NCBI GenBank assembly: GCA_023251875.1 | Contig: JAHEXY010000004.1 | Span: forward strand, 130,359 to 194,358 | Direction: 5' to 3' | DNA: 64,000 nt | Source: Bacteroidota bacterium | GTDB lineage: Bacteria; Bacteroidota; Bacteroidia; JAHEXY01 | Part shown: positions 1 through 64,000 of the stretch, in pieces | How positions within the stretch are numbered: position 1 is the stretch's first letter | Layout: every line of letters starts with the position of its first letter | Translations under genes and position numbers: made by a program | The notes under the pieces: model-generated | What the model was told of the DNA's origin: nothing | The model's database searches: none | Seen by the model: the letters and a program-made list of their open reading frames with translations, nothing else

Positions 1-78
1 ATTCAAAAAATTGTTTAGGAAGTGGAAAATTAATAATAGAATAAACAAAACATAATAGTTCGGTAATTTTTAAGATCA

Positions 79-173
79 GGGCTGAAGCCCAATAATATCA
101 AAGTTTTTCAACAACCCAGCCTTAAGGCTGGGGTTAAATGAATCCCTAGTTATCAAGGGCTTTAGCCCAAACA
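79..173. repeat. Cluster of three short GC-rich palindromic REP-like hairpins (GGGCTGAAGCCC, CCCAGCCTTAAGGCTGGG, GGGCTTTAGCCC)
   Basis: Perfect short palindromes read directly in the AT-rich region upstream of the RM gene; the same GGGCTTTAGCCC unit recurs at 4429-4440 and as GGCTTTAGCC at 11049-11058. Confidence 0.6.
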
Positions 174-251
174 AGAAAAAACTACCGAACCATTGAAAAT
201 ATAAACAACATTTTAAATCGTATTTTAGCATATAAATTATAAACGAATAAA

Positions 252-3200
252 ATGTCATTGTTTCAAAAAACAGTAGTCAAAAAATATACTAAACAACTCG
301 ATTCACAAAAGATTCAAGAAGCTTATGCCCTTTTTCAAGCTTATTTTTTAAATTCTGCCATACAAGAGAACATTAGAGAAGCCAAGGAAGAACAATTTCA
401 AGAAGGATTTTTAAGAGAATTGTTTGGTAACATTTTAGGCTATACATTAAATCCCATCCCTAATTTTAATCTCACAACAGAACTCAAAAATACAGCCAAT
501 AGCAAAAAAGTTGATGGCGCTATTTTAATTGAAAATAAAGCCATTGCTGTAATAGAACTAAAAGGTACCGATACCACAGACCTTGCAAAAATTGAAGCGC
601 AAGCTTTCGGTTATAAGAATAATCAATCGCATTGTACCTATGTAATTACTTCTAATTTTGAAAAACTACGCTTCTATATCGATAATGCAATTGAATTTAT
701 AGAATTCAATTTATTTAAGCTGAATAGAGAAGAATTTAATTTGCTTTGGCTATGCCTATCATTAAAAAGTATTGAACAAAATATTCCAAAAAGAATTAAA
801 GACGAATCGGTAAGCCATGAGGATGTAATTACAAAAAAGCTATATAATGATTATTCCGTTTTTAAAAGAGAACTGCATCAAAATTTAGTGAAGCTAAATC
901 CCCAATACCAAGCAATAGAACTTTTTAAAAAATCACAAAAACTTTTAGACCGCTTTCTTTTTATATTTTTTGCCGAAGACCGACAATTACTACCCACCAA
1001 CTTGATTTTTAGAATAAACAAAGAATGGCAGCAATTAAGGCAAATGCGTATTGAAGTATCGTTGTATGATAGATATAAAATTTACTTTAACGATTTAAAC
1101 AAAGGCGCAATAGTTAAATTACCCGCTTTTAGTGAAACCGCTTCGCAACAAAAAGAAGAATTTCAAATTTTTGCTTACAATGGCGGCTTATTTGAAGAAG
1201 ATACAATATTGAACGACATAAAAATTGATGATGCCTTACTTTTTAAACATTCTGAAATTTTAAGCAATTATGATTTTGTAAGTGAAATTGATGTAAATAT
1301 ATTGGGGCATATTTTCGAAAATTCATTAAATGAATTGGATGAAATAAAAGCACAATTAGATGGGCAAATAATAGACAAAAGCAAAACCAAAAGAAAAAAG
1401 GATGGCGTTTTTTACACACCCAAATACATAACCAAATACATTGTAGAAAATACTGTTGGTAAATTGTGTGTAGAAAAAAAAGAAAGCATACAACTCATAG
1501 AAGAACAATATACCAATGATAAAAAGAAAACAAGCAAAACAAAAAAAGAACTACTTGATAAATTAAATACCTACCGCAGTTGGTTACTTCAACTTACCAT
1601 TTGCGACCCGGCCTGTGGCTCAGGCGCATTTTTAAACCAAGCGCTTGATTTTTTAATTAACGAACACCGCTATATTGATGAACTGCAAGCCAAACTATTA
1701 GGCGCATCTTTAATTTTAAGCGATATAGAAAACAGCATATTAGAAAATAATTTATTTGGTGTAGATATTAACGAAGAAAGTGTAGAAATAGCTAAACTCT
1801 CTTTATGGTTACGCACAGCCCAACCCAATAGAAAACTGAATGATTTAAGTAATAATATTAAATGCGGCAATTCTTTAATTGATGATCCGGAAGTGGCAGG
1901 GGATAAGGCGTTTGATTGGTATGCAGAGTTTCCAAAAGTATTTCCTCGTTATAAAAATAAAAAGAAAGAAAATGCCGTAGTTGAAGTTAAAAAGAATGCT
2001 GATGGAGATTCATTAGGTAAATACATTGATGATTCTCATGGATTATTTAATGAATTTCATGAACCTCCTGCACCATACTCCTATAAAGAAAATAGCAAAG
2101 GTTTTGAGAAGCATGGTTTTGATGTAGTGATTGGCAATCCGCCTTATGTGAGACAAGAATTAATAGGAAATTATAAAGATTACTTTTCTAAAAATTACAA
2201 AGTATTTAATTTTTCAAGTGATCTATTTGCTTATTTCTATGAAAAAGCATTTTCGCTTTTAAAACAACATGGTATATTGGGTTTCATATCAAATACGTTT
2301 GATAAAACAACTGCAGGGATTAATTTAAGAGGTTATTTAAAAAACAATACCCAATTTAAAAGACTTATAGATTTCACCGAAGTTCAAATATTTGAAGGTG
2401 CTACAACTTACCCGATAATATTAATTGCCCAAAATGAGGATTCAGAAAATAATACATTTGAGTATATAAAAATTCCTAGAACAACTAATACTATTACAAT
2501 TGATATTGATTTTTATTCTGCTGTTTCGGTTAAACAACAATCATTGGATAACTCTAACTGGATTTTTAAATCAAATGTGGCAAATCTCATTTTAGCTAAA
2601 ATTCAAAAGCATAAATCAATACGAGATAAATTTGGAAAATGTTATTATGGAGTAAAAACTGCCTTAAATGAAGCTTTCATTATACAAAATGACATTGAAA
2701 TTGATGAGCATGTCAAACCGATTTATGAAGGCAAAGAACTTGATAAGTGGATAACACGGCCAGCTAAACAAAAACTACTTTTATTTAAAAGTAAATGGAC
2801 TAAAGAAAAATATGGAAATGATATTAACGAAAAGCTAGCATTAGAAAAATTAAATAAAGATTATGCAAAACATTTTGAAATACTTTTACCTTTTGAAGAT
2901 CCAGCAAAAAAAAGATATGACAAAGGTGATTTTTGGTGGGAGTTACGAAATTGTGCATACTACAATTTATTTGACAAGTCTAAAATAATATTCCCAAATC
3001 TCCAGAATAAAAATAAATTTTGTTTCGATGATAAAGGTGTTTTTGTAAATGCTCCTGCTGTATTTACACCAACAGAAAGTAAAGCATTGTTAGCTATTCT
3101 AAATTCAAAATTAGTTTGGTATTATTTAACCTCTATTTGTGTAGTTAGAAATGGTGGTTATATTGAAGTAAAACCACAGTATTTTGAACAAATACCAATT

Positions 3201-3578
3201 CCTGATTTTGATTTATCAAACATGTCTCCATTGGCAACAAATGCTAATGGAATAATAGAACTAACCCAACAGCAACAAGAAATTAATACAAAATTTATTC
3301 GTTTTCTATCCTCAAAATTCATCTCAATAAATATTAATAGGAAACTTGAAAACTGGTTTACATTATCATTTAATGAATTTGCTAAAGAGATTGTAAAACA
3401 AAAATTTAAGTTAACTATATCTGAACAAGAGGAATGGCTCACTTATTTTGAAGAGAAGAAGAAAAATATGAGTGATATGCTAATTCAAATTAGAAAGAGA
3501 GAAAAAGAAATTGATAAAATGGTTTATGAATTATATGAATTATCAGAAGATGAAATTAAAATCGTGGAGGGGGAATGA
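252..3578 (+). CDS. Type IIG (MmeI-like) fused restriction endonuclease / N6-adenine DNA methyltransferase
   Basis: 1108-aa ORF. N-terminal PD-(D/E)xK-like motif VDGAILIENKAIAVIELKG (D...ExK) as in MmeI-family nuclease domains; gamma-class MTase motif I DPACGSGAFL and motif IV NPPY (VIGNPPYVRQE); long C-terminal region consistent with a target-recognition domain; no Walker A or helicase motifs noticed. Confidence 0.8.
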   Translation: MSLFQKTVVKKYTKQLDSQKIQEAYALFQAYFLNSAIQENIREAKEEQFQEGFLRELFGNILGYTLNPIPNFNLTTELKNTANSKKVDGAILIENKAIAVIELKGTDTTDLAKIEAQAFGYKNNQSHCTYVITSNFEKLRFYIDNAIEFIEFNLFKLNREEFNLLWLCLSLKSIEQNIPKRIKDESVSHEDVITKKLYNDYSVFKRELHQNLVKLNPQYQAIELFKKSQKLLDRFLFIFFAEDRQLLPTNLIFRINKEWQQLRQMRIEVSLYDRYKIYFNDLNKGAIVKLPAFSETASQQKEEFQIFAYNGGLFEEDTILNDIKIDDALLFKHSEILSNYDFVSEIDVNILGHIFENSLNELDEIKAQLDGQIIDKSKTKRKKDGVFYTPKYITKYIVENTVGKLCVEKKESIQLIEEQYTNDKKKTSKTKKELLDKLNTYRSWLLQLTICDPACGSGAFLNQALDFLINEHRYIDELQAKLLGASLILSDIENSILENNLFGVDINEESVEIAKLSLWLRTAQPNRKLNDLSNNIKCGNSLIDDPEVAGDKAFDWYAEFPKVFPRYKNKKKENAVVEVKKNADGDSLGKYIDDSHGLFNEFHEPPAPYSYKENSKGFEKHGFDVVIGNPPYVRQELIGNYKDYFSKNYKVFNFSSDLFAYFYEKAFSLLKQHGILGFISNTFDKTTAGINLRGYLKNNTQFKRLIDFTEVQIFEGATTYPIILIAQNEDSENNTFEYIKIPRTTNTITIDIDFYSAVSVKQQSLDNSNWIFKSNVANLILAKIQKHKSIRDKFGKCYYGVKTALNEAFIIQNDIEIDEHVKPIYEGKELDKWITRPAKQKLLLFKSKWTKEKYGNDINEKLALEKLNKDYAKHFEILLPFEDPAKKRYDKGDFWWELRNCAYYNLFDKSKIIFPNLQNKNKFCFDDKGVFVNAPAVFTPTESKALLAILNSKLVWYYLTSICVVRNGGYIEVKPQYFEQIPIPDFDLSNMSPLATNANGIIELTQQQQEINTKFIRFLSSKFISININRKLENWFTLSFNEFAKEIVKQKFKLTISEQEEWLTYFEEKKKNMSDMLIQIRKREKEIDKMVYELYELSEDEIKIVEGE

Positions 3579-4264
3579 AAAAGACTAATTACATATTAAA
3601 AAATCAATCTACCATTAATGTTTCATTTTGGGCTTCTAATTATATTCAAAACCAAGCACATACTGAAAAATTAAAAAATATTGCTGATACACTTGATGGC
3701 ATAATTGACGATCTTTCGAAATATGGATGGTATATTAATGCCAATTTTTCTATAAACTTTATTCTAGAGCTCGCTAATTATGTTAAACAAAAAAACGCAA
3801 AAGAATTAGAAAATGAAATAATCAAATATTATAAGCATAATATTGACGGAATAAGAAAAAATCTATTAATAAAATATAATGATAGACAAATTTTACTAGA
3901 AGAAGCCTTTAATGCTCATAAAAGAGAAATGTATTTTTCCTCAACCATATTATTCTTATCTCAAGCAGATGGGTTATGTGATGGGAATTTCTTCCTGTTA
4001 GCTAAAAACAAAAAAAAACTTAAGACTTTTCTTAACCAAAAACAAAGTCCAGATGTTGTAAATATTGTTCTTGGCAAAGAAAGCGCTATTGATTCATGGA
4101 CTGGTCATAAACAAAAATATTTTAGTGATCTAAATAGACATGATATTATGCATGGATACTGCTTTGATTTTGGCAATGAAGTTAACAGCTTTAAGGCATT
4201 ATCGTTATTATGTTTTATGTCAGATTTTATTGATAGCTATAATAAATTTGAAAAATATAAGTAG
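3575..4264 (+). CDS. Hypothetical protein, translationally coupled to the RM enzyme (ATGA stop/start overlap); no recognisable domain
   Basis: 229-aa ORF whose ATG overlaps the TGA of the upstream gene (GGGGAATGAAAAAG); no signal peptide or TM segment evident; no motif I can assign. Confidence 0.6.
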   Translation: MKKTNYILKNQSTINVSFWASNYIQNQAHTEKLKNIADTLDGIIDDLSKYGWYINANFSINFILELANYVKQKNAKELENEIIKYYKHNIDGIRKNLLIKYNDRQILLEEAFNAHKREMYFSSTILFLSQADGLCDGNFFLLAKNKKKLKTFLNQKQSPDVVNIVLGKESAIDSWTGHKQKYFSDLNRHDIMHGYCFDFGNEVNSFKALSLLCFMSDFIDSYNKFEKYK

Positions 4265-4267
4265 CTA

Positions 4268-4933
4268 TCATGGCTAAAGCCCTTTATACCCTACATTGTT
4301 TTTTTCTCCGCCATAAATGGCGGAGTTAGTTGAGCGAGAACGGTATAGTTAATGCAAATAAAGATAAATGCAGAATACCAACCCCAGCTTAAAAGCTGGG
4401 GGGCATAAGAATAAGCAAGAAGTAAAATGGGCTTTAGCCCAAAAAAATAAAATATTATGGCTTTTGTAAAAATATGGGTACACGCAGTTTGGGGCACAAA
4501 AAATAGATTTCCTTTTCTTGTTAATGGAGTTAAACAACAAGTAATTCAGCATATAAAAGAGAATGCCATAAAAAAGCAAATTTATATTGATTGTATTGAT
4601 GGCCATACAGAACATCTTCATGCATTAATAGCTCTTAATGCAGATAGAGATATTGCCAAAACAATGCAATTGATAAAAGGCGAATCTACACATTGGATAA
4701 ATCAACAAAAAATTACACGAAGTAAATTTGAATGGGCCGATGAATATTTTGCAGTTTCGGTAAGTGAATCAATGTTAGATAAAGTAAGAGAATATATCCA
4801 TGGACAAGAAGAACATCATAAAAAAACAACTTTTACCGAAGAGTATAATAATTTTATAGGCAAATATAATTTTCAAAATCATGGCTAAAGCCAATTCCAT
4901 TTTTCAGTCTATTTTAATCTCCGCCATAAATGG
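4268..4933 (+). mobile_element. REPtron-like unit: RAYT gene flanked by REP hairpins and ~55-bp direct repeats
   Basis: Left flank 4268-4325 and right flank 4878-4933 both contain ATCATGGCTAAAGCC...TCTCCGCCATAAATGG; palindromes CTCCGCCATAAATGGCGGAG (4306-4325), CCCCAGCTTAAAAGCTGGGG (4382-4401), GGGCTTTAGCCC (4429-4440) lie between the left flank and the RAYT gene. Confidence 0.65.
4457..4888 (+). CDS. REP-associated tyrosine transposase (RAYT; IS200/IS605-like Y1 HUH transposase)
   Basis: 143 aa; HUH motif HTEHLHALI; N-terminal HAVWGTKNR; C-terminal catalytic-Tyr region VREYIHGQEEHH; flanked by REP hairpins. Confidence 0.8.
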   Translation: MAFVKIWVHAVWGTKNRFPFLVNGVKQQVIQHIKENAIKKQIYIDCIDGHTEHLHALIALNADRDIAKTMQLIKGESTHWINQQKITRSKFEWADEYFAVSVSESMLDKVREYIHGQEEHHKKTTFTEEYNNFIGKYNFQNHG

Positions 4934-7109
4934 TAGGTTTATAAGTTTACTATGCATGCTTGGTATAAGCTTTTCTAGCTTCTCCCAAACCGATTCTACC
5001 TTTTTTCTCCCCAATCAACATCCCGAAATAATGCTTTCAGGATTTGGTTTTAATAATTCAGGCGGAAGTGATGTTTTTAATCATTGTGCCGGTATTATAA
5101 GCGATGGAACAAGATTATTTTTGTGCGACAGGTGGAATAATAGAGTATTGATTTGGAATACAATTCCTCAAACTAATCTTGAGCCCGATCTTGTACTTGG
5201 ACAAAAAGATTTTAATACAAACGATCCGGGATCTAAATTAGATCAATTTGATTGGCCTGGTGCTGTTTCTGTTTCAAGTGATGGTAAATTGCTTATTGCT
5301 GATACCTATAACAATCGGGTTTTAGTTTGGAATACTATTCCAACAACAAATGGGCAGGCTGCTGATTTTGCAATAACTGATAATATATCATGGCCCTGGG
5401 GGGTGTGGAGCAACGGAAAAAAACTAATTATTGTTAATACCCAGCAAACGCAATCAAATGCAATAATGGTATGGAATACTTTTCCTGCAAGCAGTTCTGT
5501 AAAATATGATTTCAAACTTACTGCCGGTGGAGATTTGGGAACACCTAGAACAATTACAACAAATGGTGATTTTTTAATGATAGGTGATCACAATTCAAAA
5601 AATGCGAATGGGCCTCAGGGAAATTATGTATGGACAACATTTCCGCAATCAGATGTTGTTTATGATTATTTTACTACTGACCCTTATGATAAAAATTATG
5701 CTTGGCTACAAGGAACTGTTACTTCAGATAGTATGCTAATTGCATTGGGCCGCCAACTGCATATTTGGAAAACACTTCCAAACACATCTTCTCAAAAACC
5801 GGATATTTCATTAAGCTATAATTTTAATGGGGGAGATGGTTCAGATGTGGCAGTAGCCGGAGGAAAAGTATTTGTCTCTTGCATGAATGACAATCGTGTT
5901 TTTGTTTTTAATAGTATCCCAACATCTTCTTCGGCCCAGCCCGATTTTGTATTGGGAAGTCCTGCCATTGACACAAACACACTTACAATAAATCATTTTA
6001 TTACCAATCCGGTTCCTGTTTCTGATGGTGAGCATTTATTTGTTTCTTCTGATTTTGATAAAACCTTAAGCATCTGGGAAAATTTACCGGATTCAAGTGC
6101 AACCCCTCCCGATACAATTATTAATCTTCAAGAAGCCCCTTGGGATAACGAACTCCATGGCGATACACTTGTTTTGGCTGGAAAAAAAACAATTTTTATT
6201 TGGAAATCACTTCCCTTAAACGGCCAGCAGCCCGATTTTACCCTTCAAGATCATATAGGATCCATTTATTTTAATGAAATTAGAGGTGTAGCTTTTGATG
6301 ATAGCTATTTTTACATTGCTGATAATAATACGGTATATGTATGGAGTGGCTTTCCAACTACCTCTTCTTATGCTGATCCTATGCTAACATTACATTTTGC
6401 AAGTGTTATGAAATTATGCAGTGATGAAGGTTATTTATCAATAACCGAAATGGAAGCAGCTCCTCCCAAAGCAGTGCTTTATAAAATTTCTAATTTTCCA
6501 AATGATACCAATCCTTATAAAACCATTGAAGGGCAGAATGGATATTATTTTAATTTACCTATGCACACCATTACTTCAAACGGGCATTTATTTTTAGCAA
6601 ACTCTATTTTTAATGTTGTGTATGCTTGGAAAGACATCAATGATGCCGGAGATTTTTCAAAAGTAATTGTATTGGGCAGCGATACAACAATAGAAACCAT
6701 TCCTTGCATTGGTGATAGTACATTATTTTGGCCTGCAAGTTTAAGTTTTGATGGCAAACACCTTTGGGTAGGAGAATTTAAATTTTCAGGAAGGATTTTA
6801 AGATACACCATTCCCTCTGAATTAACGAGCATTAAGAAAATAAATACAAAAACTAATTTAGTTTCAAATATTAAAATATATCCCAATCCTGTAAGTGATC
6901 AAATAAACATAAATTTTCCGTCTATAATAAATGAAAGTAAAGTTGAAATTTCTCTTTTCGATTACACGGGAAAATGCGTAAAAAAATATGAAACTGGTCT
7001 TTTTAAAACTTTCTCTATTGATGTGAATAGCTTTGCATCCGGACTATATCAATTAAGAATTTCAAATACAAATACTGTATTTAGCCAAAAAATCTTAATT
7101 ATTAGGTAA
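4881..7109 (+). CDS. Secreted NHL-repeat beta-propeller protein with T9SS type-A C-terminal sorting domain
   Basis: Repeated NNRVLxWNTIP-type units (DRWNNRVLIWNTIP, DTYNNRVLVWNTIP, MNDNRVFVFNSIP); C-terminus IYPNPVSDQININ...GLYQLRI typical of the Por secretion tail. First 25 codons are encoded by the right REP repeat, so the true start may be the ATG at 4956. Confidence 0.65.
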   Translation: MAKANSIFQSILISAINGRFISLLCMLGISFSSFSQTDSTFFLPNQHPEIMLSGFGFNNSGGSDVFNHCAGIISDGTRLFLCDRWNNRVLIWNTIPQTNLEPDLVLGQKDFNTNDPGSKLDQFDWPGAVSVSSDGKLLIADTYNNRVLVWNTIPTTNGQAADFAITDNISWPWGVWSNGKKLIIVNTQQTQSNAIMVWNTFPASSSVKYDFKLTAGGDLGTPRTITTNGDFLMIGDHNSKNANGPQGNYVWTTFPQSDVVYDYFTTDPYDKNYAWLQGTVTSDSMLIALGRQLHIWKTLPNTSSQKPDISLSYNFNGGDGSDVAVAGGKVFVSCMNDNRVFVFNSIPTSSSAQPDFVLGSPAIDTNTLTINHFITNPVPVSDGEHLFVSSDFDKTLSIWENLPDSSATPPDTIINLQEAPWDNELHGDTLVLAGKKTIFIWKSLPLNGQQPDFTLQDHIGSIYFNEIRGVAFDDSYFYIADNNTVYVWSGFPTTSSYADPMLTLHFASVMKLCSDEGYLSITEMEAAPPKAVLYKISNFPNDTNPYKTIEGQNGYYFNLPMHTITSNGHLFLANSIFNVVYAWKDINDAGDFSKVIVLGSDTTIETIPCIGDSTLFWPASLSFDGKHLWVGEFKFSGRILRYTIPSELTSIKKINTKTNLVSNIKIYPNPVSDQININFPSIINESKVEISLFDYTGKCVKKYETGLFKTFSIDVNSFASGLYQLRISNTNTVFSQKILIIR

Positions 7110-7192
7110 TTATTCCGGTTACACTTTTAGCAAATGCTTGATATATGCCGAAAAAACTTTATACTTGCCATCCCATTTTATTTTAAAAATTT

Positions 7193-10100
7193 ATGCAAAT
7201 GAAAAATATTTTTAAGCTCCTTTTTATAGGTACAATATTTATAAATACTAGTGTATTTTCACAAACTTCTTCTAGCTTAGAAAAAGGCTGGCAAAGTTTT
7301 TATGTTAACGATATAAAAAATGCTCGAACTTATTTTACAGAGGCTACTTCTTCAGTATCAGATAAAGCTGAGGCTTATTTGGCACTTTCATTTTTAGCTA
7401 CAGTTGATAAAAAACCCGAAGATGCTTTTGCGCAATTCATGAATTTTTATAAATCGACAGATAATCCACAGCCTTATCTTTTTGCCTTATGGACAGATCA
7501 AAATTTATTTGAAGGCTATACTAAAAAAGATAAAGATCAACTAGCTTTATTAAACACATTAGAAAAAGACCCTAGTTTAAATAGCACGCTCTTGGCATTA
7601 ACACATGCACAATTGGGTTACCACTATAATATTGTAAATGACGAAAAAACATCTCAAGCAGAGTTTAAAAAAATTGGAGCTATTGAAGATTGGCAAGTGG
7701 TGGGTGAATTTGAAAATATTTCTGCCAGCGGATTTGATAAAAACTATGATCCTATTAATTATCCAAAACAAGACCACGCCTTCGTAAATAAATACGGTGC
7801 ACAGGTATATTGGTTTGATATACCCGCCATTAAAAATGACAAATGGCTCGATTTAACCTATCACCTGCATGCTCGCAGTTCTGTTGCTTATGCTCAAACT
7901 TTTATCAATAGCCAGGCTGATCAAGCCATACAATTGCGAATGGGCAATTCCGGTTCTTTAAAAGTATGGCTAAATGATCAATTGGTTTTTTCTGAATCAG
8001 AAGAAAGAAACAATGATATGGATACTTATGTTGTGCAAACAAAACTGCACAAAGGCTATAATAGATTATTGGTTCAAGTTGGAGAAAGTGAAGTTAACCG
8101 ATCAAATTTTTTAATACGAATAACCGATGTTTCAGGTAAAGTACTTGAGGGATTAACATATTCAAAATCGTATCAAGTTTATACAAAAGAAACTGCTGCT
8201 GAAGCAAAAGTAATTCCTATAGCTGCCGAAGATTATTTTTTGAAATTAATTGAACAGTATCCTACAAAAATGATCAATTACTTATTGCTTGCTGAAACCT
8301 ATTTAAGAAATGATAAAAATTTTGAAGCACGTAAAATATTGATCAAAGCACAAAAATTTGCTCCTGAATGCAGTTATCTCTACACTCAATTAATTGAACT
8401 TTATACAAGAGACGACAATAAAACAGAACTTGCCGTTGCCTTAGAATGGATGAAAGATCATGATCCAGCCAATCCTTATTCTTTATTATTACAAATAGAA
8501 GAAGAACTAGGAAAAGAAAATTACAATGTTGCCGAAGAAAAAATTAAACTATTAGAAACTCTTTATGGTGAAGATGAGAAAACCATTGCCTACCACATTG
8601 GCCTTGCAGGTCATTATCAAAAACAAGCAGAGGTAATTGATTTAGTTGAACAAGCCTATAAAAAATATCCCGATTACTATGCTTTTGTTAATTTAAAACA
8701 CATGGTTGAATTGCAAGTAAATAAAGATTACAATGCAGCAATTGCAGTACTAAAAAAATACATGAAAAATAATAATTATGATGATGTGGCATTGTCTATT
8801 GCATCTGACTATTTTGATAAAGGAGATAAACAAACCGGTATTGAAATTTATAAAAATGTTGTTAAAAATAATGTAGCAGCTCCCGGATACCGTGATAAAT
8901 TAGCTGCTATTTATTTTCAGTTACAAGATTATACCAATGCCGAAATGTATTATAAAGAAGCATTAAAAATTGCCCCCCAAATTGACGCATACTGGTTTGA
9001 TCTGGGAAAAATTTATGAAGCAGAAAACAACACCAATGCTGCCGCAGATGCTTATAAAAAAGCCATCAATTATTCTCCCAACTATTATGAAGCAAGACGC
9101 CAATTAAGAAAACTATTGGGGCAAAAAGAAGTGTACGATTATTTTGAACAGCCGGATGTGTATGCTACTTATAAAAATGCTCCTAATAAATCAGCTTTTC
9201 CTGAAGACAACAGTTTAATCCTTTTAAACGAAGTACAAAAAGTAGTGTATAGCGGAGGAGCTTCGGAAGAAAAACACATTTTTGAAGTCAAAATTTTCAA
9301 TGCTCAAGGCATAGATGTTTGGAAGCAATACCAAATTAATTACAACTCCATGCAAGATTTATTAATTGAAAAAGCTGAAGTAATAAAATCGAATGGAAGT
9401 AAGGTAGCTGCATCAACAAAAGGAGGTACTGTTGTATTTAATTCATTAGAAGAAGGAGATGCCATTCACATTACTTACCGAGTAGAAAACTATCAAGTAG
9501 GAAAACTGTCTCCCCATTTTTGGGATCAATGTTATTTTACGCACTACTATCCTTCTATAAAAACGAAATATTCTTTACTGATTTCTCCTGACGTAAAATT
9601 TACTTATAAATTTACCCAAGAAGATATTAAGCCTATTACTTCTAAACAAGATGGTTTCGATATGTACATTTGGGAAAGTGATAACAAAGAAGGCATAAAA
9701 GAAGAAGACCGTATGCCAACCATTGCCGATGTTGCCAATGTATTGCATTTATCTTCCTTTCCAGATTGGACTTTTATTTCTAATTGGTATTACGATCTTG
9801 CTTCAACAAAAGCCAAATCAGATTTTGAAGTACAAGAAATAGTTTCTAATCTTTTTGCAGGCAAAAAAGATATGCCTACCCTTGATAAAGTGAAAGAAAT
9901 TTATAATTACATCGTAAAAAACATTCGTTATAGCGAAGTTTCTTTTTTGCAAAGCGGACTCATTCCTCAAAAAGCATCTAAAGTGTTGAATACAAAAATT
10001 GGTGACTGTAAAGATGTGTCAACCTTATTTGTTGCTATGTGTAAAGAAATTGGTGTTGATGCCACTTGGGTTTTGGTTGATACCAGAGATAAAGGAAAAA

Positions 10101-10942
10101 AAGATCTTTTTCTGCCTTCTATAGATTTTAACCATTGCATCGCCAAGTTTAAATTAGATGGAAAGGAATATTACATTGAGCTTACTTCAGATTATCTGCC
10201 CTTCAATTCTTTTTATGGAGATTTATTAGATGCTTATACAATTGATATTGTAAATGAAGCACAAAAAATAACGGTTCATCCAACTTATTTAAATCCTGTT
10301 GGTAGAAAACTAAATGTTATCCATCGTAATACTTCTATTACCATCGACAATACAGATCTAAACATTAAACAAGATTATTACAAAACAGGTGTATATGCGG
10401 CCGGCATGCGATCAACCTATAGAGATTTAGGCAAGCAAGAACAAGAAAAGAAAATGGAAAGCATTATTGGAGATGATTTTTCGCAAGTAAAATTACTCAG
10501 CCTCAATTTTAAAGGATTAAACGAACGTACAGATACTGTTTTTGCAGATTATTCTTATACGGCTTCAAATGCAGTAACTTCTGTAAGTGGATTATCTTTG
10601 TTTACTATTCCATGGGTAAGCAAAACATCTTCAAAAGATTTTATTTTTAATTCAAATCGAAAATTACCAATGGAATTTGAAAATAGTTTAGATGCTGATG
10701 TTGAAACCATGAATATTGCAATTCCTGTAGGAAAAACTTTAGCAGAAATGCCAAAAAATATTAATTATACCTGCTCTGTTGCCGACTATAATGTAACCTA
10801 TAAAATAGACAAAGGCTCCATTACTGCAACACGCGAATTAAAATACAAAAAAGACAATGTGCCTTTAACAGAAATAAATGAATTCTCTGAATTTTATAAA
10901 AAAGTGGTGGCAGCAGATTCGAAGCAGATTGCTTTTAAATAA
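7193..10942 (+). CDS. Large secreted TPR-repeat protein with C-terminal transglutaminase-like cysteine protease core
   Basis: 1249 aa; signal peptide; TPR-like helical repeats in the N-terminal half; transglutaminase-like Cys motif IGDCKDVSTLFVAMCKEIGVDATWVLV. Confidence 0.65.
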   Translation: MQMKNIFKLLFIGTIFINTSVFSQTSSSLEKGWQSFYVNDIKNARTYFTEATSSVSDKAEAYLALSFLATVDKKPEDAFAQFMNFYKSTDNPQPYLFALWTDQNLFEGYTKKDKDQLALLNTLEKDPSLNSTLLALTHAQLGYHYNIVNDEKTSQAEFKKIGAIEDWQVVGEFENISASGFDKNYDPINYPKQDHAFVNKYGAQVYWFDIPAIKNDKWLDLTYHLHARSSVAYAQTFINSQADQAIQLRMGNSGSLKVWLNDQLVFSESEERNNDMDTYVVQTKLHKGYNRLLVQVGESEVNRSNFLIRITDVSGKVLEGLTYSKSYQVYTKETAAEAKVIPIAAEDYFLKLIEQYPTKMINYLLLAETYLRNDKNFEARKILIKAQKFAPECSYLYTQLIELYTRDDNKTELAVALEWMKDHDPANPYSLLLQIEEELGKENYNVAEEKIKLLETLYGEDEKTIAYHIGLAGHYQKQAEVIDLVEQAYKKYPDYYAFVNLKHMVELQVNKDYNAAIAVLKKYMKNNNYDDVALSIASDYFDKGDKQTGIEIYKNVVKNNVAAPGYRDKLAAIYFQLQDYTNAEMYYKEALKIAPQIDAYWFDLGKIYEAENNTNAAADAYKKAINYSPNYYEARRQLRKLLGQKEVYDYFEQPDVYATYKNAPNKSAFPEDNSLILLNEVQKVVYSGGASEEKHIFEVKIFNAQGIDVWKQYQINYNSMQDLLIEKAEVIKSNGSKVAASTKGGTVVFNSLEEGDAIHITYRVENYQVGKLSPHFWDQCYFTHYYPSIKTKYSLLISPDVKFTYKFTQEDIKPITSKQDGFDMYIWESDNKEGIKEEDRMPTIADVANVLHLSSFPDWTFISNWYYDLASTKAKSDFEVQEIVSNLFAGKKDMPTLDKVKEIYNYIVKNIRYSEVSFLQSGLIPQKASKVLNTKIGDCKDVSTLFVAMCKEIGVDATWVLVDTRDKGKKDLFLPSIDFNHCIAKFKLDGKEYYIELTSDYLPFNSFYGDLLDAYTIDIVNEAQKITVHPTYLNPVGRKLNVIHRNTSITIDNTDLNIKQDYYKTGVYAAGMRSTYRDLGKQEQEKKMESIIGDDFSQVKLLSLNFKGLNERTDTVFADYSYTASNAVTSVSGLSLFTIPWVSKTSSKDFIFNSNRKLPMEFENSLDADVETMNIAIPVGKTLAEMPKNINYTCSVADYNVTYKIDKGSITATRELKYKKDNVPLTEINEFSEFYKKVVAADSKQIAFK

Positions 10943-11006
10943 TGAGCTGATTTGGTAATTAGCAAATGTGATGATTAGCTGATTAGCTGATGAAGATTTA
11001 TAATAG

Positions 11007-11058
11007 CCACGACCTTTAGGTCGTGGAAAAGGAAGACTAAGAGTAATTGGCTTTAGCC
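11007..11058. repeat. REP-like hairpins (CCACGACCTTTAGGTCGTGG and GGCTTTAGCC)
   Basis: Perfect 8-bp stem palindrome at 11007-11026 and a copy of the GGCTTTAGCC unit at 11049-11058, in the intergenic region before queE. Confidence 0.55.
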
Positions 11059-11123
11059 AAAACAAATTTAATCCAAAAACTCCCAAATTGAACATTGAAC
11101 TTATAAACTTAAAACTCCCCATC

Positions 11124-11705
11124 ATGGAACAATTCTACACCATACAAGGTGAAGGATTTAATTCCGGCAAACCGGCCTATTTTATTAGGCTTGGAGGTTG
11201 TGATGTTGGTTGTGTTTGGTGTGATGTAAAAGATTCTTGGGATATCAATGCACATCCCTTTAAATCAATTGAAGAGATTATTGAGGATATAAAAAAATAC
11301 AATTGTAAAAATGTAGTAGTTACGGGAGGCGAACCCCTTATGCATAACCTAGACGCATTATGTGAAGCATTGAAGAAAAATAATTATAATACTTGGATAG
11401 AAACTTCTGGAGCTTATCCTTTATCAGGCCAATGGGATTGGATTTGTATTTCGCCCAAAAAATTTAAAGCTCCATTAAAAGAAGTATTAGAGAAAGCCCA
11501 TGAACTTAAAATAATTGTATTTAATAAATCTGATTTTGATTGGGCAAAAAAATATGCTGTTGAAGTGTCATGCAATTGTCAACTTTTTTTACAAGCAGAA
11601 TGGAGTAAAGAAAAAGAAATGCTGCCATTAATTATTGAGTTTGTAAAATTAAATCCTAATTGGAGAATTTCTTTGCAAACGCATAAGTACATGAATATTC
11701 CCTAA
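11124..11705 (+). CDS. queE: 7-carboxy-7-deazaguanine synthase QueE (radical SAM)
   Basis: Radical-SAM cysteine cluster GGCDVGCVWCD; TGGEPL motif. The longest ORF begins at 11088, but those codons are encoded by a repeated leader motif, so the ATG at 11124 (MEQFYTIQGEGF) is preferred. Confidence 0.8.
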   Translation: MEQFYTIQGEGFNSGKPAYFIRLGGCDVGCVWCDVKDSWDINAHPFKSIEEIIEDIKKYNCKNVVVTGGEPLMHNLDALCEALKKNNYNTWIETSGAYPLSGQWDWICISPKKFKAPLKEVLEKAHELKIIVFNKSDFDWAKKYAVEVSCNCQLFLQAEWSKEKEMLPLIIEFVKLNPNWRISLQTHKYMNIP

Positions 11706-12382
11706 TTCAACTCCTTAAAAAAATCTTTATCACTAGAAACAGCATACCAGTTTTCGGCAAGTTTTCTATATTTTATTGGATAGTAAGGAAACTGCTGTTT
11801 ACGGCTAATTAATTTTTGTAAATCTTTTTCATCTTTTAATCCTTCAATATAAACAAGGCCGGATGCACGAGTATTTTGCTTAAATGTTACAAATACCACT
11901 GTTATCACTTTATCGTCATCACAAAAGCGAACCATTGAATCTGCCGACAAATTGTAATACCCTACCGGTAATTTAAGATCTCCGTTAGCATCAGTAGGCC
12001 ACTCTCTAAAATAAACTTTATCCACTACTTTTTTTCTTTGAGCCAGATTTTGTTTGAATTCACTATCAACAGAAATTCGTGTAAATGGAAAAAACAAAGC
12101 AATTAACAGTGCTACAAGCATTATTAGAACAGGCAATCCACGATAAGTATATAAATTTCTATTAAAAATAGCCATTGAAGCACTTCTTAAAAAGACAGTA
12201 AGAAAAAACAACATCAAAACAGCTATAGCAAACATAAATTCAGGTGATGCAGCTGCAAAATAATCGAGTTGCTGTGAATAAAATGCAGCAATACCAACAG
12301 CAGTTAAGGATAAAACAATAGCTGCTTTGTATTCGAAAGTAGTAGTTATTTTTTTTAAATTATTTTGAGGCATCTTGTACAA
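11702..12382 (-). CDS. Hypothetical integral membrane protein
   Basis: 226 aa with several hydrophobic helices; no assignable motif. Confidence 0.5.
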   Translation of the reverse strand: MYKMPQNNLKKITTTFEYKAAIVLSLTAVGIAAFYSQQLDYFAAASPEFMFAIAVLMLFFLTVFLRSASMAIFNRNLYTYRGLPVLIMLVALLIALFFPFTRISVDSEFKQNLAQRKKVVDKVYFREWPTDANGDLKLPVGYYNLSADSMVRFCDDDKVITVVFVTFKQNTRASGLVYIEGLKDEKDLQKLISRKQQFPYYPIKYRKLAENWYAVSSDKDFFKELN

Positions 12383-13361
12383 TATCTTTTACATCTATAC
12401 TTAAAGCACAAAGAAAATGATTTTTCGGACACTTTCTAAATCCATGCAAACCACATGGCCTACAATTGAGTTTTTGTTTGGTTTGAATAATTTTTGATTG
12501 ATCAGCCAAAGGACCAAAGCCAAAATCAGGAACCGTAGAACAAAATATAGCAGTAGTAGGAGCATTCATTGCCGATGCAATATGCAAGGGGGAAGAATCA
12601 TTCACGTAATTCATTTGAGCATTTTTCATTAATGCTGCTGATTGTAATAAACTAAGTTTACCTGCTAAACTCATCACTTTTTTTTGTGGAAATTGACGAA
12701 TAATATCATTGCATAATTGAATATCATCCGGACCTCCCAATAAATAAATACTAAGTGAGGAAGCAATTTGTTCAATCAATTCTATCCATTTTTCTTTTGG
12801 AAATTGTTTGGTAAACCAAACAGAAGCCGGTGCAATACAAATATAAGCTTCCGTTTTATATTGTTTCACTTCATCCCAATCTTGCTGAGAAGGATATAAC
12901 TTAATTGTTTTTTCAGGATTATGTACAATCCGATTGATTAACAATAAATTTCTGTCAACTTCATGTATAGGTCTTTCTTTATTACCGAGTAAGTGACTTA
13001 CTTTTTTAGAGAAGAAAAATGACAAGGGATTTTTATTAAATCCTACCTTTAATTTTGCTTTAGAGAGAATGGTTAATAATCCTGTAGAAAAAAAACGTTG
13101 AACATTAACTACAATATCATATTCTTCTTTTCGTATTTCTTTTACTACGCCAAACCAGTATTTGTATTTTCTTGAACTTTTATCCCAACTAATAATTTTA
13201 TTTACAAAAGGATTATTATTCAATAGGGATTCATTGCCCTTTCTAAGGACAAAGTCGATTTTAGTACCAGGAAATTCTTTAGCTATATTTTCAATAATTA
13301 CTGTAGCAAGAATAACATCTCCAATAAAAGCTGTTTGTATAACAAGAACTTTTTTTGCCAT
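12360..13361 (-). CDS. Glycosyltransferase family 9 (LPS heptosyltransferase-like)
   Basis: N-terminus MAKKVLVIQTAFIGDVILATVIIENI and overall length typical of RfaF/RfaC-type GT9 enzymes. Confidence 0.75.
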   Translation of the reverse strand: MAKKVLVIQTAFIGDVILATVIIENIAKEFPGTKIDFVLRKGNESLLNNNPFVNKIISWDKSSRKYKYWFGVVKEIRKEEYDIVVNVQRFFSTGLLTILSKAKLKVGFNKNPLSFFFSKKVSHLLGNKERPIHEVDRNLLLINRIVHNPEKTIKLYPSQQDWDEVKQYKTEAYICIAPASVWFTKQFPKEKWIELIEQIASSLSIYLLGGPDDIQLCNDIIRQFPQKKVMSLAGKLSLLQSAALMKNAQMNYVNDSSPLHIASAMNAPTTAIFCSTVPDFGFGPLADQSKIIQTKQKLNCRPCGLHGFRKCPKNHFLCALSIDVKDIVQDASK

Positions 13362-13362
13362 C

Positions 13363-14184
13363 TTATACCGCCACGTTGTATTCTCTTAAAGCATCATTCA
13401 AAGAAACCTTTGTATCTGTAGAAGATTTTCGTTTTCCAATAATAAGTGCACAAGGAACATGATAAGCACCTGCATTAAATTGTTTAGAATAGGATCCCGG
13501 TATTACAACAGAACGTTCAGGTACATAACCCTTATATTCAAGAGGAGAAGAACCTGTAACATCAATTATTTTGGTTGATTGTGTTAATACTACGCCAGCC
13601 CCTAAAACGGCTTCTTTTTTTATAACCACACCTTCTACAACAATACATCTTGAACCAATAAAGCAAGCATCTTCAATCACAACCGGACCTGCTTGTACAG
13701 GTTCAAGTACACCTCCAATACCCACTCCCCCACTCAAATGTACATTCTTACCTATTTGTGCACATGAGCCCACTGTAGCCCAGGTATCAACCATGGTACC
13801 TTCATCAACATAAGCACCAATATTTACGTAGCTTGGCATCATGATAACTCCTTTAGCCAAATAAGCTCCATAACGTGCAACAGCATTCGGAACTACTCTT
13901 ACTCCTAATGCACTGTAATTTTTTTTCAAAAGCATTTTATCATGGTATTCAAATGGGCCTACTTCAATAACCTGCATTTTACAAATAGGAAAATAAAGAA
14001 TAACTGCTTTTTTTACCCATTCATTTACCTTCCAAGCTCCCTCTTGAACCTGTTCTGCTACCCTTATTTCACCTTTATCCAACCATTCTATCACTTCAGC
14101 AATACTCTTTTGTGTATCAGCGTTAGTAAGTAAAGTTCTGTCGTTCCAAGCAAGTTCAATAGCCTTAATATGATTTGTATACAT
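13363..14184 (-). CDS. dapD: 2,3,4,5-tetrahydropyridine-2,6-dicarboxylate N-succinyltransferase DapD
   Basis: Left-handed beta-helix hexapeptide repeats (GAYVDEGTMVDTWATVGSCAQIGKNVHLSGGVGIGGVLEP); N-terminal EWLDKGEIRVAE typical of DapD. Confidence 0.85.
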   Translation of the reverse strand: MYTNHIKAIELAWNDRTLLTNADTQKSIAEVIEWLDKGEIRVAEQVQEGAWKVNEWVKKAVILYFPICKMQVIEVGPFEYHDKMLLKKNYSALGVRVVPNAVARYGAYLAKGVIMMPSYVNIGAYVDEGTMVDTWATVGSCAQIGKNVHLSGGVGIGGVLEPVQAGPVVIEDACFIGSRCIVVEGVVIKKEAVLGAGVVLTQSTKIIDVTGSSPLEYKGYVPERSVVIPGSYSKQFNAGAYHVPCALIIGKRKSSTDTKVSLNDALREYNVAV

Positions 14185-14321
14185 TTACAATATGTTTGTT
14201 TTAATTATCAATATTCTTCGCAAAAGTACATTAATATTGACAGAGCTCTATAGGATAAATTCAATAAATTATCAGCGAAACATAAAATCTGATATTTGAG
14301 TAATTGTGTTAGTGCTTTATG

Positions 14322-14352
14322 TTGACTATATTGCCTTAGAATGTTATATTTG
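14322..14352 (+). promoter_or_regulatory. Putative Bacteroidetes sigma-A promoter (-33 TTG, -7 TATATTTG)
   Basis: TTGAC at 14322-14326 and TATATTTG (TAnnTTTG) at 14345-14352, 20-bp spacer, ~25 bp upstream of the TTG start of the adhesin gene. Confidence 0.35.
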
Positions 14353-14377
14353 TTAAAATGGTGTAATTTTTTTCATT

Positions 14378-17300
14378 TTGAAGCAAATCAACAAAATATA
14401 TTTACTCCTTTTATTTTCTCTTGTTGCATCTACAACATCATTTGCTTCCCATTATATGGGTGGAGAAATTACTTGGACATGTCAAGGCAATGGTCAATAT
14501 GTATTCCGGTTGGTTTTATATCGCGATTGTAATGGCATTACCATTACTTCTACCAGTGAAATTATTAGTGTTGAAAATAATTCTAATTTATTTAGCATAA
14601 CAGCCAATCTTGTTTCTAAAACGGATATTTCTCCTGCTTGTGCAATTGCTAATTTAGAATTAAGCTGTGGTGGTGGTGGGCCTTATGGTGGTAATGGAGC
14701 AGGAGCTGTTGAGGAATTTGTTTTTGAATCCAATCCGGTTACCCTTTCCGGAGTGCCACCTGTTGGTGGGTGGGCATTTACTTGGAGTGGAGGAAATAGA
14801 AATGGGGCAATTATTAATTTACAAACACCAGATACATATGGAATGACATTAAGAGCGATTATGTATTCTTATAATGGGCAAAATACGGATCCTTGTTATG
14901 ATTCATCACCTGGATTTGCAGCCCCAGCTTCAACTGCATTGTGTATGGGCTATCCTTTTACCTATAATCATTTAGCAACTGATATTGATTTTGATTCTCT
15001 TTCTTATTCTTGGGCAGAACCACTTAAAGATTATAGCGGTACATTTAATCCGCCTACCAATCCTATTCCTTGTCCATTTATGGCAGGCTATTCTTATACA
15101 AGTCCTTTGCCCGGAACAAGCCAAAATGCAAATAATGTACCTGCAACTATTGATGCATATACAGGAGAAATAAATTTTACAAGTTATACAACAGGAAGTT
15201 TTGTTACCGTAATAAAAATTGAATCATGGAGAAATGGTCAATTAATTGCTGAAATATACCGTGACATCCAAATCACATTGAACGACTGTGGGGGAAATTT
15301 ACCTCCAAGTGTAACTGCACCTTTTCAAGATCCCAATACACTTTTATATACATTATATGCTGATACATTTCAGGCAGGTGATTTAATTAAATTTGATTTA
15401 ACAGCTACTGATTTTGGAACTTTACCAAATGGTAATCCTCAAACATTAAATCTTGAAGCTTATGGTATTCAGTTTGGTACTAATTATACAAGTACTACAG
15501 GATGCCTTAATCCTCCTTGTGCAACATTAAATCCTCCGCCCCCATACTCTCAAACATTTGGCTTGCAAACAACTTTCGACTGGCAAACAGATTGTAGTCA
15601 TCTTACCCTTCCGAATGGAAGTGTTAAACAATCCAATACCTTTACTTTTGTTGTGAATGTATATGATGATTATTGTCCGGCTCCTAGTATTAATAATGTT
15701 ACTTTTACAATTACAGTAATTGGGCTAACGGTAATTGATCCTCCTATAATTCGATGTGCTTCTGTAGCCAATACAGGAGATGTTGCTTTAACATGGGATT
15801 TCCCTGTTGATACCGATTCTACATTTAATAGTTATCATGTTTATGTTTCAAATAGTTTAACTGGTACATATACCGATGTAGATAGTATTTTTAATTTTTA
15901 TCAAAATACAAGCACAATTACAGCGACACAACAATCAACCTTATTTGGAACAACGGCATTAAGCGATACACTTTATTTTTACATTCAATCACGTTCGGGT
16001 TGTGGAGGCACTCATTATAGCGCATCTTCTGATACTATTAAAACTATTTTATTAAATGTTGCAAATGTTAATCAAATTGCTGTTTTAACTTGGAATGCCT
16101 TGTATTCACCTACTAATCTTCCTACATCAAGCAATTTTTATTACATCTATAGAGAATATCCTATTGGCACATGGGCTTTACTTGATTCTACATCTGATTT
16201 AACCTATTCCGACTCAATAAGTGTGTGTAATGACTCTGTTGCCTATAGGATAGAAATTTATGATTCTATTGGCTGTTATTCTTCATCCAATATTGATGGA
16301 AATTGGTTTAAAGATAATATAGTTCCGGAAATTCCTGTATTAGATTCTGTAAGTGTAGACGCTAATAATTTAGCTACTATAGGATGGGAATCGAGCACCT
16401 CTTTAGATACCAAAGGATATATTGTTTACGAAATGATTAATGGTGTTTGGCAACCTATAGATTCTGTATGGGGTATTAGCAATACATCTTACCTTAATTT
16501 AAATTCTAATGCTGCTACTACTTCAGAAAAATACAGAGTAGCCGCTATTGATAGTTGTGATAATACCAGTCCAATGGGAGATATTCACAATACGATATTC
16601 ATGACCCCCATTCTTGACGTTTGTACAAGTGAAAATACTTTAACCTGGAATGCTTATGATGGTTGGGGAAGTGGAGGTGTAGCGCAATACAATGTTTATG
16701 CATCAGAAAACGGAGTAGATACCATTTTGATTGGTCAAACAAATAGTGTTACCACTTCATTTGTTCATTCCGGCCTTACTCAATACTCAACTTATTGCTA
16801 TTATGTGCAAGCTGTTGATACCAGTGGAAACAATTCATCTTCTTCAAACGATACTTGTATTTTTGCAAATGTGCCTCAACAACCCACTTTTTCATATCAT
16901 AACTTAGTTACAGTAATGAGTCCGAATAATGTGTATGCAACGTGTTATATTGATTTAAATGCAGATGTTTTAGAATATAAAGTGATGCGTTCAACTGTAT
17001 CCATTGGCCCTTATGAATTGTTAGATTATGTGCCTGTTGATACTGTAAATAAAATTCCATTTGTTGAATATTACGATAAATCAGCCAATACTGCCGGTCA
17101 AAGCTATTACTACAAATTTATTTCTGTTGATACTTGTGGTAATGATGGGCTAGAGTCAAATATTAGCAGAACAATTTTACTTAAAGCTTATGCCGCAGAT
17201 CATGAACAAAACTATTTATACTGGAATGATTATGAAGGTTGGTTGGGTAATGTAAACGAATATAACATTTACAGAAGTATTGATGATGGTTCAGAACAAC

Positions 17301-17755
17301 TTCTTTCTTCACTTCCCTATGTTGGTACTACAACTAATAAATATACCGATGATGTGAGTGCTTATATTACATCAGAAGGAAATTTCTGTTATCGTATTGA
17401 AGCTATTGAAGGTAACGGCAACCCTTATGGTATGTTAGATACCAGTTACTCCAATTATGCATGTGCAATTCAATTGCCGGATGTATATACAGCCAATGCC
17501 TTTACTCCTGATGGCGATGGATTAAACGATACTTATATTCCTGTAGAAGCCTATGTAAGCAGTGATGGCTATAGTTTTTCTGTTTATGACAGTTGGGGGG
17601 CACAGATTTTTGCTGCTACTGATCCTAAAAAAGGATGGGATGGTTCATCCAATGGAACCGCTTCTCCGGAAGGCGTTTATCTTTATATTGTAAAATATAA
17701 AGTGATGGGAGAGACTTATGAAGAAAAACGAGGAACCATTACTTTGATAAAATAA
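14378..17755 (+). CDS. Large secreted cell-surface protein with T9SS type-B (gliding-motility-associated) C-terminal domain
   Basis: 1125 aa; TTG start followed by signal peptide KQINKIYLLLLFSLVASTTSFA; C-terminus YTANAFTPDGDGLNDTYIP...WDGSSNG...GVYLYIV matches the type-B sorting domain. Confidence 0.75.
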   Translation: MKQINKIYLLLLFSLVASTTSFASHYMGGEITWTCQGNGQYVFRLVLYRDCNGITITSTSEIISVENNSNLFSITANLVSKTDISPACAIANLELSCGGGGPYGGNGAGAVEEFVFESNPVTLSGVPPVGGWAFTWSGGNRNGAIINLQTPDTYGMTLRAIMYSYNGQNTDPCYDSSPGFAAPASTALCMGYPFTYNHLATDIDFDSLSYSWAEPLKDYSGTFNPPTNPIPCPFMAGYSYTSPLPGTSQNANNVPATIDAYTGEINFTSYTTGSFVTVIKIESWRNGQLIAEIYRDIQITLNDCGGNLPPSVTAPFQDPNTLLYTLYADTFQAGDLIKFDLTATDFGTLPNGNPQTLNLEAYGIQFGTNYTSTTGCLNPPCATLNPPPPYSQTFGLQTTFDWQTDCSHLTLPNGSVKQSNTFTFVVNVYDDYCPAPSINNVTFTITVIGLTVIDPPIIRCASVANTGDVALTWDFPVDTDSTFNSYHVYVSNSLTGTYTDVDSIFNFYQNTSTITATQQSTLFGTTALSDTLYFYIQSRSGCGGTHYSASSDTIKTILLNVANVNQIAVLTWNALYSPTNLPTSSNFYYIYREYPIGTWALLDSTSDLTYSDSISVCNDSVAYRIEIYDSIGCYSSSNIDGNWFKDNIVPEIPVLDSVSVDANNLATIGWESSTSLDTKGYIVYEMINGVWQPIDSVWGISNTSYLNLNSNAATTSEKYRVAAIDSCDNTSPMGDIHNTIFMTPILDVCTSENTLTWNAYDGWGSGGVAQYNVYASENGVDTILIGQTNSVTTSFVHSGLTQYSTYCYYVQAVDTSGNNSSSSNDTCIFANVPQQPTFSYHNLVTVMSPNNVYATCYIDLNADVLEYKVMRSTVSIGPYELLDYVPVDTVNKIPFVEYYDKSANTAGQSYYYKFISVDTCGNDGLESNISRTILLKAYAADHEQNYLYWNDYEGWLGNVNEYNIYRSIDDGSEQLLSSLPYVGTTTNKYTDDVSAYITSEGNFCYRIEAIEGNGNPYGMLDTSYSNYACAIQLPDVYTANAFTPDGDGLNDTYIPVEAYVSSDGYSFSVYDSWGAQIFAATDPKKGWDGSSNGTASPEGVYLYIVKYKVMGETYEEKRGTITLIK

Positions 17756-17774
17756 GTTTCTATTCTTCTTTCTT

Positions 17775-18482
17775 CTATTTTTTAATTGCATCTATAAAAT
17801 ATTTCCACAAATTATCGCTTGCAGGAGGCATAGCTTCAAGACTAATTAAGTTTTTAGTTACAGGATGTAAAAATTCTGCTCTGCGTGAATGTAAACTAAT
17901 AGAAGCATCTTCGTTTGAGCGTGGTGCTCCATATTTTAAATCTCCTTTAATTTCGCAACCAATATGAGACAGTTGAGCTCTTATTTGATGATGCCTTCCT
18001 GTTTTTAAAGTAATTTCTAGTAAATGATAATGATCAGAACTTGCAATTAATTTATAATCTAATTCAGCCCGTTTAGAATCACGAATTAATTTATCGTAAA
18101 CGTATGACTTATTATTTTTCTCGTTCTTTTTAAGATAATGGACTAAAGTACCTGATGGTGGTTCCGGTTTATTTTTAACAATGGCCCAATATGTTTTTTT
18201 TATTTCTTTCAAGCGAAACATTTCATTAATGCGCGTAAGCGCTTTGCCTGTTTTTGCAAAAATAATAATGCCACTTACGGGCCTATCTAAGCGATGTGTA
18301 ACACCAAGAAAAACTTCTCCAGGTTTGTTGTATTTTTTCTTTATGTATTGTTTGATGTGTTCTGAAAGAGGAGTATCACCGGTTTTATCTCCCTGCACAA
18401 TTTCCGATGGCCTTTTATTTACAATTATAAGGTGGTTGTCTTCAAATAAAATTTCAGGAATGATATCCATGTTGTTTTTCAT
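17775..18482 (-). CDS. RluA-family RNA pseudouridine synthase
   Basis: Catalytic motif HRLDRPVSGIIIFAKT. Confidence 0.85.
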   Translation of the reverse strand: MKNNMDIIPEILFEDNHLIIVNKRPSEIVQGDKTGDTPLSEHIKQYIKKKYNKPGEVFLGVTHRLDRPVSGIIIFAKTGKALTRINEMFRLKEIKKTYWAIVKNKPEPPSGTLVHYLKKNEKNNKSYVYDKLIRDSKRAELDYKLIASSDHYHLLEITLKTGRHHQIRAQLSHIGCEIKGDLKYGAPRSNEDASISLHSRRAEFLHPVTKNLISLEAMPPASDNLWKYFIDAIKK

Positions 18483-18554
18483 TATTCCAACAAATATACA
18501 AGATTAAGGTACAATTTGATTGTAATTTATAGACTAAATCAGAGGCAAGCTTTT

Positions 18555-18581
18555 ATAAAGTTTCAAAATTTGAAACTTTAT
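18555..18581. promoter_or_regulatory. 27-bp perfect palindrome ATAAAGTTTCAAA-A-TTTGAAACTTTAT upstream of higBA (candidate operator)
   Basis: 13-bp arms around a single central base, 29 bp upstream of the higB start; the same core recurs at 43154-43198. Confidence 0.45.
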
Positions 18582-18609
18582 TGCTATTTTTACGTAAAAT
18601 GTTTATAGC

Positions 18610-18918
18610 ATGAATATTATTGCAAGAGGTACTTTGTGGTATTATATGAAAAGATATTCTCTTGCAGCTAAACAATTAGAATTGTGGCACAACGATGTAA
18701 GAAAACTTAAATGGAAGAAATCAACTGATGTATTAGTTGATTATCCTAAAGCAAGAACCATAAAAAACAATAGGGTTATTTTTCCCATTTTGGGAAATGC
18801 ATATTGTTTGATAGTAGGAGTTGATTATCGTTTCGAAAGAGTGTTTATTATTTTCTTCGGCACGCATGCTGAATACGATGAAATAAATGCAGAAACAATT
18901 GATTATAAAAAGCCATAA
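18610..18918 (+). CDS. higB: Type II toxin-antitoxin system toxin, HigB family (RelE superfamily)
   Basis: 102 aa; pattern GNAYCLIVGVDYRFERVFIIFFGTHAEYDE resembles the HigB GNxYRLI...THxEYDK signature; sits upstream of an HTH antitoxin, the reversed order typical of HigBA. Confidence 0.75.
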   Translation: MNIIARGTLWYYMKRYSLAAKQLELWHNDVRKLKWKKSTDVLVDYPKARTIKNNRVIFPILGNAYCLIVGVDYRFERVFIIFFGTHAEYDEINAETIDYKKP

Positions 18919-18929
18919 ATATATAAGCT

Positions 18930-19304
18930 ATGAATATAAAACCTATAAAAAACAAAAAAGACTATACCCTTGCTTTAGAAAAGATATATGCTTTTATGAA
19001 TAAAGATGTTAAAAAAGGAAGTATTGAAGCTGACGAATATGATATCCTTTGTACGCTTGTAGAAAAATACGAAAATGAATATTATCCAATAGCTCCCCCG
19101 CATCCAATTGAAGCCATTAAATTTAGGATGGAACAATTAGATATGAAAACACAAGATTTGATTGATATAATTGGAAATAAAAGTCGTGCCTCTAAAATAT
19201 TAAATAAAAAAGAGGGCTTGACTCTTAAAATGATTCGTAAAATACATGATGCGCTAAAAATTCCTTTAGATATTTTGGTTATGGAATATGCTTTACATTC
19301 TTAA
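18930..19304 (+). CDS. higA: Type II toxin-antitoxin system antitoxin, HigA family (HTH)
   Basis: 124 aa; MNIKPIKNKKDY...PIEAIKFRMEQLDMKTQDLIDIIGNKSRASKILNKKEGLTLKMIRKIHDALKIP matches the HigA HTH antitoxin pattern; 11 bp downstream of higB. Confidence 0.75.
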   Translation: MNIKPIKNKKDYTLALEKIYAFMNKDVKKGSIEADEYDILCTLVEKYENEYYPIAPPHPIEAIKFRMEQLDMKTQDLIDIIGNKSRASKILNKKEGLTLKMIRKIHDALKIPLDILVMEYALHS

Positions 19305-19954
19305 TTTTCCGTATTAGCACTATAAGAATAACCCACTTCCACTTCTTTCGCTTTGTGTTCAAATGAAATTCTAATATAAAACTCATCGTATTTTTCATGT
19401 GGGAAAGAATAAAATTTTACATCTTCTCCTTTTGTAATATCATATTCATGCGTTTCTATATCTTTTTTCATTAGTTCATAATCGCCTTTATCAAATAAGT
19501 CTTTAGCATAGCTTAATGCTGTATTAAACCAAAATACACTATCATCAATTGAATTATCTTTCGTTACTGTTTTTAGATTAATGGAAAATTCGAAATAATG
19601 GCAACCACCATGGTGTATAGTTAAAGTATCTTTTCCATCAAGCAAAAGCACGGCTTCTTTTTGTTGGTTGTTCCATTTGTAATTAGCAAACTGTGGCTTA
19701 TCTTTTAAAAAATCCGAAGTTTGTTGTTTCATATCAAACTCACAATGCTCTATTTTTTTCTTAGGGCTAACTTTTGAAATTACTTTTTGAATAAACGTTT
19801 GCGAGCTATCTTTTATTTTTCCTGAAGCATCATTGCTTTCTGAATTTGAACTTCCGCAAGAATTAAGAATAATAGACAAAAGTATAAAGGCAAACCCAAT
19901 CCCTTTTAATTGAAAAGCAGCTAAACAAAAGCTCTTAGTATTGTTCTTTTTCAT
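19301..19954 (-). CDS. Hypothetical lipoprotein
   Basis: Signal peptide with lipobox (ILNSCGSS). Confidence 0.5.
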
Positions 19955-20750
19955 TAGGAAAATCTAGTGATTTAACATCTTTAATATACCGTTGAACGGC
20001 TCCTTTAATTTCATCATGTAAATTAAGGTAGCGTCTTAAAAAGCGTGGACTAAAATCTTTATTAATGCCCAACATATCGTGCATTACTAAAACTTGTCCA
20101 TCTATACCGCTTCCTGCTCCAATGCCAATGATTGGGATTGTTATTTCTTTTGCTACTCTAGCTGCTAATTTAGCAGGAATTTTTTCTAATACAATAGCAA
20201 AACAACCGGCTTCTTGTAATAAATGGGCATCTTCTAACAATCTTTTTGCTTCTTCTTCTTCTTTAGCACGTACCACATAGGTGCCAAATTTATAAATAGA
20301 TTGAGGGGTTAATCCCAAATGCCCCATAACCGGAATACCGGCAGATAAAATTCTAGCAACCGATTCTACCACTTCTTTTCCGCCCTCCAATTTAACGCTA
20401 TGCGCTTGAGCCTCTTTCATAATTCTGATAGATGAATTAAGCGCTTCTCTTGAATTGCCTTGGTAAGAACCAAAAGGAAGATCAACTACTACCAAGGCTC
20501 TACCTACAGCCTTTATTACAGAACTGGCATGATAAATCATTTGATCGAGTGTGATAGGCAATGTAGTTTCATTTCCAGCCATCACGTTTGAAGCTGAATC
20601 TCCTACCAATATAATATCAATACCTGCAGCATCAATAATTTTAGCCATAGAATAATCATACGCAGTAAGCATGGAAATTTTTTCTCCTTTAATTTTCATC
20701 TCTTGGAGCGTATGCGTTGTTACACGGGTAACTTTTTTGTTTACTGACAT
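19935..20750 (-). CDS. panB: 3-methyl-2-oxobutanoate hydroxymethyltransferase PanB
   Basis: Conserved N-terminal region [36 protein letters not shown]. Confidence 0.9.
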
Positions 20751-20773
20751 ATCGATGATTTATTAAAATTATT

Positions 20774-21928
20774 TTATGACTTCTTCACAGCCTTTTTTAC
20801 TTTTACTTGTATAGGTTGATTTTTATTTTTTTTTGATGATTCTACACTAACAATTGGATTTGTTCTCTCCATTACATTTGCATCCGTACTAGCTTCTATT
20901 TTATTAGGAATTTGAGTAGGCTGAGGCTTTTTTTGTTCCACATGGTTTTCTTTAGGTGCTTGAGCTTGCTCTTCTTTTTTGGTTGGTATTTTAATACCAT
21001 GTTTATTTAATTGTTGTAATAGTTCACCATTAATGGCTTGTAATTTAGAAAGTGTATCCAATAATGACTTGTTGGTGTTTTTCAAATTTTCATTTTCAGT
21101 TCGCACTTCTTCAATTTGCTTTTCTAATATTTCATTTGCGGCTACAATATATTTTGACGAATCGAGTGCTTGTTTTAATTTATTATTTTCTTCAGCAAGC
21201 AATGTAATTAATGCTGTTAATTTAGTGCTTGCATCAACTTCATTGTTTTTAGCAATTGTATCATTGGTAGCATTAATATAAAAATAATCGCATTTAGCTT
21301 TTGTAGCAGGACCAATAACAATTCCCATTCCACCAGATTTATATTCCGGAACAGCAAATGAAGTTAAATAGATATCATTAATATAAACATCATAAGTTCC
21401 TTTAAAAGCTTTTACCTCAAAAATATTGTACTCATCGGCAGGCTTAATAGCTGTGTTTTTTATCCAACCTAAATGATCTTTATCTCCCGTAATATATTTT
21501 AGATAATCACCAATAAATTGTTTTACTCGATATTGTTTAGATTTATTTACTTCAAAAACCAATGCATTTTTACCATCAGCCTGTCCCATAAATAAAACAC
21601 CAATGGTTTGTTCGTTGGTTTCAGATGGCCCTAATTTGAGAGATGTTTTTATATCAAAAGAATTCAATGCATTTGACCAACGCGGCAAAATTACATACGA
21701 AGCAGAAGTTGAACGCCTATATAAAAAATAGCTTCCTTTATCAATTAAAAATAAATTATCGGCATTGTTAATATTGGGCCACAATGACTCAACTGTTGTA
21801 CTGTCAAAATTTTCTGCCAAAGCACTTAGCTCAAATTCCTGAGTAATTTGTTGTGAATAAGAAGCTTTATATCCTAAGAGATACAACAAATAAAAACATA
21901 CAATACATCTTATAAGAAATCTTGCCAT
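20774..21928 (-). CDS. Hypothetical secreted protein with coiled-coil region and lysine-rich C-terminus
   Basis: The longest ORF extends to 22042 but overlaps the divergent gene; the in-frame ATG at 21928 gives a hydrophobic N-terminus MARFLIRCIVCFYLLYLLG. Confidence 0.5.
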   Translation of the reverse strand: MARFLIRCIVCFYLLYLLGYKASYSQQITQEFELSALAENFDSTTVESLWPNINNADNLFLIDKGSYFLYRRSTSASYVILPRWSNALNSFDIKTSLKLGPSETNEQTIGVLFMGQADGKNALVFEVNKSKQYRVKQFIGDYLKYITGDKDHLGWIKNTAIKPADEYNIFEVKAFKGTYDVYINDIYLTSFAVPEYKSGGMGIVIGPATKAKCDYFYINATNDTIAKNNEVDASTKLTALITLLAEENNKLKQALDSSKYIVAANEILEKQIEEVRTENENLKNTNKSLLDTLSKLQAINGELLQQLNKHGIKIPTKKEEQAQAPKENHVEQKKPQPTQIPNKIEASTDANVMERTNPIVSVESSKKNKNQPIQVKVKKAVKKS

Positions 21929-21989
21929 ATTTTGCCTAAATTTGCAGGCTCGCGAAGTTACAAAATAATCAAATAAGCTGCGTTGATAT

Positions 21990-22991
21990 ATGATTAAGGA
22001 TAAATTCTCTATAGTTCCATTAACTTTTTTAGTGGTTGGCATTATGCTTATTGCTTCATGTAGTACTGATGTGGATGTAATAGGTGATTGGCAAGAAACT
22101 TCGGTAGTATATGGCTTATTAAACCAAAGCGATACTGCTCATTATATTAAAGTGTCAAAGGCATTTTTAGGTGATGAAAATGCAATGGTAATGGCTCAAG
22201 AATACGATTCATTGTATTACGGAAGCGAACTTACAGTATCATTAGAAAGAGTAAAGAACGGGAATGTGCTTGAAACAATTACTTTACAAAGAGATACTAG
22301 CATTCCAAAAGAAAGTGGTACTTTTTCTTCTCCTAACCAAGTGCTTTATAAAACAACAAAAACGCTTCACGATGATAGCAAATACAATCTTAAAATTTCT
22401 AATTCAAAAACAGGAAACGAAGTAAGTGCTTCTACAACTTTAGTAAAAGACTTTACTATTGATAAACCTAAAAGTACTGAATCTATTAATTGGAATTTGG
22501 TGAATAGTGATTACAAAGTAAAATGGCAATCGCCTGTGAATGGGAAACTAAGCCAAGTCACCATCCGATTCTATTATACGGAACAAGATAAAACTACCAC
22601 CCTAACAGAAGATAAATACATTGATTGGGTATTTACTGCTCAAGAATCGGATAATACAGAAGGAGGAGAAGACATGGAAGTTGCTATTGCCGGTCAATCC
22701 TTTTATACTTTTCTTTCGAGCATGATTGAAGTAAATTCAAATGTAAACAGATTTATTGGGAAACTTGATTTTACAATAACGGTAGCCGGAGAAGATTTTA
22801 CTACCTATATGGACGTTAACCAGCCATCAACAGGTATACTCCAAGAGAAACCCATCTATACCAATATTGATAATGGAATTGGAATATTTTCTTCTCGCTT
22901 TGAAAAAAGTGTAAAGGGTTTATCTATGGTAACATCTTCTCAAGATTCCATACGTTATGGGCAGCACACAAAAAATTTAGGATTTCAATAA
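21990..22991 (+). CDS. Hypothetical lipoprotein
   Basis: Lipobox IASCSTD after a hydrophobic signal; no assignable domain. Confidence 0.5.
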   Translation: MIKDKFSIVPLTFLVVGIMLIASCSTDVDVIGDWQETSVVYGLLNQSDTAHYIKVSKAFLGDENAMVMAQEYDSLYYGSELTVSLERVKNGNVLETITLQRDTSIPKESGTFSSPNQVLYKTTKTLHDDSKYNLKISNSKTGNEVSASTTLVKDFTIDKPKSTESINWNLVNSDYKVKWQSPVNGKLSQVTIRFYYTEQDKTTTLTEDKYIDWVFTAQESDNTEGGEDMEVAIAGQSFYTFLSSMIEVNSNVNRFIGKLDFTITVAGEDFTTYMDVNQPSTGILQEKPIYTNIDNGIGIFSSRFEKSVKGLSMVTSSQDSIRYGQHTKNLGFQ

Positions 22992-23000
22992 GCAACGAAA

Positions 23001-25697
23001 TTACTCCTGTTGATCGTACCAACCTCGTTTGCGATTGAGTTTTAAATCTTGAAGCACTTGTGCTTTTACACTAATTTTAAACTCATAACTTTTATAGGTT
23101 CCAAAGGGCACTACATAAAGGCTCATCTCCCAACAATGTAGGTCTCTATAAAATGTAAAATTGGTTGGCGTTGGTTTTTTATTTTTCAAATCATATCCTG
23201 TCGCGAATGTTACTTTCCATTTTGGTGTAATACTCAGTTCTCCATTACAAGTAATGCTATGTGTTATGCTTGAATCCATTGCTCCGTTAGCTTGCCTTGT
23301 CAATCCTAATTTGTAATTATAACTGATGTTTAATTTCCAAGGAATAGTAAAATCAACATAAGCCCCAGGATTTTTATTAATATCATTTATTTCTCCTTCG
23401 GAGGCTTTTGTACTTGTTTTATCCGATTTATTTTTTGCTGATGGAGGCGTTAAATTAAGTCCAACTACGAGAGATGAACTTGAATTTGAAAACCGCGCTA
23501 GGCGATGATTTTTAGTCCACTCAAATTGATTGCTTCTCACTCCATTTGTGTCCATCACGTAGGGGTCATAACTAGCCGTATATGAAAGTTGTATTTTATT
23601 TTTCAAGAACGATGTTCTTGCATTTATTGAAATGGGATCCAAATTCAATGAATCTTTTGCCAAATCATAAGCAGTAGAAATACTCAAACTTTCAAAGATG
23701 GGAACATTAACATAAGTAGGAATAGAATCATTTTTAGTTCTTACTTTTATTTCTAACCTATTACCCAGGGAAAAACGCACCTTTCCACTTTTATATTGAG
23801 GCGCAGTACCATACAGCATGTCTGCATATTTAGAATAGGTTTCTTGTTTTACAATAACGCCCGTATCAGTATCTGTTTTTTTATTATAAGTTCCATAATA
23901 ATCTACGCTACTGTTATCTGTTCCAAATGAAGGATTGTAAGCAAAAGATAGTAAGGGTGAAATGGTATGTCTGATTCCTTTTACAACATCATTTTTAAAA
24001 ACTTTTGTACCATAAATAGTAGTAGAAAGTGAAGCGGTAAAACCATAATCATGTACATAATGAACTTCGTTTAACGTATCTGTAATAACAGAATCGGCCA
24101 AAGTATGTTTATATATTTGTTTAAAATATACCCTACCTGTATAACTAAGCCCTGAATTGAGCTTGAAATATTTAAAAATACTCAAGGTTGGCAAAGCAAT
24201 ACTTGGATTTAACTGTATTCCATTTTTAAGTTTTGACAAAGCATTTTCACTTAAAAAAGAGGGGCCAAAGCCTTTTTGAGAATCAGAAAAATAATTGAAG
24301 AATTTACTGAGTTGAAATTCCGGGTTAAACAATAAAGAATCAACAGTACTAATTTGATTTCGTGCGTTAATCGAATACCTAAACTTTACATCTTGAATGC
24401 TTGCAAGAAATTTATTTGCCGGTACAGTTTTGCTCCATTTTAAAAAATAAATGTCTTTTGTAGAGGTTAAATTAAATTCAGGCAAGGTTACATCAATTGC
24501 ATGAGTTTTGGTTATTTGATTATGCCTCGCACTAGTAGTAATATTAAACCATTGAAAATTGTGAGAATAAGAAATATTAGAAGTATAGTTATTATTTAAA
24601 TATTCCGTTGTGTTTTGAAGATTATTGGTATAATAATTACTCGTCCCAAATTTAACATCAGCCGCAAAAGTACTGTTCGGTTTGGCCTTTGAGTCTTGAT
24701 TGTGTTTCCATTGAAAAATAAAGCCGGTTGTTTTATAATAATCGGCATCTTGTTTTTCTCCAAACTGCATCGAAGTTCTACTAAAATTTACTGATCCATA
24801 ATATTTGTAACGTTTTTTATAATTGGTAAGATTACTCAATTGCCAGCTACCTTTGGTATAAGCATCGGCTGTAATGGCATCATCAAAAAAATCGCTAAAA
24901 CCAAAATAATACCCCCCCTTGCTCAAGTAATAACCTTGAGATTGAGAATACCCATACGAAGGAATTAAAATGCCGGAAGTTTGTCCTTTCTTATTGGGAA
25001 AAAACCCAAATGGAAGCGCCAAAGGTGTTGGCACATCGGCAACTGCTAAATAAGCCGGCCCCGTAACAATTTTATCATTCTTGATGATTTTTAATTTCAT
25101 GGCAAATATCTCATAATGCGGATGCTCTAAATCACAAGTAGTATATTTCCCACTTTTAATATACAAATCGTCATTACTTAATTTTTTTACTTGCAATCCA
25201 TGAATATAGCTATCTCCCTCTTTTGCAATTATTTCTTTTATTTTGCCCTTTTTAGTGGTAAAATTATATTTTAAAGTAAGCGCCTTAAAACTTTCTGTAC
25301 CCTCTGTAAATTCTGGTTTACCTGTAATTTTTCCTAGGCTGTCTGTTACACCTTCGGCATATACCGTGTTATCAATCCAGTTAATTTCAATATAGGCCGA
25401 CTTTAAAGTTATCTCTTCGTATTTTACTTGAGCATCGCCAAACAAATACACTTTTTTATTTGCCAAATCAAAGCGAATAGAATCCCTTGCCGAATATTCT
25501 ACCTTTGACTGAATGGCATCTTTAGAAATATTGATCGTATCTTTTTTTACAGAATCTGCTTTGCTAACAATACTAGTATCAGATTGGGTTTTATTTAAAG
25601 AATCATTAAGGATAACAGCCAATGAAATATGTTTGGTTGAATCAGGAGTTTGAGTCTTTGCCTCAAAAACATTTAGTAAGCATAGCCATAATGCCAT
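23001..25697 (-). CDS. lptD: Putative LPS-assembly outer-membrane protein LptD (OstA family)
   Basis: ~900-aa beta-rich protein with an OstA-like N-terminal region (DAQVKYEEITLKSAYIEINWIDNTVYAEG) and a conserved segment GKYTTCDLEHPHYEI...GPAYLAVADVPTPLALPFGFFP. Start placed at the ATG at 25697 (MALWLCLLNVFEA) because the longer ORF would read through an intergenic repeat element. Confidence 0.6.
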   Translation of the reverse strand: MALWLCLLNVFEAKTQTPDSTKHISLAVILNDSLNKTQSDTSIVSKADSVKKDTINISKDAIQSKVEYSARDSIRFDLANKKVYLFGDAQVKYEEITLKSAYIEINWIDNTVYAEGVTDSLGKITGKPEFTEGTESFKALTLKYNFTTKKGKIKEIIAKEGDSYIHGLQVKKLSNDDLYIKSGKYTTCDLEHPHYEIFAMKLKIIKNDKIVTGPAYLAVADVPTPLALPFGFFPNKKGQTSGILIPSYGYSQSQGYYLSKGGYYFGFSDFFDDAITADAYTKGSWQLSNLTNYKKRYKYYGSVNFSRTSMQFGEKQDADYYKTTGFIFQWKHNQDSKAKPNSTFAADVKFGTSNYYTNNLQNTTEYLNNNYTSNISYSHNFQWFNITTSARHNQITKTHAIDVTLPEFNLTSTKDIYFLKWSKTVPANKFLASIQDVKFRYSINARNQISTVDSLLFNPEFQLSKFFNYFSDSQKGFGPSFLSENALSKLKNGIQLNPSIALPTLSIFKYFKLNSGLSYTGRVYFKQIYKHTLADSVITDTLNEVHYVHDYGFTASLSTTIYGTKVFKNDVVKGIRHTISPLLSFAYNPSFGTDNSSVDYYGTYNKKTDTDTGVIVKQETYSKYADMLYGTAPQYKSGKVRFSLGNRLEIKVRTKNDSIPTYVNVPIFESLSISTAYDLAKDSLNLDPISINARTSFLKNKIQLSYTASYDPYVMDTNGVRSNQFEWTKNHRLARFSNSSSSLVVGLNLTPPSAKNKSDKTSTKASEGEINDINKNPGAYVDFTIPWKLNISYNYKLGLTRQANGAMDSSITHSITCNGELSITPKWKVTFATGYDLKNKKPTPTNFTFYRDLHCWEMSLYVVPFGTYKSYEFKISVKAQVLQDLKLNRKRGWYDQQE

Positions 25698-25809
25698 CAA
25701 CACCCATTTGAATAAAGGACGGATTTTAATTATTTTAGTATTTTGAGATGAAAGCAATTTATTAAATACTATTTTTGCATTAATGGTGTTTACTAAATTA
25801 TTTATTAAA

Positions 25810-25895
25810 GGCTTTCTAAAAATTACAATTTTTGTGTCCCTCTCTTTGAGAGGGATTAAGGGAGAGAACATAAATAAAATAATTTTTAGAAAGCC
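25810..25895. repeat. MITE-like element (~85 bp) with 15-bp terminal inverted repeats GGCTTTCTAAAAATT / AATTTTTAGAAAGCC and internal CCCTCTC hairpin
   Basis: TIRs read directly; core TCCCTCTCTTTGAGAGGGATTAAGGGAGAGA; homologous copies at 33954-34032 and 55910-55992. Confidence 0.6.
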
Positions 25896-25953
25896 CTTAA
25901 TAATTACGAAGATAAATTATTAAAAAGAGGCTAACAAAATAATCAGTCGTATC

Positions 25954-27252
25954 GTGAACAATTCAAACAATGTGAATTTCATTATAACAAGGCTCAAAGG
26001 CCTGTCGATACTGACATTTTTATGTTTTTTACTACTAATTGCATTAACATCATTTAACGCCCCTATAGTTGAAAGTAATAAGGTGAATACCATCGCAGAA
26101 TCATTGTTTCTTCGAATTCCCAACATGCAGGGTATAAAAAAAGTTGTAATTGATGCCGGCCATGGAGGAGGCGATTCTGGTTGTCTTGGTTCTAAAGCCA
26201 AAGAAAAGGATGTGGCCCTCTCTGTTGCCCTTAAATTAGGTAAATTGATAGAAGATAACTGTAAAAATGTACAAGTAATTTATACCCGAAAAACAGATGT
26301 ATTTATTGAACTGCATAGGCGTGCAGAAATAGCCAATGAAAATAAAGCCGATCTTTTTATCTGTATTCATTGTAATTCTGGACCTAAAACCGCCTATGGA
26401 ACGGAGTCATGGGTAATGGGCCTTCATAAAACAGAAGATAATTTAGTAGTAGCCAAAAGGGAGAATGAATCTATATTAATGGAAAGTAATTATGAAGGAC
26501 ATTATGATGGCTTTGATCCAAAATCTCCGGAAGCTAATATTATATTTTCATTGTATCAAAATGCCTACATGGATCAGAGTTTAGATTTTGCGTCTTTAAT
26601 ACAAGCTCAAGTACATGATAATTTAAAACGTTATGATAGAGGCATAAAACAAGCGGGTTTTTTAGTTTTATATAAAACTACCATGCCAAGTGTATTGGTT
26701 GAAACCGGTTTTTTAACCAATGAAAATGAACAAAAATATCTTACTTCAGTAGATGGGCAAAATCATATTGCTTCAGCAATTTTTGAAGCCTTTAAAAATT
26801 ATAAAACAAAAATGGAAGGTGGTGTAGTTGCTAATGTTACAAGTATACCTATTAATGCAAGTAATAATGATGATTCTACCATTGAACAAACAAAAGAAGA
26901 GCCTTCTTCACCTAGTAAAAATGAAAAAACAAATGAATCCTTAAAAATTGATTCTGATAACAACACTGTATCTTCTAATCAAATAATATACAGAATTCAA
27001 GTAGCTTCATCAGTAGCAAAAATTACATCCAATGCTCCAGAACTTAAGGGATTAAAAAATGTAAAAGAAATAAAGCTAAATAATTCTTATAAATATTACT
27101 TTGGAGAATACGCTAAATTTGAAGAAGCAATTGATATGCAAGCAAAAATTCGATATAAGGGATTTAAAGATGCTTTTGTAGTTGCCTTTAATAATGGAAA
27201 AATTATTTCAGTAGCTGAAGCAAAAAAATTAAATAGTAATCAAGTTAATTAA
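25954..27252 (+). CDS. N-acetylmuramoyl-L-alanine amidase (Amidase_3) with C-terminal SPOR-like domain
   Basis: Signature VVIDAGHGGGDSG; zinc-amidase core; C-terminal region resembling a SPOR domain. Confidence 0.8.
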   Translation: MNNSNNVNFIITRLKGLSILTFLCFLLLIALTSFNAPIVESNKVNTIAESLFLRIPNMQGIKKVVIDAGHGGGDSGCLGSKAKEKDVALSVALKLGKLIEDNCKNVQVIYTRKTDVFIELHRRAEIANENKADLFICIHCNSGPKTAYGTESWVMGLHKTEDNLVVAKRENESILMESNYEGHYDGFDPKSPEANIIFSLYQNAYMDQSLDFASLIQAQVHDNLKRYDRGIKQAGFLVLYKTTMPSVLVETGFLTNENEQKYLTSVDGQNHIASAIFEAFKNYKTKMEGGVVANVTSIPINASNNDDSTIEQTKEEPSSPSKNEKTNESLKIDSDNNTVSSNQIIYRIQVASSVAKITSNAPELKGLKNVKEIKLNNSYKYYFGEYAKFEEAIDMQAKIRYKGFKDAFVVAFNNGKIISVAEAKKLNSNQVN

Positions 27253-27343
27253 ATAAACATTGAAACATTCATGCGCCATTTTCACAAAGAGAGATGAAAA
27301 TAACAGGAATGTTCCATTTGACTAAAAAACAAATTATTTTCAA

Positions 27344-28306
27344 ATGAAAATAAGTAAAGAAGTTAAGGTAGGTGGGGTAATGATTTTATCATTAGCTATT
27401 CTTTTTTGGGGACTAAATTTCTTGAAAGGTAATGATGTATTTAGATCGCATCGTACCTTTTATGGAAAATACAACGGTGTTGATGGCCTTGCCGTTTCAA
27501 GCAAAGTTTTGGTAAATGGATTTAAAGTAGGTAAAGTAACCAACATTTTTTTAGCCAAAGATCAAACGCAAGTTGTAGTTGTTTTTGATGTAGATAATAA
27601 TGATTTAGTTATCCCTAAAAACACAATAGCCAAAATGATTAGCGAAGATTATTTTGGAACCAAAGCTATATCATTAATTATTGGTGATACCAATGCTACT
27701 GCTGAAAACAAAGATACTTTGCAAACAGAAGCACAATCTTCTTTAACGGATGAAGTAAACAAACAAGTTTTACCCATAAAGAAAAAAGCCGAAAGTTTAA
27801 TTAGTTCAGTTGATTCTGTGGTAATAGCTTTTAGAGCCGTTTTTAATCCTAAAACCAATGAATCAATCAGGCAGGCTATTGCAAGTATTCAATCTACTTT
27901 GAAAAATGTAGAAACCATTTCATTTGGCTTAGATACAATATTAGGTTCTAAAAATTCAGAATTAGCTCAAATTGTAAATAATATAAAAGTGGTTTCTTCG
28001 AACATTAAAAAGAATAGTTATGAGCTTTCAACCATTATAAAAAATGTAAATGGGATAACAGATTCTTTGGCTGCCTCAAATATTACCAGTGTTATTAATC
28101 ATGCGAATGGATCATTAATGGAATTAGAATCAATTATTCATAAAGTAAATAGTGGAGAAGGCACCTTGGGTATGCTTATTAACAATGATAGTATTTATAA
28201 TAATTTAGCAACTTCATCAGCCGATTTAGATAAATTGCTCAAAGATTTAAAAGAAAATCCAAGTAGATACGTGCATGTTTCAGTATTTGGAAAAAAGGAT
28301 AAATAA
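27344..28306 (+). CDS. MlaD/Mce-family protein (lipid-asymmetry ABC system substrate-binding component)
   Basis: N-terminal TM helix followed by Mce domain (FYGKYNGVDGLAVSSKVLVNGFKVGKVTNI). Confidence 0.7.
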   Translation: MKISKEVKVGGVMILSLAILFWGLNFLKGNDVFRSHRTFYGKYNGVDGLAVSSKVLVNGFKVGKVTNIFLAKDQTQVVVVFDVDNNDLVIPKNTIAKMISEDYFGTKAISLIIGDTNATAENKDTLQTEAQSSLTDEVNKQVLPIKKKAESLISSVDSVVIAFRAVFNPKTNESIRQAIASIQSTLKNVETISFGLDTILGSKNSELAQIVNNIKVVSSNIKKNSYELSTIIKNVNGITDSLAASNITSVINHANGSLMELESIIHKVNSGEGTLGMLINNDSIYNNLATSSADLDKLLKDLKENPSRYVHVSVFGKKDK

Positions 28307-28324
28307 AGCCCTAAAAAATCACCT

Positions 28325-29647
28325 ATGATTGCAAACATACTCTTCCTTATACTTCTTATTGCAGGCTCCGCTCTTTTTACTATTAATGTTCGCAAGGTTA
28401 TTCGCAATATTAACCTAGGTAAAGATATTGACAGAAAAGACAATCCCTCTAAAAGGCTTAGCTCCATGATTAAGGTAGCTCTTGGCCAATCGAAAATGGT
28501 AGTGAGGCCGGTTGCCGGAATTTTACATATTATAGTTTATGCAGGTTTTATTATTATCAATATTGAAGTAATAGAGATAATAATTGATGGCATATTTGGT
28601 ACCCATCGTGTACTTTCATTTATGGGTCCTTTGTATAATTTTCTTATTGCCTCGTTTGAGTTTTTAGGTTTTGGAGTAGCTGCAGCCTGCGCCATTTTTT
28701 TAGTGAGAAGAAACATTATTAAAATAAAACGCTTTTGGAGCAAAGAAATTACATCTTGGCCTCGTACAGATGCAAACCTTATTCTTTGCACAGAAATTGC
28801 TTTAATGACAGCTTTCTTAACCATGAATGCGGCCGATTATTTACTTCAGCAACAACATTACGAACATTATATTTCTGTAGGATCATTTCCAATAAGCTCA
28901 AGTCTTATTGCTCCACTCCTATCCGGATTTTCATTACCCACCCTTGAAATGATCGAACGTATTTGTTGGTGGTTTCATATAATAGGTATTGTTTCTTTCT
29001 TAAATTATTTACCCTATTCAAAACATTTTCATATCATTCTTGCATTTCCTAATGTCTACTTTTCCAATCTTAACAATAAAGGAAAGTTCACCAATATGGA
29101 AGCCGTAACAAAAGAGGTAAAACTAATGCTTGATCCTAATGCAAATCCTTATGCCGCTGCTGACCCTAATGCTGCTCCGGTGCATAATAAATTTGGGGCC
29201 AAAGATGTTACCGATCTTACCTGGAAACAATTAATGGATGCATACTCCTGTACAGAATGTGGAAGATGCACATCAAACTGTCCGGCTAATATTACGGGTA
29301 AATTACTTTCTCCACGTAAAATTATGATGGATACCCGCGATCGATTAGAAGAAGTTGGAAAAGGCATTGATAAAAATGGAAAAGATTTTCAAGATGGGAA
29401 ATCACTTTTAGGCGATTATATTTTAGCTGAGGAATTATGGGCATGTACATCATGTAATGCATGCGTAGAAGCATGTCCGGTAAATATTGATCCTCTTTCT
29501 CTTATTGTCGACTTACGCAGATTTTTAGTAATGGAACAGTCTGCAGCACCACAAGAATTAAATATGGTATTTAACAATATTGAAAACAATGGAGCGCCTT
29601 GGCAATTTGCTCAGGCCAATAGATTAAAATGGACGGAAGAAAATTAG
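28325..29647 (+). CDS. Membrane-anchored iron-sulfur oxidoreductase subunit (two 4Fe-4S ferredoxin motifs)
   Basis: N-terminal TM helices; CTECGRCTSNCP and CTSCNACVEACP cysteine clusters. Confidence 0.7.
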   Translation: MIANILFLILLIAGSALFTINVRKVIRNINLGKDIDRKDNPSKRLSSMIKVALGQSKMVVRPVAGILHIIVYAGFIIINIEVIEIIIDGIFGTHRVLSFMGPLYNFLIASFEFLGFGVAAACAIFLVRRNIIKIKRFWSKEITSWPRTDANLILCTEIALMTAFLTMNAADYLLQQQHYEHYISVGSFPISSSLIAPLLSGFSLPTLEMIERICWWFHIIGIVSFLNYLPYSKHFHIILAFPNVYFSNLNNKGKFTNMEAVTKEVKLMLDPNANPYAAADPNAAPVHNKFGAKDVTDLTWKQLMDAYSCTECGRCTSNCPANITGKLLSPRKIMMDTRDRLEEVGKGIDKNGKDFQDGKSLLGDYILAEELWACTSCNACVEACPVNIDPLSLIVDLRRFLVMEQSAAPQELNMVFNNIENNGAPWQFAQANRLKWTEEN

Positions 29648-29719
29648 CTGATTAGCCAATGAGATGATGTGCTGATGGATATTTAAAAACATTGAACTCT
29701 AAACTTTGAACTTATACTC

Positions 29720-30502
29720 ATGAACTTTACCGTGCCCACAATGGCTGATTTAGCTGCTAAAGGAGAATCTCCCGAAATACTTTTTTGGGTTGGATGTTCA
29801 GGCAGTTTTGATGATAGAGCAAAAAAAATTACACGTGCTATTGCCAATATTTTACATCATGTTGGAATAAAATATGCTGTATTGGGAACAGAAGAGAGTT
29901 GTACAGGAGATCCTGCAAAACGCGCGGGAAATGAATTTCTATTTCAAATGCAAGCCATGCAAAATATTATGGTATTGAATGGTTATTCAGTAAAAAAAAT
30001 AGTTACCGGCTGCCCGCATTGTTTTAACACAATAAAAAATGAATATCCAGAATTAGGTGGTACTTATGAAGTAATTCATCATACCCAATTAATTCAGCAA
30101 TTAATAAATGAAGGAAAATTAAGTGTGCAAGGAGGGGCATTTAATGGCAAAAAAATCACCTTTCATGACCCCTGTTATTTAGGCCGAGGTAATGGTGTGT
30201 ATGAAGCTCCACGAGAAATAATTTCAAAACTAGATACTGAATTGGTTGAAATGAAACGCTCAAAAGCAAATGGCCTTTGCTGTGGAGCAGGAGGTGCTCA
30301 AATGTTTAAAGAACCTGAACATGGAAACAAAGATGTTAATATTGAAAGAACGGAAGAAGCTTTATCACTACAACCTAATATTATTGCTACCGGCTGTCCA
30401 TTTTGCATGACCATGATGACAGATGGTGTAAAACACAAAGAACAAGAAAAAACAATTCAAGTACTCGATGTAGCAGAATTGGTGAATCAATCTATAAAAT
30501 AA
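29720..30502 (+). CDS. CCG-domain (cysteine-rich) iron-sulfur protein, heterodisulfide-reductase/LutA-like
   Basis: Two CCG-type motifs (GCPHCFNT...CCGAGG and GCPFCMTMM); immediately downstream of the ferredoxin-type subunit. Confidence 0.7.
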   Translation: MNFTVPTMADLAAKGESPEILFWVGCSGSFDDRAKKITRAIANILHHVGIKYAVLGTEESCTGDPAKRAGNEFLFQMQAMQNIMVLNGYSVKKIVTGCPHCFNTIKNEYPELGGTYEVIHHTQLIQQLINEGKLSVQGGAFNGKKITFHDPCYLGRGNGVYEAPREIISKLDTELVEMKRSKANGLCCGAGGAQMFKEPEHGNKDVNIERTEEALSLQPNIIATGCPFCMTMMTDGVKHKEQEKTIQVLDVAELVNQSIK

Positions 30503-30619
30503 TAGACTGTATATCAAATACTACATTCTTATTTACTCATATTTTTAAAACCTTTTGTTACCTTTCTTCGTAAGAATGATAATTAGCCTAAAGCCTATTA
30601 TTTACTTTTATCGAAATGT

Positions 30620-31102
30620 ATGGTACACTATAGTGAAATGTCGGCAGAATCTAGAGTATGGGTTTACCAAAGTAATCGAGAATTTACATCTACAGAAATT
30701 GCAGAAATAAGAAAAAAAGGTGAGGTATTTGTAAACAATTGGACTGCTCATAAGCAAGAACTGAAAGCATGTTTTGATATATACTATAATTGGTTTATTG
30801 TTCTTATTGTTGATGAGGAACAAGCAAAAGCTTCTGGTTGTTCAATTGACAAATCTATTGCATTTATGAAACAACTAGAAAAAGAATACAACATCAATCT
30901 CTTCGATCGTTTAAATATCTGCTACGTAAAAAACGAAAAAGTAACTTCATGTAAATTAGCAGATTTTGAACCCTTAATTGAAAAAGGTGAAATATCCGGT
31001 TCTACATTTGTATTCAATAATCTTATCCGAACTAAAGAAGATATGGAATGCAATTGGCGAATTCCCCTGAAAGAAAGTTGGCACAAGAAATTTGTAGACT
31101 AA
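30620..31102 (+). CDS. Hypothetical protein
   Basis: 160-aa ORF without assignable motifs; likely start at the internal Met (MSAESRVWVYQ). Confidence 0.45.
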   Translation: MVHYSEMSAESRVWVYQSNREFTSTEIAEIRKKGEVFVNNWTAHKQELKACFDIYYNWFIVLIVDEEQAKASGCSIDKSIAFMKQLEKEYNINLFDRLNICYVKNEKVTSCKLADFEPLIEKGEISGSTFVFNNLIRTKEDMECNWRIPLKESWHKKFVD

Positions 31103-31121
31103 AATTATATACTTCCAAACT

Positions 31122-31157
31122 CCCCTCTCCTTTTTCAAGGAGAGGGATGGGGTGAGG
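31122..31157. repeat. CCCTCTCC/GGAGAGGG hairpin element (member of the CT-rich palindromic family)
   Basis: CCCCTCTCCTTTTTCAAGGAGAGGGATGGGGTGAGG; related copies at 35203-35232, 37171-37208, 37330-37366, 50440-50490. Confidence 0.5.
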
Positions 31158-31242
31158 TTTCAAAATTTTATTTCCCATTATTTTTTACTCCCAAATGTAA
31201 TCCGTATTATTAGGTTTAGATCATTTTAAAAAGCACAAGCTT

Positions 31243-33321
31243 ATGAAAAAACTCATACTCCTTTTTATACTCATATCTACCATTACCAAAGCTCAAGATT
31301 ATAAATGGACCCAATCTTTTGGCGGTACAAATTCTGATTATAGCCGAGGTGTGGTTATTGATAAAGCAGGAAACATGTATATAGCAGGATCTTTTAAAGG
31401 TACTGTAGATTTTAACCCCGGCTCAGGAACCGATTCTCATACTTCAGGCACTTATGATGATATTTATATTGTAAAACTCGATGCCTCAGGAAATTTTATT
31501 TGGGCTAAAACATATGGCAGTGCCGATTACGATTACCCCAATGCTATTGCCATTGATGAATCTGCTAATCTTTATATTGCAGGAACCTTCACGGGAACAA
31601 CAGATCTAAATCCATCTTCATCCAGTACAGATGCGCATACTTCAAATGGTAGTTATGATGTTTTTATTGAAAAACTGGATAGTGCAGGAAAATTTAAATG
31701 GGGGAAATCTTTTGGTGGAACTGGCAGTGATTACGTACGTAGTATTGCATTGGATGCATCAGATAATGTATACGTAACCGGTTATTATGCAGATGAAGTA
31801 GATTTTGATCCGAGTTCAGGCACTGATAAAAATACATCAAAAGGAGGCGATGATGTTTATATTGAAAAACTGGATGCTTCCGGTAATTTTGTTTGGGTTA
31901 CTACTTTTGGCGGAAGCTCTACTGACAAAGGTTATGGCATTGCAACTGATGTTTCAGGTAATGTTTATGTAACAGGAAGTTTTACTGATACAGTAGATTT
32001 TAAACCTTTTTCTATAGTATCGTTTGAACATATTTCAAATGGAGGTACGGATATTTTTGTAGAAAAATTAAATGATGCAGGAAGTGCACAGTGGGTAAGA
32101 ACTTTTGGAAGTACTCAAACCGATTATGGTTTATCACTTGGTATTGATGCATCCAACAATATTTCAGTTACCGGATACTTTGAAGATGTGGCGGATTTTG
32201 ATCCTTCTTCATCAGGAACAGATTCTCATACCTCAAAAGGCGGATATGATGTTTTTGTTCAAAAACTAGATGCTTCCGGAAATTTTAAATGGGCGCAAAC
32301 CTATGGAGGCACGAGTGATGATTATCCTTCTTGCATTGCTACAGATTCTAAAAACGCTAATTATGTAATTGGTAATTTTAAAGGCACTGCCGATTTTGAT
32401 CCTTCCTCATCCGGTACAGATTCCCATACATCTAGCGGAAGCGCAGATATATTTATTCAAAAACTCGATAGTTTAGGAAATTTTCAATGGACCCATACTT
32501 TTGGTGGGAGCTCCGGTGATTATGGATATTATATTACTACAGATGCTTCAAACAATTTGTATTCCTTAGGATATTTCGAATACACCATCGATTTTGATCC
32601 CACATCCGGCACCGATTCCCATACTTCTAATAACGGATATTACGATGTATTTATTAGTAAATATGGTGAGGGTTGTAACAACTCTTATGGCAGTATTAAT
32701 GCAAGTGAATGTTATAGTTATGCTTCTCCAAGCGGTAATTACAATTGGACATCTTCCGGAACGTATACTGATACCATTGCCAATACAGGTGGGTGTGATA
32801 GCATTATTACAATTACTTTAACAATTGAAACGGTTGATACATCAGTAACTTTTTTAAACAATATCTTAGCTGCAAGTGCCAGTAGTGCCACTTTTCAATG
32901 GCTCGATTGCGATAATGGCTATACTTTTGTTACAGCACAAACCAGCCAAATTTTTATTCCTACCAGTTCAGGAAACTATGCTGTAATGGTTACACAAAAT
33001 GGTTGTACGGATACGAGTTCTTGTTATGCAATTACAGTAGTTGATACGGGATCAGGAAGCAGCATTCAAGAAAATAGTTTTGAAAAAAATATTACTATCT
33101 CTCCTAATCCAACAAAGGGAGCATTAAATATTTTGCTCGAAAAAAATTACAATACCATTGAATTAGAAATTCATAATTGCTTGGGTGAAAAAATAGAAAA
33201 ACAAATTTATAGCAATACCCAAACTATTAATCTTACTATTAATGCGCCACAAGGAATTTATTTCTTAATGCTTAAAAACGATCAAGAACAAAAAGCACTT
33301 ATAAAAGTACTTAAAGAATAA
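31243..33321 (+). CDS. Secreted SBBP beta-propeller-repeat protein with T9SS type-A C-terminal sorting domain
   Basis: At least eight repeats of the form SGxDxxxxIxxDxxGNxY..G.F.GTxDFxP.SG.D; C-terminus ISPNPTKGALNIL...GIYFLML. Confidence 0.75.
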   Translation: MKKLILLFILISTITKAQDYKWTQSFGGTNSDYSRGVVIDKAGNMYIAGSFKGTVDFNPGSGTDSHTSGTYDDIYIVKLDASGNFIWAKTYGSADYDYPNAIAIDESANLYIAGTFTGTTDLNPSSSSTDAHTSNGSYDVFIEKLDSAGKFKWGKSFGGTGSDYVRSIALDASDNVYVTGYYADEVDFDPSSGTDKNTSKGGDDVYIEKLDASGNFVWVTTFGGSSTDKGYGIATDVSGNVYVTGSFTDTVDFKPFSIVSFEHISNGGTDIFVEKLNDAGSAQWVRTFGSTQTDYGLSLGIDASNNISVTGYFEDVADFDPSSSGTDSHTSKGGYDVFVQKLDASGNFKWAQTYGGTSDDYPSCIATDSKNANYVIGNFKGTADFDPSSSGTDSHTSSGSADIFIQKLDSLGNFQWTHTFGGSSGDYGYYITTDASNNLYSLGYFEYTIDFDPTSGTDSHTSNNGYYDVFISKYGEGCNNSYGSINASECYSYASPSGNYNWTSSGTYTDTIANTGGCDSIITITLTIETVDTSVTFLNNILAASASSATFQWLDCDNGYTFVTAQTSQIFIPTSSGNYAVMVTQNGCTDTSSCYAITVVDTGSGSSIQENSFEKNITISPNPTKGALNILLEKNYNTIELEIHNCLGEKIEKQIYSNTQTINLTINAPQGIYFLMLKNDQEQKALIKVLKE

Positions 33322-33342
33322 GATGATAAATTTAGACTCTGC

Positions 33343-33909
33343 TTACAGTTTGTTTTTCATGAGCAATTGCATTGCTTGATAAATTGCAATTCCCACAAGG
33401 CTGCCAACAATTGCTCCTGCCAATACATCAGTAGGATAATGTACACCCAAATAAATTCTACTATAACATAAGAGTAATGCCCAAAATAGCATAGCCCACC
33501 ATAAATATTTTATTTTGTCTTTAATTTGGGGTGTAAGAAAAACCAAAATGCTAAAAGAATTAGCAGCATGCGAAGAAACAAATCCATAAGTACCGCCACA
33601 ACTATTATTTACTAAATGCAAAGAGTTTTGGATTTCAGTATTATGACAAGGTCTTAATCGCTGAACCAATTCTTTAAAAAGGTGAACTGAAATTTGATCT
33701 GAAAGTGTAATGGTAATGATTGCGAAAAAGACAATCAGAATACTGTCTTTTTTATAATGTTTAATCAGCAAAGCAACGATGAGAATATAAAACGGAATCC
33801 AGGTAAAACGTTCAGATGCCTGAAACATAATAAAATCAAGCCATTCTGTATGGAGGCCATTAATTTTTAAAAGAAGCCCAATATCGATATTTTTTAATTG
33901 TTCAATCAA
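33343..33909 (-). CDS. PAP2-family phosphatase (membrane)
   Basis: Motifs SFVSSHAANSFS and GVHYPTDVLAG. Confidence 0.75.
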   Translation of the reverse strand: MIEQLKNIDIGLLLKINGLHTEWLDFIMFQASERFTWIPFYILIVALLIKHYKKDSILIVFFAIITITLSDQISVHLFKELVQRLRPCHNTEIQNSLHLVNNSCGGTYGFVSSHAANSFSILVFLTPQIKDKIKYLWWAMLFWALLLCYSRIYLGVHYPTDVLAGAIVGSLVGIAIYQAMQLLMKNKL

Positions 33910-33953
33910 TTTCTCAATTATAACATTGAACTTAAAAACGTTGAACGACTAAT

Positions 33954-34032
33954 GGCTTTTAAAAAATTTATTATTTATTTCCTCTCCCTACCCTCTCAAA
34001 GAGAGGGACAAAAATGATAATTTTTAAAAGCC
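33954..34032. repeat. MITE-like element copy (TIRs GGCTTTTAAAAAATTT / AATTTTTAAAAGCC; core CCTCTCCCTACCCTCTCAAAGAGAGGGA)
   Basis: Same architecture as 25810-25895 and 55910-55992, in inverted orientation relative to the 25810 copy. Confidence 0.6.
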
Positions 34033-34033
34033 A

Positions 34034-35020
34034 TTATTCGTTAAGATTTTTCCAAAGTAAATCTTTTAATTCAGTAATACCCTTATCTGTAACTGCTGAA
34101 ATAAATACATGAGGAATATCCGGTAATTTTTTAGTGAGTTTTTTTACTGCTTTGGCATCAATCAAATCTAGTTTTGTGATTGCCAATATTCTTTTCTTAT
34201 CAAGCAACTCGGGATTATACTGTTCCAGCTCATTTACCAAAACCTCATATTCATGTTTGATATTTTCAGAATCAGCGGCCACCATAAAAAGTAAAATGGA
34301 GTTTCTTTCAATATGTCTCAGAAATCGTAAGCCTAAACCCTTGCCTTCATGAGCTCCTTCTATAATGCCCGGTATATCGGCCATTACAAAAGACTGAAAA
34401 TCTCTATAGGCTACAATTCCTAAATTAGGAACCAATGTAGTAAACGGGTAATTACCAATTTTAGGTTTTGCTGCAGACACTACCGAAAGTAAAGTTGATT
34501 TACCTGCATTTGGAAATCCCACCAATCCCACATCAGCCAATATTTTTAATTCTAGAACTTTCCAAGATTCTTGGCCTTCTTCTCCTGGTTGCGCATAACG
34601 CGGAGTTTGTTTAGTAGGCGTTTTAAAATGAGCATTACCCATGCCTCCTTTTCCTCCAGATACTAAAATTCTTTCTTCTCCTTCCTCTGTAATTTCAAAA
34701 AGTATTTTTCCGGTTTCAAAATCTTTAGCAACTGTACCAAGTGGTACTTCAAGAATTACATCTTCACCGGTTCGTCCGGTACACATACCGCCTTGCCCAT
34801 TTTTCCCATCTTGGGCAACCACATGTTTACGGTATTTAAGATGAATAAGCGTCCAAAGTTGTTTGTTACCTTTTAAAATTACACTTCCTCCTTTACCTCC
34901 ATCCCCACCATCGGGCCCACCTTGAGCGGTAAATTTATCTCTATACAAATGAACAGAACCTGCCCCACCCTTTCCGGACTTACAATTTATTTTTACGTAA
35001 TCTACAAAGTTTGATTCCAC
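34034..35020 (-). CDS. obg: GTPase Obg
   Basis: Obg fold N-terminus [21 protein letters not shown], glycine-rich [15 protein letters not shown]-binding motifs GFPNAGKST. The longest ORF starts at a TTG at 35071 inside a repeated leader motif; the GTG at 35020 gives a typical Obg N-terminus ([11 protein letters not shown]). Confidence 0.85.
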
Positions 35021-35221
35021 AGGTTTTAGTTCTAGGTTTAACAGTTCAAAGTTATAAAGTTCAATGTTCAATTTACCATTCTTTATAACTTATGTAAAAT
35101 AATTTATCTTGCGTTTAATTAAATGCAATAACTGAAAGAAGTTTTTTATTTTCTCTAGACTTGATAGAGTAAATATCAAAATAAATCTAAGAAGATTTTA
35201 TTCTCTCCCCTTTGGGGAGAG

Positions 35222-35806
35222 CTAGAGAGGGGTTTTACAATTATCAATTGCATTACTCAAGCGCGAAGTTATTTCTTCCACTTCTCCAATACCATTAATA
35301 GCAACATGTTTATTTTGTTTGCTATAATAATTCATTACCGGAGTAGTTTCATTGGTATAAACGTCAATACGTTTTTTAATTATGTTTTCGTCTTTATCAT
35401 CACTCCTACCTGACGACTCTCCTCTACCAAGTAATCTTTTAATTAATTCATCCCTGTCAACATTTAAAGACAATAAAACAGTAATAGATTCTCCCATTTT
35501 AGTAAGCATAGCATCTAATGCCTCAGATTGGGCCACCGTTCTTGGAAATCCATCAAAAATAAATCCTTCAGCATTTGGATTTTTCTTTACTTCTGATTCT
35601 AACATTTTAATGGTTACTTCATCAGGCACTAATTGTCCGGCATCAATAAAGCTCTTAGCTAAAGTGCCCAATTCAGTTGCTCCTTTAATATTGGCTCTAA
35701 AAATATCTCCGGTTGAAATATGTACAAGGTTATATTTAGTAATGAGAAGCGATGCTTGTGTACCTTTACCGGCTCCGGGAGGGCCAAATAGAATGATGTT
35801 CAACAT
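35222..35806 (-). CDS. adk: Adenylate kinase
   Basis: P-loop GPPGAGKGTQ; AMP-binding and LID segments. Confidence 0.9.
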   Translation of the reverse strand: MLNIILFGPPGAGKGTQASLLITKYNLVHISTGDIFRANIKGATELGTLAKSFIDAGQLVPDEVTIKMLESEVKKNPNAEGFIFDGFPRTVAQSEALDAMLTKMGESITVLLSLNVDRDELIKRLLGRGESSGRSDDKDENIIKKRIDVYTNETTPVMNYYSKQNKHVAINGIGEVEEITSRLSNAIDNCKTPL

Positions 35807-35885
35807 TGTTTTTATATGATTAAGTGAAACTTAAGCTTTATTAACGATGGCAAAGATACGGTTTTTAAACGGATATTTTTAACTT

Positions 35886-36392
35886 GTGCACCTTAATGTT
35901 AAAGCCATGATACGCAATCAATACTTAAGCTTAGTATTTTTAGTTGTTGCAAGCTTAAATGCTTGTTCTCAAGACAAAAGCAAAACAGAAACAAAACAAA
36001 AAACGGATAGCACTATGCATTACAATAAACTTACACCCGAAGAAGAAAATGTAATTATTAATAAAGGAACTGAAAGGCCTTATAGCGGTCAATATTATAA
36101 ATTTACTGAAACCGGAACTTATGCTTGCAAAAGATGCAATGCTCCATTGTATCGATCAGGCGATAAATTTGATGCCGGTTGTGGTTGGCCAAGTTTTGAT
36201 GATGAAATTAAAGGAGCAGTAAAAAGAGTTCCGGATGCTGACGGAGAACGCACTGAAATTATTTGTGCTAATTGCGGAGCACATTTAGGCCATGTTTTTT
36301 TAAACGAAGGCTTAACGGATAAAGAAACACGACACTGTGTTAATTCTGTTTCATTGATTTTTATTCCTGGGGCAAAAGATTCGGTAAAGTAA
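35886..36392 (+). CDS. msrB: Peptide-methionine (R)-S-oxide reductase MsrB (with signal peptide)
   Basis: Zinc-binding CxxC pairs ([20 protein letters not shown]); catalytic GCGWPSF. Confidence 0.85.
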
Positions 36393-36403
36393 AATATTTA
36401 ATT

Positions 36404-36551
36404 AACCACATAGATACATAGAAAATTAGAAGCTTCGCTTTACATAGATAATTTTTCAACAGTTATTATGTCGTAACCCATTTATCATTTATATATCTAT
36501 GTTTTAAAAATTTATTTCTATGTATTTTAAAAACTATGTATCTATGTGGTT
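36404..36551. repeat. 148-bp element bounded by perfect 18-bp inverted repeats (AACCACATAGATACATAG / CTATGTATCTATGTGGTT)
   Basis: Inverted repeats at 36404-36421 and 36534-36551 between convergent genes; internal CATAGATA/TATCTATG sub-repeats. Confidence 0.55.
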
Positions 36552-36562
36552 TTATTTTTTTT

Positions 36563-37150
36563 CTATTTGGTTATAAACTTAGGCTGATGAGCCGGCCTTG
36601 TATTTACATTTCCTTTTTGAATAGTTAAACGATAATTTAATTTGCCTTCTTTCTTTTCAATAATCACAGGAACAGTATCACTTACTACATCTATACCGGT
36701 TTTATAACTTTCATCATAATGCATGTGATAGCCTTCAGGATCGCAAATAAGCATAAAATAAGTATCCATTCCATCAGCACCGGGCACACCATTGGGTTCT
36801 CCCGGTTGACCAAGGTTAATCCATATTTCATAAGTACCGTACCAATATTCTTCCGGATTTACAAAATATTCAAAATTATAAGTACCGGGAGCAGTTTCAT
36901 AATAATAACCTAAATCAGGGTTATATGGAATAGACGAATTATCATCCCAATAACTATAAGGAGCATACGTTTCGTAATCAACACCAAAAAATGCCAAACC
37001 ATCACGACCAAATGGTCCCGGAGCATTGTTTACTACCACAACATCACATCCATTAAAAAAGAGCAGGCTTATTATTGATAATAAGAGTACAAGAAATTTT
37101 ATTTGAGTTTTCATAAAACAAAAATGATTGGTTCTACTGTGTAGAACCAA
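36563..37150 (-). CDS. Hypothetical lipoprotein
   Basis: Signal peptide with lipobox (LFFNGC); Tyr/Pro-rich mature region. Confidence 0.5.
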   Translation of the reverse strand: MVLHSRTNHFCFMKTQIKFLVLLLSIISLLFFNGCDVVVVNNAPGPFGRDGLAFFGVDYETYAPYSYWDDNSSIPYNPDLGYYYETAPGTYNFEYFVNPEEYWYGTYEIWINLGQPGEPNGVPGADGMDTYFMLICDPEGYHMHYDESYKTGIDVVSDTVPVIIEKKEGKLNYRLTIQKGNVNTRPAHQPKFITK

Positions 37151-37367
37151 TCATCGTGCCAGAAATTAAGCCCTCTCCCTCAATCCCTCTCCCAAAAGGA
37201 GAGAGAAGAAAGCCTTGAGCCTAGTATATATTATAACTTCTTAGACTTACTATTTTAAAAACATAAAAAAAATGAATTTTAAAAAATCAGACTTTCAAAT
37301 CAAAGTACATTCTTTAATCAGAGAACTTCCCTTCTCCCTTCGGGAGAAGGGCTAGGGATGAGGGCTT

Positions 37368-39422
37368 TTACCAAATTTTTATTCTCTTATCCTTTGGCTT
37401 ATACATCTTATCACCTTCTTTCATTCCAAAAGCTTCTTGAAAAGCATCCAGATTGGTAAGTGGAGCAAAACCTCTTATATCTTTTGGTGCATGTGGATCT
37501 GTAATAATTCTTTGTTTACGATCTTCATCAGTAGATGTATATTTCCATGAATTTGCCCAAGCCATAAAATATCTTTGCTCAGCAGAAAATCCATAAAGGG
37601 AATCTTTTCCTGCATTTGAATGTTGAAGTGCATCAAGTGCGATTGTGATACCCCCTAAATCGGCAATATTTTCACCTAATGTTAATGCACCATTTACATG
37701 AATTGTATCAAGCACCGTATAATTATTAAACTGCTCAACAATAGCTCCGGTTTTAGCAACAAATTTTGTTGAATCTTCACTAGTCCACCAATTTTTTAGA
37801 TTACCATCAGCATCAAATTGTCGTCCTTCATCATCAAATCCATGAGTCATTTCATGACCAATCACGGCACCAATAGCACCATAGTTATAGGCATCATCAA
37901 CATTCATATCAAAAAATGGTGGTTGTAAAATACCGGCCGGGAAAACAATTTCATTAAGTGAAGGATTATAATAAGCATTTACTTCTTGCGGATTCATGAT
38001 CCATTCTGTTCTATCAACAGGCTTTCCAATTTTAGCTAACTTTCTATTGTATTCAAAAGCATTCGCTCTCATTACATTTATTACATAAGCTTGTGTTGGA
38101 TCAATTTCAAGACTTGAATAATCTCTCCATTTATCTGGGTATCCAATCTTAATTAAAAATTTATCCAATTTCGCAATAGCTTTTTGTTTTGTTGCATCAC
38201 TCATCCAATCTAAATTCTGTAATCTGGTTTTAAAAGTAGCCTGCATATTTTTTACCATATCAAGTACTCTTTGTTTAGCTTCTGGGGTAAATGATTTTTC
38301 AACAAATAATTTTCCTAATGCCATCCCTAAATTTGCATTAATGCTTAGCATTGTTCTTTCCCATCTTGGTTTGTTTTCCTTTTGACCTTGCAAAATTGAT
38401 CCATTAAAATGGAAGAACTCGTTTACAAAATCATCACTTAAAGCACCCCCGAAATTTGAAACTACCGCCCATCTTAAATATGTTTTCCAGATATCAAGAG
38501 GTTCTGTTTGTATTAATTTATCTAGTCCTTTAAAATAATCTGGTTGAGAAACAATAACAGTATCAACTAATGGAAGTCCAATTTTAGAATTCACCTCAAG
38601 CCAATTAATAGAAGGGGTTATTTTGGCAAAATCTTTTACTGAATACTTATGATAGGTTGCATAAGGATTTCTCATTGTTAATCTATCCATAGAAATTTCA
38701 GCCATTTTAGTTTCAAGTGCAAGAATAGTTTCAGCTTGTTTCCTAGCCGTAGCAAATGCATCTCCCATTAATTGAAACACATTAGTCATGTGTTTTACAT
38801 ATTCATCACGTATTCTTTTTGAGTCCTCATCATTTTTCAAATAATAATCTCTGTCAGGCAAAGAAATTCCTCCCTGATAAAAATATGGTACAATGGCATT
38901 ACTGTTAGTTTGATCTTGATCTGCATAAACACCAAAAACAATTTGAATAGCCTGAGACTGAAATGCTGTAATTATATCTACCAATTGTTTTTTATCATTG
39001 ATATTTTTTATTTGATCAAAAAATGGAGTAAGTGGTTGTACGCCTAATTTATTAATGGAAATAGAATCCATCCCACACTTATAAAAATCTCCTATTTTTT
39101 GTTTATCACTCCCTTTAGGAGAATTAGAATTTGCAGCTTCTTCTAATATTTCCTTCAAAATAATTTTATTGTTTTCATTTACCTGGTTAAAACTTGTCCA
39201 TGAAGATTCAGTAGAAGGAACCGGATTATTTTTTAACCATTTTCCAACAGCCCATTTATAAAAATCATTAGCAGGAGATTCAGAAGAATCAATATAGGAT
39301 AAAAATACAGGTAGGGGTTTATCTGATTTTTTTTCTTCTTTAGTTTGATTGGTGCAAGAAATAATGAAACCACTAACTAAAAAAGCTAGAAGAAATAATT
39401 TAATCGTATTTTTTTTGTACAT
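37368..39422 (-). CDS. M13-family zinc metallopeptidase (neprilysin/PepO-like)
   Basis: HExxH zinc motif VIGHEMTHGFD, ENIADLGG, NAYY motif; lipoprotein-like signal. Confidence 0.85.
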   Translation of the reverse strand: MYKKNTIKLFLLAFLVSGFIISCTNQTKEEKKSDKPLPVFLSYIDSSESPANDFYKWAVGKWLKNNPVPSTESSWTSFNQVNENNKIILKEILEEAANSNSPKGSDKQKIGDFYKCGMDSISINKLGVQPLTPFFDQIKNINDKKQLVDIITAFQSQAIQIVFGVYADQDQTNSNAIVPYFYQGGISLPDRDYYLKNDEDSKRIRDEYVKHMTNVFQLMGDAFATARKQAETILALETKMAEISMDRLTMRNPYATYHKYSVKDFAKITPSINWLEVNSKIGLPLVDTVIVSQPDYFKGLDKLIQTEPLDIWKTYLRWAVVSNFGGALSDDFVNEFFHFNGSILQGQKENKPRWERTMLSINANLGMALGKLFVEKSFTPEAKQRVLDMVKNMQATFKTRLQNLDWMSDATKQKAIAKLDKFLIKIGYPDKWRDYSSLEIDPTQAYVINVMRANAFEYNRKLAKIGKPVDRTEWIMNPQEVNAYYNPSLNEIVFPAGILQPPFFDMNVDDAYNYGAIGAVIGHEMTHGFDDEGRQFDADGNLKNWWTSEDSTKFVAKTGAIVEQFNNYTVLDTIHVNGALTLGENIADLGGITIALDALQHSNAGKDSLYGFSAEQRYFMAWANSWKYTSTDEDRKQRIITDPHAPKDIRGFAPLTNLDAFQEAFGMKEGDKMYKPKDKRIKIW

Positions 39423-39626
39423 AAAGAGAATTTTATTTGTTAAAGGGGCAAAGATAAAGATTTGGTTGGAATTTTAACTATGAAAGTTGGAAGTCAGAAG
39501 ACGGGAGACAGAAGTTGGAAGTTAGAAGAACGTGTTAATTTATTTTCTAAGAATGAATCTTATTAAAAACACAAAAGCACGATAACCTTTGGCTACCGTG
39601 CTTTGTGAAGCTTTTAACTTTGCTAA

Positions 39627-39710
39627 TTACTTCTTTTTAGAAGTTTTCTTAGCAGCAGTTTTTTTAGCAGCTGGTTTTTTAGCTGCAGCTTTTTTTGTTG
39701 TCTTTGCCAT
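39627..39710 (-). CDS. Candidate small lysine/alanine-rich basic protein (27 aa, histone-H1-like tail composition)
   Basis: Own translation of the minus strand gives MAKTTKKAAAKKPAAKKTAAKKTSKKK; a hairpin (AAAGCACG...CGTGCTTT) followed by TTGTGTTTTT lies immediately downstream on the same strand; not present in the ORF track because of length. Confidence 0.3.
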   Translation of the reverse strand: MAKTTKKAAAKKPAAKKTAAKKTSKKK

Positions 39711-39846
39711 AGTTGTAAAATTTAATTGGTTAATAAAAAACTTTAATTAATTTATAAAAGTTTTGATAAAAATACAAATTAATTTTCATGTATGTCAACA
39801 AATAAATGTCGAAATTTGTTAACAATAAAAATCTAATACGACCTGA

Positions 39847-40893
39847 ATGCCTGTAAAAACAATAGATTGCGATATGTTAATAAGTGTGAATAACGTTTCG
39901 ATAATTGATGTACGTTCTCCTAAAGAATTTTTTCAAGGACATATTTTTGCTGCGCACAACATTCCTCTTTTTGAAAATGAGGAAAGAGAAGAAGTCGGAA
40001 AGGCCTATAAACAAAGGGGAAGAGAAGATGCAATTGAATTAGGATTAAAAATTGTTGGATCAAAACTTCACGAATTTATTTCTCGCACAAAAAAAATTTC
40101 ACCAGAAAAAAAAATAATTATTCATTGTTGGAGAGGAGGAATGCGATCAGAAAGTTTTGCATGGCTTTTAAATTTAGCAGGATTTGAAGTTTACAAATTA
40201 CATAAAGGATATAAAGCATACAGAAATTTTGTTCTTCAAACTTTCGAAAAAAAAATCCAAATAATTATTCTTGGTGGAATGACGGGAAGTAGGAAATCAG
40301 AAATTTTAAAATCAATTGCAGATGCGGGAGAACAAATAATAGATCTTGAAAGCCTTGCCAATCATAAAGGTTCAGCATTCGGGCAAATAGGAATGCACCC
40401 TCAACCAACACAAGAACAATTTGAAAATAATTTATCTCATGCTCTAAATAAATTAGATGTAACCAAACCTATTTGGGTGGAAGACGAAAGTCATGCCGTT
40501 GGATTGGTTAGAATTCCCAACGCATTATTTTCTCAAATGCGAGAGGCGCCTGTTGTAAAAATTGAAGTAAGCAAAGAAGAAAGAGTAAAACATCTTATTA
40601 ATGGATATGCATCTGCGCCTTATGGAGAATTAAAAAATGCATTGGAGAAAATTCAAAAACGCTTAGGCGGATTAAATACATCATTAGCACTTGACGCATT
40701 AGAAAAAAAAGATTTTGCCGCTGTTGCATCATTATCATTGGAATATTATGATAAAGCATATAATTTTGGCCTTGCTAAACGATCACCATATAATATTTAT
40801 AATTTAGCACTTGAAAAAATTTCAGATAAAGAAAACGCAAATAAAATAATTGAATATGCCTACAACAACATTACCTACAGAAAAAGAAGTTAA
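39847..40893 (+). CDS. mnmH: tRNA 2-selenouridine synthase MnmH (rhodanese + P-loop domains)
   Basis: Rhodanese active-site region [13 protein letters not shown]; P-loop-like [10 protein letters not shown]. Confidence 0.8.
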
Positions 40894-41914
40894 ATTAACA
40901 CAGTATAGTCATGGTGCGGGCTGTGGATGTAAAATTGCCCCAAAAATTCTAGATCAAATTCTACAATCGAATTTTAGTTTTCCGGATAATGATAAACTCC
41001 TTGTTGGTAATTCTACCAAAGATGATGCGGCCGTTTATGATATTGGAAACAGACAGGCTATTATAAGCACTACTGATTTTTTTATGCCCATTGTTGATGA
41101 TGCATTTGACTTTGGCAGAATAGCCTCTGCCAATGCAATCAGTGACATTTATGCTATGGGAGGAAAACCATTGCTTGCCATAGCCATTCTTGGATGGCCT
41201 ATTAATAAACTTACACCGGAAGTTGCTCAAAAAGTAATTGAAGGAAGTAGAAAAATTTGTAGTGAAGCAGGTATACCACTTGCAGGCGGACATAGCATTG
41301 ATAGCCCCGAACCTATTTTTGGTTTAGCCGTAACCGGAATTATAGAAAAGCATAAAGTAAAAATGAACAGTACTGCTACCGAAGGCTGCAAATTATTTTT
41401 AACCAAACCAATTGGGATAGGCATTCTTACAACAGCACAAAAGAAAAATGTATTAAAGGACGAGCATAAGTTTATTGCCCGTGATCAAATGATTAAGCTC
41501 AATGCCATTGGTGAAAAAATTTCTCAATTTGATTTTGTAAAAGCAATGACTGATGTTACAGGATTTGGATTACTAGGCCACTTAAGTGAAATGTGTGAAG
41601 GAAGTAATCTTTCAGCAGAAATTTATTTTGACGCAGTTCCTACATTGCCTTATATTAATGAATACATTGCTCTAAATTGTATTCCGGGAGGAACCAATCG
41701 AAATTGGGATAGCTATGGACATTTAATAGACACGATAACCGAAGATCAAAAAAAGATTTTATGTGATCCTCAAACCAGTGGAGGTTTATTAATTGCTGTT
41801 TCTCCCGAAAGTGAAAACGAATTTCTTACTTTTATGAAAGCAAATGACTTTGATTTAAAAGCTATTGGAGTATTGAAGAAAAAAATGGGAGAAAAATTAA
41901 TTAAAGTAAATTAA
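40850..41914 (+). CDS. selD: Selenide, water dikinase SelD (Cys-type)
   Basis: N-terminal [11 protein letters not shown] motif with Cys at the catalytic position; AIR-synthase-like fold segments; overlaps mnmH by 44 bp. Confidence 0.85.
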
Positions 41915-41972
41915 CCACAGAGACGCGGAGACACAGAGTATTCTATTTCTCTGTGTCTTTGTGCCTCTGTGG
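41915..41972 (+). terminator. Long imperfect hairpin downstream of selD (CCACAGAGACGCGGAGACACAGAG ... CTCTGTGTCTTTGTGCCTCTGTGG)
   Basis: Nested complementary 8-bp segments read directly after the selD stop. Confidence 0.45.
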
Positions 41973-41987
41973 TTGCAATTATTAAAT

Positions 41988-43106
41988 TTGAAAAAAGTAA
42001 TCATATCCGTATCAAACGACCTTAGCACCGACCAACGGGTTCATAAAGTTTGCATAGCTCTTTCTCAATGGAATTGTGATATTTTATTAGTGGGTTGTTT
42101 TCGCGAAACAAAAATTCCACTTGAAAGAAAATACAAGATACATCGACTTTCTCCTGTTTTTAAAAAGGGTCCATTTTTTTATGCTGAATTTAATATCCGA
42201 CTCTTTTTATTTTTGCTTTTTCATAACGCAGATTTTATTGTAGCCAATGATTTAGATACTTTACTTGCAAATTATCTTGCATCTAAACTAAAAAGCATCC
42301 CTGTAGTTTATGATAGTCATGAATTGTTTACTGAAGTGCCTGAATTGGCCCATAGAAAATTTGTGAAGAGTATTTGGGAACGTATTGAGAAATTTATTTT
42401 CCCAAAACTAAAATACGTTTATACCGTTAATAATACCATAGCCAATATATTTAAGCAAAAATATAATGTAGAGGTAAAAGTAATTAGAAATGTATCTCAT
42501 AAAAATATGGTAACAAAATTTGATTCGAAAAATGAATTAGGATTGCCTACTGATAAAAAAATTATCATTTTACAAGGAGCTTTTATTAATGTAGAAAGAG
42601 GTGCCGAAGAAGCTGTGCTTGCCATGCAATATGTCGAAGGCGCTATTTTATTGATAATTGGAGGCGGTGATGTATTTAATAAATTGAGAAAGATGGCTGT
42701 TGATTTAGACTTAACGCCTAAAGTAAAGTTTATTGATAAAGTTCCATATAATCGCTTAATGCATTATACCGCTAATGCAGATATTGGATTGTCTCTCGAT
42801 AAAGACACTAACTTAAATTATAAATATAGCCTACCCAATAAATTATTCGATTACATACAGGCAGGAGTTCCTGTTTTGGTTTCCAACTTGGTTGAACCAA
42901 AAAAAATTATTTCGGAATTTAACATTGGCGAAATTATAGAGAGCCATAATCCCAAACACATTGCTGAAAAAATAATGCACATGCTTTCAGCTACTGATAA
43001 GATTGAATTATGGAAAACCAACCTAAAAAAAGCTGCTGAAGTATATTGCTGGGAAAATGAGGAGCAGAAGTTAAAGGAGATTTATAAAAAAGTAATTGAA
43101 GATTGA
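41988..43106 (+). CDS. Glycosyltransferase family 4 (group 1)
   Basis: GT-B fold C-terminal half. Start uncertain: the track ORF begins at a GTG at 41961 inside the selD hairpin; the TTG at 41988 gives MKKVIISVSNDL. Confidence 0.65.
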   Translation: MKKVIISVSNDLSTDQRVHKVCIALSQWNCDILLVGCFRETKIPLERKYKIHRLSPVFKKGPFFYAEFNIRLFLFLLFHNADFIVANDLDTLLANYLASKLKSIPVVYDSHELFTEVPELAHRKFVKSIWERIEKFIFPKLKYVYTVNNTIANIFKQKYNVEVKVIRNVSHKNMVTKFDSKNELGLPTDKKIIILQGAFINVERGAEEAVLAMQYVEGAILLIIGGGDVFNKLRKMAVDLDLTPKVKFIDKVPYNRLMHYTANADIGLSLDKDTNLNYKYSLPNKLFDYIQAGVPVLVSNLVEPKKIISEFNIGEIIESHNPKHIAEKIMHMLSATDKIELWKTNLKKAAEVYCWENEEQKLKEIYKKVIED

Positions 43107-43153
43107 AAATTGGGAAATTAGATATATATGTTGGCTAAGGCGCTAAATGTTAG

Positions 43154-43198
43154 TTTGCGGTGATAAAGTTTCAAAATTTGAAACTTTATCACCGCAAA
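43154..43198. promoter_or_regulatory. 45-bp perfect palindrome containing the same core as the higBA-upstream palindrome
   Basis: TTTGCGGTGATAAAGTTTCAAA-A-TTTGAAACTTTATCACCGCAAA between convergent genes; core identical to 18555-18581. Confidence 0.45.
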
Positions 43199-43214
43199 TA
43201 CAAAACAACATAAT

Positions 43215-43877
43215 TTAATAAAGATTTGAATTCCCGAAAGGCAAAACTGCTTCTACATTTTTTAAAGAAATATATACAGTATCTGCTAAAGACGCATCAT
43301 AATAAAACAAATTACAATCAAATTGAACTTTAACTTTTCGCATGCGCTCTGACTCTTCCTTTTCATCAACATTGTACCATTCATAGTAATCCTCTACTGA
43401 TAAAATGGTAAATGAGTTTCCACTTTGATTCGTTATTGAACGATATTGATTATAATTTTCATCATAATATGTTATTTCAATTTTTCCATAAGGATTTTGA
43501 TCGGATTCAGCAATTTGATAATTGCCAACTCTCAAAACAGAATCAATGTTAGAAGAAGGTATACTATCATCATTTATATCCACATATATTCCATTTCTAT
43601 ATTCGTATGTTATTCCGGTATATTTTGCTGTTATCATTTTTGAAACAAAAATTTCTGATCCATAATATAAATGATTATTTGGATCAAAGGCATCAACCGT
43701 ATTGCTATAAGATTCAAATCCATTAACCCCAGCTGTATAATCAAAACTTTCACTTCCAATTTCTCCTCTTATATAAAAAACAGGATCAATTGGTAAATCT
43801 ATTGTTACATCTTTTTTACAAGACATTTGTATCATAACTATCGCTAACAATACAACTAAAATGTTTTTATTTTTCAT
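43215..43877 (-). CDS. Hypothetical lipoprotein
   Basis: Signal peptide with lipobox (IQMSCKKD). Confidence 0.5.
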   Translation of the reverse strand: MKNKNILVVLLAIVMIQMSCKKDVTIDLPIDPVFYIRGEIGSESFDYTAGVNGFESYSNTVDAFDPNNHLYYGSEIFVSKMITAKYTGITYEYRNGIYVDINDDSIPSSNIDSVLRVGNYQIAESDQNPYGKIEITYYDENYNQYRSITNQSGNSFTILSVEDYYEWYNVDEKEESERMRKVKVQFDCNLFYYDASLADTVYISLKNVEAVLPFGNSNLY

Positions 43878-43897
43878 AGTAAGGTGGAGTAAATGGT

Positions 43898-45253
43898 TTA
43901 ATAAATTCTACATTTTATATAAGCTTGCAAGGGTGAATTAAATTGATTAAGTGCAGCATACCAAGATGCAAAGTCATCATTAGATAAATCTCTAAGGCCG
44001 AGGCAATATCTTGCTCCAAAAGAAATTCGCTTATTCAATGTAATTTCATACCCTAGCATTAGACCTATATCTAGTTTTGGAAATAATCCATCATGAGAAA
44101 GCTTTTCTCTTAAATCAGTAGATAGCACTAGTATCTCATTTCCATCCTTATCCAATAAACAATCTCTCCATGGGCTAAATAAGTAACCTAATCTTACGCC
44201 AGCTTGAAAAGCATTTCGCATCCCTACTTTTCTTTCTAACAAAATTGGGAATTGCAAGAAATTTAATCTTGGCGCATTGATTATGTATTCTTGTGTTCCG
44301 TATACAGGATAACTAAAGTCCTGGCCAACTTTAACATATTGATATTGAAGTTCTGCTAATAGGTTAAATTGTTTGCCCAATTTATATTTCACAAATATTC
44401 CGGGTAAAGGCGTAATAGATGCATCCCAATTACCGAGATCATTTATATAATTTACCCCGGCTAAAATCCCGATACTAATTCGGCTGCCCTTCTTAGAAGT
44501 AGAATCAATTAATCCGGGAGATGGGTTAGTAATTACACCTGCATTAGCTAATGAGATATTTTCTCCACTTATATTTATTCCATTCTCATGGTCTTTATTA
44601 TTAATCTCATTAGATTTCGAGTTGTTATCATTTGAAATAATATCTTCTTGCGGAAGAGATGACCCTACTTCATTATTATTTTCTAATTTGCTTAAAGATG
44701 CTTGTTTGCCAATTATTAAATCATCTACAATAGCAAGATCATTTTTGGTTTGGTTAACATCATTATTTGAATTTGCTTGAACGCCAGCAGATGTTGCAGC
44801 ATGATGGCTGTTATTTTTTTCTGTAGCAGATTTTTTCTTTTCTAAATATTTTTTTGCTTTGTTAAAGGCTATAGGTTTTGACGCATTCTCTTTTATATTA
44901 CTTTTTTTATTTTCTTTAAGTAAACCGGATAAATTTGTAGTCACCACTTTTTCTTGAATAGGAATTTGGGTATTCTCTACAATATGTCCTTTTTCTTCTA
45001 CTTGAATTTGTGCTTGAGTATTAGCTTTATTAAAATGTAAAAATGTAAACAAAGTGACTACAACACTCAGTACCGCTATGCCCCCTTTAGCAAACCATGA
45101 ACTTATGGCTCTTTTAAATAAAGATGGTTTCACAAGCATCTTTTGATTCAATAAATTTTCCATCCCATTCCAATCTTCATCAGAAAATTGGGTGCTTACA
45201 TCTTTAATTTTTCTATTAAAGATGTTTCTTAAATTTTCGTCATTGTTGCTCAT
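43898..45253 (-). CDS. Hypothetical membrane protein; possible anti-sigma factor with C-terminal outer-membrane beta-barrel-like domain
   Basis: Single TM helix (GGIAVLSVVVTLFTFLHF) after a cytoplasmic N-terminus; C-terminal beta-strand-rich region; located downstream of an ECF sigma factor on the same strand. Confidence 0.5.
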   Translation of the reverse strand: MSNNDENLRNIFNRKIKDVSTQFSDEDWNGMENLLNQKMLVKPSLFKRAISSWFAKGGIAVLSVVVTLFTFLHFNKANTQAQIQVEEKGHIVENTQIPIQEKVVTTNLSGLLKENKKSNIKENASKPIAFNKAKKYLEKKKSATEKNNSHHAATSAGVQANSNNDVNQTKNDLAIVDDLIIGKQASLSKLENNNEVGSSLPQEDIISNDNNSKSNEINNKDHENGINISGENISLANAGVITNPSPGLIDSTSKKGSRISIGILAGVNYINDLGNWDASITPLPGIFVKYKLGKQFNLLAELQYQYVKVGQDFSYPVYGTQEYIINAPRLNFLQFPILLERKVGMRNAFQAGVRLGYLFSPWRDCLLDKDGNEILVLSTDLREKLSHDGLFPKLDIGLMLGYEITLNKRISFGARYCLGLRDLSNDDFASWYAALNQFNSPLQAYIKCRIY

Positions 45254-45310
45254 ATATTTTATTTTTTACAGTTAAATATTTTTACCTCTTAATTTATCCG
45301 CGCTTCTATT

Positions 45311-45558
45311 TTGCTCAGCCAATGTCATTTTTTAAGCCCGAAAGGGCTTGAATTTTAATAACCTCTAGTGCAACTAGAGGAGAAATAAACTATTTTTTTA
45401 CAACCCTGAAAGGGTTGAATGCACTAGAAATTAAACCCTTTCAGGGTTACACTAATCTTGACTTACTTCCCCCAATTTTATTGGGGGTTATTAAAATTCA
45501 AGTCCTTCGGACTTTTTTTCCTCAGCATGGCAACACTCAAAACAGGCTGAGTCGAAGG
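45311..45558. repeat. Hairpin-rich ~250-bp repeat element (paralogue of 54292-54565)
   Basis: Shares GCTCAGC...ATGTC(A/G)TTTTTTAAGCC(C/T)GAAAGG(G)CTT and a terminal GGCTGAGTCGAAGG with the 54.3-kb element; internal stem-loops AAGCCCGAAAGGGCTT, CCTCTAGTGCAACTAGAGG, AACCCTGAAAGGGTT, ACCCTTTCAGGGT, CCCCCAATTTTATTGGGGG, AGTCCTTCGGACT. Confidence 0.6.
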
Positions 45559-45574
45559 ATATACAAATGCGTTT

Positions 45575-46201
45575 CTAGTTCTTTTTAAATTCAGCCATTG
45601 CCAGTATTGCTTTAGGATAGCTTTCAATCCTTTCATAACGAACTACCCTCCGAGACTCAACATCAAATTCCTTTTTCAAAATCTCTTTTAATTTTTTCTT
45701 TGCATTTAATAAATGCCATTTCGAAACACCTTCCGAAATATTTAATAATTCAGCTATTTCTTTATGAGAATAGCCTTCTATGATAAATAGCGTAAAAACA
45801 TGTCGGCTTGGTAATGAAATTTGCTGTACTAGTTTTAAAATATCTTCACCACTCATTTTATTAAAAATTTCAGGTTCAATAGTAATGTCATCATCTAAAT
45901 CAAATTTCATAATGGACTCATAATGCACTTTACTTTTTATATAATTCAAAGCTGTATTGATCACAATTTTTCTGATCCATCCTTCAAAAGAGCCGGCCCC
46001 TTTATAAGTTTCAATTGCTTCAAATACTTTAAAAAATGCATTGTTCAACACTTCTTTGGCTTCTTGTCGATCTTTTGTATAACATATAGTGGTTCTAAGC
46101 ATATCTTCATAAAACTTAGCATACAAATATTTTTGCGCCATTCTATCGTTCTTAATACACCCTTGTATAAGTTGGGGATCTGGGCTATTTTTGCTGTACA
46201 T
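45575..46201 (-). CDS. RNA polymerase ECF-type sigma-70 factor
   Basis: Sigma-70 region 2 and region 4 HTH (HKEIAELLNISEGVSKWHLLNAKKKL). Confidence 0.8.
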   Translation of the reverse strand: MYSKNSPDPQLIQGCIKNDRMAQKYLYAKFYEDMLRTTICYTKDRQEAKEVLNNAFFKVFEAIETYKGAGSFEGWIRKIVINTALNYIKSKVHYESIMKFDLDDDITIEPEIFNKMSGEDILKLVQQISLPSRHVFTLFIIEGYSHKEIAELLNISEGVSKWHLLNAKKKLKEILKKEFDVESRRVVRYERIESYPKAILAMAEFKKN

Positions 46202-46434
46202 AAGCTAATTTAATTTGGCGTTTGTGTTGGCTTTCTGTTTATATAGACAGTTCAAAAACCAGAAAGGTTAGTGAGTATTATAAATTATTTTTAGAATAAT
46301 TAAAATGACAACAAAAAAGGGAGATTATTAGGGGCTATAAAATTAAGAAAAATATACCTGAAATTTAGTTCTAATTATTACATTGCCTCATTAATCAATA
46401 AATTTATATTTATTGCAAATATTCTTATAGTAAT

Positions 46435-47283
46435 ATGAACCTCATCGAATGCCCACGTGATGCCATGCAAGGAATAAAAGAGTTTATTTCTACAGAGCAA
46501 AAAATTGAATACATCAACCTATTATTAAAGGTAGGTTTCGATACTATTGATTTTGGAAGTTTTGTTTCTCCACAAGCCATTCCTCAATTAAAAGATACCG
46601 CTGAGGTAGTAAAAAAACTCGATCTCCATAATTCTAAAAGCAAACTACTTGCTATAATTGCTAATAAACGAGGCGCAGAAGATGCTGCTAAATTTGAAGA
46701 AATAACTTATTTAGGTTTCCCCTTTTCGGTTTCAGAAACTTTTCAAAAAAGAAATACCAATTCAACTATTGAACAAGCTTTACAAACCGTTCATGAAATT
46801 CAAAATATTTGTGTAAAAAATAAAAAGCAATTGGTGTTGTATTTATCAATGGCATTTGGCAATCCTTATGGAGATGAATGGAACACGGATATAGTTGCAC
46901 ACTGGGCAATGAAGATGGTTGAAATGGATATTAAAATTATTTCTTTGGCTGATACCATTGGTGTTTCAACTCCAGAAAATATTAATTATTTATTTTCTCA
47001 TCTTATTCCTCAATTTAAAAATATAGAATGGGGAGCTCATTTACATACAAGGCCTGATAATTGGCAAGAAAAACTAGAAGCAGCTTATACTAGTGGATGC
47101 CGAAGATTTGATAGTGCACTAAAAGGATTTGGAGGTTGCCCAATGGCTAAAGACGAATTAGTAGGAAACCTAGCAACAGAAAACCTCCTTCTGTTTTGTG
47201 AACAAAAGGAGGTTCGCATACATGTTAACCAAAACATATTAAATCAAGCCATGGCAAAAGCTGATGTTATTTTTAGTTGGTAA
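46435..47283 (+). CDS. Hydroxymethylglutaryl-CoA lyase-like (HMGL family)
   Basis: N-terminal MNLIECPRDAMQG and TIM-barrel aldolase-like segments; conserved Cys in GGCPMA. Confidence 0.75.
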   Translation: MNLIECPRDAMQGIKEFISTEQKIEYINLLLKVGFDTIDFGSFVSPQAIPQLKDTAEVVKKLDLHNSKSKLLAIIANKRGAEDAAKFEEITYLGFPFSVSETFQKRNTNSTIEQALQTVHEIQNICVKNKKQLVLYLSMAFGNPYGDEWNTDIVAHWAMKMVEMDIKIISLADTIGVSTPENINYLFSHLIPQFKNIEWGAHLHTRPDNWQEKLEAAYTSGCRRFDSALKGFGGCPMAKDELVGNLATENLLLFCEQKEVRIHVNQNILNQAMAKADVIFSW

Positions 47284-47284
47284 A

Positions 47285-47551
47285 TTAATTTAAAATTATT
47301 TTATCAATACTTTCTAGCAAGTCAACTTCAATAGTATGTGACGAAACATTTTCAACCTTTACAGATTTAAATAATGTAATTTCATCTTCCGCTACCATTT
47401 CTACAATTGACCCTGTTTTTAAATAATCTTCAAAGCTTGCTTCAATTAAAAAAGTATCACTATCCTGCATATCACGAATAACGGTTAAACGACCATTATA
47501 AATTACTTCGTCTCCTATTTTAAACTGAGTGTCGTATTTAATATTTTTCAT
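47285..47551 (-). CDS. Hypothetical small protein
   Basis: 88-aa ORF, acidic; no assignable motif. Confidence 0.4.
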   Translation of the reverse strand: MKNIKYDTQFKIGDEVIYNGRLTVIRDMQDSDTFLIEASFEDYLKTGSIVEMVAEDEITLFKSVKVENVSSHTIEVDLLESIDKIILN

Positions 47552-47817
47552 ACTCTATTAATGGGGATTAATTTGTTTACTCTCCTAAAATACTACCTAG
47601 TTCAAGTTAGTAAAAGAACATTTTTTATACAATAATCAGGCGTTCTTATTGGAATTAAAATATTAACCTCAATTTGTTGAGAAATATTAAATCGCTAAAA
47701 ATCAGAATATTACATTCAATTATAGTCTTAAATAACAGGTGGTTAAATACAGAAATTTATCAAAATAGATAATTCTATTATTCTTATTAATTTTACTTCC
47801 TAAATTTCAAAAATACT

Positions 47818-48570
47818 ATGAAACGTAAATATTTTACATTTATCACACTACTATTATTATACAGTCTTACTTCCTTTAGCCAAGCCGACACTACCAATAA
47901 AACAGACTTAAATGGCTTAAAACAAGGTCATTGGGAAGAAAAAACGGGTAATGCTAAATTTGCCGGTAATTACGTTAATGGCAAAAAAGATGGAAATTGG
48001 ACAAAATATTTCGACAATGGCTTTCTTAACACATTAACTTGCTTTAAAAACGATCAAAAAGATGGTATATACCTCGAAATAAATAATAAAGGCAACCTTG
48101 TAACGGAAGGTAATTACAAAGCAAACATGTTGCATGGTTCCTACAAAACTTACTATAATGGTATTCGTGTAAAGTCAGAAGATAATTATGTTAATGGAAT
48201 ACTTAATGGCCCATCAAAAAAATATTATGCCAATGGCGTATTGCAAGAAGAAACTTTTTTTAAGAATGGAAAACGAGATGGAGTAACAAAATGGTATGCC
48301 GAAGATGCAAAACTTTCTATTGAATACAATTATAAAGATGGAAATTTTGAAGGACCCAAAATAACTTATTATAAAAATGGAACGGTACAAACAAAAGGTG
48401 CTGCAAAAAATAATTTAGACGAAGGTGATTATACTGAGTTTTATGAAAATGGACAAATTAAATTAGGTGGTAAATATGTTGATGGAAATAAAGATGGGGA
48501 TTGGAAAGAATACGATGAAACTGGAAAGTTGACAAAGACTACTAAATATAAAAACGGTAAAGAGAAATAA
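47818..48570 (+). CDS. MORN-repeat (MORN_2 variant) protein with signal peptide
   Basis: Repeats of the form G.YK.G..DG.W..YY.NG.L...G.Y.NGKKDG. Confidence 0.7.
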   Translation: MKRKYFTFITLLLLYSLTSFSQADTTNKTDLNGLKQGHWEEKTGNAKFAGNYVNGKKDGNWTKYFDNGFLNTLTCFKNDQKDGIYLEINNKGNLVTEGNYKANMLHGSYKTYYNGIRVKSEDNYVNGILNGPSKKYYANGVLQEETFFKNGKRDGVTKWYAEDAKLSIEYNYKDGNFEGPKITYYKNGTVQTKGAAKNNLDEGDYTEFYENGQIKLGGKYVDGNKDGDWKEYDETGKLTKTTKYKNGKEK

Positions 48571-48584
48571 ATATATTAAATAAC

Positions 48585-49478
48585 ATGAAAACAATTGGAG
48601 TTATAGGGGCAGGAACCATGGGCAATGGCATTGCACATACATTTGCTCAATATGGATATCAAGTTGCATTAATTGATGTAAGTGAAGAATCATTAAAAAA
48701 AGCAATTGCCACTATTGGTAATAATTTAGATAGAATAATTGCAAAAGGAAAACTTACAGAAGCTGATAAAACTAAAACACTTTCTCGTATTAAAACATTT
48801 ACCAAATTAGAACAAGCTATTGGTAATTGCGATTTAGTTATTGAAGCCGCTACTGAAAATATGGAAATAAAACTTAATATTTTTCGTCAGCTTGATCAAT
48901 TGTGTTCTTCTCAAACTATTTTAGCGAGCAATACATCTTCTATTTCTATTACTAAAATTGCTTCGGTAACCAAGCGAGCTGATAAAGTTATTGGCATGCA
49001 TTTTATGAATCCCGTTCCGGTAATGAAACTGGTAGAAGTAATTAGAGGTTATAAAACATCTGATGCTACTACTGAAACCATAATGACACTTTCTAAATCT
49101 CTTGAAAAAACTCCCGTTGAAGTAAATGATTATCCCGGTTTTGTAGCCAATAGAATTTTAATGCCCATGATTAATGAAGCTATTTATTCATTATATGAAG
49201 GCGTTGCCGGTGTTGAAGAAATTGATACTGTAATGAAATTGGGTATGGCTCATCCAATGGGCCCTCTACAACTTGCCGATTTTATTGGATTGGATGTATG
49301 TCTTTCTATTTTAAATGTTTTACATGATGGTTTCGGAAATCCTAAATACGCTCCATGTCCTTTATTAGTGAATATGGTAACAGCAGGAAATTTAGGTGTA
49401 AAAACCAAAGAAGGATTTTATGCTTACCAAAGTGGGACAAAAGAATTAAAAGTAAGTTCTTTATTTTTACACAAATAA
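48585..49478 (+). CDS. 3-hydroxybutyryl-CoA / 3-hydroxyacyl-CoA dehydrogenase
   Basis: NAD-binding Rossmann motif IGVIGAGTMGNGIA; conserved C-terminal dimerisation region. Confidence 0.85.
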   Translation: MKTIGVIGAGTMGNGIAHTFAQYGYQVALIDVSEESLKKAIATIGNNLDRIIAKGKLTEADKTKTLSRIKTFTKLEQAIGNCDLVIEAATENMEIKLNIFRQLDQLCSSQTILASNTSSISITKIASVTKRADKVIGMHFMNPVPVMKLVEVIRGYKTSDATTETIMTLSKSLEKTPVEVNDYPGFVANRILMPMINEAIYSLYEGVAGVEEIDTVMKLGMAHPMGPLQLADFIGLDVCLSILNVLHDGFGNPKYAPCPLLVNMVTAGNLGVKTKEGFYAYQSGTKELKVSSLFLHK

Positions 49479-50435
49479 TTGATCTACAAAACCAGTAAAA
49501 AGTTCTGTAAGATCAATACCGGCAACTTTTGCTTGTTTGGGAAGAATACTTGCAGGACTTAAACCTGGCAATGTATTTACTTCAAGTAAAAAAGGCACAT
49601 TATCTTTTATAATAAAATCAATACGCGACATATTTCTACATCCCAATAATTTAAAAACCTTTACAACTGTTTCCTGAATTTCTTTTGTTATTGCAGAAGA
49701 TAAACGAGCAGGAGTAATTTCATCGGCACCATTGGCAGAATATTTTTGTTCATAATCAAAAAAAGCAGTTTTAGGAACAATTTCAGTAATCGGCAATGCT
49801 CTTATTTCTCCTTTAAAATCAACAACTCCGCAAGTAACTTCCGTACCCGCTAAATATTCTTCTATGATAATTTCAGCATCAACTGAAAAAGCTTTTTCAA
49901 TGGCAGCATTTAAATCATTTCGAACATTAACTCTAGAAGCCCCTACACTAGATCCTCCGTTATTAGGTTTTACAAAGCAAGGAAAGCTTAATTGATTTTC
50001 TATACTACTTATAGCATCTCCTTTTTTAAATAAAAAAGAGTTGGCTGTTCGAATTCCAAATTGATTCAAAAAGCGATTGCAATATAATTTACTAAAGGTT
50101 AAAGCTGATACAAGAACGCCACATGATGTATAAGGTATACCCAATATATCCAAATATCCTTGAATTTTACCATCTTCACCCGGTGTACCATGAATGATGA
50201 TAAAAACTGCATCAAATTTTATTTTTTTATTATTAGATGTAAATGAAAAATCATTTTTATCAATAGCATGCTCTTTTTCATTTTCAAGTACATTCCATTC
50301 TTTACCATTAATAAGCACTTTAAAAGTATTGTACTTATTGGTATCAATATGATTCAAGATAGTTTGAACGCTTTTTAAAGAGATTTCTCTTTCTCCTGAA
50401 GTTCCTCCTGTTATAACGGCTATGTTTTTTTTCAT
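49467..50435 (-). CDS. ddl: D-alanine--D-alanine ligase
   Basis: ATP-grasp motifs; N-terminus MKKNIAVITGGTSGEREIS. The track ORF starts five codons earlier (50450), but those codons overlap a CT-rich repeat element. Confidence 0.85.
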   Translation of the reverse strand: MKKNIAVITGGTSGEREISLKSVQTILNHIDTNKYNTFKVLINGKEWNVLENEKEHAIDKNDFSFTSNNKKIKFDAVFIIIHGTPGEDGKIQGYLDILGIPYTSCGVLVSALTFSKLYCNRFLNQFGIRTANSFLFKKGDAISSIENQLSFPCFVKPNNGGSSVGASRVNVRNDLNAAIEKAFSVDAEIIIEEYLAGTEVTCGVVDFKGEIRALPITEIVPKTAFFDYEQKYSANGADEITPARLSSAITKEIQETVVKVFKLLGCRNMSRIDFIIKDNVPFLLEVNTLPGLSPASILPKQAKVAGIDLTELFTGFVDQLFV

Positions 50436-50567
50436 GATACCTCTCCCCAACCCTCTCCAAAACTTGTCCCGATTTTTCGGGAGGAGAGGAAGATTATATA
50501 TTAGTTTATAAAACTAAACTTAAGATAATTTTATAATTCCACAATACAAAAAGATGTTTTGTTCAAA

Positions 50568-51287
50568 TTAATTCACATTTAAAGTGGTATTGCTTATACC
50601 TGCTTCAATAAAATTATTGAGTTCTTTAAGAAGATTAAGGGATGTATTCCCAATTTTTTTATTTGTAGATTTTGCCATTTTATTTAAAATCTTCTTCATA
50701 TCGTCTGCATGTTCATACAAAACAGCAAAATTTTCTATTTCATTCAATTCATTTAAGGCCTCTTGAAGTTTTAATATTAAAGCATCAAATTCATTAAAAT
50801 CATAAAAAGCCTCACAATATCTAATCAGCCATACCAATTTGGTTTCTTTAGGAGCATTAATATACAAACCTCTTAATGAATAAAGTGTTGAATTTTTAAG
50901 CTGCAGTGTTTTTTGATTCATTTCTGTTTTCAAGGCTGCGCTATGTTCTGCAAACTTTTGATCGAGTTCGTTATTTTTTTGGTTCAATATTTTTTCTGTT
51001 TTGCTCGACAAATTATTATAAACAGCATAACCCAGCCCTAGCATTAAAAAAAGCACTACAATAGAAAATAAAAACAAATTATTCGACATTATTTTTTTCT
51101 CAGCCAAACTTTGAATACTTATTGCATTCAATTCCTTATTTCTTTGACTTAGTTTGTTTACATCCAATTTTAATTGCTCAATTTGTTTGGCTTGGTTTTC
51201 TGTACGCAATGAATCATTAGTTTGAGAAAATAATAAAATACTTTTAAGACTAATAAATAATGTAATGATGAATAGTTTGGCGTTCAT
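50568..51287 (-). CDS. Hypothetical protein (signal/TM plus coiled coil)
   Basis: Two hydrophobic segments and a coiled-coil-like region; no assignable motif. Confidence 0.45.
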   Translation of the reverse strand: MNAKLFIITLFISLKSILLFSQTNDSLRTENQAKQIEQLKLDVNKLSQRNKELNAISIQSLAEKKIMSNNLFLFSIVVLFLMLGLGYAVYNNLSSKTEKILNQKNNELDQKFAEHSAALKTEMNQKTLQLKNSTLYSLRGLYINAPKETKLVWLIRYCEAFYDFNEFDALILKLQEALNELNEIENFAVLYEHADDMKKILNKMAKSTNKKIGNTSLNLLKELNNFIEAGISNTTLNVN

Positions 51288-51354
51288 TTGATTGCATTTT
51301 AAAGTATTGGGGGAATAATAATTTTTGCAAAGGTATTTTTAATGCATGGGCTTA

Positions 51355-51573
51355 TCAACAGAAAATATTTCTTTTTATTAACAAAATAATGATGTAAGAT
51401 TTGATAGGCTCAACAATAATTTTATTGTTTACATAATCAGAAACTTGATATTTTTTTGAATCAGGTGCCTCTAGAAAATAAGCTCGTTCTTTAAAAATTA
51501 TCTCAGCAAAAAATTTGATACGATAATTGTCATATTCAAATTCATGACTCTCCGAATAATTTGCGCCTTTCAT
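51355..51573 (-). CDS. Hypothetical small protein
   Basis: 72-aa ORF; no motif. Confidence 0.3.
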   Translation of the reverse strand: MKGANYSESHEFEYDNYRIKFFAEIIFKERAYFLEAPDSKKYQVSDYVNNKIIVEPIKSYIIILLIKRNIFC

Positions 51574-51642
51574 ATTATTGATTAAGAAATATATTCATCA
51601 GTGCTAATCTTAAAAATCCGCATTATCCGAGTTTCAATATAT

Positions 51643-51720
51643 TTAAATCGTCTCTGGCAACGTATATTTTCTTCCTTTATTTTGCTCTTTTAAATATTGC
51701 ATAAGGGAAGCAAAATATCT
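51643..51720 (-). pseudogene. Displaced duplicate of the 3' end of the M2 peptidase gene (encodes RYFASLMQYLKEQNKGRKYTLPETI-stop)
   Basis: Own translation of the minus strand: this fragment encodes the same 25 C-terminal residues (one P/S change) and stop as the intact gene at 52332-52406, with differences mostly at synonymous positions. Confidence 0.7.
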
Positions 51721-51721
51721 T

Positions 51722-52099
51722 CTATGCAACCTTTAATTTAAATTTTGTATAAATTTCATCCGCTATTAAACCATGCAAAGAAATATCTGCTTGCGGTATT
51801 TCTTTCCACAAGATGCCTGTACCCATATTTTCATAATTATTCAGTTGCTCCATATTTGCATTTGCTAGACCAAGTATATCTGTAATATTTTTTTCAATTA
51901 TTGTTCCATTATTTAAAACAAACAGAATTCTATTTACATTTTTTTGAATCACTAAATGTGTAATTTCAAGTTTATTTGATTCAATTGCATCATCAATGGG
52001 ATCTATATCTTTAGAATAAAATTGAACCGTTTCATTTTCATTTTTAGTTTCAAGATTTTTCAAAAAATCTTCAGTTTCTTTATTTATTAAAGGTTTCAT
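51722..52099 (-). CDS. DUF2442-like protein (partner of DUF4160)
   Basis: 125 aa; C-terminal W...ADISLHGL segment resembling DUF2442; overlaps the upstream DUF4160 ORF by 20 bp. Confidence 0.55.
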   Translation of the reverse strand: MKPLINKETEDFLKNLETKNENETVQFYSKDIDPIDDAIESNKLEITHLVIQKNVNRILFVLNNGTIIEKNITDILGLANANMEQLNNYENMGTGILWKEIPQADISLHGLIADEIYTKFKLKVA

Positions 52100-52316
52100 T
52101 CCATTTGTTTATTAAAAGTTCATAATTTAAAATCACTATTTCTACTATTTGTTTAAGTTCTCTTGGTTTAAAATTACTGGCTTTTATAATTTTAATATCT
52201 GGCACTAAAATAATTTTAGCTTTACCACTAGCCTTTGCCACATGAATATGAATAGGTTCATGTTCATTCATAAAAAAATAAAATCTATATCCATTTATTT
52301 CAAATATTGTTGGCAT
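52080..52316 (-). CDS. DUF4160-family small protein
   Basis: 78 aa; MPTIFEINGYRFYFFMNEHEPIHIHV matches the DUF4160 signature (MP.I....G.RF.FY.NDH.P.H.HV). Confidence 0.7.
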   Translation of the reverse strand: MPTIFEINGYRFYFFMNEHEPIHIHVAKASGKAKIILVPDIKIIKASNFKPRELKQIVEIVILNYELLINKWNETFNK

Positions 52317-52331
52317 ATATATATAACAAAT

Positions 52332-54239
52332 TTAAATAGTTTCCGGCAAGGTATACTTTCTTCCTTTATTCTGCTCTTTTAAATATTGCATAAGCGGTGC
52401 AAAATAATCCATAATGGCTTTAGCACTCATTTCAGAACCTAATTCATCTTTTAAAACCAATCTCCAATCTTTAGAAGCTCCTGTACTCATTACTTCTTTT
52501 AAAAAGTTTCCAATTTCTTTGTTGCCGTAATAATTGGTTGAATGCGGATCTTGATGTAAAATATCTTTTGCGATGTGCTCATGAAATTGAAAAAGCAACA
52601 CATTAGCAATAGCATAATCATAATACTGTGCAGGATCATCATTAATATGTGTTTTAGAAGCTGCATCACAAAATTCTTCACCTCTTGTTGATGGAGGAAC
52701 AATACCTTGGTATTTTAATGCTAATTCCCACCATTTTTTGTTATACTGATCTACAGGTAAATTTTGTGCATATAAATTGTATTCGAACTCCGTCATAACA
52801 CCTGCAGCCCATGGAAGAACAACAACATAACTCAAAGCTTCTTTTAAAAGTTTTTGTGTATCATCTGTTTTTGTATTGGGATCTATTAATCCAAAATTGG
52901 CTAAGAAAGGTTTTTGCATAGAGGCTAATCCCATCATGGTTCCGAAAGCTTCATGAAAACCACGATTAGCGCCTTCTCTTAAAATAATAGGTACTTGTGG
53001 TGTTGAATAAGAACGGTAGTAATAAATATGTCCTAATTCATGTAGTGCAGTTTCCCACCAACGAGAATTAGCTTCAATGCTCATTAATGAACGTATATCA
53101 TCATCATGATTAATATGCCAAGCCGAAGCATGGTTATTTTTTTTGTAGCCTGCATCAAGCGGAGCGGGATACAAACTTGATTTTTCCCAGAAAGATTTTG
53201 GTAATGAATCAAAACCTAGGCTTACATAAAAACCTTCTGATTGTTTAATAATCCACTCCGGAGTTTTTTCTTTTAAAGCAGAATCAACGTTTAATCCCTT
53301 TACATCAACCAAATCATCCCATGATTGCCCCCAGCGATTAGGTAGCCAATGCGCAGGAAGCATATCCGGTACAGGTTGCTTGTATTTATTTGCCAATTCA
53401 TATCGGGCCCAGGTATGCAATTCACGAAAAAGCGGCCAAATGTCTTTTACCATATCATGGCAAACGTTCATCATTTCATCAGTAGTCATATTATAATCAG
53501 AAACCTGATACGAGAAAAAATCTTTATAACCCAATGCTTGCACCGACTGGTTTCTCAATTGTTGCAAATTTGCAAGCCCCGGTTTTAAACCTACGCCCAC
53601 TTCTTTACTGGCTTCCCAAGCTTTTAATCTTTCATTTAAATTATTAGATGCACCAAGAATAGAATCAATTTGGTTTACACTTACAGATTTGCCATCAATT
53701 TTAAAATCGTAACCAAATAGTTTTTCTGTTTGCTCATTATTGGCTTTAATAAGAGATTTTATTACGTCTTTTATGGTTTCAGGTCCACCGGCTGCAGAAT
53801 ACAAAACAGCATTGAGTTGACGAACCTCTATATCACTCAACTCATCTTTATGTTTTAAATATTCCGTTGCTTTATTAATATTATAGGCACTTCCACTAAA
53901 ATGATTATAAGCTTCACTTGCTACTTGAGCATTGTGTTTGGCAACAGTATCTCCTTCAACAATATGTGTATTCAATGCCCAATCTGCTTCTGATGATGCA
54001 TTGAGCAATTGTTTCATGGTATCATTATAAGCAACTAGATATTGATCTACTTCTTCTTTAATACTTTTTTGTTGGGTAGATGTTCCGCAAGCTGCAAATA
54101 AACAAATAGAGCTTAGAATTAAATAGTTTTTAAAATGCATACTATAAATTTTATGGTTAGAAATAAGAATGCAAAAGTAGGGAAAAGAGATGAAGCTTGA
54201 AAGGAGTATGAGAATATGAAAATCCGTTTTGCTAATCAA
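52332..54239 (-). CDS. M2-family (angiotensin-converting-enzyme-like) peptidyl-dipeptidase with signal peptide
   Basis: HELGHIYYY...LREGANRGFHEAFGTMMGL parallels the ACE zinc-binding HEMGHIQYY...LRRGANPGFHEAIGDVLAL region. Confidence 0.8.
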   Translation of the reverse strand: MISKTDFHILILLSSFISFPYFCILISNHKIYSMHFKNYLILSSICLFAACGTSTQQKSIKEEVDQYLVAYNDTMKQLLNASSEADWALNTHIVEGDTVAKHNAQVASEAYNHFSGSAYNINKATEYLKHKDELSDIEVRQLNAVLYSAAGGPETIKDVIKSLIKANNEQTEKLFGYDFKIDGKSVSVNQIDSILGASNNLNERLKAWEASKEVGVGLKPGLANLQQLRNQSVQALGYKDFFSYQVSDYNMTTDEMMNVCHDMVKDIWPLFRELHTWARYELANKYKQPVPDMLPAHWLPNRWGQSWDDLVDVKGLNVDSALKEKTPEWIIKQSEGFYVSLGFDSLPKSFWEKSSLYPAPLDAGYKKNNHASAWHINHDDDIRSLMSIEANSRWWETALHELGHIYYYRSYSTPQVPIILREGANRGFHEAFGTMMGLASMQKPFLANFGLIDPNTKTDDTQKLLKEALSYVVVLPWAAGVMTEFEYNLYAQNLPVDQYNKKWWELALKYQGIVPPSTRGEEFCDAASKTHINDDPAQYYDYAIANVLLFQFHEHIAKDILHQDPHSTNYYGNKEIGNFLKEVMSTGASKDWRLVLKDELGSEMSAKAIMDYFAPLMQYLKEQNKGRKYTLPETI

Positions 54240-54291
54240 ACCTCTACGAGCAATGTCATTAAGTTAAGGAGAAAATTAAGCCAACGCGCAT

Positions 54292-54565
54292 GCTTCGACT
54301 TCGCTCAGCACGACCTTTGCTCGGCTGTCATGCTGAGCGAACTATGTCGTTTTTTAAGCCTGAAAGGCTTTAATATCAATAGCCTCCGATTTTATCGGAG
54401 GTAAGAGTTTGATTGTTGATTATTGAACCCCTACGGGGTTCAACTGATTTGTTTGCATTTCCCCCTGATTTCATCAGAGGTTATTCAAATTTAATCCCTT
54501 CGGGATTGGGTGAACAACAAAGCATTACTCCTTAAAAAACGACATTGGCTGAGCGAAGTCGAAGC
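54292..54565. repeat. 274-bp hairpin-rich element bounded by perfect 18-bp inverted repeats (MITE-like or structured RNA)
   Basis: GCTTCGACTTCGCTCAGC (54292-54309) and its exact reverse complement (54548-54565); nested GTCGTTTTTT / AAAAAACGAC; internal stem-loops AAGCCTGAAAGGCTT, CCTCCGATTTTATCGGAGG, GAACCCCTACGGGGTTC, ATCCCTTCGGGAT. Confidence 0.65.
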
Positions 54566-54942
54566 GTCCAAAAAAAATCCTTTTGGTACCTTAAATAATG
54601 ACATTACTCTACGAGGTATGAATACGAACGGCCTTGCGTTTCTACAATACTATATGCCCTACAGGCAATTAATTAAAAATACGACATAGGCGTTAAAGTT
54701 TTGTAGAAGGCTATAGGTTGGGCATTAACACTTCCCGTAGCAATTTCTGTAGCGGCTGTTGTAATAAAACTTTACCATCATAAAGATATTATTGCAGATT
54801 TTAAAATATTTGCCATTCCAATCTTAATTGGAATTTGTTTAGCCGTACCATTAATGTATGTTACCTACAGAAACTTATATGAAAAAAACATGGATGAAGT
54901 AAAATCTATGTTAGAAGATTTAAAAGAATAATATTACAAAAT

Positions 54943-55103
54943 GGCTTCGGGAGCCTCAGCCATCGATGTAATTGGCAACTGAGGCTCTCGAAGTCACAAA
55001 AAACAAATCCTTCAAAGTTTAAAAAACCTTGAAGGATTTTTATAGAACTTGGCTTCGAGAACCTCAGCCAACATATACAAGGGTGCCTGAGGTTCCCGAA
55101 GGC
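54943..55103. repeat. Two paralogous ~52-nt hairpins separated by a perfect terminator-like hairpin
   Basis: Unit 1 54943-54994 and unit 2 55051-55103 (GGCTTCG(G/A)GA(G/A)CCTCAGCC ... CTGAGG(C/T)TC(T/C)CGAAG), with a G-C to A-T compensatory change in the stem; middle hairpin AAATCCTTCAAAGTTTAAAAAACCTTGAAGGATTT (55005-55039). Confidence 0.6.
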
Positions 55104-55112
55104 ACAACTAGA

Positions 55113-55751
55113 TTAATGTTTTCCGTTACCATTCATTTTCATACCCGCATTTACCAAAGCCATTTCAGGCTTATAACGTAAATGCGTTACTGATTTATAT
55201 TGTTTGCCTGTACTAGTAAAAGTGCGAAGTTCTTTTTGTGTTTCTTTATCCACAAATTTCATAATGGGTTGAGCAACCGTTTCTGATTTTAAAATAATTT
55301 TCTTTAGTTTTTTATCCCAGTCTTTATAATACGTATCAAAATCAGTTATACGTAAACGTTTACGGCAATTTTCATATCCGCAAGAAAGATCCATTTCATA
55401 TTCAACATTAAACAAACCGTATTCATCGGTAATTTGTTCTCCCGGAAAAATATCTCGGGTGGCAATTTCAAAACCATAGCCGGTACTCATGGTATTGCAA
55501 TTGCAGCAGTGATTTACATATTTAGCAATATCCCAACTAATGATTCGGTTTCCTTTATCATCAATAAAAGAATATTTGTCAATGATTTCTCGGTAATTGT
55601 TATCCAGAATAAGATAATTATCGGGTGAGATACTCACCTCTAATTGATCTTTTACATATACTATTGTTCCTTCAGGTATTAGATTGGTGGCGAAAACTCC
55701 GTATCCAACTGTGGAGTTCACCCATCGCAGTTCAGTGTCTGGATGTATCAT
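55113..55751 (-). CDS. SET-domain protein (putative protein-lysine methyltransferase)
   Basis: SET signature motifs YVNHCCNCN (NHxCxPN-like) and EQITDEYG (ELxxDYG-like), followed by a Cys-rich post-SET segment CGYENCRKRL. Confidence 0.7.
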   Translation of the reverse strand: MIHPDTELRWVNSTVGYGVFATNLIPEGTIVYVKDQLEVSISPDNYLILDNNYREIIDKYSFIDDKGNRIISWDIAKYVNHCCNCNTMSTGYGFEIATRDIFPGEQITDEYGLFNVEYEMDLSCGYENCRKRLRITDFDTYYKDWDKKLKKIILKSETVAQPIMKFVDKETQKELRTFTSTGKQYKSVTHLRYKPEMALVNAGMKMNGNGKH

Positions 55752-55909
55752 GACGGCTTAATGAGAAGATTTAAATGGTTATTAAATAATGTTGATTTGT
55801 AATTGAATTCTAAAATATGAATTATATATATAAACGACTGCAATTTACGAGCTATTTTTAAATAATTGTTAATTTTTTAGGTTAAATGTTAAGATCAAAA
55901 AGAATTTAA

Positions 55910-55992
55910 GGCTTTCAAAAAATTATATTTTTCTATTCCTCTCCCTTAATCCCTCTCTAAAGAGGGATACAAATTGTAATTTTTAAAAAGCC
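55910..55992. repeat. MITE-like element copy (TIRs GGCTTTCAAAAAATT / AATTTTTAAAAAGCC; core CCTCTCCCTTAATCCCTCTCTAAAGAGGGA)
   Basis: Third copy of the ~85-bp element seen at 25810-25895 and 33954-34032. Confidence 0.6.
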
Positions 55993-56008
55993 TTAAATAG
56001 ATTACAAC

Positions 56009-57442
56009 TTAATTCCATCCCCCGCCTAATGCTTTATATAAATTGGTTATTGAATTGTATTGGCGTTTTTTTGTTTCTATTAATTCTAATTTTGAATCCA
56101 AGGCTTCACGTTGTACCATTAACACTTCTAGATAGTCTGCCTTTCCCGACTTAAAAAGATCATTCGATATATCAATGGAATTTGTTAATGCATCAACCGC
56201 TTTCATCTTTTGATCGTATAACTTTTGTAAGTTAGAGATGTTAGACATTTCATTTGAAACTTCTACATATCCGTTCAGAATTGTTTTTTGATAATCGTAC
56301 ATTGCCTCCAATTGATAAGCTTTCGCTTTATTAAATTCTGCTTTGATGGCGCTTCGATTGATTAGGGGGGCTGTTAAATCTCCCAATATAGAATAAATCA
56401 TAGATTCAGGTGTAATAAATAGATAGGAGGGTTTAAAACCTTGAAAACCCAATGCACCCGTAATACTTATAGACGGATAAAATTCTGCACGCGCAACTTC
56501 TACATCACATTTAGTAGCATACAATTCTAACTCTGCTTGTTTGATATCAGGCCGATTCTTTAACAATTGAGAAGGAATACCTGCTTTTACCTGCATAGGC
56601 AATTGATCCTTAAAAGCTGTTGCATCACGAGTAATGGGTTGAGGATATCTTCCTAATAAAAAATTCAATTTATTTTCGCTTTCAAGAATCTGTTGCTGTA
56701 TATCGTATTCCATACTTTGCGTATTGAACACTTCTGCTTCAAATTGTTTAACGGCTAATTCCGTTGCCAATGAGGCCTCTTTTTGAATTCTTACAATTTC
56801 CAAAGCATTTTTTTTCAACTGAATCATTTGTTGAATGTATTCCAGCTCATTATCTAGCGAAAGCAATTCATAATACGTGTTAGCAACTTCTGCAACCAGA
56901 TTGGTAAGTACAAAATTTTTACCTTCAATGGAACCTAAATACCTTGAAAAAGCAGCCTTTTTAGCATTGCGCATCTTAGCCCATACATCAACCTCCCAAC
57001 TCGTTTGCAAACCCAGGTAAAAATCACTGAGATTTTCGGGTACCTTTTTTCCAGGGATGATATCAGCAGAAGCATCTCCTGCTCCTTGACTCGTATATAG
57101 ACCCACTTTTTCTAGTCCTGCTCCTACTCCAGCTGAAACGGTTGGGAATAATAAACCTTTCCTAAATTTTACATCACTTTTTGCAATTTCAATTTCTTGA
57201 AGGGTTATCAAAAGCTCCACATTATTTTTTAAAGCAGTATCGATAAGTGCAACCAAATACTTATCAGCAAAAAAATCTTTCCAATTTATCTCTGCCGAAT
57301 TGATGGAGTCTTTTGAGGTAGTATAGGATGACGGTAAGGATTTAACCTCGGTTTGTTGCATAGGTGCAATGGTTTTACAACTTGCATAAACTATGCATAT
57401 CAATAAAACACCAATCCTTTTATTTTTTCTAAATAAGTTCAT
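56009..57442 (-). CDS. TolC/NodT-family outer-membrane efflux protein
   Basis: Two tandem coiled-coil/beta-barrel repeats typical of outer-membrane factors; lipoprotein-like signal (VYASCK); last gene of the RND operon. Confidence 0.8.
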   Translation of the reverse strand: MNLFRKNKRIGVLLICIVYASCKTIAPMQQTEVKSLPSSYTTSKDSINSAEINWKDFFADKYLVALIDTALKNNVELLITLQEIEIAKSDVKFRKGLLFPTVSAGVGAGLEKVGLYTSQGAGDASADIIPGKKVPENLSDFYLGLQTSWEVDVWAKMRNAKKAAFSRYLGSIEGKNFVLTNLVAEVANTYYELLSLDNELEYIQQMIQLKKNALEIVRIQKEASLATELAVKQFEAEVFNTQSMEYDIQQQILESENKLNFLLGRYPQPITRDATAFKDQLPMQVKAGIPSQLLKNRPDIKQAELELYATKCDVEVARAEFYPSISITGALGFQGFKPSYLFITPESMIYSILGDLTAPLINRSAIKAEFNKAKAYQLEAMYDYQKTILNGYVEVSNEMSNISNLQKLYDQKMKAVDALTNSIDISNDLFKSGKADYLEVLMVQREALDSKLELIETKKRQYNSITNLYKALGGGWN

Positions 57443-57470
57443 GTTTACTATTTGTAATTATAAATTGGTA

Positions 57471-60400
57471 TTATTCATCAATTTCTTCAGTTAAAGGATT
57501 TTCTTCTTCATTTTCAACTATAGGATGTTTTTCAGAAATGCTTGCAAAAATGAAATACAGTCCGGGAATGAGCATTACACCAAATAGAGTTCCAAACAAC
57601 ATTCCTCCTGCTGCTGCAGATCCAATGGTTCTATTACCAATTGCACCAGGACCTGTTGCAAGCATAAGAGGAATTAATCCGGCAATAAAAGCAAAGGATG
57701 TCATTAAGATTGGACGCAACCTCACTGCCGCACCTTCAATTGCTGCTTTAAAAGGAGTCATTCCTTCGCGGTGTTTCTGAACAGCAAATTCAACAATCAA
57801 TACGGCATTCTTGCCTAACAATCCAATTAACATTACCATCGATACCTGTGCATAAATATTGTTTTCAAGGCCCAACATTTTAAGAAAGAAAAAAGCCCCA
57901 AAAATTCCGGTTGGTAGTGACAGGATTACAGGAAAGGGTAAAATAAAACTTTCGTACTGAGCAGCTAGAACGAGGTACACAAAAATCAAACAAATGAGAA
58001 AAATATAAATAGCCTCATTTCCTCTTCCTACTTCATCTTTTGATATTCCGGCCCAGTCAATTCCAAAACCTCTTGGTAATTTTATTTTTGCTTCTTCCTG
58101 AATAGCAGCAATAGCTGCTCCACTACTATAACCAGGTGCTGCACTACCACTAATTTCAGAAGAATTATACATATTGTGTCGGGTAATTTCTTCCATTCCG
58201 TATACTTTATCAACCGTCATAAATGCTGAATAGGGAACCATTTCATCCTTATCATTTTTCACATAAAGTTTCAAAATATCCTGAGGCTGTTCTCTGTATT
58301 GAGGCAATGCCTGCACCATTACTTTGTACTGGCGGTCGTACTTAATAAAGTTGGTTTCATAATTACTTCCAATAAGTGTTGACAAGTTATTCATTGCATT
58401 ATCGATGGTTACTCCTTTTTGCTGCGCTTTATCATTATCAATATTTAGCATGTACTGAGGAAAGCTTGCGCTGTAAAAAGTAAAAACAGATGAAAGCTCA
58501 GGTCTTTTATTTAATTCTTTTACAAAGTCCTTATTCACCGTTTCCATTTTTTTGTAATCACCACTTCCACCTTTATCTAATAAACGCAATTCAAACCCAC
58601 CTGCAGCACCATAGCCTGGAACTGCAGGAGGAGGGAAAAACTCAATATTGGCACCTTTAATATCTTTTGTTTTTTCTTCTAGCTCTTCCATTACTTCAGC
58701 CGTTGAATGTTTTCTTTCATCCCAACTCTTGAGGTTAATAAGACAGGTTCCGGAATTAGCTCCTTCACCTTCTGATAAAATTTCAAAACCCGCCAAAGAT
58801 GAAACAGATTTTATGTCTTCTAATTCTTCTGCAACTTTTTGAATCTGAAAAGCAACAGCATTAGTTCTTTCTAATGTTGAACCCGGAGGCGTATTAATAA
58901 TAGCATAAAAAACGCCTTGATCTTCATTGGGAATAAATCCGGATGGAATAACAGTATTTAAGCCCCAACTGGCGATGCAGAAAATGATCAAGGCTAAAAA
59001 TGTAACCGCTCTTTTATTTACAATTACATTCAATACTTTTTTATACTTGCCTAATATGCGACCAAACCAGTTATTGAAAGCATCCAGAAAACGATTGATT
59101 GGCGTTTTTCTTTTTTCAATTCCGTGCATATTTTTTAACATGATGGCACACAATGCAGGAGTTAATGTTAAAGCAATAACACCCGATAAAATAATGGACG
59201 TTGCCATGGTTACAGAAAACTGTCGGTAGAAGATTCCTACAGGTCCGGTCATAAATGCAACAGGAATAAATACTGCAGCCATAACTAAAGTAATAGCAAT
59301 GATGGCCCCACTTATTTCGTGCATGGCTAATTCTGTTGCTGCTTTTGGATCTAGATTTTTTTCTTCCATTTTTGCGTGAACGGCTTCTACCACAACAATT
59401 GCATTATCCACCACAATGCCAATAGCAAGCACTAGCGCAAACAAAGTGATCATGTTAAGCGTGATTCCAAAAAATTGCATGAAGAAGAATGTTCCTACTA
59501 AAGATACAGGCACGGCAATAGCGAGGATAAGGGTAGAACGCCAGTCTCCTAAAAATACAAATACTACTAAGCCCACTAATAAAAATGCTTCTATTAATGT
59601 GTGAATTACTTTATCGATAGAAGCGTCTAAGAATTTGGATACATCATAACTTATTTCATAATCCATTCCTTTAGGAAATGAATTTTCTTTTATTTCTTCC
59701 ATTTTCTTTTTAATCTTCTTGATCACATCGCTTGCATTGCTGCCATACGATTGTTTAACCATTATCGCAGCAGCCGGTTTTCCATTGAGCGTTGAATAGA
59801 TATCATAATAGGCAGTACCGAATTCAACTTGAGCAACATCTTTAATCCGAAGTATTTCTCCATCAGGACTCGATCTCAAAATAATATTCTCGTATTGCTC
59901 CTTGGTAGTATACCTACCGGGATATTTTAATACATATTCAAAAGCTTGTGATTTTTTTCCGGAGCTTTCACCTGTTTTTCCCGGTGCAGCTTCTAAACTC
60001 TGTTCGTCTAATGCTTTTAAAACATCATCTGCTGAAATTTTATAGGCTAACATTCTGTCCGGTTTCAACCAAATACGCATCGCATATTCTCTGTCTCCAA
60101 GAATATCAGCAAATCCAACACCATCAACACTTTTTAATTCAGAAAGTATATTTATATCAGCAAAGTTGTAAATAAAATTTACATCAGAACCCTTGTCTTT
60201 ACTATACAAATTAATATACATAAGCATATTTGATTCTTCTCTGCTGATTTTAATACCTTCTCTAACAACAATGGGAGGTAATTTATTGGTTACTGCTGCT
60301 ACCCTATTTTGAATATTAACAGCAGCAATGTTAGGATCTGTTCCTAACTCAAAAACTACGGTTATTAAACATTCTCCATCGTTACCGGCATCAGAGGCAA

Positions 60401-60632
60401 TATATTTTACTCCGGGTGTTCCATTTATAGCACGTTCCAACGGAATAACCACGGCTTTAATCATCAGCTCTCCATTTGCACCCGGATACTCTGCATTGAT
60501 ATTTACTTTAGGAGGAGATATGGATGGAAATTGAGTAACGGGTAATTTTATTAATGCTAAAATACCCAACAGGGAAATTATCAAGGAAATAACAATAGCT
60601 AATACCGGTCTGTGTATGATTTTTTTGAACAT
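57471..60632 (-). CDS. RND-family efflux transporter permease (AcrB/CzcA-type)
   Basis: 1053 aa with 12 TM helices in a 1+5/1+5 arrangement and two large periplasmic loops. Confidence 0.9.
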   Translation of the reverse strand: MFKKIIHRPVLAIVISLIISLLGILALIKLPVTQFPSISPPKVNINAEYPGANGELMIKAVVIPLERAINGTPGVKYIASDAGNDGECLITVVFELGTDPNIAAVNIQNRVAAVTNKLPPIVVREGIKISREESNMLMYINLYSKDKGSDVNFIYNFADINILSELKSVDGVGFADILGDREYAMRIWLKPDRMLAYKISADDVLKALDEQSLEAAPGKTGESSGKKSQAFEYVLKYPGRYTTKEQYENIILRSSPDGEILRIKDVAQVEFGTAYYDIYSTLNGKPAAAIMVKQSYGSNASDVIKKIKKKMEEIKENSFPKGMDYEISYDVSKFLDASIDKVIHTLIEAFLLVGLVVFVFLGDWRSTLILAIAVPVSLVGTFFFMQFFGITLNMITLFALVLAIGIVVDNAIVVVEAVHAKMEEKNLDPKAATELAMHEISGAIIAITLVMAAVFIPVAFMTGPVGIFYRQFSVTMATSIILSGVIALTLTPALCAIMLKNMHGIEKRKTPINRFLDAFNNWFGRILGKYKKVLNVIVNKRAVTFLALIIFCIASWGLNTVIPSGFIPNEDQGVFYAIINTPPGSTLERTNAVAFQIQKVAEELEDIKSVSSLAGFEILSEGEGANSGTCLINLKSWDERKHSTAEVMEELEEKTKDIKGANIEFFPPPAVPGYGAAGGFELRLLDKGGSGDYKKMETVNKDFVKELNKRPELSSVFTFYSASFPQYMLNIDNDKAQQKGVTIDNAMNNLSTLIGSNYETNFIKYDRQYKVMVQALPQYREQPQDILKLYVKNDKDEMVPYSAFMTVDKVYGMEEITRHNMYNSSEISGSAAPGYSSGAAIAAIQEEAKIKLPRGFGIDWAGISKDEVGRGNEAIYIFLICLIFVYLVLAAQYESFILPFPVILSLPTGIFGAFFFLKMLGLENNIYAQVSMVMLIGLLGKNAVLIVEFAVQKHREGMTPFKAAIEGAAVRLRPILMTSFAFIAGLIPLMLATGPGAIGNRTIGSAAAGGMLFGTLFGVMLIPGLYFIFASISEKHPIVENEEENPLTEEIDE

Positions 60633-60655
60633 AATTTTATTGTTTGATATTAAAT

Positions 60656-61762
60656 TTATTGTTCAATTAGCTGTAAATGGTCAATTACTTGCTTGGCCGG
60701 AATAAATTCTGAATGAATCGTATCATCCTCTTTTACACTTTGAAGTCCTTCGAGCAGAATTTTATCCTTTTCTGAAAGATCGTTTTCAATAACGTATATA
60801 TTCGATAATTTTTGTTTGACGGAGATATTTTTTGATTTCACAACATTGTTCTGATCCACCCCATATACATAGATTTTATCTTGTATCTCAAATGTTGCTT
60901 TTTGAGGAATAATTAAAGCATTTTTGATATCCATAATTAATCGCACTTTTCCTGTTTCACCATGTTTCAATAAAAGATCAGGATTAGGAAATTTGGCTCT
61001 GAATGCAATACTTCCCACTTCTTTATCAAATTCTCCTTCGATGGTTTCAATGGTACCTTTATATTTATGTTCTTGGCCATTTGCTAAAATGAGTGCAACA
61101 TTGTTTTTATTATCTCCTGCATTGCGAGCCTTATAATCTAAATACTCTGCTTCAGAAACATTAAAATAAGCGTAAACTTCTTTATTGTTTGAAAGAGAAG
61201 TCAACAATGAGCCATCATCTATAAGACTTCCAACTTTAAAATGAATTCTATCAATAATTCCTTCGAAAGGAGCCCTTACTTCAGTATAAGAAAGATGTAA
61301 TTCTGCTATTGCTTGTTCGGCTTTTGCCTGATCCAGCTTTGCTACCGCCAATGCCAATTCGGTTTGAGAAACAATATTTTTATCGGCAAGAATTTTTGTA
61401 TTCTGCATTTCAAGCTCAGCCGTTTTAGTTTCTGCTTTGGCTTTTGCCAATTCAGCCTCATATTCTCTTGGCCTTATTGTAAAAAGAAGTTGACCTTCAT
61501 TTACATGCTGCCCTTCATCAACATTTATGGTTTCTATGTATCCATCAACCTTTGCACGTATCTCAATATTTTGTAACGATTGTATCTCGGCAACATATTC
61601 CTTTGTATAAGAAGTATCAATTAAAATTGGATTCGTAACAGGAAATTTACCCTCTTCACTTTTTTCTTCTTGTTTTGAAGTACAAGCGGTAAAATTAACT
61701 ATGGCATATATGCTCAATAGTAATGCTGTTTTGTTCATTGGATATGAATATTTGAGAAACAA
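60656..61762 (-). CDS. Efflux RND periplasmic adaptor subunit (membrane fusion protein)
   Basis: Lipoyl/coiled-coil hairpin (AELAKAKAETKTAELEMQNTKILADK), beta-barrel segments; upstream of the RND pump on the same strand. Confidence 0.8.
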   Translation of the reverse strand: MFLKYSYPMNKTALLLSIYAIVNFTACTSKQEEKSEEGKFPVTNPILIDTSYTKEYVAEIQSLQNIEIRAKVDGYIETINVDEGQHVNEGQLLFTIRPREYEAELAKAKAETKTAELEMQNTKILADKNIVSQTELALAVAKLDQAKAEQAIAELHLSYTEVRAPFEGIIDRIHFKVGSLIDDGSLLTSLSNNKEVYAYFNVSEAEYLDYKARNAGDNKNNVALILANGQEHKYKGTIETIEGEFDKEVGSIAFRAKFPNPDLLLKHGETGKVRLIMDIKNALIIPQKATFEIQDKIYVYGVDQNNVVKSKNISVKQKLSNIYVIENDLSEKDKILLEGLQSVKEDDTIHSEFIPAKQVIDHLQLIEQ

Positions 61763-61828
61763 AAATTATTGATTAATTAATTTTGCATGAGAAAAAAACT
61801 ATTTCCACACAGTATTAACAAAGCAAAA

Positions 61829-62191
61829 TCAGAGTCTAAATACTCTTAGGGAAATAAAATAAGAAGGGAGAAGGTGAAATATAAAGCTGGTATACGAGGG
61901 CTTTTTAAAAAGGTCATCAAAAAAATTAGTTGATGCAAACAAAAAAGCTTTGAAAGCTGTTTTTGCACTAGAAAAATTTTTTCTTTCAGAATCATTTACG
62001 TCTTCATCTTCGATATCAATTAGAAATTCATCAAAAAGAAGTTTTTCGCCTTGTATATAATAATTAGGGTAAATCTCAGATTCCTGCTGAACAATTTCAA
62101 TATGATAAATAGATGTCGCCTTTAAGGCGCAAGAATATGTTGGATGAAAGAATACCAACACAATACTAAGGATGAAAAATATTTTTTTCAT
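61829..62191 (-). CDS. Hypothetical secreted/lipoprotein
   Basis: Signal peptide with Cys (HPTYSCAL); no assignable motif. Confidence 0.4.
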   Translation of the reverse strand: MKKIFFILSIVLVFFHPTYSCALKATSIYHIEIVQQESEIYPNYYIQGEKLLFDEFLIDIEDEDVNDSERKNFSSAKTAFKAFLFASTNFFDDLFKKPSYTSFIFHLLPSYFISLRVFRL

Positions 62192-62281
62192 AACACCGAC
62201 AAAAATAATATGGAGATTATTAATCTTACACCTTGTTAGTAATATTTAACATTTTTTTAGAATCAAATAAATATGCTTGCA

Positions 62282-62935
62282 TTAAGCAATAAGATAGCCA
62301 TCTTGCATAACCAATTTTCTATCAGCCATAGTTGCAAGCTCAGCATTGTGAGTTACAATTACGAAAGTTTGTTGAAATTTTTCTCTTAAGGAGAAAAATA
62401 AATCATGTAATTCTTTAGCATTTACCGAATCAAGATTACCTGAGGGTTCATCGGCTAAAATAACAGAAGGGGCATTTATTAATGAACGAGCAACTGCAAT
62501 ACGCTGTTGTTCACCACCCGATAATTGAGAGGGTTTGTGATGGGCTCGTGCTGATAAATTCAAATAACCCAATAATTCTTTTGCTTTTTCTTCGGTTTCC
62601 TTTTTATTTTTTTTAGCTATAAATGCAGGAATACAGATATTTTCAAGAGCTGTAAATTCTGGTAACAGATGATGAAATTGAAAAATAAAGCCAATGTGTT
62701 TGTTTCTAAAATCAGAAAGTTGATTGTCGTTTAATTTCTCAAGGCTAGTGTTGTTTATTTTTACAGAACCATGATCTGCTTTATCAAGGGTGCCTATTAT
62801 TTGCAACAATGTACTTTTGCCGGCACCTGATGCTCCCACAATAGAAACTACTTCAGCTTTTTTAATGCTTAAAGTAATTCCTTTCAGTACTTGAAGTGAG
62901 CCGTATGATTTGCTTATATTTTCTGCAGTAATCAT
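62282..62935 (-). CDS. ABC transporter ATP-binding protein (LolD/MacB-like ATPase)
   Basis: Walker [13 protein letters not shown] signature LSGGEQQR, Walker B ILADEP. Confidence 0.85.
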
Positions 62936-63828
62936 TTATTATTTTGTTTTATCCATTCTAACACCATTTTAAAATGATCATTAATAGCATTGGGATGCGT
63001 TAACAAATTGATGTGATCATAATCGTGTAAATATCCATTTTCTTTTCCAATTATTTTATATTCTTTAGGGTGATGTTCTCCAATTTCATTTATTAATAAT
63101 TGCATATCTCTTGGATGGCACAAAACATCATCATTTTTACCTGTTAAATAAAGAGTGGGAGGTAAAGTAATATTTTTTAATTGTTCATTATAATTAAATC
63201 CGTCATCAGTATCCATCCAATTTTTCATTTTTACCCATTCTCGTGATTGCCTATGTGATTTATTAGTTTCATTATCAGAACCCATTTTTAATTCTGATGC
63301 AGGCAAATAACCTACAATTGGTTTTATGATACGGGGCATAAAATTCCACATGAGATCGATCATGTAAATTTTTTTGAAACTTTTTACGCTAATTCTTCTT
63401 TTGGTGCCAAAAAACACCATTGCTTTCACTTCATTCACCAATTGGGTTCTTGCTAAATAAGAAAGTAATAAAACACCTCCCCATGAATGGCTCATCCAAA
63501 TTTGTTTTACATTTCCCTTTATTTCTTTTATTTTTTTTATAAAAGCAGGAATCTCATAAATTATACTTTCTGTTTGTCCGTATTTTGAATGGCGATTAAT
63601 TTTAGGAGAACTTTGTCCGCGGCCTCTTAAATCGGCTACAAAAACATCATATCCATTTTGTGCAAGAAATGGAGCTAAGCCTTTTCCTGAATTTGAATAA
63701 AATATTTTTCCATTTTCGATGGCTCCATGAAGCATAAATACAGGAATGCCATTGGGGTTTGTATAAAAGCGTTTTAAATGCAGTTGGTCGCTTTTATCAA
63801 AAGGTATGTATAAGGATTCTTGAGTCAT
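62932..63828 (-). CDS. Alpha/beta-fold hydrolase
   Basis: Nucleophile elbow MSHSWGG (GxSxG-like), HGA oxyanion region, C-terminal His; 4-bp overlap with the downstream ABC ATPase. Confidence 0.6.
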
Positions 63829-64000
63829 TTTTAATTACTTCTTGCTTTAGGTTTAATTCTTTTTCTGCAATAGTTCTAAGTAAGCTAAGTAATTTATTTC
63901 TATCATCAATATTATATGAATTTGTATCGACTATTTTATCATAAATTAAATTAATTTTTCCGGGTTTTATTTTCCAACTACCATAAGGCATACATTCATA

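Follow-up and report, generated by a model that had tools for sequence, protein, structure and literature searches.

A predicted Type IIG restriction-modification gene overlapped by a probable HEPN-like passenger in a variable 3′ slot

At least 16 clades of HEPN genes have been linked to diverse restriction-modification (R-M) operons, an association that was read as multi-pronged defense (Anantharaman et al. 2013, PMC3710099). What the locus described here has in common with such R-M-embedded genes (PrrC-EcoprrI; AbiU2, AbiJ, ApeA, EC042_2821, and other clades; PMC3710099) is a small Rx4H protein whose gene immediately follows an R-M gene on the same strand, together with occurrence in prophages and defense islands and a facultative link to R-M systems of different types. 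Single-gene lactococcal HEPN Abi proteins (AbiV, AbiD/AbiF, and the 'Ribo L-PSP-HEPN' clade, which is reported to be distantly related to AbiF/AbiD; PMC3710099) share with it a length of ~200–300 amino acids, an all-helical structure, and no evident antitoxin gene. On the restriction side, the closest described systems are Type IIG enzymes of the Eco57I, BpuSI, and MmeI kind (PADLOC REase_MTase_IIG), with which the locus shares a single polypeptide carrying an N-terminal PD-(D/E)xK nuclease, a gamma-class N6-adenine methyltransferase with DPACGSG and NPPY, and a C-terminal TaqI_C-like specificity domain; there is no separate methyltransferase or specificity gene. The features of the locus are collected in Table 1, where positions are those of the window, i.e., the whole stretch of 64,000 nucleotides that was analyzed.

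Table 1. Features of the locus and the basis on which each was assigned.
Feature	Position	Strand	Basis or remarks
Upstream REP-like hairpin cluster	79..168 (to 170)	.	GGGCTGAAGCCC at 79, CCCAGCCTTAAGGCTGGG at 115, GGGCTTTAGCCC at 157
Type IIG enzyme gene	252..3578	+	1108 aa; predicted single chain of nuclease, N6-adenine methyltransferase, and specificity domain
PD-(D/E)xK nuclease motif, D88 ... E102-L-K104	513..563	+	Translation; family alignment; weak Pfam MmeI_N (residues 36-165, 2.8e-5, below cut-off)
Methyltransferase motif I, DPACGSGAFL, residues 452-461	1605..1634	+	All ten residues invariant in 14-sequence alignment
Lineage-specific linker, ~44 aa, residues 565-608, just before NPPY	1944..2075	+	BLASTP against relative P0022 breaks at 564/609
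Methyltransferase motif IV, NPPY, residues 629-632	2136..2147	+	Invariant in 14-sequence alignment
TaqI_C-like target recognition domain, residues 823-983	2718..3200	+	Pfam PF12950, 3e-11
229-aa protein gene	3575..4264	+	All-helical; large unannotated family; probable HEPN-type (Abi-like) RNase effector
ATGA stop/start overlap of both genes	3575..3578	+	4 bases
Rx4H motif, R188-H-D-I-M-H193, within LNRHDIMHG	4136..4153	+	DNA checked; alignment of 74 family members
Downstream REP-like hairpin cluster	4272..4440	.	GGCTAAAGCC, CTCCGCCATAAATGGCGGAG, CCCCAGCTTAAAAGCTGGGG, GGGCTTTAGCCC
Free-standing RAYT / IS200-like Y1 protein	4457..4888	+	143 aa; HLH (HUH) and YIHGQEEHH motifs; Pfam Y1_Tnp 2e-23

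The two ORFs and their junction were found as the original prediction had described them: in the DNA of the window, the ATG at 3575–3577 shares bases with the TGA at 3576–3578. That prediction had also recognized a Type IIG enzyme in the larger ORF by its D...ExK, DPACGSGAFL, and NPPY motifs; all three are present and are invariant among 14 aligned sequences (D88, E102, and K104 in the case of the nuclease), and the assignment was corroborated by family models. The 1108-aa protein scored 950 bits over residues 1–566 against the PADLOC REase_MTase_IIG model PDLC03609, and its Pfam matches were Eco57I (2.8e-41), MmeI_Mtase (2.1e-13), N6_Mtase (6.5e-12), and TaqI_C (3e-11). Nuclease and methyltransferase lie in one polypeptide, motifs I and IV are those of a gamma-class N6-adenine methyltransferase, the target recognition domain is built in, and no neighboring gene on either side is conserved in 70–80 relatives. 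Judged by its sequence, the protein is a genuine single-chain Type IIG restriction-modification enzyme. At least 583 relatives exist in species-representative genomes, mostly of Bacteroidota, and the locus brings no change to what is understood of the workings of Type IIG enzymes.

The enzyme had further been called MmeI-like, which holds for its architecture but not for the MmeI-specific models, the specificity domain being TaqI_C-like instead. Membership in the strict MmeI family was rejected: of its models, MmeI_Mtase alone clears the 27-bit threshold (50.5 bits), MmeI_N (24.9 bits) and MmeI_hel (18.5 bits) both fall under their 27-bit Pfam cut-offs, and the 1108-aa protein has no Pfam match to the MmeI_TRD or MmeI_C domains, in whose stead TaqI_C is found. 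Solved MmeI matches it around motif I only (2.6e-6, about 120 residues). All solved or characterized enzymes are distant, and the methyltransferase domains of CamA and BrxX/PglX are closer than that of MmeI. An identity as BREX PglX was also rejected, as BREX_1_MTaseX scored 138.7 bits against the NCBIfam cut-off of 500, an N-terminal nuclease is present, and the neighbors are not brx genes; the enzyme gene is surrounded by the 229-aa gene, a RAYT gene, and housekeeping genes. Apart from the subthreshold MmeI_N and MmeI_hel scores, the window enzyme differs from the Eco57I, BpuSI, and MmeI kind by the 44-aa linker before NPPY. At the site of this linker (residues 565–608), ~27% of close enzyme relatives carry a RAYT-like HUH/Y1 domain of 175–303 aa.

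The smaller ORF, in which no motif could originally be assigned, is a real gene that lacks family-model annotation: the 229-aa protein had no significant match in Pfam, NCBIfam, or PADLOC. It nevertheless belongs to a large family, comprising 3,794 cluster representatives (50% identity) at E≤1e-3 and 475 at E≤1e-30 in an exhaustive HMM search, with real homologues being 22–47% identical to it. The conserved motifs are EAFxAH, SxxLFLxQADG, and LNRHxxxHG, and, unlike the R-M-embedded HEPN genes, the family also has an invariant GW(Y) motif in the N-terminal half. Across 74 diverse members with 20–47% identity to the window protein, no variation is seen at H193, conservation of R188 reaches at least 90%, and H115, D132, N204, and K207 are further near-invariant polar residues. 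The conserved Rx4-6H motif of the HEPN superfamily is present; note that AbiV typically lacks the H of this motif (PMC3710099), whereas H193 does not vary in the 229-aa family. The protein was modeled with confidence (pLDDT 87) as a purely helical structure, and fold comparison gave weak HEPN matches; nothing was found by Foldseek against the PDB or by a profile search of PDB sequences.

In another difference from the R-M-embedded HEPN genes, no Pfam HEPN model recognizes the 229-aa protein, and none of the Pfam or NCBIfam HEPN models matched it or its 74 relatives at E≤0.01. The likeness to lactococcal Abi proteins includes a UniRef RiboL-PSP-HEPN label on homologue P0005 and a weak HEPN_AbiV match in one of 16 relatives tested (E 0.006); the labels were not reproduced with Pfam at E≤1. 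No minimal nucleotidyltransferase gene was found in positions 1–5000 of the window, and the adjacency that defines HEPN-MNT toxin-antitoxin pairs is thus lacking; at a single locus (L135), an NTP_transf_2 gene lies ~500 bp upstream of a family member. A PrrC- or RloC-type anticodon nuclease was rejected because the protein, at 229 aa, has no N-terminal ABC-ATPase regulatory domain (it matched no ATPase model). Nor was the conserved R-M embedding of PrrC and RloC observed: a link exists here, at L132, and loosely at L017. From the Rx4H motif, the weak HEPN fold matches, and the presence of the family in prophages and defense islands, the 229-aa protein is plausibly a defense effector; most likely it is a HEPN-type RNase that acts in abortive infection, the fold, the RNase activity, and the abortive role all being predicted.

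Family members were found on viral or prophage contigs (38 in number), where tail, portal, and lysogeny genes surround them and HEPN_AbiV or Abi_C genes are in some cases adjacent, as well as in integrase-flanked islands, in defense islands, and at ordinary chromosomal sites devoid of R-M genes. Their neighbors are often defense genes (AbiV, Abi_C, a TIR gene, PDC-M38, and R-M systems). At L132, a member immediately follows a gene of another Type IIG family, with a gap of 2 bp; at L017, one is found in the gene cluster of a window-enzyme relative, with a 676-aa DUF4365 gene between them. L011, where a member is near a Type II R-M system, and L133 are further examples of a connection to R-M, which is facultative but recurrent. 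In the closest subfamily, none of 14 metagenome loci showed similarity to either Type IIG enzyme. It had been reasoned at the outset that finding the family widely apart from R-M genes, as a housekeeping family, would speak against the pairing; the family is indeed widespread and mostly independent of R-M genes, but it is not a housekeeping one.

The view that the 229-aa protein is an obligatory, dedicated partner of the enzyme did not survive comparison of loci. The family is absent from 79 of 80 species loci with enzyme relatives, and in the sole exception, L017, it is not adjacent; enzyme relatives that routinely lack the small gene had been named at the outset as a further finding that would refute the pairing. 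No co-distribution was seen of the two genes, whose co-occurrence across genomes had been proposed as a check. The closest relative of the enzyme (L014, 70% identity) has an identical ATGA junction, and its downstream ORF is unrelated. Four-base overlaps with unrelated downstream ORFs were found at L014, L020, L025, L030, L078, and L093. Approximately 33 of ~70 loci have a co-directional ORF starting between −25 and +35 bp from the enzyme stop, and nearly all of these ORFs are singletons by BLAST. Pfam matches among them were to AbiH (two loci), GmrSD plus DUF4268, Mrr, AAA_15/AAA_21, DUF3800, DUF4365, DUF6161, and DnaJ, whereas 9 of the 20 scanned had no Pfam match. On the other side of the enzyme gene, 59 of 70 upstream neighbors are singletons, and thus there is no conserved upstream partner. 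The 229-aa gene is probably not a dedicated partner but one of many interchangeable passengers in a variable cargo slot, at which neither an integrase nor an attachment site was identified.

Our preferred reading, to which we assign a probability of about 0.6, is that of two separable defense genes, a Type IIG enzyme and a HEPN-like passenger in a swappable slot. The two genes would be co-transcribed. The first would act alone, methylating adenine in its own recognition site, with unmodified incoming DNA being cut by the N-terminal PD-(D/E)xK nuclease. The product of the second would be an RNase that, once triggered, cuts cellular or phage RNA as a second line of defense; it would be neither a subunit nor an obligate partner of the first, but cargo of the variable 3′ slot. 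If this is right, the locus represents a layered defense of DNA restriction and an RNA-targeting abortive-infection effector. It fits the association of HEPN genes with R-M operons that has been described (PMC3710099); the R-M partner is here of Type IIG, not of Type I. The 4-base overlap and two further independent Type IIG placements (L132 and L017) together exceed what random genome placement would give, and some functional cooperation between the 229-aa family and R-M may therefore exist.

It is unlikely that the 229-aa protein is instead a non-catalytic helical hitch-hiker in mobile DNA, with its Rx4H motif serving for binding or having no role; as variants, it could be a regulator, a phage anti-defense or superinfection-exclusion factor, or an antitoxin-like HEPN protein. 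The weakness of the fold evidence for HEPN would be consistent with this, as would the abundance of the family in phage genomes (it includes matches to phrog_28904, a phage family of unannotated function) and the existence of HEPN-fold proteins devoid of RNase activity (literature summarized in PMC3710099). However, R188, H193, H115, D132, N204, and K207 are near-invariant at 20–47% identity, which indicates a conserved active or binding site, and the frequent defense-gene neighbors also argue against a mere hitch-hiker.

About equally unlikely is a guard of the PrrC kind, in which the HEPN-like protein would be bound and silenced by the enzyme and freed to abort infection when a phage anti-restriction protein disables it; translational coupling would match the amounts of the two proteins. 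The ATGA overlap suits such a scheme, as do the placement of family members beside two unrelated Type IIG families (in the window and at L132), the members at L017 and L011, and the precedent of PrrC-EcoprrI, which has been proposed to extend to HEPN genes linked to R-M (PMC3710099). Against it, the 229-aa gene is missing from nearly all enzyme relatives and most sampled family members have no R-M gene beside them, including 14 of 14 metagenome loci and ~37 viral loci; a protein silenced by one specific R-M partner should not be viable alone. Moreover, unrelated cargo is joined to the enzyme gene by the same overlap, and the regulatory ATPase domain of PrrC is absent. The accessory subunit originally envisaged, which would modulate the Type IIG enzyme in its specificity, regulation, or activity, draws on nothing but the tight overlap and shared orientation and is very improbable, given that the 3′ neighbor nearly always differs across the at least 583 species-representative genomes of the enzyme clade, that nuclease, methyltransferase, and specificity domains are all still present in the enzyme itself, and that the small family is common without any such enzyme.

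Variable defense hotspots beside conserved anchor genes are reported, for example those of P2/P4 (PMC9122126); the slot 3′ of the enzyme gene shares with them an anchor and differing, often defense-related genes. It differs from them in that the anchor is itself a chromosomal defense gene and the cargo is often joined to it by a 4-base overlap. The 3′ junction of the Type IIG gene, a gene present in hundreds of Bacteroidota species, is a possible anchor for finding new defense genes, and the 229-aa family, large and carried by phages as well, yet without a Pfam, NCBIfam, or PADLOC model, is worth adding to defense-gene catalogues. A bolder proposal, and a doubtful one, is that the enzyme stop codon is a recombination slot for translationally coupled second-line effectors and, in addition, that the 229-aa family is a new HEPN clade latently guarding single-chain Type IIG enzymes, kept silent through contact with them and set free upon a phage's block of restriction; if true, the slot, with its 9 of 20 ORFs devoid of a recognizable domain, would be a catalogue of undescribed defense genes.

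The surroundings were as originally outlined, with REP-like hairpins on both sides of the gene pair and a Y1_Tnp protein gene 3′ of it. This RAYT gene is context and lies outside the R-M unit; no similarity was detectable between its product and the Y1 domain inserted in relatives of the enzyme. The hairpins take the forms GGGCTnnAGCCC, CCCAGC-n-GCTGGG, and CTCCGCCATAAATGGCGGAG; repeat and pattern counts placed a third cluster at 4883–4933, and nearly none occur in the 64 kb outside the three clusters. Metagenome assemblies of the locus end ~100 bp upstream of the R-M gene. Two hairpins of the cluster downstream of the 229-aa gene are terminator-like by score, on the minus strand.

The large ORF and the small ORF that follows it were both present as the original prediction had them, including the ATGA junction at which the ATG of the small ORF (3575-3577) overlaps the TGA of the large one (3576-3578). 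The clusters of REP-like hairpins around the pair and the RAYT (an IS200-like Y1 protein) close by were also seen, and only one further REP-like hairpin was found in the other 59 kb of the window. The GC contents of the RM gene (0.293) and the small gene (0.262) are both slightly lower than the window mean (0.324). A promoter and terminator scan was uninformative: it yielded fewer promoter-like sites than shuffled sequences did, its models not covering Bacteroidota promoters, and it detected no terminator-like site between the two genes. At the left end (window 1-251), independent metagenome assemblies of the locus (the starts of L001 and L002) all break off within the REP cluster, ~100 bp before the RM gene begins. 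On the other side (window 4881-4935), an ORF of 742 aa (with NHL repeats and Por_Secre_tail) follows, and its start as called mechanically overlaps the RAYT stop. The first ~17 codons of that call cross REP-like sequence (GGCTAAAGCC, CTCCGCCATAAATGG), and a Met further downstream (MLGISFSSFSQ...) is probably the true start.

Features of the gene pair and its surroundings, and Pfam matches of ORFs directly 3' of the enzyme gene in related loci
Feature	Location	Strand	Length or evidence
Type IIG enzyme ORF	252..3578	+	1108 aa
Small ORF	3575..4264	+	229 aa
REP-like hairpin clusters	79-170, 4272-4440, 4883-4933		repeat/pattern counts
RAYT/IS200-type Y1 protein, intact	4457..4888	+	Pfam Y1_Tnp 2e-23
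PD-(D/E)xK nuclease motif	D88 ... E102-L-K104, large protein
Methyltransferase motif DPACGSGAFL	residues 452-461, large protein
NPPY motif	residues 629-632, large protein
AbiH	L037 (L037:9184-10176) and L078		Pfam
GmrSD + DUF4268	L016 (L016:9140-11647)		Pfam
Mrr	L053 (L053:9308-10231)		Pfam
AAA_15/AAA_21 ATPase	L051 (L051:9011-10900)		Pfam
DUF3800	L036		Pfam
DUF4365	L017		Pfam
DUF6161	L066		Pfam
DnaJ-domain protein	L070		Pfam
PLDc_2	L062		Pfam, weak match

On its sequence features, the large protein is a Type IIG enzyme. It matches the PADLOC model REase_MTase_IIG (PDLC03609) at 950 bits and, in Pfam, Eco57I (2.8e-41), MmeI_Mtase (2.1e-13), N6_Mtase (6.5e-12), and TaqI_C (3e-11), and every Type IIG feature that can be examined in a sequence was found. 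The nuclease, DPACGSGAFL, and NPPY motifs, all of which had been named beforehand, are invariant when the enzyme is aligned with 13 relatives of 58-73% identity. Its description as MmeI-like holds for the architecture but not for the MmeI family in the strict sense: MmeI_N (24.9 bits) and MmeI_hel (18.5 bits) lie below their 27-bit cut-offs, MmeI_TRD and MmeI_C were not found by the Pfam scan, and the solved MmeI matches around motif I only (2.6e-6), the methyltransferase domains of CamA and BrxX/PglX being closer. The enzyme was also considered as a BREX PglX and rejected as such, its BREX-1 model score (138.7 bits) lying below the cut-off (500) and brx neighbours being absent. The enzyme belongs to a large clade: a search at E<=1e-50 gives over 8,000 database proteins, and relatives are encoded in at least 583 stretches of species-representative genomes, nearly all of them Bacteroidota.

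The relatives of the enzyme are routinely found without the 229-aa gene. Eighty loci with enzyme relatives were fetched, about 70 of them informative for 3' neighbours, and the 229-aa family is represented in a single one (L017): there, an enzyme relative (1060 aa), a 676-aa protein bearing DUF4365 at its N-terminus, and a 288-aa family member (HMM E 4.8e-36) form a co-directional trio (L017:5992-12159). In ~33 of the ~70 informative loci, a co-directional ORF starts -25 to +35 bp from the enzyme stop codon, often overlapping it by 4 bases or beginning within ~10 bp. By BLAST, almost all of these ORFs are mutually unrelated. Twenty were scanned against Pfam, and nine had no match; the families recognized are listed in the table. 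In L020, L025, L030, L078, and L093, unrelated ORFs overlap the enzyme gene by the same 4 bases. The closest enzyme relative having downstream sequence (L014, 70% identity) ends ...GTGGAAGGGAAATGA, and its ATGA junction opens an unrelated ORF (MSCEKITYDIDGVALVV...) of at least 68 codons that runs to the contig end. The overlap thus belongs to the position and not to this pair. On its 3' side, the enzyme gene of this clade has a cargo slot that is hypervariable, often translationally coupled, and filled by a different gene in almost every species. Nor was a conserved upstream partner found, as 59 of 70 upstream neighbours were singletons. New defence genes might be sought by using this slot of the Type IIG clade as an anchor.

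The 229-aa family is mostly independent when approached from its own side, through the contexts of its closest relatives (33-47% identity) and of more distant members (22-30%). Of the closest relatives, P0002 sits among housekeeping genes, P0005 among hypothetical genes, and P0016 after a glycosyltransferase gene; P0009 adjoins a TIR gene, and P0007 is two genes past a Type II R-M system that is complete, with a Dam-type methyltransferase and a PADLOC REase_II match (9e-144). A metagenome scan with alignment A1 gave 14 loci of closest relatives, none with anything like either Type IIG enzyme; their listed neighbours were integrases (three loci), housekeeping genes, a YoeB toxin, and a TIR domain. 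Among the more distant members, 38 IMG/VR contigs carry the family as longer copies of 234-382 aa with an extra N-terminal region, in the company of P2-type tail and baseplate genes, a P22 portal gene, integrases, and cI-like repressors; some copies adjoin HEPN_AbiV, Abi_C, FRG, or HNH genes, and no methyltransferase is among the frequent neighbours. Several of these copies are flanked by P2-type tail genes (gpR/gpS) on one side and by baseplate genes on the other, a typical phage moron or defence position.

Five other distant members lie in L132 to L136. In an integrase-flanked island of L132 (L132:2603-8533), a 292-aa member begins 3 bp after the gene for a Type IIG enzyme of 1131 aa that belongs to another family (PADLOC PDLC03610, 9.7e-94) and resembles the window enzyme around motif I only; an integrase lies upstream and a PDC-S31-like 483-aa gene downstream. 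Independently of the window, the family is thus found a second time immediately 3' of a Type IIG gene. In L133 the member's neighbour is a Vsr gene, and an Eco57I-BsuBI fusion gene lies ~6 kb off; the member in L134 adjoins an AbiL-like PDC-M38A/B pair, and those in L135 and L136 have toxin-antitoxin or prophage contexts. Taken over close and distant members, these contexts indicate that the family is mobile and usually solitary, in prophages and defence islands; R-M genes of several kinds adjoin it above chance placement, but in a small minority of cases. Both observations that the original prediction had named as telling against it, a family found apart from RM genes and enzyme homologues lacking the 229-aa gene, were essentially made. 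The two-gene defence module is thus supported in part: the small gene probably serves in defence, but it is not an obligate or dedicated partner of the enzyme.

The 229-aa protein has no significant match in Pfam, NCBIfam, or PADLOC, in keeping with the earlier statement that no motif could be assigned to it; matches to Phage_TAC_9 (E 0.24) and spbK (E 0.0029, 15 bits) were treated as noise. It does match phrog_28904, a phage family with no function assigned, at 4.7e-23. A word-indexed search found 16 relatives, and an exhaustive profile search over 1.84 billion cluster representatives found 3,794 at E<=1e-3, 2,068 at E<=1e-10, and 475 at E<=1e-30; the family is therefore widespread. A precomputed Pfam domain was present in none of 90 listed members. 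Across 74 aligned members (20-47% identity to the window protein), G51, W52, H193, G194, and N204 are invariant, and the near-invariant residues include R104, H115, D132, R188, H189, and K207. The family motifs are EAFxAH, SxxLFLxQADG, and LNRHxxxHG, the last of which is an Rx4H motif, the established signature of HEPN RNases (PMC3710099).

An AlphaFold2 model from the 74-sequence alignment (pLDDT 87, pTM 0.83), superseding a mediocre one from 16 sequences (pLDDT 72), is confident and entirely helical. Its weak fold matches include Roquin HEPN/ROQ (6.4), Csm6 (5.7), AF0298 (5.1), ST0689 (5.0), TT1696 (4.9), AbiA (4.8), sacsin HEPN (4.8), and 4nqf (4.7), the remainder being generic helical repeats with ~60 residues aligned. 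Foldseek gave no match in the PDB, and PDB sequence searches with the single protein or the 74-sequence profile returned designed helical bundles only. The homologue P0005 carries the UniRef name 'RiboL-PSP-HEPN domain-containing', a label not reproduced with Pfam, and a relaxed-threshold Pfam scan of family members showed no recurrent HEPN match; the commonest weak match, Phospholip_B (4 of 16 members, best E 0.0059), was judged to be chance. With the Rx4H motif and recurrent weak fold matches in favour, but no profile match to support it, a HEPN assignment is somewhat better than an even bet. It is unlikely that the protein is instead a non-catalytic, hitch-hiking helical protein.

We consider it most probable (about 0.6) that the locus comprises two separable defence genes, probably co-transcribed, of which the small one is an interchangeable passenger in the variable 3' slot and encodes a HEPN-type effector. 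The enzyme would restrict unmodified DNA and methylate the site that it recognizes; the 229-aa protein, a putative RNase whose chemistry and trigger we infer, would provide a second layer through abortive infection or growth arrest, and the small gene would be one swappable passenger at the 3' end of the enzyme gene. A PrrC-like guard, in which the enzyme holds the 229-aa protein latent, would suit the ATGA overlap and the placements in L132 and L017, but the many solo copies of the family and the lack of any regulatory ATPase in the protein, which is not of PrrC type, make it rather unlikely; likewise improbable is the combination of a Type IIG guard with a slot in which cassettes are swapped. 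That the protein is a true accessory subunit of the enzyme is very unlikely.

The arrangement fits a published pattern: at least 16 HEPN clades are linked to diverse R-M operons, a linkage read as multi-pronged defence by analogy with PrrC-EcoprrI (Anantharaman et al. 2013, PMC3710099). New here are the particular 229-aa family, which no curated model covers despite its size, the fact that it is paired with Type IIG enzymes, and the evidence for the slot in this enzyme clade.

A separate peculiarity of the clade is an insert of 175-303 aa between FPxVF and GNPPY in 29 of 108 close enzyme relatives (~27%), inside the methyltransferase domain, where the window enzyme has a 44-aa linker (window 1944-2075). 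The insert matches Pfam Y1_Tnp, the RAYT/IS200-like Y1 domain, and contains the HUH motif (HxH-hydrophobic; HxHhLL) in 28 of 29 cases and Y[IV]xxNRxKH in every one. The conservation of these motifs suggests that the restriction enzymes incorporate a functional HUH endonuclease. Literature searches gave no description of RAYT/Y1 domains fused to R-M enzymes. A relationship to the window's free-standing RAYT was considered, and no similarity was detectable. In the Flavobacterium restrictum enzyme (P0022), in-frame G[LF]KP[LI] or RLQPI peptides recur within and around the inserted domain, at residues ~410-420, 675-700, 740-750, and 1175-1185, with no counterpart in the window enzyme. Judged from the protein, these peptides resemble REP-type palindromes in translation (GGGCTTAAGCCC-like); if so, REP elements would have been inserted in-frame in a coding gene.

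Follow-up and report, generated by a model that had tools for sequence, protein, structure and literature searches.

Arrays at four gene starts

The 64-kb window (the whole stretch of DNA analyzed here) contains four copies of an exact 11-mer, AACATTGAACT, each at a gene start (Table 1). The genes concerned, queE, a CCG-domain Fe-S protein gene, obg, and a PAP2-family phosphatase gene, have no function in common. Since the CCG gene has a conserved 4Fe-4S partner lying 72 nt upstream, these two genes probably form one operon.

All four sites are degenerate head-to-tail arrays of a 7-8 nt unit (TTGAACT, TNAAACT), with three to seven units per site, a TRF period of 7-8, and unit spacings of 7, 14, or 15 bp. 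The original prediction had listed four motif sequences, all of which we found to within 1-2 nt of where it placed them. Its suggestion of a small repeat family also holds: the sites belong to a single family built of degenerate 7-8 nt tandem units, and arrays of this unit are also present in unrelated metagenome contigs.

The obg array is the longest of the four, with seven units that directly abut the GTG start codon. At the CCG gene, five units keep an exact 7-nt register, with the ATG (29720) inside the last unit (period 7 and 3.7 copies by TRF). The queE copy has 84% identity to the obg copy over 32 nt, and an exact 18-mer, AAATTGAACATTGAACTT, occurs in both. Three of the four copies (queE, CCG gene, and obg) are in forward orientation and either end 0-2 nt from the start codon or include it. 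The fourth is not at the 5' end of any plus-strand gene; it is antisense to the minus-strand PAP2 gene, 13-39 nt upstream of its TTG start at 33909. The same unit is thus present at four loci within 24 kb. Including a further 8.9 kb of the same genome, in which no TTGAACT sets were found, there are four sets in 73 kb.

Table 1. Genes, heptamer arrays, and octamer repeats discussed in the text (window coordinates)
Feature	Position	Strand	Details
TGATTAGC octamer array	10972..10991	+	2.5 copies; ~30 nt past the preceding gene's stop and ~100 nt before queE
queE (7-carboxy-7-deazaguanine synthase)	11088..11705	+	Long form, 205 aa from TTG
queE array	11088..11117	+	TTGAACA TTGAACT TATAAACT TAAAACTC
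4Fe-4S partner gene of CCG gene	28325-29647		Conserved partner
ATTAGCTGATTAGC (octamer family of TGATTAGC)	29643..29656	+	Includes the TAG stop (29645-29647) of the 4Fe-4S gene
CCG-gene array	29688..29726	+	AACA, then TTGAACT CTAAACT TTGAACT TATACTC ATGAACT (units 29692-29726)
CCG-domain (HdrD-like) Fe-S protein gene	29720..30502	+	72 nt downstream of the 4Fe-4S gene
PAP2-family phosphatase gene	33343..33909	-	TTG start
Inverted PAP2 copy	33922..33947	+	AACA TTGAACT TAAAAACG TTGAACG (units 33926-33947)
obg (GTPase ObgE)	34034..35020	-	328 aa from GTG 35020
obg array	35021..35071	-	TTGAACA TTGAACT TTATAACT TTGAACTG TTAAACC TAGAACT AAAACCT, then GTG 35020-35018
Exact AACATTGAACT sites	11091-11101; 29688-29698; 33922-33932; 35068-35058	+; +; +; -	
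AACTTTGAACT	29702-29712; 35053-35043		Second copies of AACATTGAACT with one mismatch

Array-bearing start regions lack a Shine-Dalgarno sequence and are A/U-rich, G-poor (4-9% G), and weakly folded; for the three forward copies, folding energies are -1.1 to -2.2 kcal/mol (z 0 to +1). Weak structure is not distinctive of array leaders, since most start regions in the window have as little of it. REP- or MITE-type hairpin elements were rejected as candidates: the forward copies do not fold, and the true hairpin elements of the window are different sequences. Searching the window with the Rfam 15 covariance models gave no hit at the gathering score, and at E ≤ 1 gave only irrelevant sub-threshold miRNA and snoRNA hits, on neighboring elements.

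There is also a second, octamer repeat family. ATTAGCTGATTAGC occurs exactly twice in the window, at 10974-10987 and 29643-29656.

Start codons of queE and obg

Gene callers put the queE start at ATG 11124 (193 aa), as did the original prediction. This is probably wrong. Long-form QueE homologues share a conserved LP[LIV]ME that precedes the internal Met, solved QueE structures align with the long ORF at residues 8-13 (LKLPIM), and in an 80% relative the queE call likewise begins 12 codons farther upstream, at a TTG in the corresponding position. TTG 11088 is therefore the likely start, and the array would, judging by these alignments, probably comprise this TTG and the first ten codons (residues 1-10, MNIELINLKL). 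The original prediction counted a location inside translated sequence as evidence against its reading; with a TTG 11088 start, the motif would be translated at queE.

For obg, the predicted start at GTG 35020 is correct. It gives the universal MESNFVDY N-terminus and a 328-aa protein, as in the closest relatives, and a 92% relative has no in-frame start upstream of this GTG. The array thus extends the obg ORF spuriously. At queE, it hides a likely real TTG, and the gene in public records is probably 12 codons too short. Should the arrays prove to be no more than slippage-prone filler, it is for annotation that they matter in practice.

Placement is the real signal

The real signal is the placement of the motif, not its word count. 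About ten other 11-mers of similar composition also have four copies in the window, and thus the count alone is unremarkable. Allowing at most one mismatch, AACATTGAACT has six matches against 3.1 in shuffles, an excess that is not significant (7 of 100 shuffles reach six). An exact 18-mer repeat like that of queE and obg appears in 4 of 10 Markov-3 simulated windows. Furthermore, neither [A/T]TGAAC (a start codon followed by an Asn codon) nor AACTTT (Asn-Phe) is an unusual word in start regions. All of this is in keeping with a chance resemblance of AT-rich, low-complexity start-region sequence without common origin.

Chance does not readily account for where the matches fall, however. All six lie within the four gene-start sites, although non-coding DNA makes up ~10% of the window; from this fraction, the probability for four of four sites is roughly 1e-4. 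Every site also has an internal 7-8 nt periodicity: when 34 upstream regions are ranked by period-7 self-similarity, the four segments are all in the top six (0.46-0.51 vs a mean of 0.33). Together with the 84% identity of the queE and obg copies and the arrays of the same TTGAAC unit found elsewhere, this renders coincidence quite unlikely. All four copies are within ~20 nt of a start codon, where the survey baseline is ~0.2-0.4 per array; such proximity is mildly unexpected (roughly 0.006-0.04, judged post hoc).

Turnover among relatives

The arrays change by whole units between close relatives and are replaced by unrelated units, or by nothing, in more distant ones. In the 92% relative (L085/L086), the homologous obg array is 21 nt (3 x 7) shorter, and two inverted units are retained upstream of PAP2. 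The obg leader of an 87% relative (L087) has CCATTA/CCTAT-type low-complexity sequence instead, and that of an 83% relative has no array. Of two 90% relatives, one has TTGAAACT units where the CCG-gene array sits and the other has no units there. Across the 80-90% relatives, other units or nothing are found where the arrays sit, while the genes remain. Directly upstream of obg, other Bacteroidota carry CATATTAA/CATTAGCA octamers or CTGCCTA, ACCAACA, and CATAACT heptamers.

A survey of Bacteroidota loci totaling 1.5 Mb gave 71 period-7/8 arrays, of which 63 are intergenic (vs 16% intergenic DNA). In the same survey, they are not closer to start codons than random intergenic positions are: 28 lie within 45 nt of a start (27.8 expected) and 15 within 10 nt (11.8 expected). 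Neighboring arrays in L007 and L008 are mostly of differing units. In unrelated metagenome contigs, TTGAAC arrays reach ~9 units and occur in both orientations, some of them as inverted pairs resembling terminator hairpins. Forward TTGAAC arrays precede ilvD and its neighboring gene in contig L148, and in contig L132 the array TTG is the probable start of a LolE-like gene.

The shared regulatory element of the original prediction is not borne out. Beyond ~90% relatives, orthologous positions do not retain the motif, and one of its copies is inverted. Unrelated gene functions, a spacing of 7, 14, or 15 bp, and turnover in relatives argue against a regulon.

Operator and promoter readings

It is highly improbable that the TTGAAC direct repeats are DNA-level operators, bound by a transcription factor (a response regulator, for instance) that controls queE, the Fe-S genes, obg, and PAP2 together. 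Some response-regulator sites are typically direct repeats of a hexamer core, and the core here is identical at four loci. However, the core spacing is not one helical turn and does not fit one-face binding, for which about 10-11 bp or a palindrome would be expected. It is start codons, not promoters, that the sites overlap or adjoin, and one of them is within the spacer of a probable operon. Nor do the genes share a related function, and the sites are lost or replaced in 80-90% relatives that keep the genes.

Alternatively, the TTTG-containing units could be Bacteroidota sigma-A -7 boxes (TAnnTTTG) that mark promoters with very short leaders. The obg array does hold an exact TAnnTTTG, TAACTTTG, 22 nt upstream of the GTG, and clear TAnnTTTG boxes are present near the starts of several genes of the window, such as TATATTTG, 8 nt before the ATG of 17775-18482. 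Yet the exact box is present in one of the four copies: the CCG gene has AAACTTTG, PAP2 (sense strand) has TATAATTG, and queE has none. There is no TTTG 19-21 bp upstream (-33), the TTGs of the obg array being 7 and 14 bp upstream, and the corresponding obg box of the 92% relative is TAACTTTA. Base composition predicts ~90 chance TAnnTTTG matches in this AT-rich window. Thus, we regard a promoter role as very unlikely.

Origin and possible function of the arrays

We propose that the sites are a single type of short, degenerate, ~7-nt tandem array, generated by slippage and tolerated in weakly structured start regions, that has no role as a sequence-specific switch (probability roughly 0.5). 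Slipped-strand mispairing, or the local duplication of AT-rich DNA in start regions, would let such arrays arise, lengthen, and shorten. They would survive only outside reading frames, because perfect forward repeats create stop codons. Tolerance right at the start codons of Bacteroidota might be expected, because their ribosomes, which initiate independently of Shine-Dalgarno pairing, require no more than a start region that is A/U-rich and weakly structured, and a direct repeat of a non-self-complementary unit could provide one. As the unit begins with TTG, an array can also supply a start codon, and probably does so at queE. The four genes would then have no sequence-specific switch in common.

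Slippage alone does not explain the same unit, and the 18-mer, at separate loci within 24 kb. A copying mechanism, a common seed ([A/T]TGAAC, a start codon plus an Asn codon), or selection may be involved.

A role at the RNA level is possible but doubtful. The transcribed array would serve as a sequence-specific platform by the start codon that tunes translation of a gene set, whether as a binding site for S1 or for a cold-shock-type or other single-strand RNA-binding protein, as a ribosome standby site, or as TTG-initiated mini-ORFs. The forward orientation of three copies at or next to start codons, their lack of structure, and the recurrence of one unit at four loci are consistent with this. 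In the CCG leader, one frame reads TTG AAC TTA TAC TCA TGA, its TGA overlapping the ATG in a coupling-type arrangement. The ilvD and LolE-like contigs point the same way, and analogous proposals have been made for TAACTGA and Nostoc heptamers. Against this, one copy is antisense and arrays of the unit occur in both orientations elsewhere, orthologous leaders beyond ~90% relatives do not conserve the motif, and the queE array is probably coding. In addition, period-7/8 arrays are generally not enriched near starts within intergenic DNA, and there is no identifiable binding factor.

We further consider it unlikely that Shine-Dalgarno-independent Bacteroidota have in the TTGAACN arrays a sequence-specific module of the start region, derived from a duplicated start and second codon ([A/T]TGAAC), in which unit gain and loss tunes or re-positions initiation in scattered genes. 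Such arrays would create or move start codons (as at queE and the LolE-like gene), give rise to mini-ORFs upstream, or recruit a factor that binds single-stranded RNA. If the arrays do act on translation, they would join a very short list of start-region elements defined by sequence in this phylum, whose ribosomes disregard Shine-Dalgarno sequences, and would offer a testable handle on the unexplained start-codon heptamer repeats of Beggiatoaceae and cyanobacteria.

Comparison with known repeats

The arrays are a heptanucleotide "cryptic simple sequence" of a kind already described at start codons (TAACTGA and other heptamer repeats) and poorly understood. What tunes translation in Flavobacterium is mRNA structure together with upstream adenines rather than Shine-Dalgarno sequences (Baez et al. 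2019, PMC6847099). The array start regions resemble the Bacteroidia initiation regions covered there in being Shine-Dalgarno-free, A/U-rich, and weakly structured. They differ from that model, which involves positional adenines and low structure, in having a repeated unit, and most start regions in the window fit the model without an array.

Heptamers of Nostoc PCC 7120 (TTTTGAA/TTCAAAA) lie near start codons and promoters, with reported effects on promoter activity and on the action of the regulators NtcA and LexA (bioRxiv 10.1101/2022.06.06.494920). Like these and the cyanobacterial STRR heptanucleotide repeats, for which a regulatory role is suspected, the TTGAACT arrays are contiguous heptamers by or overlapping start codons, although the phylum and the units differ. 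STRR arrays can be much longer than TTGAACT arrays.

The closest described analogue is the TAACTGA direct repeat of marine Beggiatoaceae, cyanobacteria, and a few Bacteroidetes (MacGregor 2015, PMC4679880). These repeats form sets of 2-7 head-to-tail 7-nt units, often split by related variant units, with many sets per genome, far above similar heptamers. They are mostly intergenic and typically forward, end a few nt from the start codon in regions without a Shine-Dalgarno sequence, have no predicted RNA structure, and contain stop codons when forward. Related strains differ by 7-nt indels, some close relatives lack the array, and the downstream genes are functionally unrelated. MacGregor proposed translational regulation via S1, Csp, or CsrA-type binding proteins (PMC4679880).

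The TAACTGA doublet TAACTGATAACTGA itself is absent from the window, even at two mismatches. The unit here is TTGAACT, and the arrays are shorter, more degenerate, and of mixed 7- and 8-nt units, with only four sets in 73 kb. Placement matches at obg (0 nt) and at the CCG gene (ATG in register), whereas the PAP2 copy is reversed and the queE array probably supplies the start codon and N-terminal codons. Nevertheless, both kinds of repeat have at least two head-to-tail copies, interspersed variant units, start regions without a Shine-Dalgarno sequence, stop codons in forward repeats, close relatives that lack the array, unrelated downstream genes, no predicted RNA structure (here for the forward copies), and length changes in 7-nt steps, as in the 21-nt gap of the 92% relative's obg leader.

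TTGAACT-type arrays at four gene starts
The motif is confirmed by its placement and internal structure. The window is AT-rich (32% G+C) and belongs to an uncultured Bacteroidota; its genes include CHU_C and Por_Secre_tail domains, and its Obg has a closest match of 74% among GTDB species representatives. The 11-mer AACATTGAACT occurs at exactly four sites, and the second and fourth of these in window order (the CCG-domain Fe-S gene and obg) each carry one extra one-mismatch copy 14-15 nt downstream. All four parse as degenerate head-to-tail arrays with a period of 7-8 nt (see table), and Tandem Repeats Finder independently detects weak period-7/8 arrays at two of them. The sequences named in the original prediction of a shared leader motif exist, with coordinates off by 1-2 nt at most.

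Word statistics by themselves are insufficient to show a motif beyond chance. About ten further 11-mers of similar composition are likewise present four times in the window, and matches with at most one mismatch (6 observed versus 3.1 in shuffles) are not significantly enriched. The queE and obg arrays have the exact 18-mer AAATTGAACATTGAACTT in common, and exact 18-mer repeats arise in ~40% of Markov-3 simulated windows. Every match, however, falls within the four gene-start sites, though non-coding DNA makes up only ~10% of the window. The four upstream segments are among the top six of 34 in period-7 self-similarity, and identity between the copies at queE and obg reaches 84% across 32 nt. 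We consider pure chance an unlikely source of the arrays. Period-7/8 self-similarity across all leaders of the window shows no excess over shuffles; heptamer periodicity is thus limited to these and a few other sites and is not a genome-wide leader trait.

Repeat arrays and neighboring elements. Positions of the first four rows are those of the 11-mer; L-numbers denote Bacteroidota loci or metagenome contigs.
Feature	Position (strand)	Units or sequence	Remarks
queE array	11091 (+)	TTGAACA TTGAACT TATAAACT TAAAACTC	
CCG gene array	29688 (+)	TTGAACT CTAAACT TTGAACT TATACTC ATGAACT	Exact 7-nt register; start codon in fifth unit
Fourth array (PAP2 spacer)	33922 (+)	TTGAACT TAAAAACG TTGAACG	
obg array	35068 (-)	TTGAACA TTGAACT TTATAACT TTGAACTG TTAAACC TAGAACT AAAACCT	Followed directly by GTG
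queE start region	11088-11126		Public records: ATG 11124, 193 aa; homologues and structures indicate TTG 11088, 205 aa
MITE-like element, ~90 nt	33950-34036; 25799-25906; 55904-56002	Terminal inverted repeats (TAATGGCTTTTAAAAA...); central CCCTCTC...GAGAGGG hairpin	First copy is an insertion in the obg-PAP2 spacer relative to L086 (92% relative)
Y1-transposase gene (REP-associated tyrosine transposase-like, PF01797)	4457-4888 (+)	Short palindrome GGGCTTTAGCCC / GGCTTTAGCC	Lies amid palindrome copies
Palindrome hairpins near Y1-transposase gene	157-168; 4429-4440; 4272-4281; 4883-4892; 11048-11059		
27-nt perfect palindrome	18555-18581; 43163-43189	ATAAAGTTTCAAAATTTGAAACTTTAT; arms TTTGAAACTTTAT	Identical copies: one 28 nt upstream of a HigB-toxin gene, one between convergent genes
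Long non-coding regions	45254-45574; 54240-55112	Stem-loops, e.g., AAGCCCGAAAGGGCTT, AACCCTGAAAGGGTT; GCTGAGCGAAGTCGAAGC-type repeats	Dense in varied small stem-loops; common repeats in inverted relative orientation
Heptamer-type array; adjoining 27-aa ORF	39484-39528; 39627-39710 (-)	CTTCCAA CTTCTGT CTCCCGT ... (minus strand)	Array: TRF period 14; ~60-100 nt upstream of gene 37368-39422
Tandem-repeat gene	31243-33321 (+)		Six repeats, ~198 nt (66 aa) each, 67-76% DNA identity
Octamer array, L095 (same genome, right of window)	1118-1177	ATGTACCA ATGTACCG ATATAGCA ATTTAGCA ...	Entire 60-nt spacer from peptide deformylase to next gene; ends at ATG
Octamer array, L089 (90% relative)	7254-7338	TGTACCAA TATACCAA TGAGTCAA TGTGCCAA	Spacer after 4Fe-4S gene
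Long intergenic heptamer/octamer arrays, 13-32 units	L082 12199-12424; L053 7641-7835; L025 69-204; L008 1385-1486		

Position of the arrays relative to start codons
The queE array most likely comprises the start codon and the first ten codons. The methionine at ATG 11124, originally predicted as the start, is internal to LP[LIV]ME, a motif conserved in long-form QueE of many Bacteroidota, including cultured Hymenobacter, Sphingobacterium, and Mucilaginibacter. Solved structures of Escherichia coli and Bacillus subtilis QueE align to residues 8-13 (LKLPIM) of the long ORF, and the queE call of an 80% relative begins with a TTG in the equivalent place, 12 codons upstream. TTG 11088 is the sole canonical start that includes LKLPIM, which argues for this placement; ATG 11124 is probably wrong. 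Many 193-aa QueE database entries may be similarly truncated.

Comparison with relatives places the obg start at GTG 35020, in agreement with the original prediction. The resulting 328-aa Obg matches its closest relatives in N-terminus and length, and in a 92% relative, the sequence upstream of the GTG is interrupted in frame by a stop and offers no start codon. The Obg queries spanned 34034-35023 and so carried one additional codon (Pro), with no effect on the outcome. The obg array is thus a 51-nt leader segment adjoining the start. The two genes carry a lesson for annotation: the longest-ORF rule over-extends obg, while gene finders under-call queE.

The CCG array occupies the 3'-terminal 30 nt of the 72-nt spacer that follows a conserved 4Fe-4S partner gene, and probably lies within an operon transcript. 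The fourth copy has no plus-strand gene downstream; it runs antisense to a minus-strand PAP2 phosphatase gene, 13-17 nt upstream of that gene's TTG start. A candidate hairpin that would pair the PAP2 start region with this antisense copy (-10 kcal/mol) was rejected, as 19 of 200 shuffles fold equally well; read by eye, the 92% relative also lacks the pairing word UUGAAC at its PAP2 start.

Array turnover among Bacteroidota
The arrays change in sequence far more quickly than the genes do, and by whole units, as differences among relatives in the obg and CCG leaders indicate. In the 92% relative (a RIFCSPLOWO2 Bacteroidetes MAG), the obg leader is homologous, with one 21-nt gap (three units), and the 41-nt spacer between obg and PAP2 retains two inverted units. 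The obg leader of an 87% relative consists of other low-complexity words (CCATTA/CCTAT), and that of an 83% relative lacks an array. Of two 90% relatives, one carries TTGAAACT-type units at the CCG leader position and the other none; in an 83% relative, two genes are inserted between the 4Fe-4S and CCG genes, with the CCG gene only 8 nt after the nearer one. Directly upstream of obg, other Bacteroidota carry arrays whose units are quite different: CATATTAA/CATTAGCA octamers or CTGCCTA, ACCAACA, and CATAACT heptamers.

Period-7/8 arrays are kept out of coding DNA, yet as a class they are not start-codon-specific. We surveyed 1.5 Mb of Bacteroidota loci with Tandem Repeats Finder (period 7-8, at least 3 copies; crude ORF-based gene calls) and found 71 arrays, 63 of them intergenic versus 16% intergenic DNA. 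These were not nearer to starts than random intergenic positions (28 versus 27.8 expected at ≤45 nt; 15 versus 11.8 at ≤10 nt). Sense-strand G-depletion of arrays near starts, a comparison of just 19 versus 10 arrays, was unconvincing.

Most metagenome matches to the shared 18-mer were chance occurrences within genes. True TTGAAC-type arrays were found in only ~10 contigs, with up to ~9 units. In one (L148), forward arrays lie upstream of ilvD and of its neighboring gene; in another (L132), a LolE-like permease probably starts at the array TTG. Such arrays also occur directly behind stop codons, and inverted pairs in two contigs (L199 and L184) form terminator-like hairpins.

Other repeats within and beyond the window
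The Y1-transposase gene and its palindromes look like a REP/RAYT system; GGCTAAAGCC occurs 5 times versus 0.03 expected. The arms of the 27-nt palindrome are similar to the TTGAACT unit. The CTTCCAA-type array adjoins an unannotated Lys/Ala-rich ORF of 27 aa (MAKTTKKAAAKKPAAKKTAAKKTSKKK), which at the DNA level is a 15-nt tandem repeat. The tandem-repeat gene encodes a repeat-domain protein, probably secreted. The L089 octamer array and an inverted copy ~20 nt downstream form a long hairpin, where the window has a ATTAGCTGATTAGC array.

The 8.9-kb right flank of the same genome holds arrays of other units and no TTGAAC array; the left flank added nothing new. Besides its octamer array, L095 has heptamer-like arrays (ACTAACA ACTAATA ACTAAGT; AACCAAT AACAAAC AACCAAC) upstream of two other genes. 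The 13-32-unit arrays elsewhere in Bacteroidota, for example those of CAGTGAA type in Maribacter polysiphoniae and GTCTAAC type in a Flavobacterium MAG, indicate that such arrays can grow large.

Origin of the arrays
The best-supported reading, to which we give a probability of about one half, is that the arrays are cryptic tandem repeats that slippage would generate, that would survive only outside reading frames, and that would be tolerated at starts. This tolerance would follow from initiation in Bacteroidia, which proceeds without Shine-Dalgarno pairing and for which a start region rich in A/U and weak in structure is enough (PMC6847099). Folding energies of the three forward copies are -1.1 to -2.2 kcal/mol. 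We rejected an unstructured leader as a distinguishing trait: most start regions in the window fold as weakly, so weak structure is permissive rather than diagnostic.

Slippage does not account for the same unit recurring at four loci within 24 kb. A possible seed, and this is speculation, would be [A/T]TGAAC, an ordinary start context made up of the start and an Asn codon; the CCG array has it in register, and queE and PAP2 have it among their first codons.

The main rival is an RNA-level element of the start region. It has been proposed for TAACTGA repeats and, by analogy, might apply here, but we regard it as unlikely. The arrays may also resemble the phage T7 "epsilon" enhancer (UUAACUUUA). 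Searches of the window found no relevant match to known RNA families and no tRNA or tmRNA. Promoter -7 boxes are an unlikely explanation, since an exact TAnnTTTG match occurs in the obg array only; a transcription-factor regulon with the arrays as its shared sites is also unlikely. Of the two origins first suggested, a small repeat family is supported, as four arrays of one unit, and a shared regulatory element is not.

TTGAACT arrays are heptamer repeats at gene starts, an already known but poorly understood kind. TAACTGA heptamer direct repeats, described from marine Beggiatoaceae, cyanobacteria, and five Bacteroidetes, are their closest analogue; they occur in sets of 2-6 units, sometimes interrupted by variant units (PMC4679880). 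Those repeats are mainly intergenic and forward, most commonly ending 1 nt before a start codon; they have no predicted RNA structure, show 7-nt indels among strains, and precede genes with no common function (PMC4679880). Heptamers near start codons are reported from Nostoc, too (bioRxiv 10.1101/2022.06.06.494920). The obg and CCG arrays are placed like TAACTGA repeats; the queE array probably includes coding sequence, and the PAP2 copy is reversed. In the other structural features testable here, TTGAACT arrays and TAACTGA repeats are alike; they differ in unit sequence.

Follow-up and report, generated by a model that had tools for sequence, protein, structure and literature searches.

An inserted HigBA toxin-antitoxin module of the E. 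coli K-12 family in a Bacteroidota genome, with a variant predicted operator and a toxin altered at a near-invariant arginine

The segment between positions 18555 and 19304 of the window (the whole stretch of 64,000 nucleotides of Bacteroidota DNA that was analysed) constitutes a self-contained type II toxin-antitoxin module, which belongs to the HigBA (YgjN/YgjM, PF09907) family of E. coli K-12. We regard as highly likely the complete account given here, in which a HigBA module of this family was inserted horizontally at its present site, is autoregulated through a variant operator, has a relic second copy of that operator elsewhere in the window and encodes an attenuated toxin. The coordinates bear out the arrangement originally predicted, with a toxin ORF (102 aa) located 5' of an antitoxin ORF (124 aa) and 11 bp between them, and also the perfect 27-bp palindrome 5' of higB, whose 13-nt arms are 100% complementary. 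The distance from this palindrome to the ATG had to be amended from 29 bp to 28 bp (18582-18609). The features of the module and its surroundings are given in Table 1.

Table 1. Location of the HigBA module, its regulatory elements and neighbouring features in the window.
Feature	Position	Strand	Description
RluA-family pseudouridine synthase gene	17775..18482	-	Left flank of the insertion; PF00849, E 1.5e-34
Inserted segment, about 830 bp	18471..19300	.	Promoter region, higB and higA; absent in three relatives
27-bp perfect palindrome, predicted HigA operator	18555..18581	.	ATAAAGTTTCAAA-A-TTTGAAACTTTAT; 13+1+13
-7 box TATTTTTA	18585..18592	+	One mismatch to TAnnTTTG; 4 nt past operator +12
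higB	18610..18918	+	102 aa, ATG start; RelE-superfamily toxin, PF09907 (E. coli K-12 YgjN) family
higB codon 66	18805..18807	+	TGT (Cys) at a near-invariant family Arg
higA	18930..19304	+	124 aa, ATG start; N-terminal helical domain and C-terminal XRE-type HTH
Lipoprotein-like gene	19301..19954	-	217 aa; right flank of the insertion, convergent to higA
Glycosyltransferase gene	41961..43106	+	PF00534; its orthologue in relative L114 is the convergent neighbour of higA
45-bp perfect palindrome	43154..43198	.	TTTGCGGTG + identical 27-bp operator + CACCGCAAA

The identity of the toxin was assessed by profile and fold comparisons. Against PF09907 the protein scores 82 bits, above the gathering threshold of 27 (E 3.7e-23, profile positions 2-74 of 74), in agreement with its prediction as a HigB, and no match to PF05015, the HigB-like family of the Rts1/Proteus toxin, was listed at E 0.01 or better. 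A profile of the toxin family, built without any E. coli sequence and searched against the PDB, matches E. coli K-12 HigB with an E-value of 6e-16 (about 1e-15). Using Foldseek with an AF2 model of the toxin (pLDDT 94.3), the best fold matches were 5ifg, 6kml and 5ycl (TM 0.77-0.82), that to 5ifg_A having E 2.7e-7, TM 0.82 and an rmsd of 1.4 Å over 93 columns, while RelE, YoeB and HigB2 appeared as lower-scoring matches. The toxin model thus has the HigB (RelE/BECR) fold. A word-indexed homologue search with the toxin returned the toxin itself only; its homologues were taken from an exhaustive search of cluster representatives, among which 1921 PF09907-type matches were found at E 1e-3 or better.

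The antitoxin profile (A1) matches 5ycl_A and 5ifg_B in the PDB with E 4e-9 over query residues 5-113, and at the level of sequence the whole length of the protein, both domains included, shows homology to E. coli K-12 HigA. Its top fold matches, 6jq4 and 6kml_B, extend over 120 columns with a TM of only 0.43-0.46, a low value that we ascribe to the two domains being oriented differently with respect to each other. The HTH_3 match alone is weak (E 0.012), and the predicted recognition helix comprises about residues 84-91. We found 1871 HigA homologues, several of them carrying the source name HigA-family antitoxin, and in about 65 of 80 homologous loci a PF09907-type toxin gene is located directly 5' of higA. 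With a PF09907 toxin and an antitoxin homologous to E. coli K-12 HigA, the toxin-first HigB-HigA pair of the original prediction is sustained, and the window HigBA is of the E. coli K-12 YgjN/YgjM type (PF09907), not of the Rts1/Proteus type (PF05015).

The module is an insertion, since its flanking genes are adjacent and lack higBA between them in three relatives. In these contigs (L105, L106 and L107) panB, the lipoprotein-like gene and the rluA-family gene are contiguous, the last two being 12-58 bp apart on one strand, and such empty sites support, by sequence comparison, the accessory acquisition that had been proposed. The upstream neighbour is, as expected, a minus-strand pseudouridine synthase gene with an RluA-family match. 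Translation of this gene probably begins at the ATG at 18470 and not at 18482, and the annotated start codon should be corrected; a perfect -7 box for this gene, TATATTTG, is found on the minus strand (18498-18491), and the protein started at M5 has an N-terminus equal in length to that in the three relatives. On the other side, the stop codons of higA and the lipoprotein-like gene overlap in TTAA (19301-19304). The convergent orientation predicted for this neighbour holds, while its designation as a lipoprotein reflects an N-terminal signal-plus-Cys pattern in the sequence; a Pfam search with the 217-aa ORF gave no match.

Homology of the window to its sister modules stops at 19299 in L085 and L114 and starts at 18557 in L115. 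The HigBA family is present on 480 plasmid records, and the module DNA had no match in a phage collection. An imperfect inverted repeat at the borders (18493-18508 and 19300-19315, 75% complementary) was dismissed as chance, given that one of its arms lies inside conserved C-terminal codons of the lipoprotein-like gene. The G+C content is 28-29% in the module and 31-36% around it, a difference too small to carry weight. Rfam at gathering thresholds returned nothing for the whole window.

When the 64-kb window was simulated 40 times with a first-order Markov model, the longest perfect palindromes had arms of 9-12 nt and none reached 13 nt, so the 27-bp palindrome upstream of higB is not a chance feature. 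Of 60 homologous Bacteroidota loci, 49 have a family dyad, TTNCC-N5-GGNAA, ahead of higB. The pattern TT.CC.N5.GG.AA occurs 6.28 times per kb in the 130 bp upstream of higB versus 2 sites in the other 314 kb, an enrichment of about 1000-fold over the rest of the same 60 loci. The higBA promoter of E. coli K-12 also contains the dyad (CATCCGTTGCCA-ATC-TGGCAACGGATG), as do a Vibrio and a Geminocystis (cyanobacterial) plasmid. The window palindrome is in register with the operators of 52 homologous loci and agrees with the family operator in 19 of 25 positions; its centre precedes the start codon by 42 bp (family median 40, range 26-49). Its end is followed after 3 nt by the -7 box; in 41 of the 52 loci an exact TAnnTTTG, the motif that Bayley et al. 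are said to have described in 2000 as the Bacteroidetes -7 consensus, lies 2-5 nt past operator +12, and variants ending in A are found in loci L040 and L055. The distances from the dyad to TAnnTTTG and to the start codon are fixed across the family loci. The window higBA promoter carries its -7 box with one mismatch, and a -33 element was not identified. Being in register with the dyad of these Bacteroidota loci and of the E. coli K-12 promoter, the palindrome is, as originally proposed, a predicted HigA operator, and we consider it a lineage-specific version of a repressor-binding site common to the family.

The palindrome core, TTTCA-N5-TGAAA, departs from the family at the variable positions +/-5 and at -3/+3. 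All 52 family operators have C/G as the latter pair, and so do the E. coli, Vibrio and Geminocystis operators; in the window it is A/T, both arms being changed symmetrically. Lacking the invariant C/G at +/-3, the operator may be bound weakly or not at all by HigA. At residues 89, 95 and 96 the family has E (51/52), R (52/52) and K (51/52), and the window HigA has K, E and G, respectively; the joint changes at operator +/-3 and in HigA (E89K, R95E, K96G) point to a co-evolved change in specificity. The three deviating residues fall within the recognition helix or directly behind it. The sister modules L085, L114 and L115 share K89, together with E95 and G96 where these are visible. The contig of the closest relative, L085, ends inside higB and hence has no operator. 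In L115 the variant operator core is conserved at 23 of 23 positions despite diverged flanks, in favour of the operator reading; here, however, both genes carry nonsense mutations (higB codon 47, higA codon 88), so conservation of this operator is not creditable to current HigA binding. When HigA columns were tested for covariation with the base (C or A) at operator +/-5, columns 83, 72 and 87, in or beside the HTH, ranked highest, a result confounded by phylogeny and therefore taken as a hint. The 'RG' HigA variants (P0075/L086) were considered as carriers of the variant operator and rejected, a standard TCCCA...TGGGA having been found.

An identical 27-mer is present at 43163-43189, 24.6 kb from the first copy, as the centre of a 45-bp palindrome that lies between convergent genes, downstream of both, with no toxin-antitoxin genes. 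As RNA the 45-bp palindrome would form a hairpin of -31.7/-32.3 kcal/mol (z about -8.5 to -8.9). The identity of the two copies ends exactly at the dyad ends (plus 1-3 nt); searches around 43154-43198 for remnants of higBA or of a -7 box gave a similarity of the dyad plus 1-3 nt only, with no -7 box on either side. No further copy with up to 4 mismatches was found in the 64-kb window and 8.7 kb beyond it (about 72.7 kb). The window has the glycosyltransferase gene on one side of this palindrome and a 220-aa gene (43215-43877) on the other. In the relative L114, higA is located 58 bp from the orthologue of the window glycosyltransferase gene, and positions 366-1006 of this contig align to 43109-42474 of the window with 79.6% nucleotide identity. 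L114 is a single 1019-nt contig that ends short of higB and its operator. Because its higA adjoins the orthologue of the gene beside the second palindrome, this copy is probably a relic, a solo operator left from an earlier position of the module, as inferred from this one contig.

Two identical palindromes might instead be a dispersed repeat (REP-like, hairpin or terminator) that stands in the higBA promoter by chance and is not a HigA site. The second copy does lie between convergent genes, the usual place of REPs and terminators, the window has an IS200-like Y1 transposase gene (4457-4888), and contig L104 breaks inside the second copy. REP/RAYT elements are numerous, dispersed and usually imperfect palindromes that flank an associated Y1 transposase gene, whereas only two copies were present in the DNA examined and the hairpins adjacent to Y1_Tnp are unrelated to them in sequence. 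An intrinsic terminator would stand 3' of a gene, as a G+C-rich stem-loop with a T-run behind it. The stem of copy 1 consists of A+T only and its neighbouring genes diverge, copy 2 folds into a strong hairpin (about -32 kcal/mol), both copies lack a following T-run, and a search for terminator-like sites had no hit at either one. When metagenomes were scanned for the palindrome core, 16 contigs came up, all of them unrelated, being satellite-like repeats or random sites, and without higBA, and a viral scan for the core gave nothing. Considering that copy 1 keeps the register of the family operator and stands at the family distances from the -7 box and start codon, and that the L114 arrangement accounts for copy 2, we find this explanation very improbable. 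The second copy could also be a functional HigA target or decoy under selection and not an inert relic. The 27/27 bp identity includes bases beyond the conserved core, the 45-bp symmetry is far beyond chance, and antitoxins with additional chromosomal targets are known, such as MqsA and P. aeruginosa HigA. The site is, however, downstream of both neighbours with no -7 box flanking it, a recent deletion or template switch would give the same identity without selection, and all contigs found for this site are 100% identical to the window, so that we judge such a target unlikely. A further proposal, which we hold to be quite unlikely, is that a HigA of switched specificity serves both its own promoter and the 45-bp palindrome, next to an attenuated toxin, in a module being domesticated into a transcription factor. 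If this were true, the role of bound HigA (or of the hairpin) at the 45-bp palindrome, between two convergent operons, would be that of a roadblock, insulator or decoy, and the toxin-antitoxin module would be on its way to becoming an ordinary transcription factor in control of a small regulon.

The state of the toxin leaves room for a different reading, in which the pair is decaying or domesticated, HigB(R66C) is non-toxic or weakly toxic and HigA is mainly an autoregulated DNA-binding protein; we consider this a possibility to be taken seriously, if the less probable one. The family-conserved residues R55, F58, G62-N63, G84-T85-H86 and Y89-D90 are all present in the window toxin, and R66 is replaced by Cys, the sole column conserved at 85% or more at which it deviates. 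Of 149 cluster representatives, 146 (98%) have Arg at this position, as do E. coli HigB (R68) and the two sister toxins (CGT in L085, CGC in L115); one C-to-T transition leads from the L085 codon to the TGT of the window. Position 81, Arg or Lys in 120 of the 149 representatives, has neither in the window toxin and its sub-lineage. The R66C change suggests an attenuated toxin and, affecting a near-invariant Arg, makes toxicity uncertain; together with the missing Arg/Lys at 81, it means that the protein may not be toxic, and its annotation should be flagged as possibly inactive. Decay is consistent also with the nonsense codons in both genes of sister L115 and, by analogy, with the requirement of beta-sheet arginines for RNase activity or toxicity in other HigB families (PMC7984235, PMC10880633). 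On the other hand, the higB ORF is intact and its H86/Y89/D90 motif is retained. In SehA, the Salmonella member of the family, H88 and Y91 are among the mutated residues and the critical ones are mostly on the C-terminal helix (bioRxiv 10.1101/2024.07.09.602740), which is the helix of the motif that the window toxin keeps. The literature searched gave no documented role for this Arg in PF09907 toxins. Moreover, over 84 codons the window and L085 higB differ by 31 synonymous and 14 non-synonymous changes, implying past purifying selection on higB.

We describe the module as a probably autoregulated HigBA pair. By homology, higB and higA would be co-transcribed from one Bacteroidota-type promoter as a bicistronic mRNA with a short leader, its 5' end being predicted at about 18597-18600, HigB would act as a ribosome-dependent mRNA endonuclease, and the N-terminal domain of HigA would neutralise it. 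A HigA dimer is expected to bind through its C-terminal HTH to the 27-bp dyad abutting the -7 box and to repress its own operon. The second 27-mer would have been left at an earlier site of the module, and template switching at a hairpin may have extended it to the 45-bp palindrome.

As a toxin-antitoxin module the locus is routine, in a family with thousands of members. Its wider value lies in the operator architecture TTNCC-N5-GGNAA, common to the HigA family across Bacteroidota, Gammaproteobacteria and Cyanobacteria, and in a natural variant where operator and HTH recognition region have changed together, which offers a pair for mapping how HigA reads DNA. The close relatives are snapshots of the movement and decay of a small toxin-antitoxin cassette, forming a series from an intact copy through a copy elsewhere, a solo operator and a missense change at an invariant Arg to a double nonsense.

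Comparison with E. coli K-12 HigBA (5IFG, 6KML, 6JQ4) and Shigella HigBA (5YCL) shows the same toxin-first order, and the E. coli proteins share with those of the window the toxin fold (TM 0.82) and an antitoxin made of an N-terminal helical domain and a C-terminal XRE HTH. The identity between the two toxins is only about 22%. The E. coli promoter carries the TTNCC-N5-GGNAA dyad, whereas the window core is TTTCA...TGAAA, with A/T at +/-3. E. coli higBA has a sigma-70 promoter, two operators and genes that overlap by 4 bp, in contrast to the Bacteroidota-type promoter (-7 box), the single operator and the 11 bp spacing found here. The window also differs by K89/E95/G96 in HigA and by a Cys at the position of R68 in the E. 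coli toxin. The E. coli higBA promoter is repressed by HigA, and its HigB produces translation-dependent mRNA cleavage (PMC2814082). Salmonella SehA-SehB, a virulence-linked enterobacterial locus, is another member of the family; the identity is 40% between SehA and E. coli HigB and 46% between SehB and E. coli HigA, and SehB dimerises via its N-terminal part and binds its own promoter in EMSA, repressing it via the C-terminal HTH (PMC7160566).

HigBA of Proteus vulgaris Rts1 has the same name, the toxin-first order, a RelE-superfamily toxin and an XRE-HTH antitoxin acting on palindromic operators. Its HigB, however, belongs to another Pfam family (PF05015 'HigB-like', against PF09907 for the window toxin). 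The Rts1-type HigA is a partial, HTH-only fold match to the window HigA, and is described as carrying its HTH at the N-terminus (PMC7160566). The higBA loci of Bacteroidota (L005-L084), the Vibrio and Geminocystis plasmid copies and the sister modules L085, L114 and L115 have the same architecture, operator position and -7 spacing as the window. Most family members have a toxin of 97 aa and an antitoxin of 118 aa, whereas the window proteins bear short C-terminal extensions; most also have TTG or GTG at the toxin start and a CC/GG operator core, in place of the ATG and the CA/TG core of the window.

The two plus-strand ORFs that the original prediction read as a HigB-HigA pair were found 11 bp apart, and the perfect palindrome proposed as their operator is present, at 28 bp from the ATG of higB rather than 29. 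The longest perfect palindromes in 40 first-order Markov simulations of the window had arms of 9-12 nt, none reaching 13 nt. As to the flanking genes named, the pseudouridine synthase carries PF00849 and the second ORF is convergent as described, but the latter displayed no Pfam match and its "lipoprotein" label comes solely from a signal-peptide-plus-Cys N-terminus. On the plus strand higA ends in TAA, as does this lipoprotein-like gene on the minus strand; the two stops overlap within the palindromic TTAA at 19301-19304, which leaves no space for a terminator between these genes.

Coordinates of the higBA module, its neighbours and the second copy of the palindrome
Feature	Position	Strand	Description
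Perfect palindrome ATAAAGTTTCAAA-A-TTTGAAACTTTAT	18555-18581		27 bp
higB	18610-18918	+	102-aa ORF
higA	18930-19304	+	124-aa ORF
RluA-family pseudouridine synthase gene		-	Upstream of higBA; PF00849
Lipoprotein-like gene		-	217 aa; downstream of higA, convergent
45-bp perfect palindrome, TTTGCGGTG + 27-mer core + CACCGCAAA	43154-43198		Second copy; identical 27-mer at 43163-43189
Glycosyltransferase gene	41961-43106	+	3' end faces second copy
220-aa gene	43215-43877	-	3' end faces second copy

The 102-aa protein matched Pfam PF09907 'HigB_toxin' at 82 bits (cut-off 27; E 3.7e-23), and an exhaustive search retrieved 1921 cluster representatives at E 1e-3 or better, each less than 50% identical. 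A toxin profile built from 89 of these representatives and the window protein, without any E. coli sequence, recovered E. coli K-12 and Shigella HigB (6kml, 5ycl, 5ifg) at around 1e-15. The AlphaFold model of HigB, obtained from the same alignment as this profile, has a pLDDT of 94.3, and its best PDB matches are the E. coli K-12 HigB chains (TM 0.82, rmsd 1.4 Å, 93 columns), followed with much weaker scores by RelE, YoeB and HigB2, so the predicted RelE/HigB fold is recovered. Homologues of the 124-aa protein number 1871; several bear the source name 'HigA family antitoxin', and the family is present on 480 plasmid records. With a 31-sequence antitoxin profile, residues 5-113 of the window protein matched E. 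coli K-12 HigA (E 4e-9), which is also the top match of the HigA model (pLDDT 88; 120 columns), ahead of XRE HTH domains that match the C-terminal 70 residues. The window pair is a HigBA of the E. coli K-12 YgjN/YgjM type.

The comparison covered 80 genomic loci with a HigA homologue, most of them from Bacteroidota; in around 65, a PF09907-type toxin gene lies directly 5' of higA. When the 130-bp regions preceding the toxin start codons were aligned, a dyad stood out at a constant position, with the consensus AAAGTT(C/A)CCAA-T-TTGG(G/T)AACTTTT and its centre a median of 40 bp from the start codon, followed after 2-5 nt by the Bacteroidota -7 promoter box TAnnTTTG in 41 of 52 loci. Matches to TT.CC.N5.GG.AA were present in 49 of the 60 upstream regions (a density of 6.28 per kb), against 2 sites in the remaining 314 kb of those loci. 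The same dyad is found in the E. coli K-12 higBA promoter (CATCCGTTGCCA-ATC-TGGCAACGGATG, then a second, imperfect site) and upstream of plasmid higBA copies from Vibrio (twice) and the cyanobacterium Geminocystis (once). The codon aligned with toxin Met1 is TTG or GTG in 52 of 60 homologous loci (predicted starts) and ATG in the window; judged by these codons, weak initiation of toxin translation may be a habit of the family.

The window palindrome lies in the register of the family dyad, its centre 42 bp from the ATG, and TATTTTTA, with one mismatch to TAnnTTTG, stands 4 nt past operator position +12. It shares with the family T(-7), T(-6), C(-4), G(+4), A(+6), A(+7), C(+8) and the flanking AAAG/CTTT, and deviates at the variable position +/-5 and symmetrically at -3/+3. 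The agreement in register, promoter spacing and outer bases with a dyad that also occurs in E. coli argues that the palindrome is probably the operator of the module, to which HigA would bind. Positions -3/+3 are C/G in 52 of 52 family operators and in E. coli, Vibrio and Geminocystis, and A/T in the window. The window HigA likewise departs from its family at three residues within or immediately following the predicted recognition helix: K89 stands in place of E (51/52 in the family), E95 in place of R (52/52) and G96 in place of K (51/52). The closest relatives of the module, on contigs L085, L114 and L115 (77-86% identical), all have K89 and, wherever visible, E95/G96, and L115, the sole one with an upstream region available, displays the same variant operator (23/23 conserved) between diverged flanks. 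On these comparisons, the window operator is a lineage-specific form that probably co-evolved with the HTH.

Homologues of the 217-aa protein (59-67% identical) occur on three contigs, and in all three panB, the lipoprotein-like gene and an rluA-family gene follow in this order on one strand, the last two separated by 12-58 bp with no higBA between them. This junction identifies around 830 bp (18471-19300) as an insertion in the window genome, in agreement with the accessory acquisition originally proposed. The sister modules are homologous to the window from the operator (L115 position 98 corresponds to window 18557) as far as the higA stop codon (19299), so the unit found in different contexts is essentially the predicted interval (18555-19304). 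These contexts number at least three: the window site, L114, and a site in L085 adjoining an unrelated glycosyltransferase gene. The G+C dip within the module is slight. Given the short spacing in relatives, the insertion seems to have split rluA from its former operon, and in the window this gene appears to have its own promoter. Its start is probably the second ATG (18470, minus strand), which gives an N-terminus as long as that of its relatives, and a perfect Bacteroidota -7 box, TATATTTG, precedes it at 18498-18491 on the minus strand.

The second copy of the palindrome sits between two convergent genes and is predicted to form a hairpin of around -32 kcal/mol, with no T-run; no third 27-mer copy with up to 4 mismatches was found in the window or 8.7 kb past its right end. 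With the 27-mer intact, it could be a functional second HigA site, which we consider unlikely. There are no toxin-antitoxin genes beside it and no further HigA or HigB paralogue elsewhere in the window. On L114, a 1019-nt metagenome contig, higA (82% nucleotide and 86% protein identity to the window gene) ends 58 bp from, and convergent with, an orthologue of the window glycosyltransferase gene (79.6% nucleotide identity over 641 nt, up to the stop codon). A module in a close relative thus occupies the site where the window has the palindrome alone, and module and flank have diverged about equally, which fits vertical inheritance of that arrangement. This points to the second copy as probably a solo operator remaining from an earlier higBA copy. 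Its flank is duplicated in inverted orientation over 9 bp, which may reflect hairpin formation or template switching at the junction of the deletion.

Residue 66 of the window HigB is Cys (TGT, 18805-18807), the sole deviation from any column with 85% or higher conservation. Of 149 representatives, 146 have Arg at this position, as do E. coli HigB (R68), L115 (CGC) and L085 (CGT); from the L085 codon, that of the window differs by one C-to-T change. The C-terminal motif H86/Y89/D90 is kept, and the Arg/Lys at position 81 is missing in the sub-lineage of the window. With Cys66, the window HigB may be attenuated. Over 84 codons, higB differs from that of L085 by 31 synonymous and 14 non-synonymous codons, implying constraint until recently. 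The L115 module (152-735, 77% nucleotide identity) has nonsense codons in higB (codon 47, TAA) and higA (codon 88) but an intact variant operator, and appears to be a decaying copy. Taken with Cys66 and the loss at position 81, these codons suggest that the module is both mobile and degenerating in this lineage.

Other repeats were observed in the window. Similar G+C-rich hairpins, CCCAGCCTTAAGGCTGGG and CCCAGCTTAAAAGCTGGG (115-132, 4383-4400), flank an MmeI-like restriction-modification gene and a 229-aa gene (252-3578), and directly after the second lies an IS200-like Y1 transposase gene (PF01797, E 2e-23; 4457-4888); the whole may be a Y1-transposase-associated cassette. Short G+C-rich, hairpin-like repeats of the CCCTCTC...GAGAGGG type (25835-25865, 33991-34010, 55939-55957) and a 26-nt hairpin 3' of higA in L114 (327-352; 92% identity to window 54942-54967) may belong to one family of REP-like or terminator repeats, whose sequence bears no relation to the higBA operator. 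A 51-nt intergenic stretch (46227-46277, minus strand) is 84% identical to L085 689-739, just 3' of higA, and has no Rfam match. A long perfect palindrome with 14-nt arms and a 3-nt loop, ATGATTGGTTCTAC-TGT-GTAGAACCAATCAT, lies at 37124-37154.

The toxin-antitoxin pair and its palindrome are confirmed as observations, and their original interpretation is supported. The window higBA adds one more member to a family already well known. Three further features are of modest interest: the pairing of a variant operator with a variant HTH, what is probably a solo operator where the module once sat, and a toxin that may be attenuated. HigB of the E. coli pair has been shown to be toxic and to cleave mRNA in a translation-dependent manner, and HigA to repress the single promoter (PMC2814082); the Salmonella homologue SehB has been shown to bind its promoter directly via the C-terminal HTH (PMC7160566). 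The classification of Gerdes (2025; PMC11980606) separates 'PF_HigB' (PF09907) from the Rts1 'HigB-like' PF05015 family, and the window HigBA belongs with the former class and not with the latter.

Follow-up and report, generated by a model that had tools for sequence, protein, structure and literature searches.

A lineage-restricted, MITE-like palindromic repeat built around an intrastrand-triplex motif in a Bacteroidota genome

To our knowledge, the BoxC/PIT motif, found across phyla for 30 years, is still unexplained in its origin, its function and its spreading route. Also termed the TM-ECO motif (Bachellier, 1990s; Hoyne et al. 2000; Holder et al. 2015, PMC4666352), it consists of a C/T block, the G/A complement of that block and a third, mirror-repeated G/A block, and it is strictly intergenic, occurs on either strand, often near gene ends, and varies among relatives. 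The E. coli motif formed a triplex in vitro, none was detected in vivo, and no connection of the motif with mobile elements was found (PMC4666352). Prokaryotic MITEs, in turn, are AT-rich elements of <500 bp that end in inverted repeats of 4-30 bp, insert into intergenic DNA that is itself AT-rich, and give transcripts with stable hairpins (PMC10969869). RUP (S. pneumoniae), Correia/CREE (Neisseria) and ERIC/IRU (enterobacteria), which are IS630-mobilised or of unassigned parent, are non-coding, ~80-150 bp long, fold as one long hairpin and lie between genes in either orientation at AT-rich TA targets, with filled and empty sites among relatives; Correia and ERIC affect mRNA processing (PMC10969869). 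The REPINs of the REPIN/RAYT system are lineage-specific long-hairpin repeats of ~80-100 bp (Bertels and Rainey 2011, PMC3116915).

Here we describe a repeat family in a 64,000-nucleotide stretch of DNA (the window) from the genome of an uncultured Bacteroidota bacterium with 32% G+C. The family resembles RUP, Correia and ERIC in size, non-coding character, terminal inverted repeats, folding, siting and the occurrence of filled and empty sites among relatives, and from its sequence it fits the general definition of a prokaryotic MITE. It differs from them in that it shares no sequence similarity with them, carries a G/C-rich triplex-type core rather than an IHF site or promoter, and has a target duplication that is at most putative. 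Its core has the three-block design of BoxC, with near-identical blocks (CCCTCTC(C) / GGAGAGGG / GGGAGAG(G)), and it shares with BoxC the intergenic siting, the use of either strand, the frequent closeness to gene ends and the variability among relatives. Unlike the cores of E. coli, which are bare or form two mutually inverted units, it occurs singly at the apex of an AT-rich palindrome with 28-nt arms, in a different host and at a far higher local density (at least 8 cores in 64 kb versus 23 in 4.6 Mb in MG1655). We put at slightly better than even (about 0.55) the probability that the copies represent a lineage-specific, non-autonomous palindromic element of MITE type, inserted at TA and carrying a triplex-motif core.

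Homology and palindromic anatomy

The first-pass annotation had listed three copies of an ~85-bp element, and all three were found at the positions given there (Table 1). When each copy was used as a single-sequence nhmmer query against the 64-kb window, homology over ~85 nt was established with E values of 8e-10 (copy 1 to copy 3), 9e-8 (copy 1 to copy 2) and 2e-5 (copy 2 to copy 3). Mean column identity in the three-way alignment was 86%, and the arms were homologous along their whole length, beyond the ends alone. Both orientations occur, in agreement with the earlier report: with strands defined by a pyrimidine-purine-purine reading, copy 1 points the opposite way from copies 2 and 3. The three dispersed copies of the window are joined by a fourth, diverged and partial, ~8.7 kb outside it (L143, positions 1-62; nhmmer E=3e-9), with degenerate ends that read CCGTTCC where the others have GGCTTTC. 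The density is 4 copies per ~73 kb, counting the window and the fourth copy.

Table 1. Coordinates of the element copies, the ends of copy 1 and the triplex-type cores in the window
Feature	Position	Strand	Remarks
Copy 1, 86 bp	25810..25895	+	palindrome to 25806-25899
Copy 1 left terminal repeat	25810..25824	+	GGCTTTCTAAAAATT
Copy 1 right terminal repeat	25881..25895	-	GGCTTTCTAAAAATT, perfect inverted copy of left repeat
Copy 1 core	25837..25866	+	(T)CCCTCTC-TTT-GAGAGGG-ATTAA-GGGAGAG; hairpin and mirrored purine block, class II intrastrand-triplex pattern
Copy 2, 79 bp	33954..34032	-	palindrome to 33950-34036
Copy 2 core	33982..34007	-	CCCTCTC-TTT-GAGAGGG-TA-GGGAGAG
Copy 3, 83 bp	55910..55992	-	palindrome to 55906-55996
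Copy 3 core	55940..55967	-	TCCCTCT-TTAG-AGAGGGA-TTA-AGGGAGA
Shell-less core	31124..31158	+	CCTCTCC-TTTTTCAA-GGAGAGG-GATGG-GGTGAGG; 21 nt past stop of ORF 30620-31102; absent from relatives L140/L146
Shell-less core	35203..35232	+	overlaps adk stop codon and last codons
Degenerate core-only copy	37166..37210	-	CCCTCTCCCTCAATCCCTCTCCCAAAAGGAGAGAG on + strand; E=5e-4 to family profile, core part only
Shell-less core	37329..37366	+	directly past M13-peptidase stop
Core with long loop holding nested hairpin	50440..50490	-	immediately upstream of ddl ATG (50436)

The copies are imperfect palindromes of 79-86 bp with an outer stem of 16-21 bp, in which AT-rich arms of ~28 nt each, mutual inverted repeats with the ends (T)TAA-GGCTTTNNAAAAATT, surround a ~30-nt G/C-rich core. 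Their 15-nt ends are perfect in copy 1, carry a 1-nt indel in copy 2 (a deletion in the right end, 34019-34032) and two mismatches in copy 3; the inverted repeat exceeds 15 bp, spanning nearly the entire arms and reaching 4-5 nt further out (TTAA/TAAT). Exact GGCTTTNNAAAAATT sites were located at 25810(+), 25881-25895(-), 33954(+), 55910(+) and 55978-55992(-). The number of terminal-repeat matches alone is unremarkable (5 versus 1.38 expected, with 5 reached in 3 of 100 shuffles); the telling feature is that all of them fall into pairs that face inward, spaced 78-85 bp, round one common core. Each copy is predicted to fold into a single long hairpin of -28 to -37 kcal/mol (z = -5 to -7.7), and none of 200 shuffles was as stable.

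The homology, the paired ends and the fourth copy uphold the proposal that this is a true repeat family bounded by terminal inverted repeats. That three AT-rich palindromes resemble each other by chance is refuted by the E values, the paired ends round a common core and the fourth copy, and we regard the probability of such a coincidence as negligible. The low G+C content of the genome and the terminal 15-mer, which by itself is not significantly enriched, are observations that point toward chance similarity.

The triplex-motif core

The first-pass annotation had described a "CT-rich hairpin core". The core is real, but the label missed a known identity: it belongs to the BoxC / PIT / TM intrastrand-triplex motif class, known from E. 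coli and numerous other bacteria. A pyrimidine block is followed by its purine complement and then by a second purine block that repeats the first in mirror order, the class II (ITxF) arrangement, which is defined by stems of at least 6 nt, loops of 1-6 nt and G·G, A·A or T·A in the third block; the loops are of 3 and 5 nt in copy 1, 3 and 2 nt in copy 2, and 4 and 3 nt in copy 3. The earlier description of the core was accurate overall, with small slips (the first block of copy 1 is TCTCTCCC, and the purine arm of copy 3 is shorter). The cores depart from the strict TM-ECO pattern, CCCTCNCCC N3-6 GGGNGAGGG N3 GGGNGAGGG, in that their blocks (CCCTCTC / GAGAGGG / GGGAGAG) form 7-nt stems instead of 9-nt ones and their second loop spans 2-5 nt. 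A scan for such structures, with 7-nt stems and at most one mismatch in the third block, returned 6 sites in the window and 0 in 30 Markov simulations of it.

At least 8 cores were counted in the window; the palindromic shell is present on only 3 of them and absent from at least 5, and hence the core may spread on its own. The same core was observed in ~50 unrelated metagenome and viral contigs, with 29-73% G+C, and only rarely inside a palindromic shell. An 83-bp element in L017 has a similar architecture and different ends. At the copy 2 site, relative L142 starts with 17 identical terminal bases (TAATGGCTTTTTAAAAA) and has a different palindrome inside. These observations, together with the gain or loss of shell-less cores relative to relatives and their excess over shelled ones, would be accounted for if the G/C-rich core were the primary unit, arising or being duplicated through a process tied to replication or repair, within or beside AT-rich palindromes; the shell would then mark a favoured target or a small sub-family and not a transposon end. 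However, homology among the three copies runs through the entire arms, empty sites lack the whole element and not just the core, and a copying mechanism for a 30-nt motif is not known; we consider it distinctly unlikely that the core came first. It is improbable, too, although worth stating, that the BoxC/PIT motif spreads inside, or as the functional centre of, small mobile palindromes, with this family and the L017 element as the first cases with a visible vehicle and bare cores as remnants after arm decay.

Only the composite design, a MITE-like palindrome centred on an intrastrand-triplex motif, in a genome unusually dense in that motif, goes beyond the routine. If the link held genome-wide, it would offer a testable route for the spread of the motif, and a naturally occurring panel of filled and empty sites on which to measure the effect of the motif on replication, recombination and mRNA fate.

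Empty sites, target site and distribution

The relatives compared were the closest available, with 73-87% protein identity, so that the comparison is not at strain level and "empty" sites could be deletions. The check for empty sites proposed with the first-pass annotation gave a positive result at copies 1 and 2, which are filled here and empty in relatives. The copy 1 site is empty in L139, L140 and L146, between the conserved flanks GTGTTTA... and ...TACGAAGATAA, and the copy 2 site is empty in L141, where the spacer between obg and PAP2 is 27 bp. In both cases the entire 80-90 bp is lacking, more than the core alone. In silico deletion of ATGGC...GCCATTA converted gaaTAAtggc...gccatTAGtcg into gaaTAGtcg, and L141 reads gaaTAGgct; the comparison of copy 2 with L141 is thus consistent with a putative duplication of TA.

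TA (or TTAA) flanks both sides of all full copies, and the three can be read as TA-[element]-TA, yet these bases belong to the palindrome and the spacing between TA and GGC is not constant (1-2 nt). Since the flanks (TTAA / TAAT) lie within the palindrome, a TA or TTAA duplication is indistinguishable from longer terminal repeats.

No family copy was found in 56 kb of DNA from the relatives, in IMG/VR, or in plasmid and phage records, and a scan of 185,579 representative genomes with the family pattern returned chance matches only. The empty sites and the absence from relatives, representative genomes and IMG/VR establish a lineage-restricted repeat and point to its recent insertion. In the MITE reading, a transposase encoded elsewhere in the genome would recognise the terminal repeats, and the element would insert at TA in AT-rich intergenic DNA and duplicate the TA in the manner of MITEs mobilised by IS630. 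The core might be a passenger, or a structural aid to forming or keeping the hairpin, and the copies would be mainly selfish DNA.

Candidate mobilising enzyme and gene context

Neither a parent IS or transposase with matching ends nor a DDE transposase was found in the 64-kb window. The only transposase-family gene there codes for an IS200-like Y1 protein (4457-4888, 143 aa, PF01797; 57.9 bits on the NCBIfam IS200 model, cut-off 55), and it is single-copy in the collection, as housekeeping genes are. Its presence keeps alive a REPIN-like explanation, in which the whole 85-bp hairpin would be the substrate of this single-strand-specific HUH (Y1) transposase and would spread as ssDNA in the course of replication, leaving the target unduplicated. 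The element, a single long hairpin, has the size of a REPIN, and small GC-rich hairpins cluster round the Y1 gene: exact GGCTTTAGCC occurs five times within 11 kb, with 12 matches versus 2.55 expected at up to one mismatch, and AA-N-GGCTTT is common to these mini-hairpins and the element ends. On the other hand, the protein scores 28.1 bits on the REP-associated transposase model NF047646 (cut-off 80), below what defines the RAYT family, and the family profile has no match near the gene (4.2-4.9 kb), where GGCTTTAGCC and other hairpins are found instead. The arms of the element are AT-rich and are not themselves REP-like palindromes, whereas a REP stem is normally rich in G/C and carries a conserved 5′ tetranucleotide, and the comparison with L141 fits a TA duplication. 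We therefore consider mobilisation by this Y1 protein unlikely.

By gene coordinates the intergenic position of all three copies, as first proposed, is established; the sole overlapping ORF is a spurious 5′ extension of LptD. Copy 1 lies between the starts of LptD (ATG 25697, minus strand; 113 nt upstream) and an amidase (25954; 59 nt upstream). Copy 2, 44 nt upstream of the PAP2 start (33909), lies between that start and the obg stop codon (34034-34036), which its palindrome overlaps. Copy 3 lies between the stop codon of a TolC-like OEP gene (56009) and the start of a SET-domain gene (55751), 11-16 nt past the former and 158 nt upstream of the latter. With hairpins of this stability right after stops (obg, OEP) or in 5′ regions (amidase/LptD, ruvX), the copies probably alter mRNA 3′-end stability or processing, as Correia and ERIC elements do; the BoxC pair 13 nt past the hrpB stop in MG1655 has a similar gene-end position.

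Such siting raises the question of whether the copies are host-selected structural elements (mRNA 3′-end stabilisers, terminators, processing sites or small RNAs) rather than selfish DNA. Copies 2 and 3 start 1-16 nt past stop codons, 5 of the 8 core-bearing sites are within 21 nt downstream of one, the hairpins are very stable, and the core at the M13-peptidase stop is retained at the corresponding position of relative L141 (1429-1459), where the blocks differ and still match by compensating differences. Furthermore, all four family copies have one orientation relative to the downstream gene, which hints at selection or function over random insertion and counts against the MITE reading, with n=4. 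Against host selection, no intrinsic terminator (G/C hairpin and T-run) and no promoter consensus above background was detected at the copies, Rfam gave no family at gathering score (only noise at E<=5), and PIT/TM motifs in E. coli showed neither promoter nor terminator activity (PMC4666352). Because relatives lack them at the same sites, the elements do not form a conserved part of these transcription units. We consider host selection very unlikely as the primary explanation.

The elements bear on annotation, since they flag false 5′ extensions of LptD and ddl. The downstream ATG of LptD, for which the first-pass annotation had argued, is borne out by the alignment of MALWLCLL at 25697 with MALFLFST in a relative. 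For ddl the downstream ATG at 50436 (MKKNIAVITGG) also stands, but the argument rests on the shell-less core-like sequence upstream of it and on none of the three copies; the genes flanking copies 2 and 3 are obg/PAP2 and OEP/SET. If copy 2 was inserted, the obg stop codon was rebuilt in the process. Finally, Logan contigs from two independent assemblies terminate within the cores of copies 1, 3 and 4, as expected of a multi-copy or strongly structured repeat, and the elements explain the short-read assembly breaks at these points in this organism.

The palindromic element and its copies

All three sites that the first-pass annotation had described as a MITE-like family are present in the sequence as it gave them (see the table). 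The pairs of GGCTTTNNAAAAATT ends and the full-length nhmmer matches among copies 1, 2 and 3 bear out a repeat family with terminal inverted repeats. Within the 64-kb window GGCTTTNNAAAAATT is confined to the ends of these copies, in inward-facing pairs 78-85 bp apart, one base having been lost from the right end of copy 2. Mean column identity across the three-way alignment, with copy 1 reverse-complemented, was 86%. Single-copy nhmmer queries against the 64-kb window gave E values of 8e-10 (copies 1 and 3), 9e-8 (copies 1 and 2) and 2e-5 (copies 2 and 3), and no further full-length match; chance similarity of the sites is scarcely credible.

Positions of the repeats, core sites and neighbouring genes in the window
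Feature	Position	Context
Copy 1	25810-25895	Between divergent LptD and amidase genes
Copy 2	33954-34032	Begins one base past obg stop; 44 nt before PAP2-phosphatase gene
Copy 3	55910-55992	11-16 nt past stop of TolC-like outer-membrane factor gene; 158 nt before SET-domain gene
adk core	35203-35232	Shell-less
Extra core site	37166-37210	Degenerate
M13-peptidase core	37329-37366	
Extra core site	50440-50490	Shell-less; long loop
ddl	49467-50436	Minus strand
RND efflux operon	56009-62191	Between ABC-transporter and SET genes: 120-aa ORF, MFP, AcrB-like, TolC-like
Y1/HUH gene	4457-4888	Single-copy, 143-aa protein
Y1/HUH (IS200-like) gene region	4240-4960	
Direct repeats, ~60 nt	4267-4327 / 4878-4936	Flank the Y1/HUH gene
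Stretches related to the Y1-flanking hairpins	154-181, 11045-11072	
Tetraloop-hairpin arrays	45290-45560, 54280-54570	Intergenic
TGGCTTCG.GA.CCTCAGCC palindrome, two copies	54940-55110	Beside the arrays
Perfect palindrome, 27 nt	18555-18581, 43163-43189	
HigB-toxin gene	18610-18918	
Direct repeat, 82 nt	51636-51717 / 52325-52406	5' ends of DUF2442 gene and M2-peptidase gene

Every copy forms a single long hairpin, at -28 to -37 kcal/mol and with z between -5 and -7.7. Its inverted repeat, earlier put at 15 bp, actually takes up nearly the whole arm: the outer stem measures 16-21 bp, to which more pairs are added, and the repeat reaches 4-5 nt further out, into TTAA/TAAT. The centre is asymmetric, one strand reading CCCTCTC, a loop, GAGAGGG, a short spacer and GGGAGAG. 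Covariation in the outer stem was rejected as support, because the sequences number three and the 'compensatory' pairs reflect in part a register shift of one column.

Bacteroidota markers encoded in the window, whose G+C content is 32%, include LptD_2 and type IX secretion sorting domains; the nearest named homologues of its proteins are Bacteroidia/Flavobacteriales MAG proteins, at ~70% identity. The elements had also been taken to argue for downstream ATG starts of the LptD-like gene and of ddl. For LptD this start holds, since the conserved N-terminus MALWLCLL (ATG at 25697) matches MALFLFST in a relative; the overlap of the ORF with copy 1 is due solely to an unconserved 58-codon extension. 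For ddl, a real gene, the downstream start (MKKNIAVITGG) stands, but the gene adjoins none of copies 1-3: its spurious TTG extension is overlapped instead by a shell-less core-like sequence. A hairpin (TCCCGATTTTTCGGGA) is nested in the 24-nt loop of this sequence. Read on the sense strand of ddl, its final block, GGGGAGAGG, stops 4 nt short of the ATG and resembles a strong Shine-Dalgarno sequence; Bacteroidota are not known to use such sequences.

Short same-strain Logan contigs from two runs were found by exact-protein look-ups. One of them has its start at window position 25837, within the copy 1 core, and two end within the core of copy 3. One of these contigs, L143, starts within a diverged fourth copy, ~8.7 kb past the window end and ~35 nt upstream of ruvX (nhmmer E = 3e-9), in which the core (GAGAGGGATTAAGGGAGAGG) and one arm are retained and the ends are degenerate; this makes four copies in ~73 kb. 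A 16.7-kb segment lies between copies 3 and 4, which form a direct repeat. The assembly breaks are circumstantial evidence for a repeat that is multi-copy or strongly structured, the exact stretches common to the four copies (19-22 nt) being too short as proof.

A profile of the family found no copy in 56 kb of DNA from the closest available relatives. The pattern of left end plus core start, run against 185,579 species (one genome each), gave 12 single matches in unrelated phyla, all of them chance. IMG/VR returned 0 matches both for the paired ends and for the exact 19-nt core, and in a BLAST comparison plasmid and phage records matched the copies only over short stretches, by chance. A metagenome scan for AAAAATT plus a double pyrimidine block yielded at least 120 matches; none of those listed has the family's ends, about half being CT-rich low-complexity DNA and the remainder bare cores. 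The family is a new, lineage-restricted small palindromic mobile repeat. One chance match of the genome scan, in a Gracilibacteria MAG (L003, 2304-2380), contains the CT-rich three-block motif CCCTCTCTC-TTCAAT-TCTCTCTCCCT-TATA-GGGAGAAAGAGG, which illustrates how widely such motifs occur.

Empty sites and the mode of spread

Three proteins served to reach relatives: the Fe-S protein encoded between copies 1 and 2, with identities of 86, 85 and 83%, PAP2, with 73-81%, and SET, with 87%. Copy 1 is missing from the LptD-amidase spacer of three relatives, and the flanks …GAAAGCAATTTAT.AAATACTATTTTTG… and …TACGAAGATAAATT…GCTAACAAAATAATC… are common to these and the window. In the relative L141, obg and PAP2 are spaced by 27 bp and copy 2 is absent. 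These are the empty sites for which the first-pass annotation had proposed looking, found in relatives rather than in conspecific strains. At the copy 2 junction the window reads gaaTAAtGGC…GCCatTAGtcgttcaac against gaaTAGgctggttaaat in L141. Excising ATGGC…GCCATTA from the window gives back gaaTAG, which locates the element in the obg stop codon, overlapped by its palindrome. To judge from the two sequences, this is the pattern that a TA duplication would give, and a TA-[element]-TA notation is possible for all three full copies. The duplication stays a candidate, because the flank is itself part of the palindrome and TA lies 1-2 nt from GGC in the full copies.

In L149 (9212-10633), another relative, at 87% identity, the ABC-transporter gene is followed directly by SET and the RND efflux operon is absent from this interval, so copy 3, at the operon/SET junction, borders a 6-kb difference. 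The spacer upstream of SET is 154 bp in strain P0243 (in ERZ27296333; SET protein 98% identical) versus 257 bp in the window, a difference of 103 bp, about one element in size. Gain in the window's lineage is a simpler reading than loss in the relatives, which are other species.

We favor, with a probability of about 0.55, a MITE-type transposable element that is non-autonomous; its anatomy and the pattern of filled and empty sites both point that way (general definition of prokaryotic MITEs: PMC10969869). The earlier interpretation is supported in part. A transposase would recognize the element ends and duplicate TA; neither an IS with matching ends nor a DDE transposase was found in the 64-kb window. 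With its TA flanks and a hairpin that spans its whole length, the element is reminiscent of RUP, Correia and ERIC. The sole transposase-family gene in the window encodes a Y1/HUH protein, and GGCTTTAGCC mini-hairpins are over-represented near it, so a REPIN-like element moving by a single-strand route deserves weighing. We regard it as rather unlikely: the protein barely clears the IS200 model and falls short on the REP-associated one, the element is absent beside its gene, and the element arms are not REP-like.

A structure selected by the host is a still weaker candidate, and quite improbable. Consensus scans and Rfam lend it no support: scans for sigma-70 promoters and for hairpin plus T-run terminators stayed at background level, and Rfam returned nothing but palindrome noise, whether at gathering score or at E<=5. 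What speaks for a host function is that copies 2 and 3 lie directly past stop codons and that all four copies are oriented alike with respect to the downstream gene. From this position and orientation, effects of the copies on mRNA ends are plausible.

The triplex-type core

The core belongs to a class of intrastrand-triplex motifs, and a triplex is predicted from its sequence. The motif was named BoxC in E. coli, later 'potential intrastrand triplex' (PIT) and later TM-ECO (Holder et al. 2015; PMC4666352). TM-ECO, with the pattern CCCTCNCCC N3-6 GGGNGAGGG N3 GGGNGAGGG, is a class II purine-motif triplex; its isolated strand forms a stable triplex in vitro, which was undetected in vivo. It was counted 3,610 times in 262 proteobacterial genomes. 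It is always intergenic, has neither promoter nor terminator activity nor a link to gene function, and goes along with local sequence variability from strain to strain; in cyanobacteria, related G/C-rich motifs abound (PMC4666352). With its 7-nt blocks the family core departs from the strict TM-ECO pattern but agrees with the general class definition. An E. coli example past hrpB consists of two mutually inverted BoxC/PIT motifs. This type of motif as conserved centre is the family's sole unusual trait.

A three-block scan (7-nt stems, third block mirroring the purine one) detected 6 sites in the window versus 0 in 30 Markov-simulated windows. The window holds eight core sites, five of them without the palindromic shell and three being family cores. 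The host genome is unusually rich in the BoxC/PIT-type motif. The relatives' 56 kb contain one three-block site, past the M13-peptidase stop, at a position equivalent to that of the window's M13-peptidase core. Between the window and L141 (1429-1459; ~80% identity) all three blocks of this core have changed and still match (CCCTTCTCCC/GGGAGAAGGG/GGGATGAGGG against CCTCTCC/GGAGAGG/GGGGTGAGG), which reflects either conservation of the structure or independent insertion at one spot. The adk core overlaps the stop codon of that gene and has replaced the last three codons, the Adk C-terminus being ...DNCKTPL* in the window and ...DNSLKFQ* in L141.

Among the metagenome and IMG/VR matches listed, a core of the form …CCTCTCCCT-AA-CCCTCTCC-loop-GGAGAGGG… occurs in ~50 unrelated contigs of 29-73% G+C, and in almost all of these it is bare. 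With so many bare cores, the core might be the real unit and the shell secondary. At the copy 2 site, moreover, the relative L142 begins with the 17 terminal bases of copy 2 and continues with a different palindrome. We nevertheless hold this reading to be unlikely. In the IMG/VR contig UViG_2861373631_000001 (1363-1445) the core sits at the apex of an 83-bp palindrome, TTCAAAAAGAAA…TTTCTTTTTGAA, in an intergenic position within a type I-D CRISPR-Cas locus (Csc2); its architecture is like that of the family, but the ends differ, and an IMG/VR scan with these ends gave no second core-bearing copy.

Other repeats at or near these loci

The obg-PAP2 site of L142 (1-135; PAP2 81% identical) opens with TAATGGCTTTTTAAAAA, as at the end of copy 2, and the palindrome inside it is CTTCGACTCCGCTCAG…GCGGAGTCGAAG. 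L147 and L148, two assemblies of one further relative, both break just downstream of this site. Direct repeats and several small G/C hairpins flank the Y1 gene, and GGCTTTAGCC has five exact occurrences within 11 kb (158, 4272, 4430, 4883 and 11049); gene and mini-hairpins may together represent a system of the REP/RAYT kind in this Bacteroidota MAG.

Two long arrays of many different G/C-rich tetraloop hairpins are nested in outer inverted repeats (CTTCGACTTCGCTCAGC / GCTGAGCGAAGTCGAAGCG type), with arms common to both loci. Together with the adjacent TGGCTTCG.GA.CCTCAGCC palindromes they are a second, unrelated nested palindromic repeat family. The 27-nt palindrome ATAAAGTTTCAAAATTTGAAACTTTAT occurs at two loci, once immediately upstream of the HigB-toxin gene, and the two copies of the 82-nt direct repeat are 87% identical and 689 bp apart.
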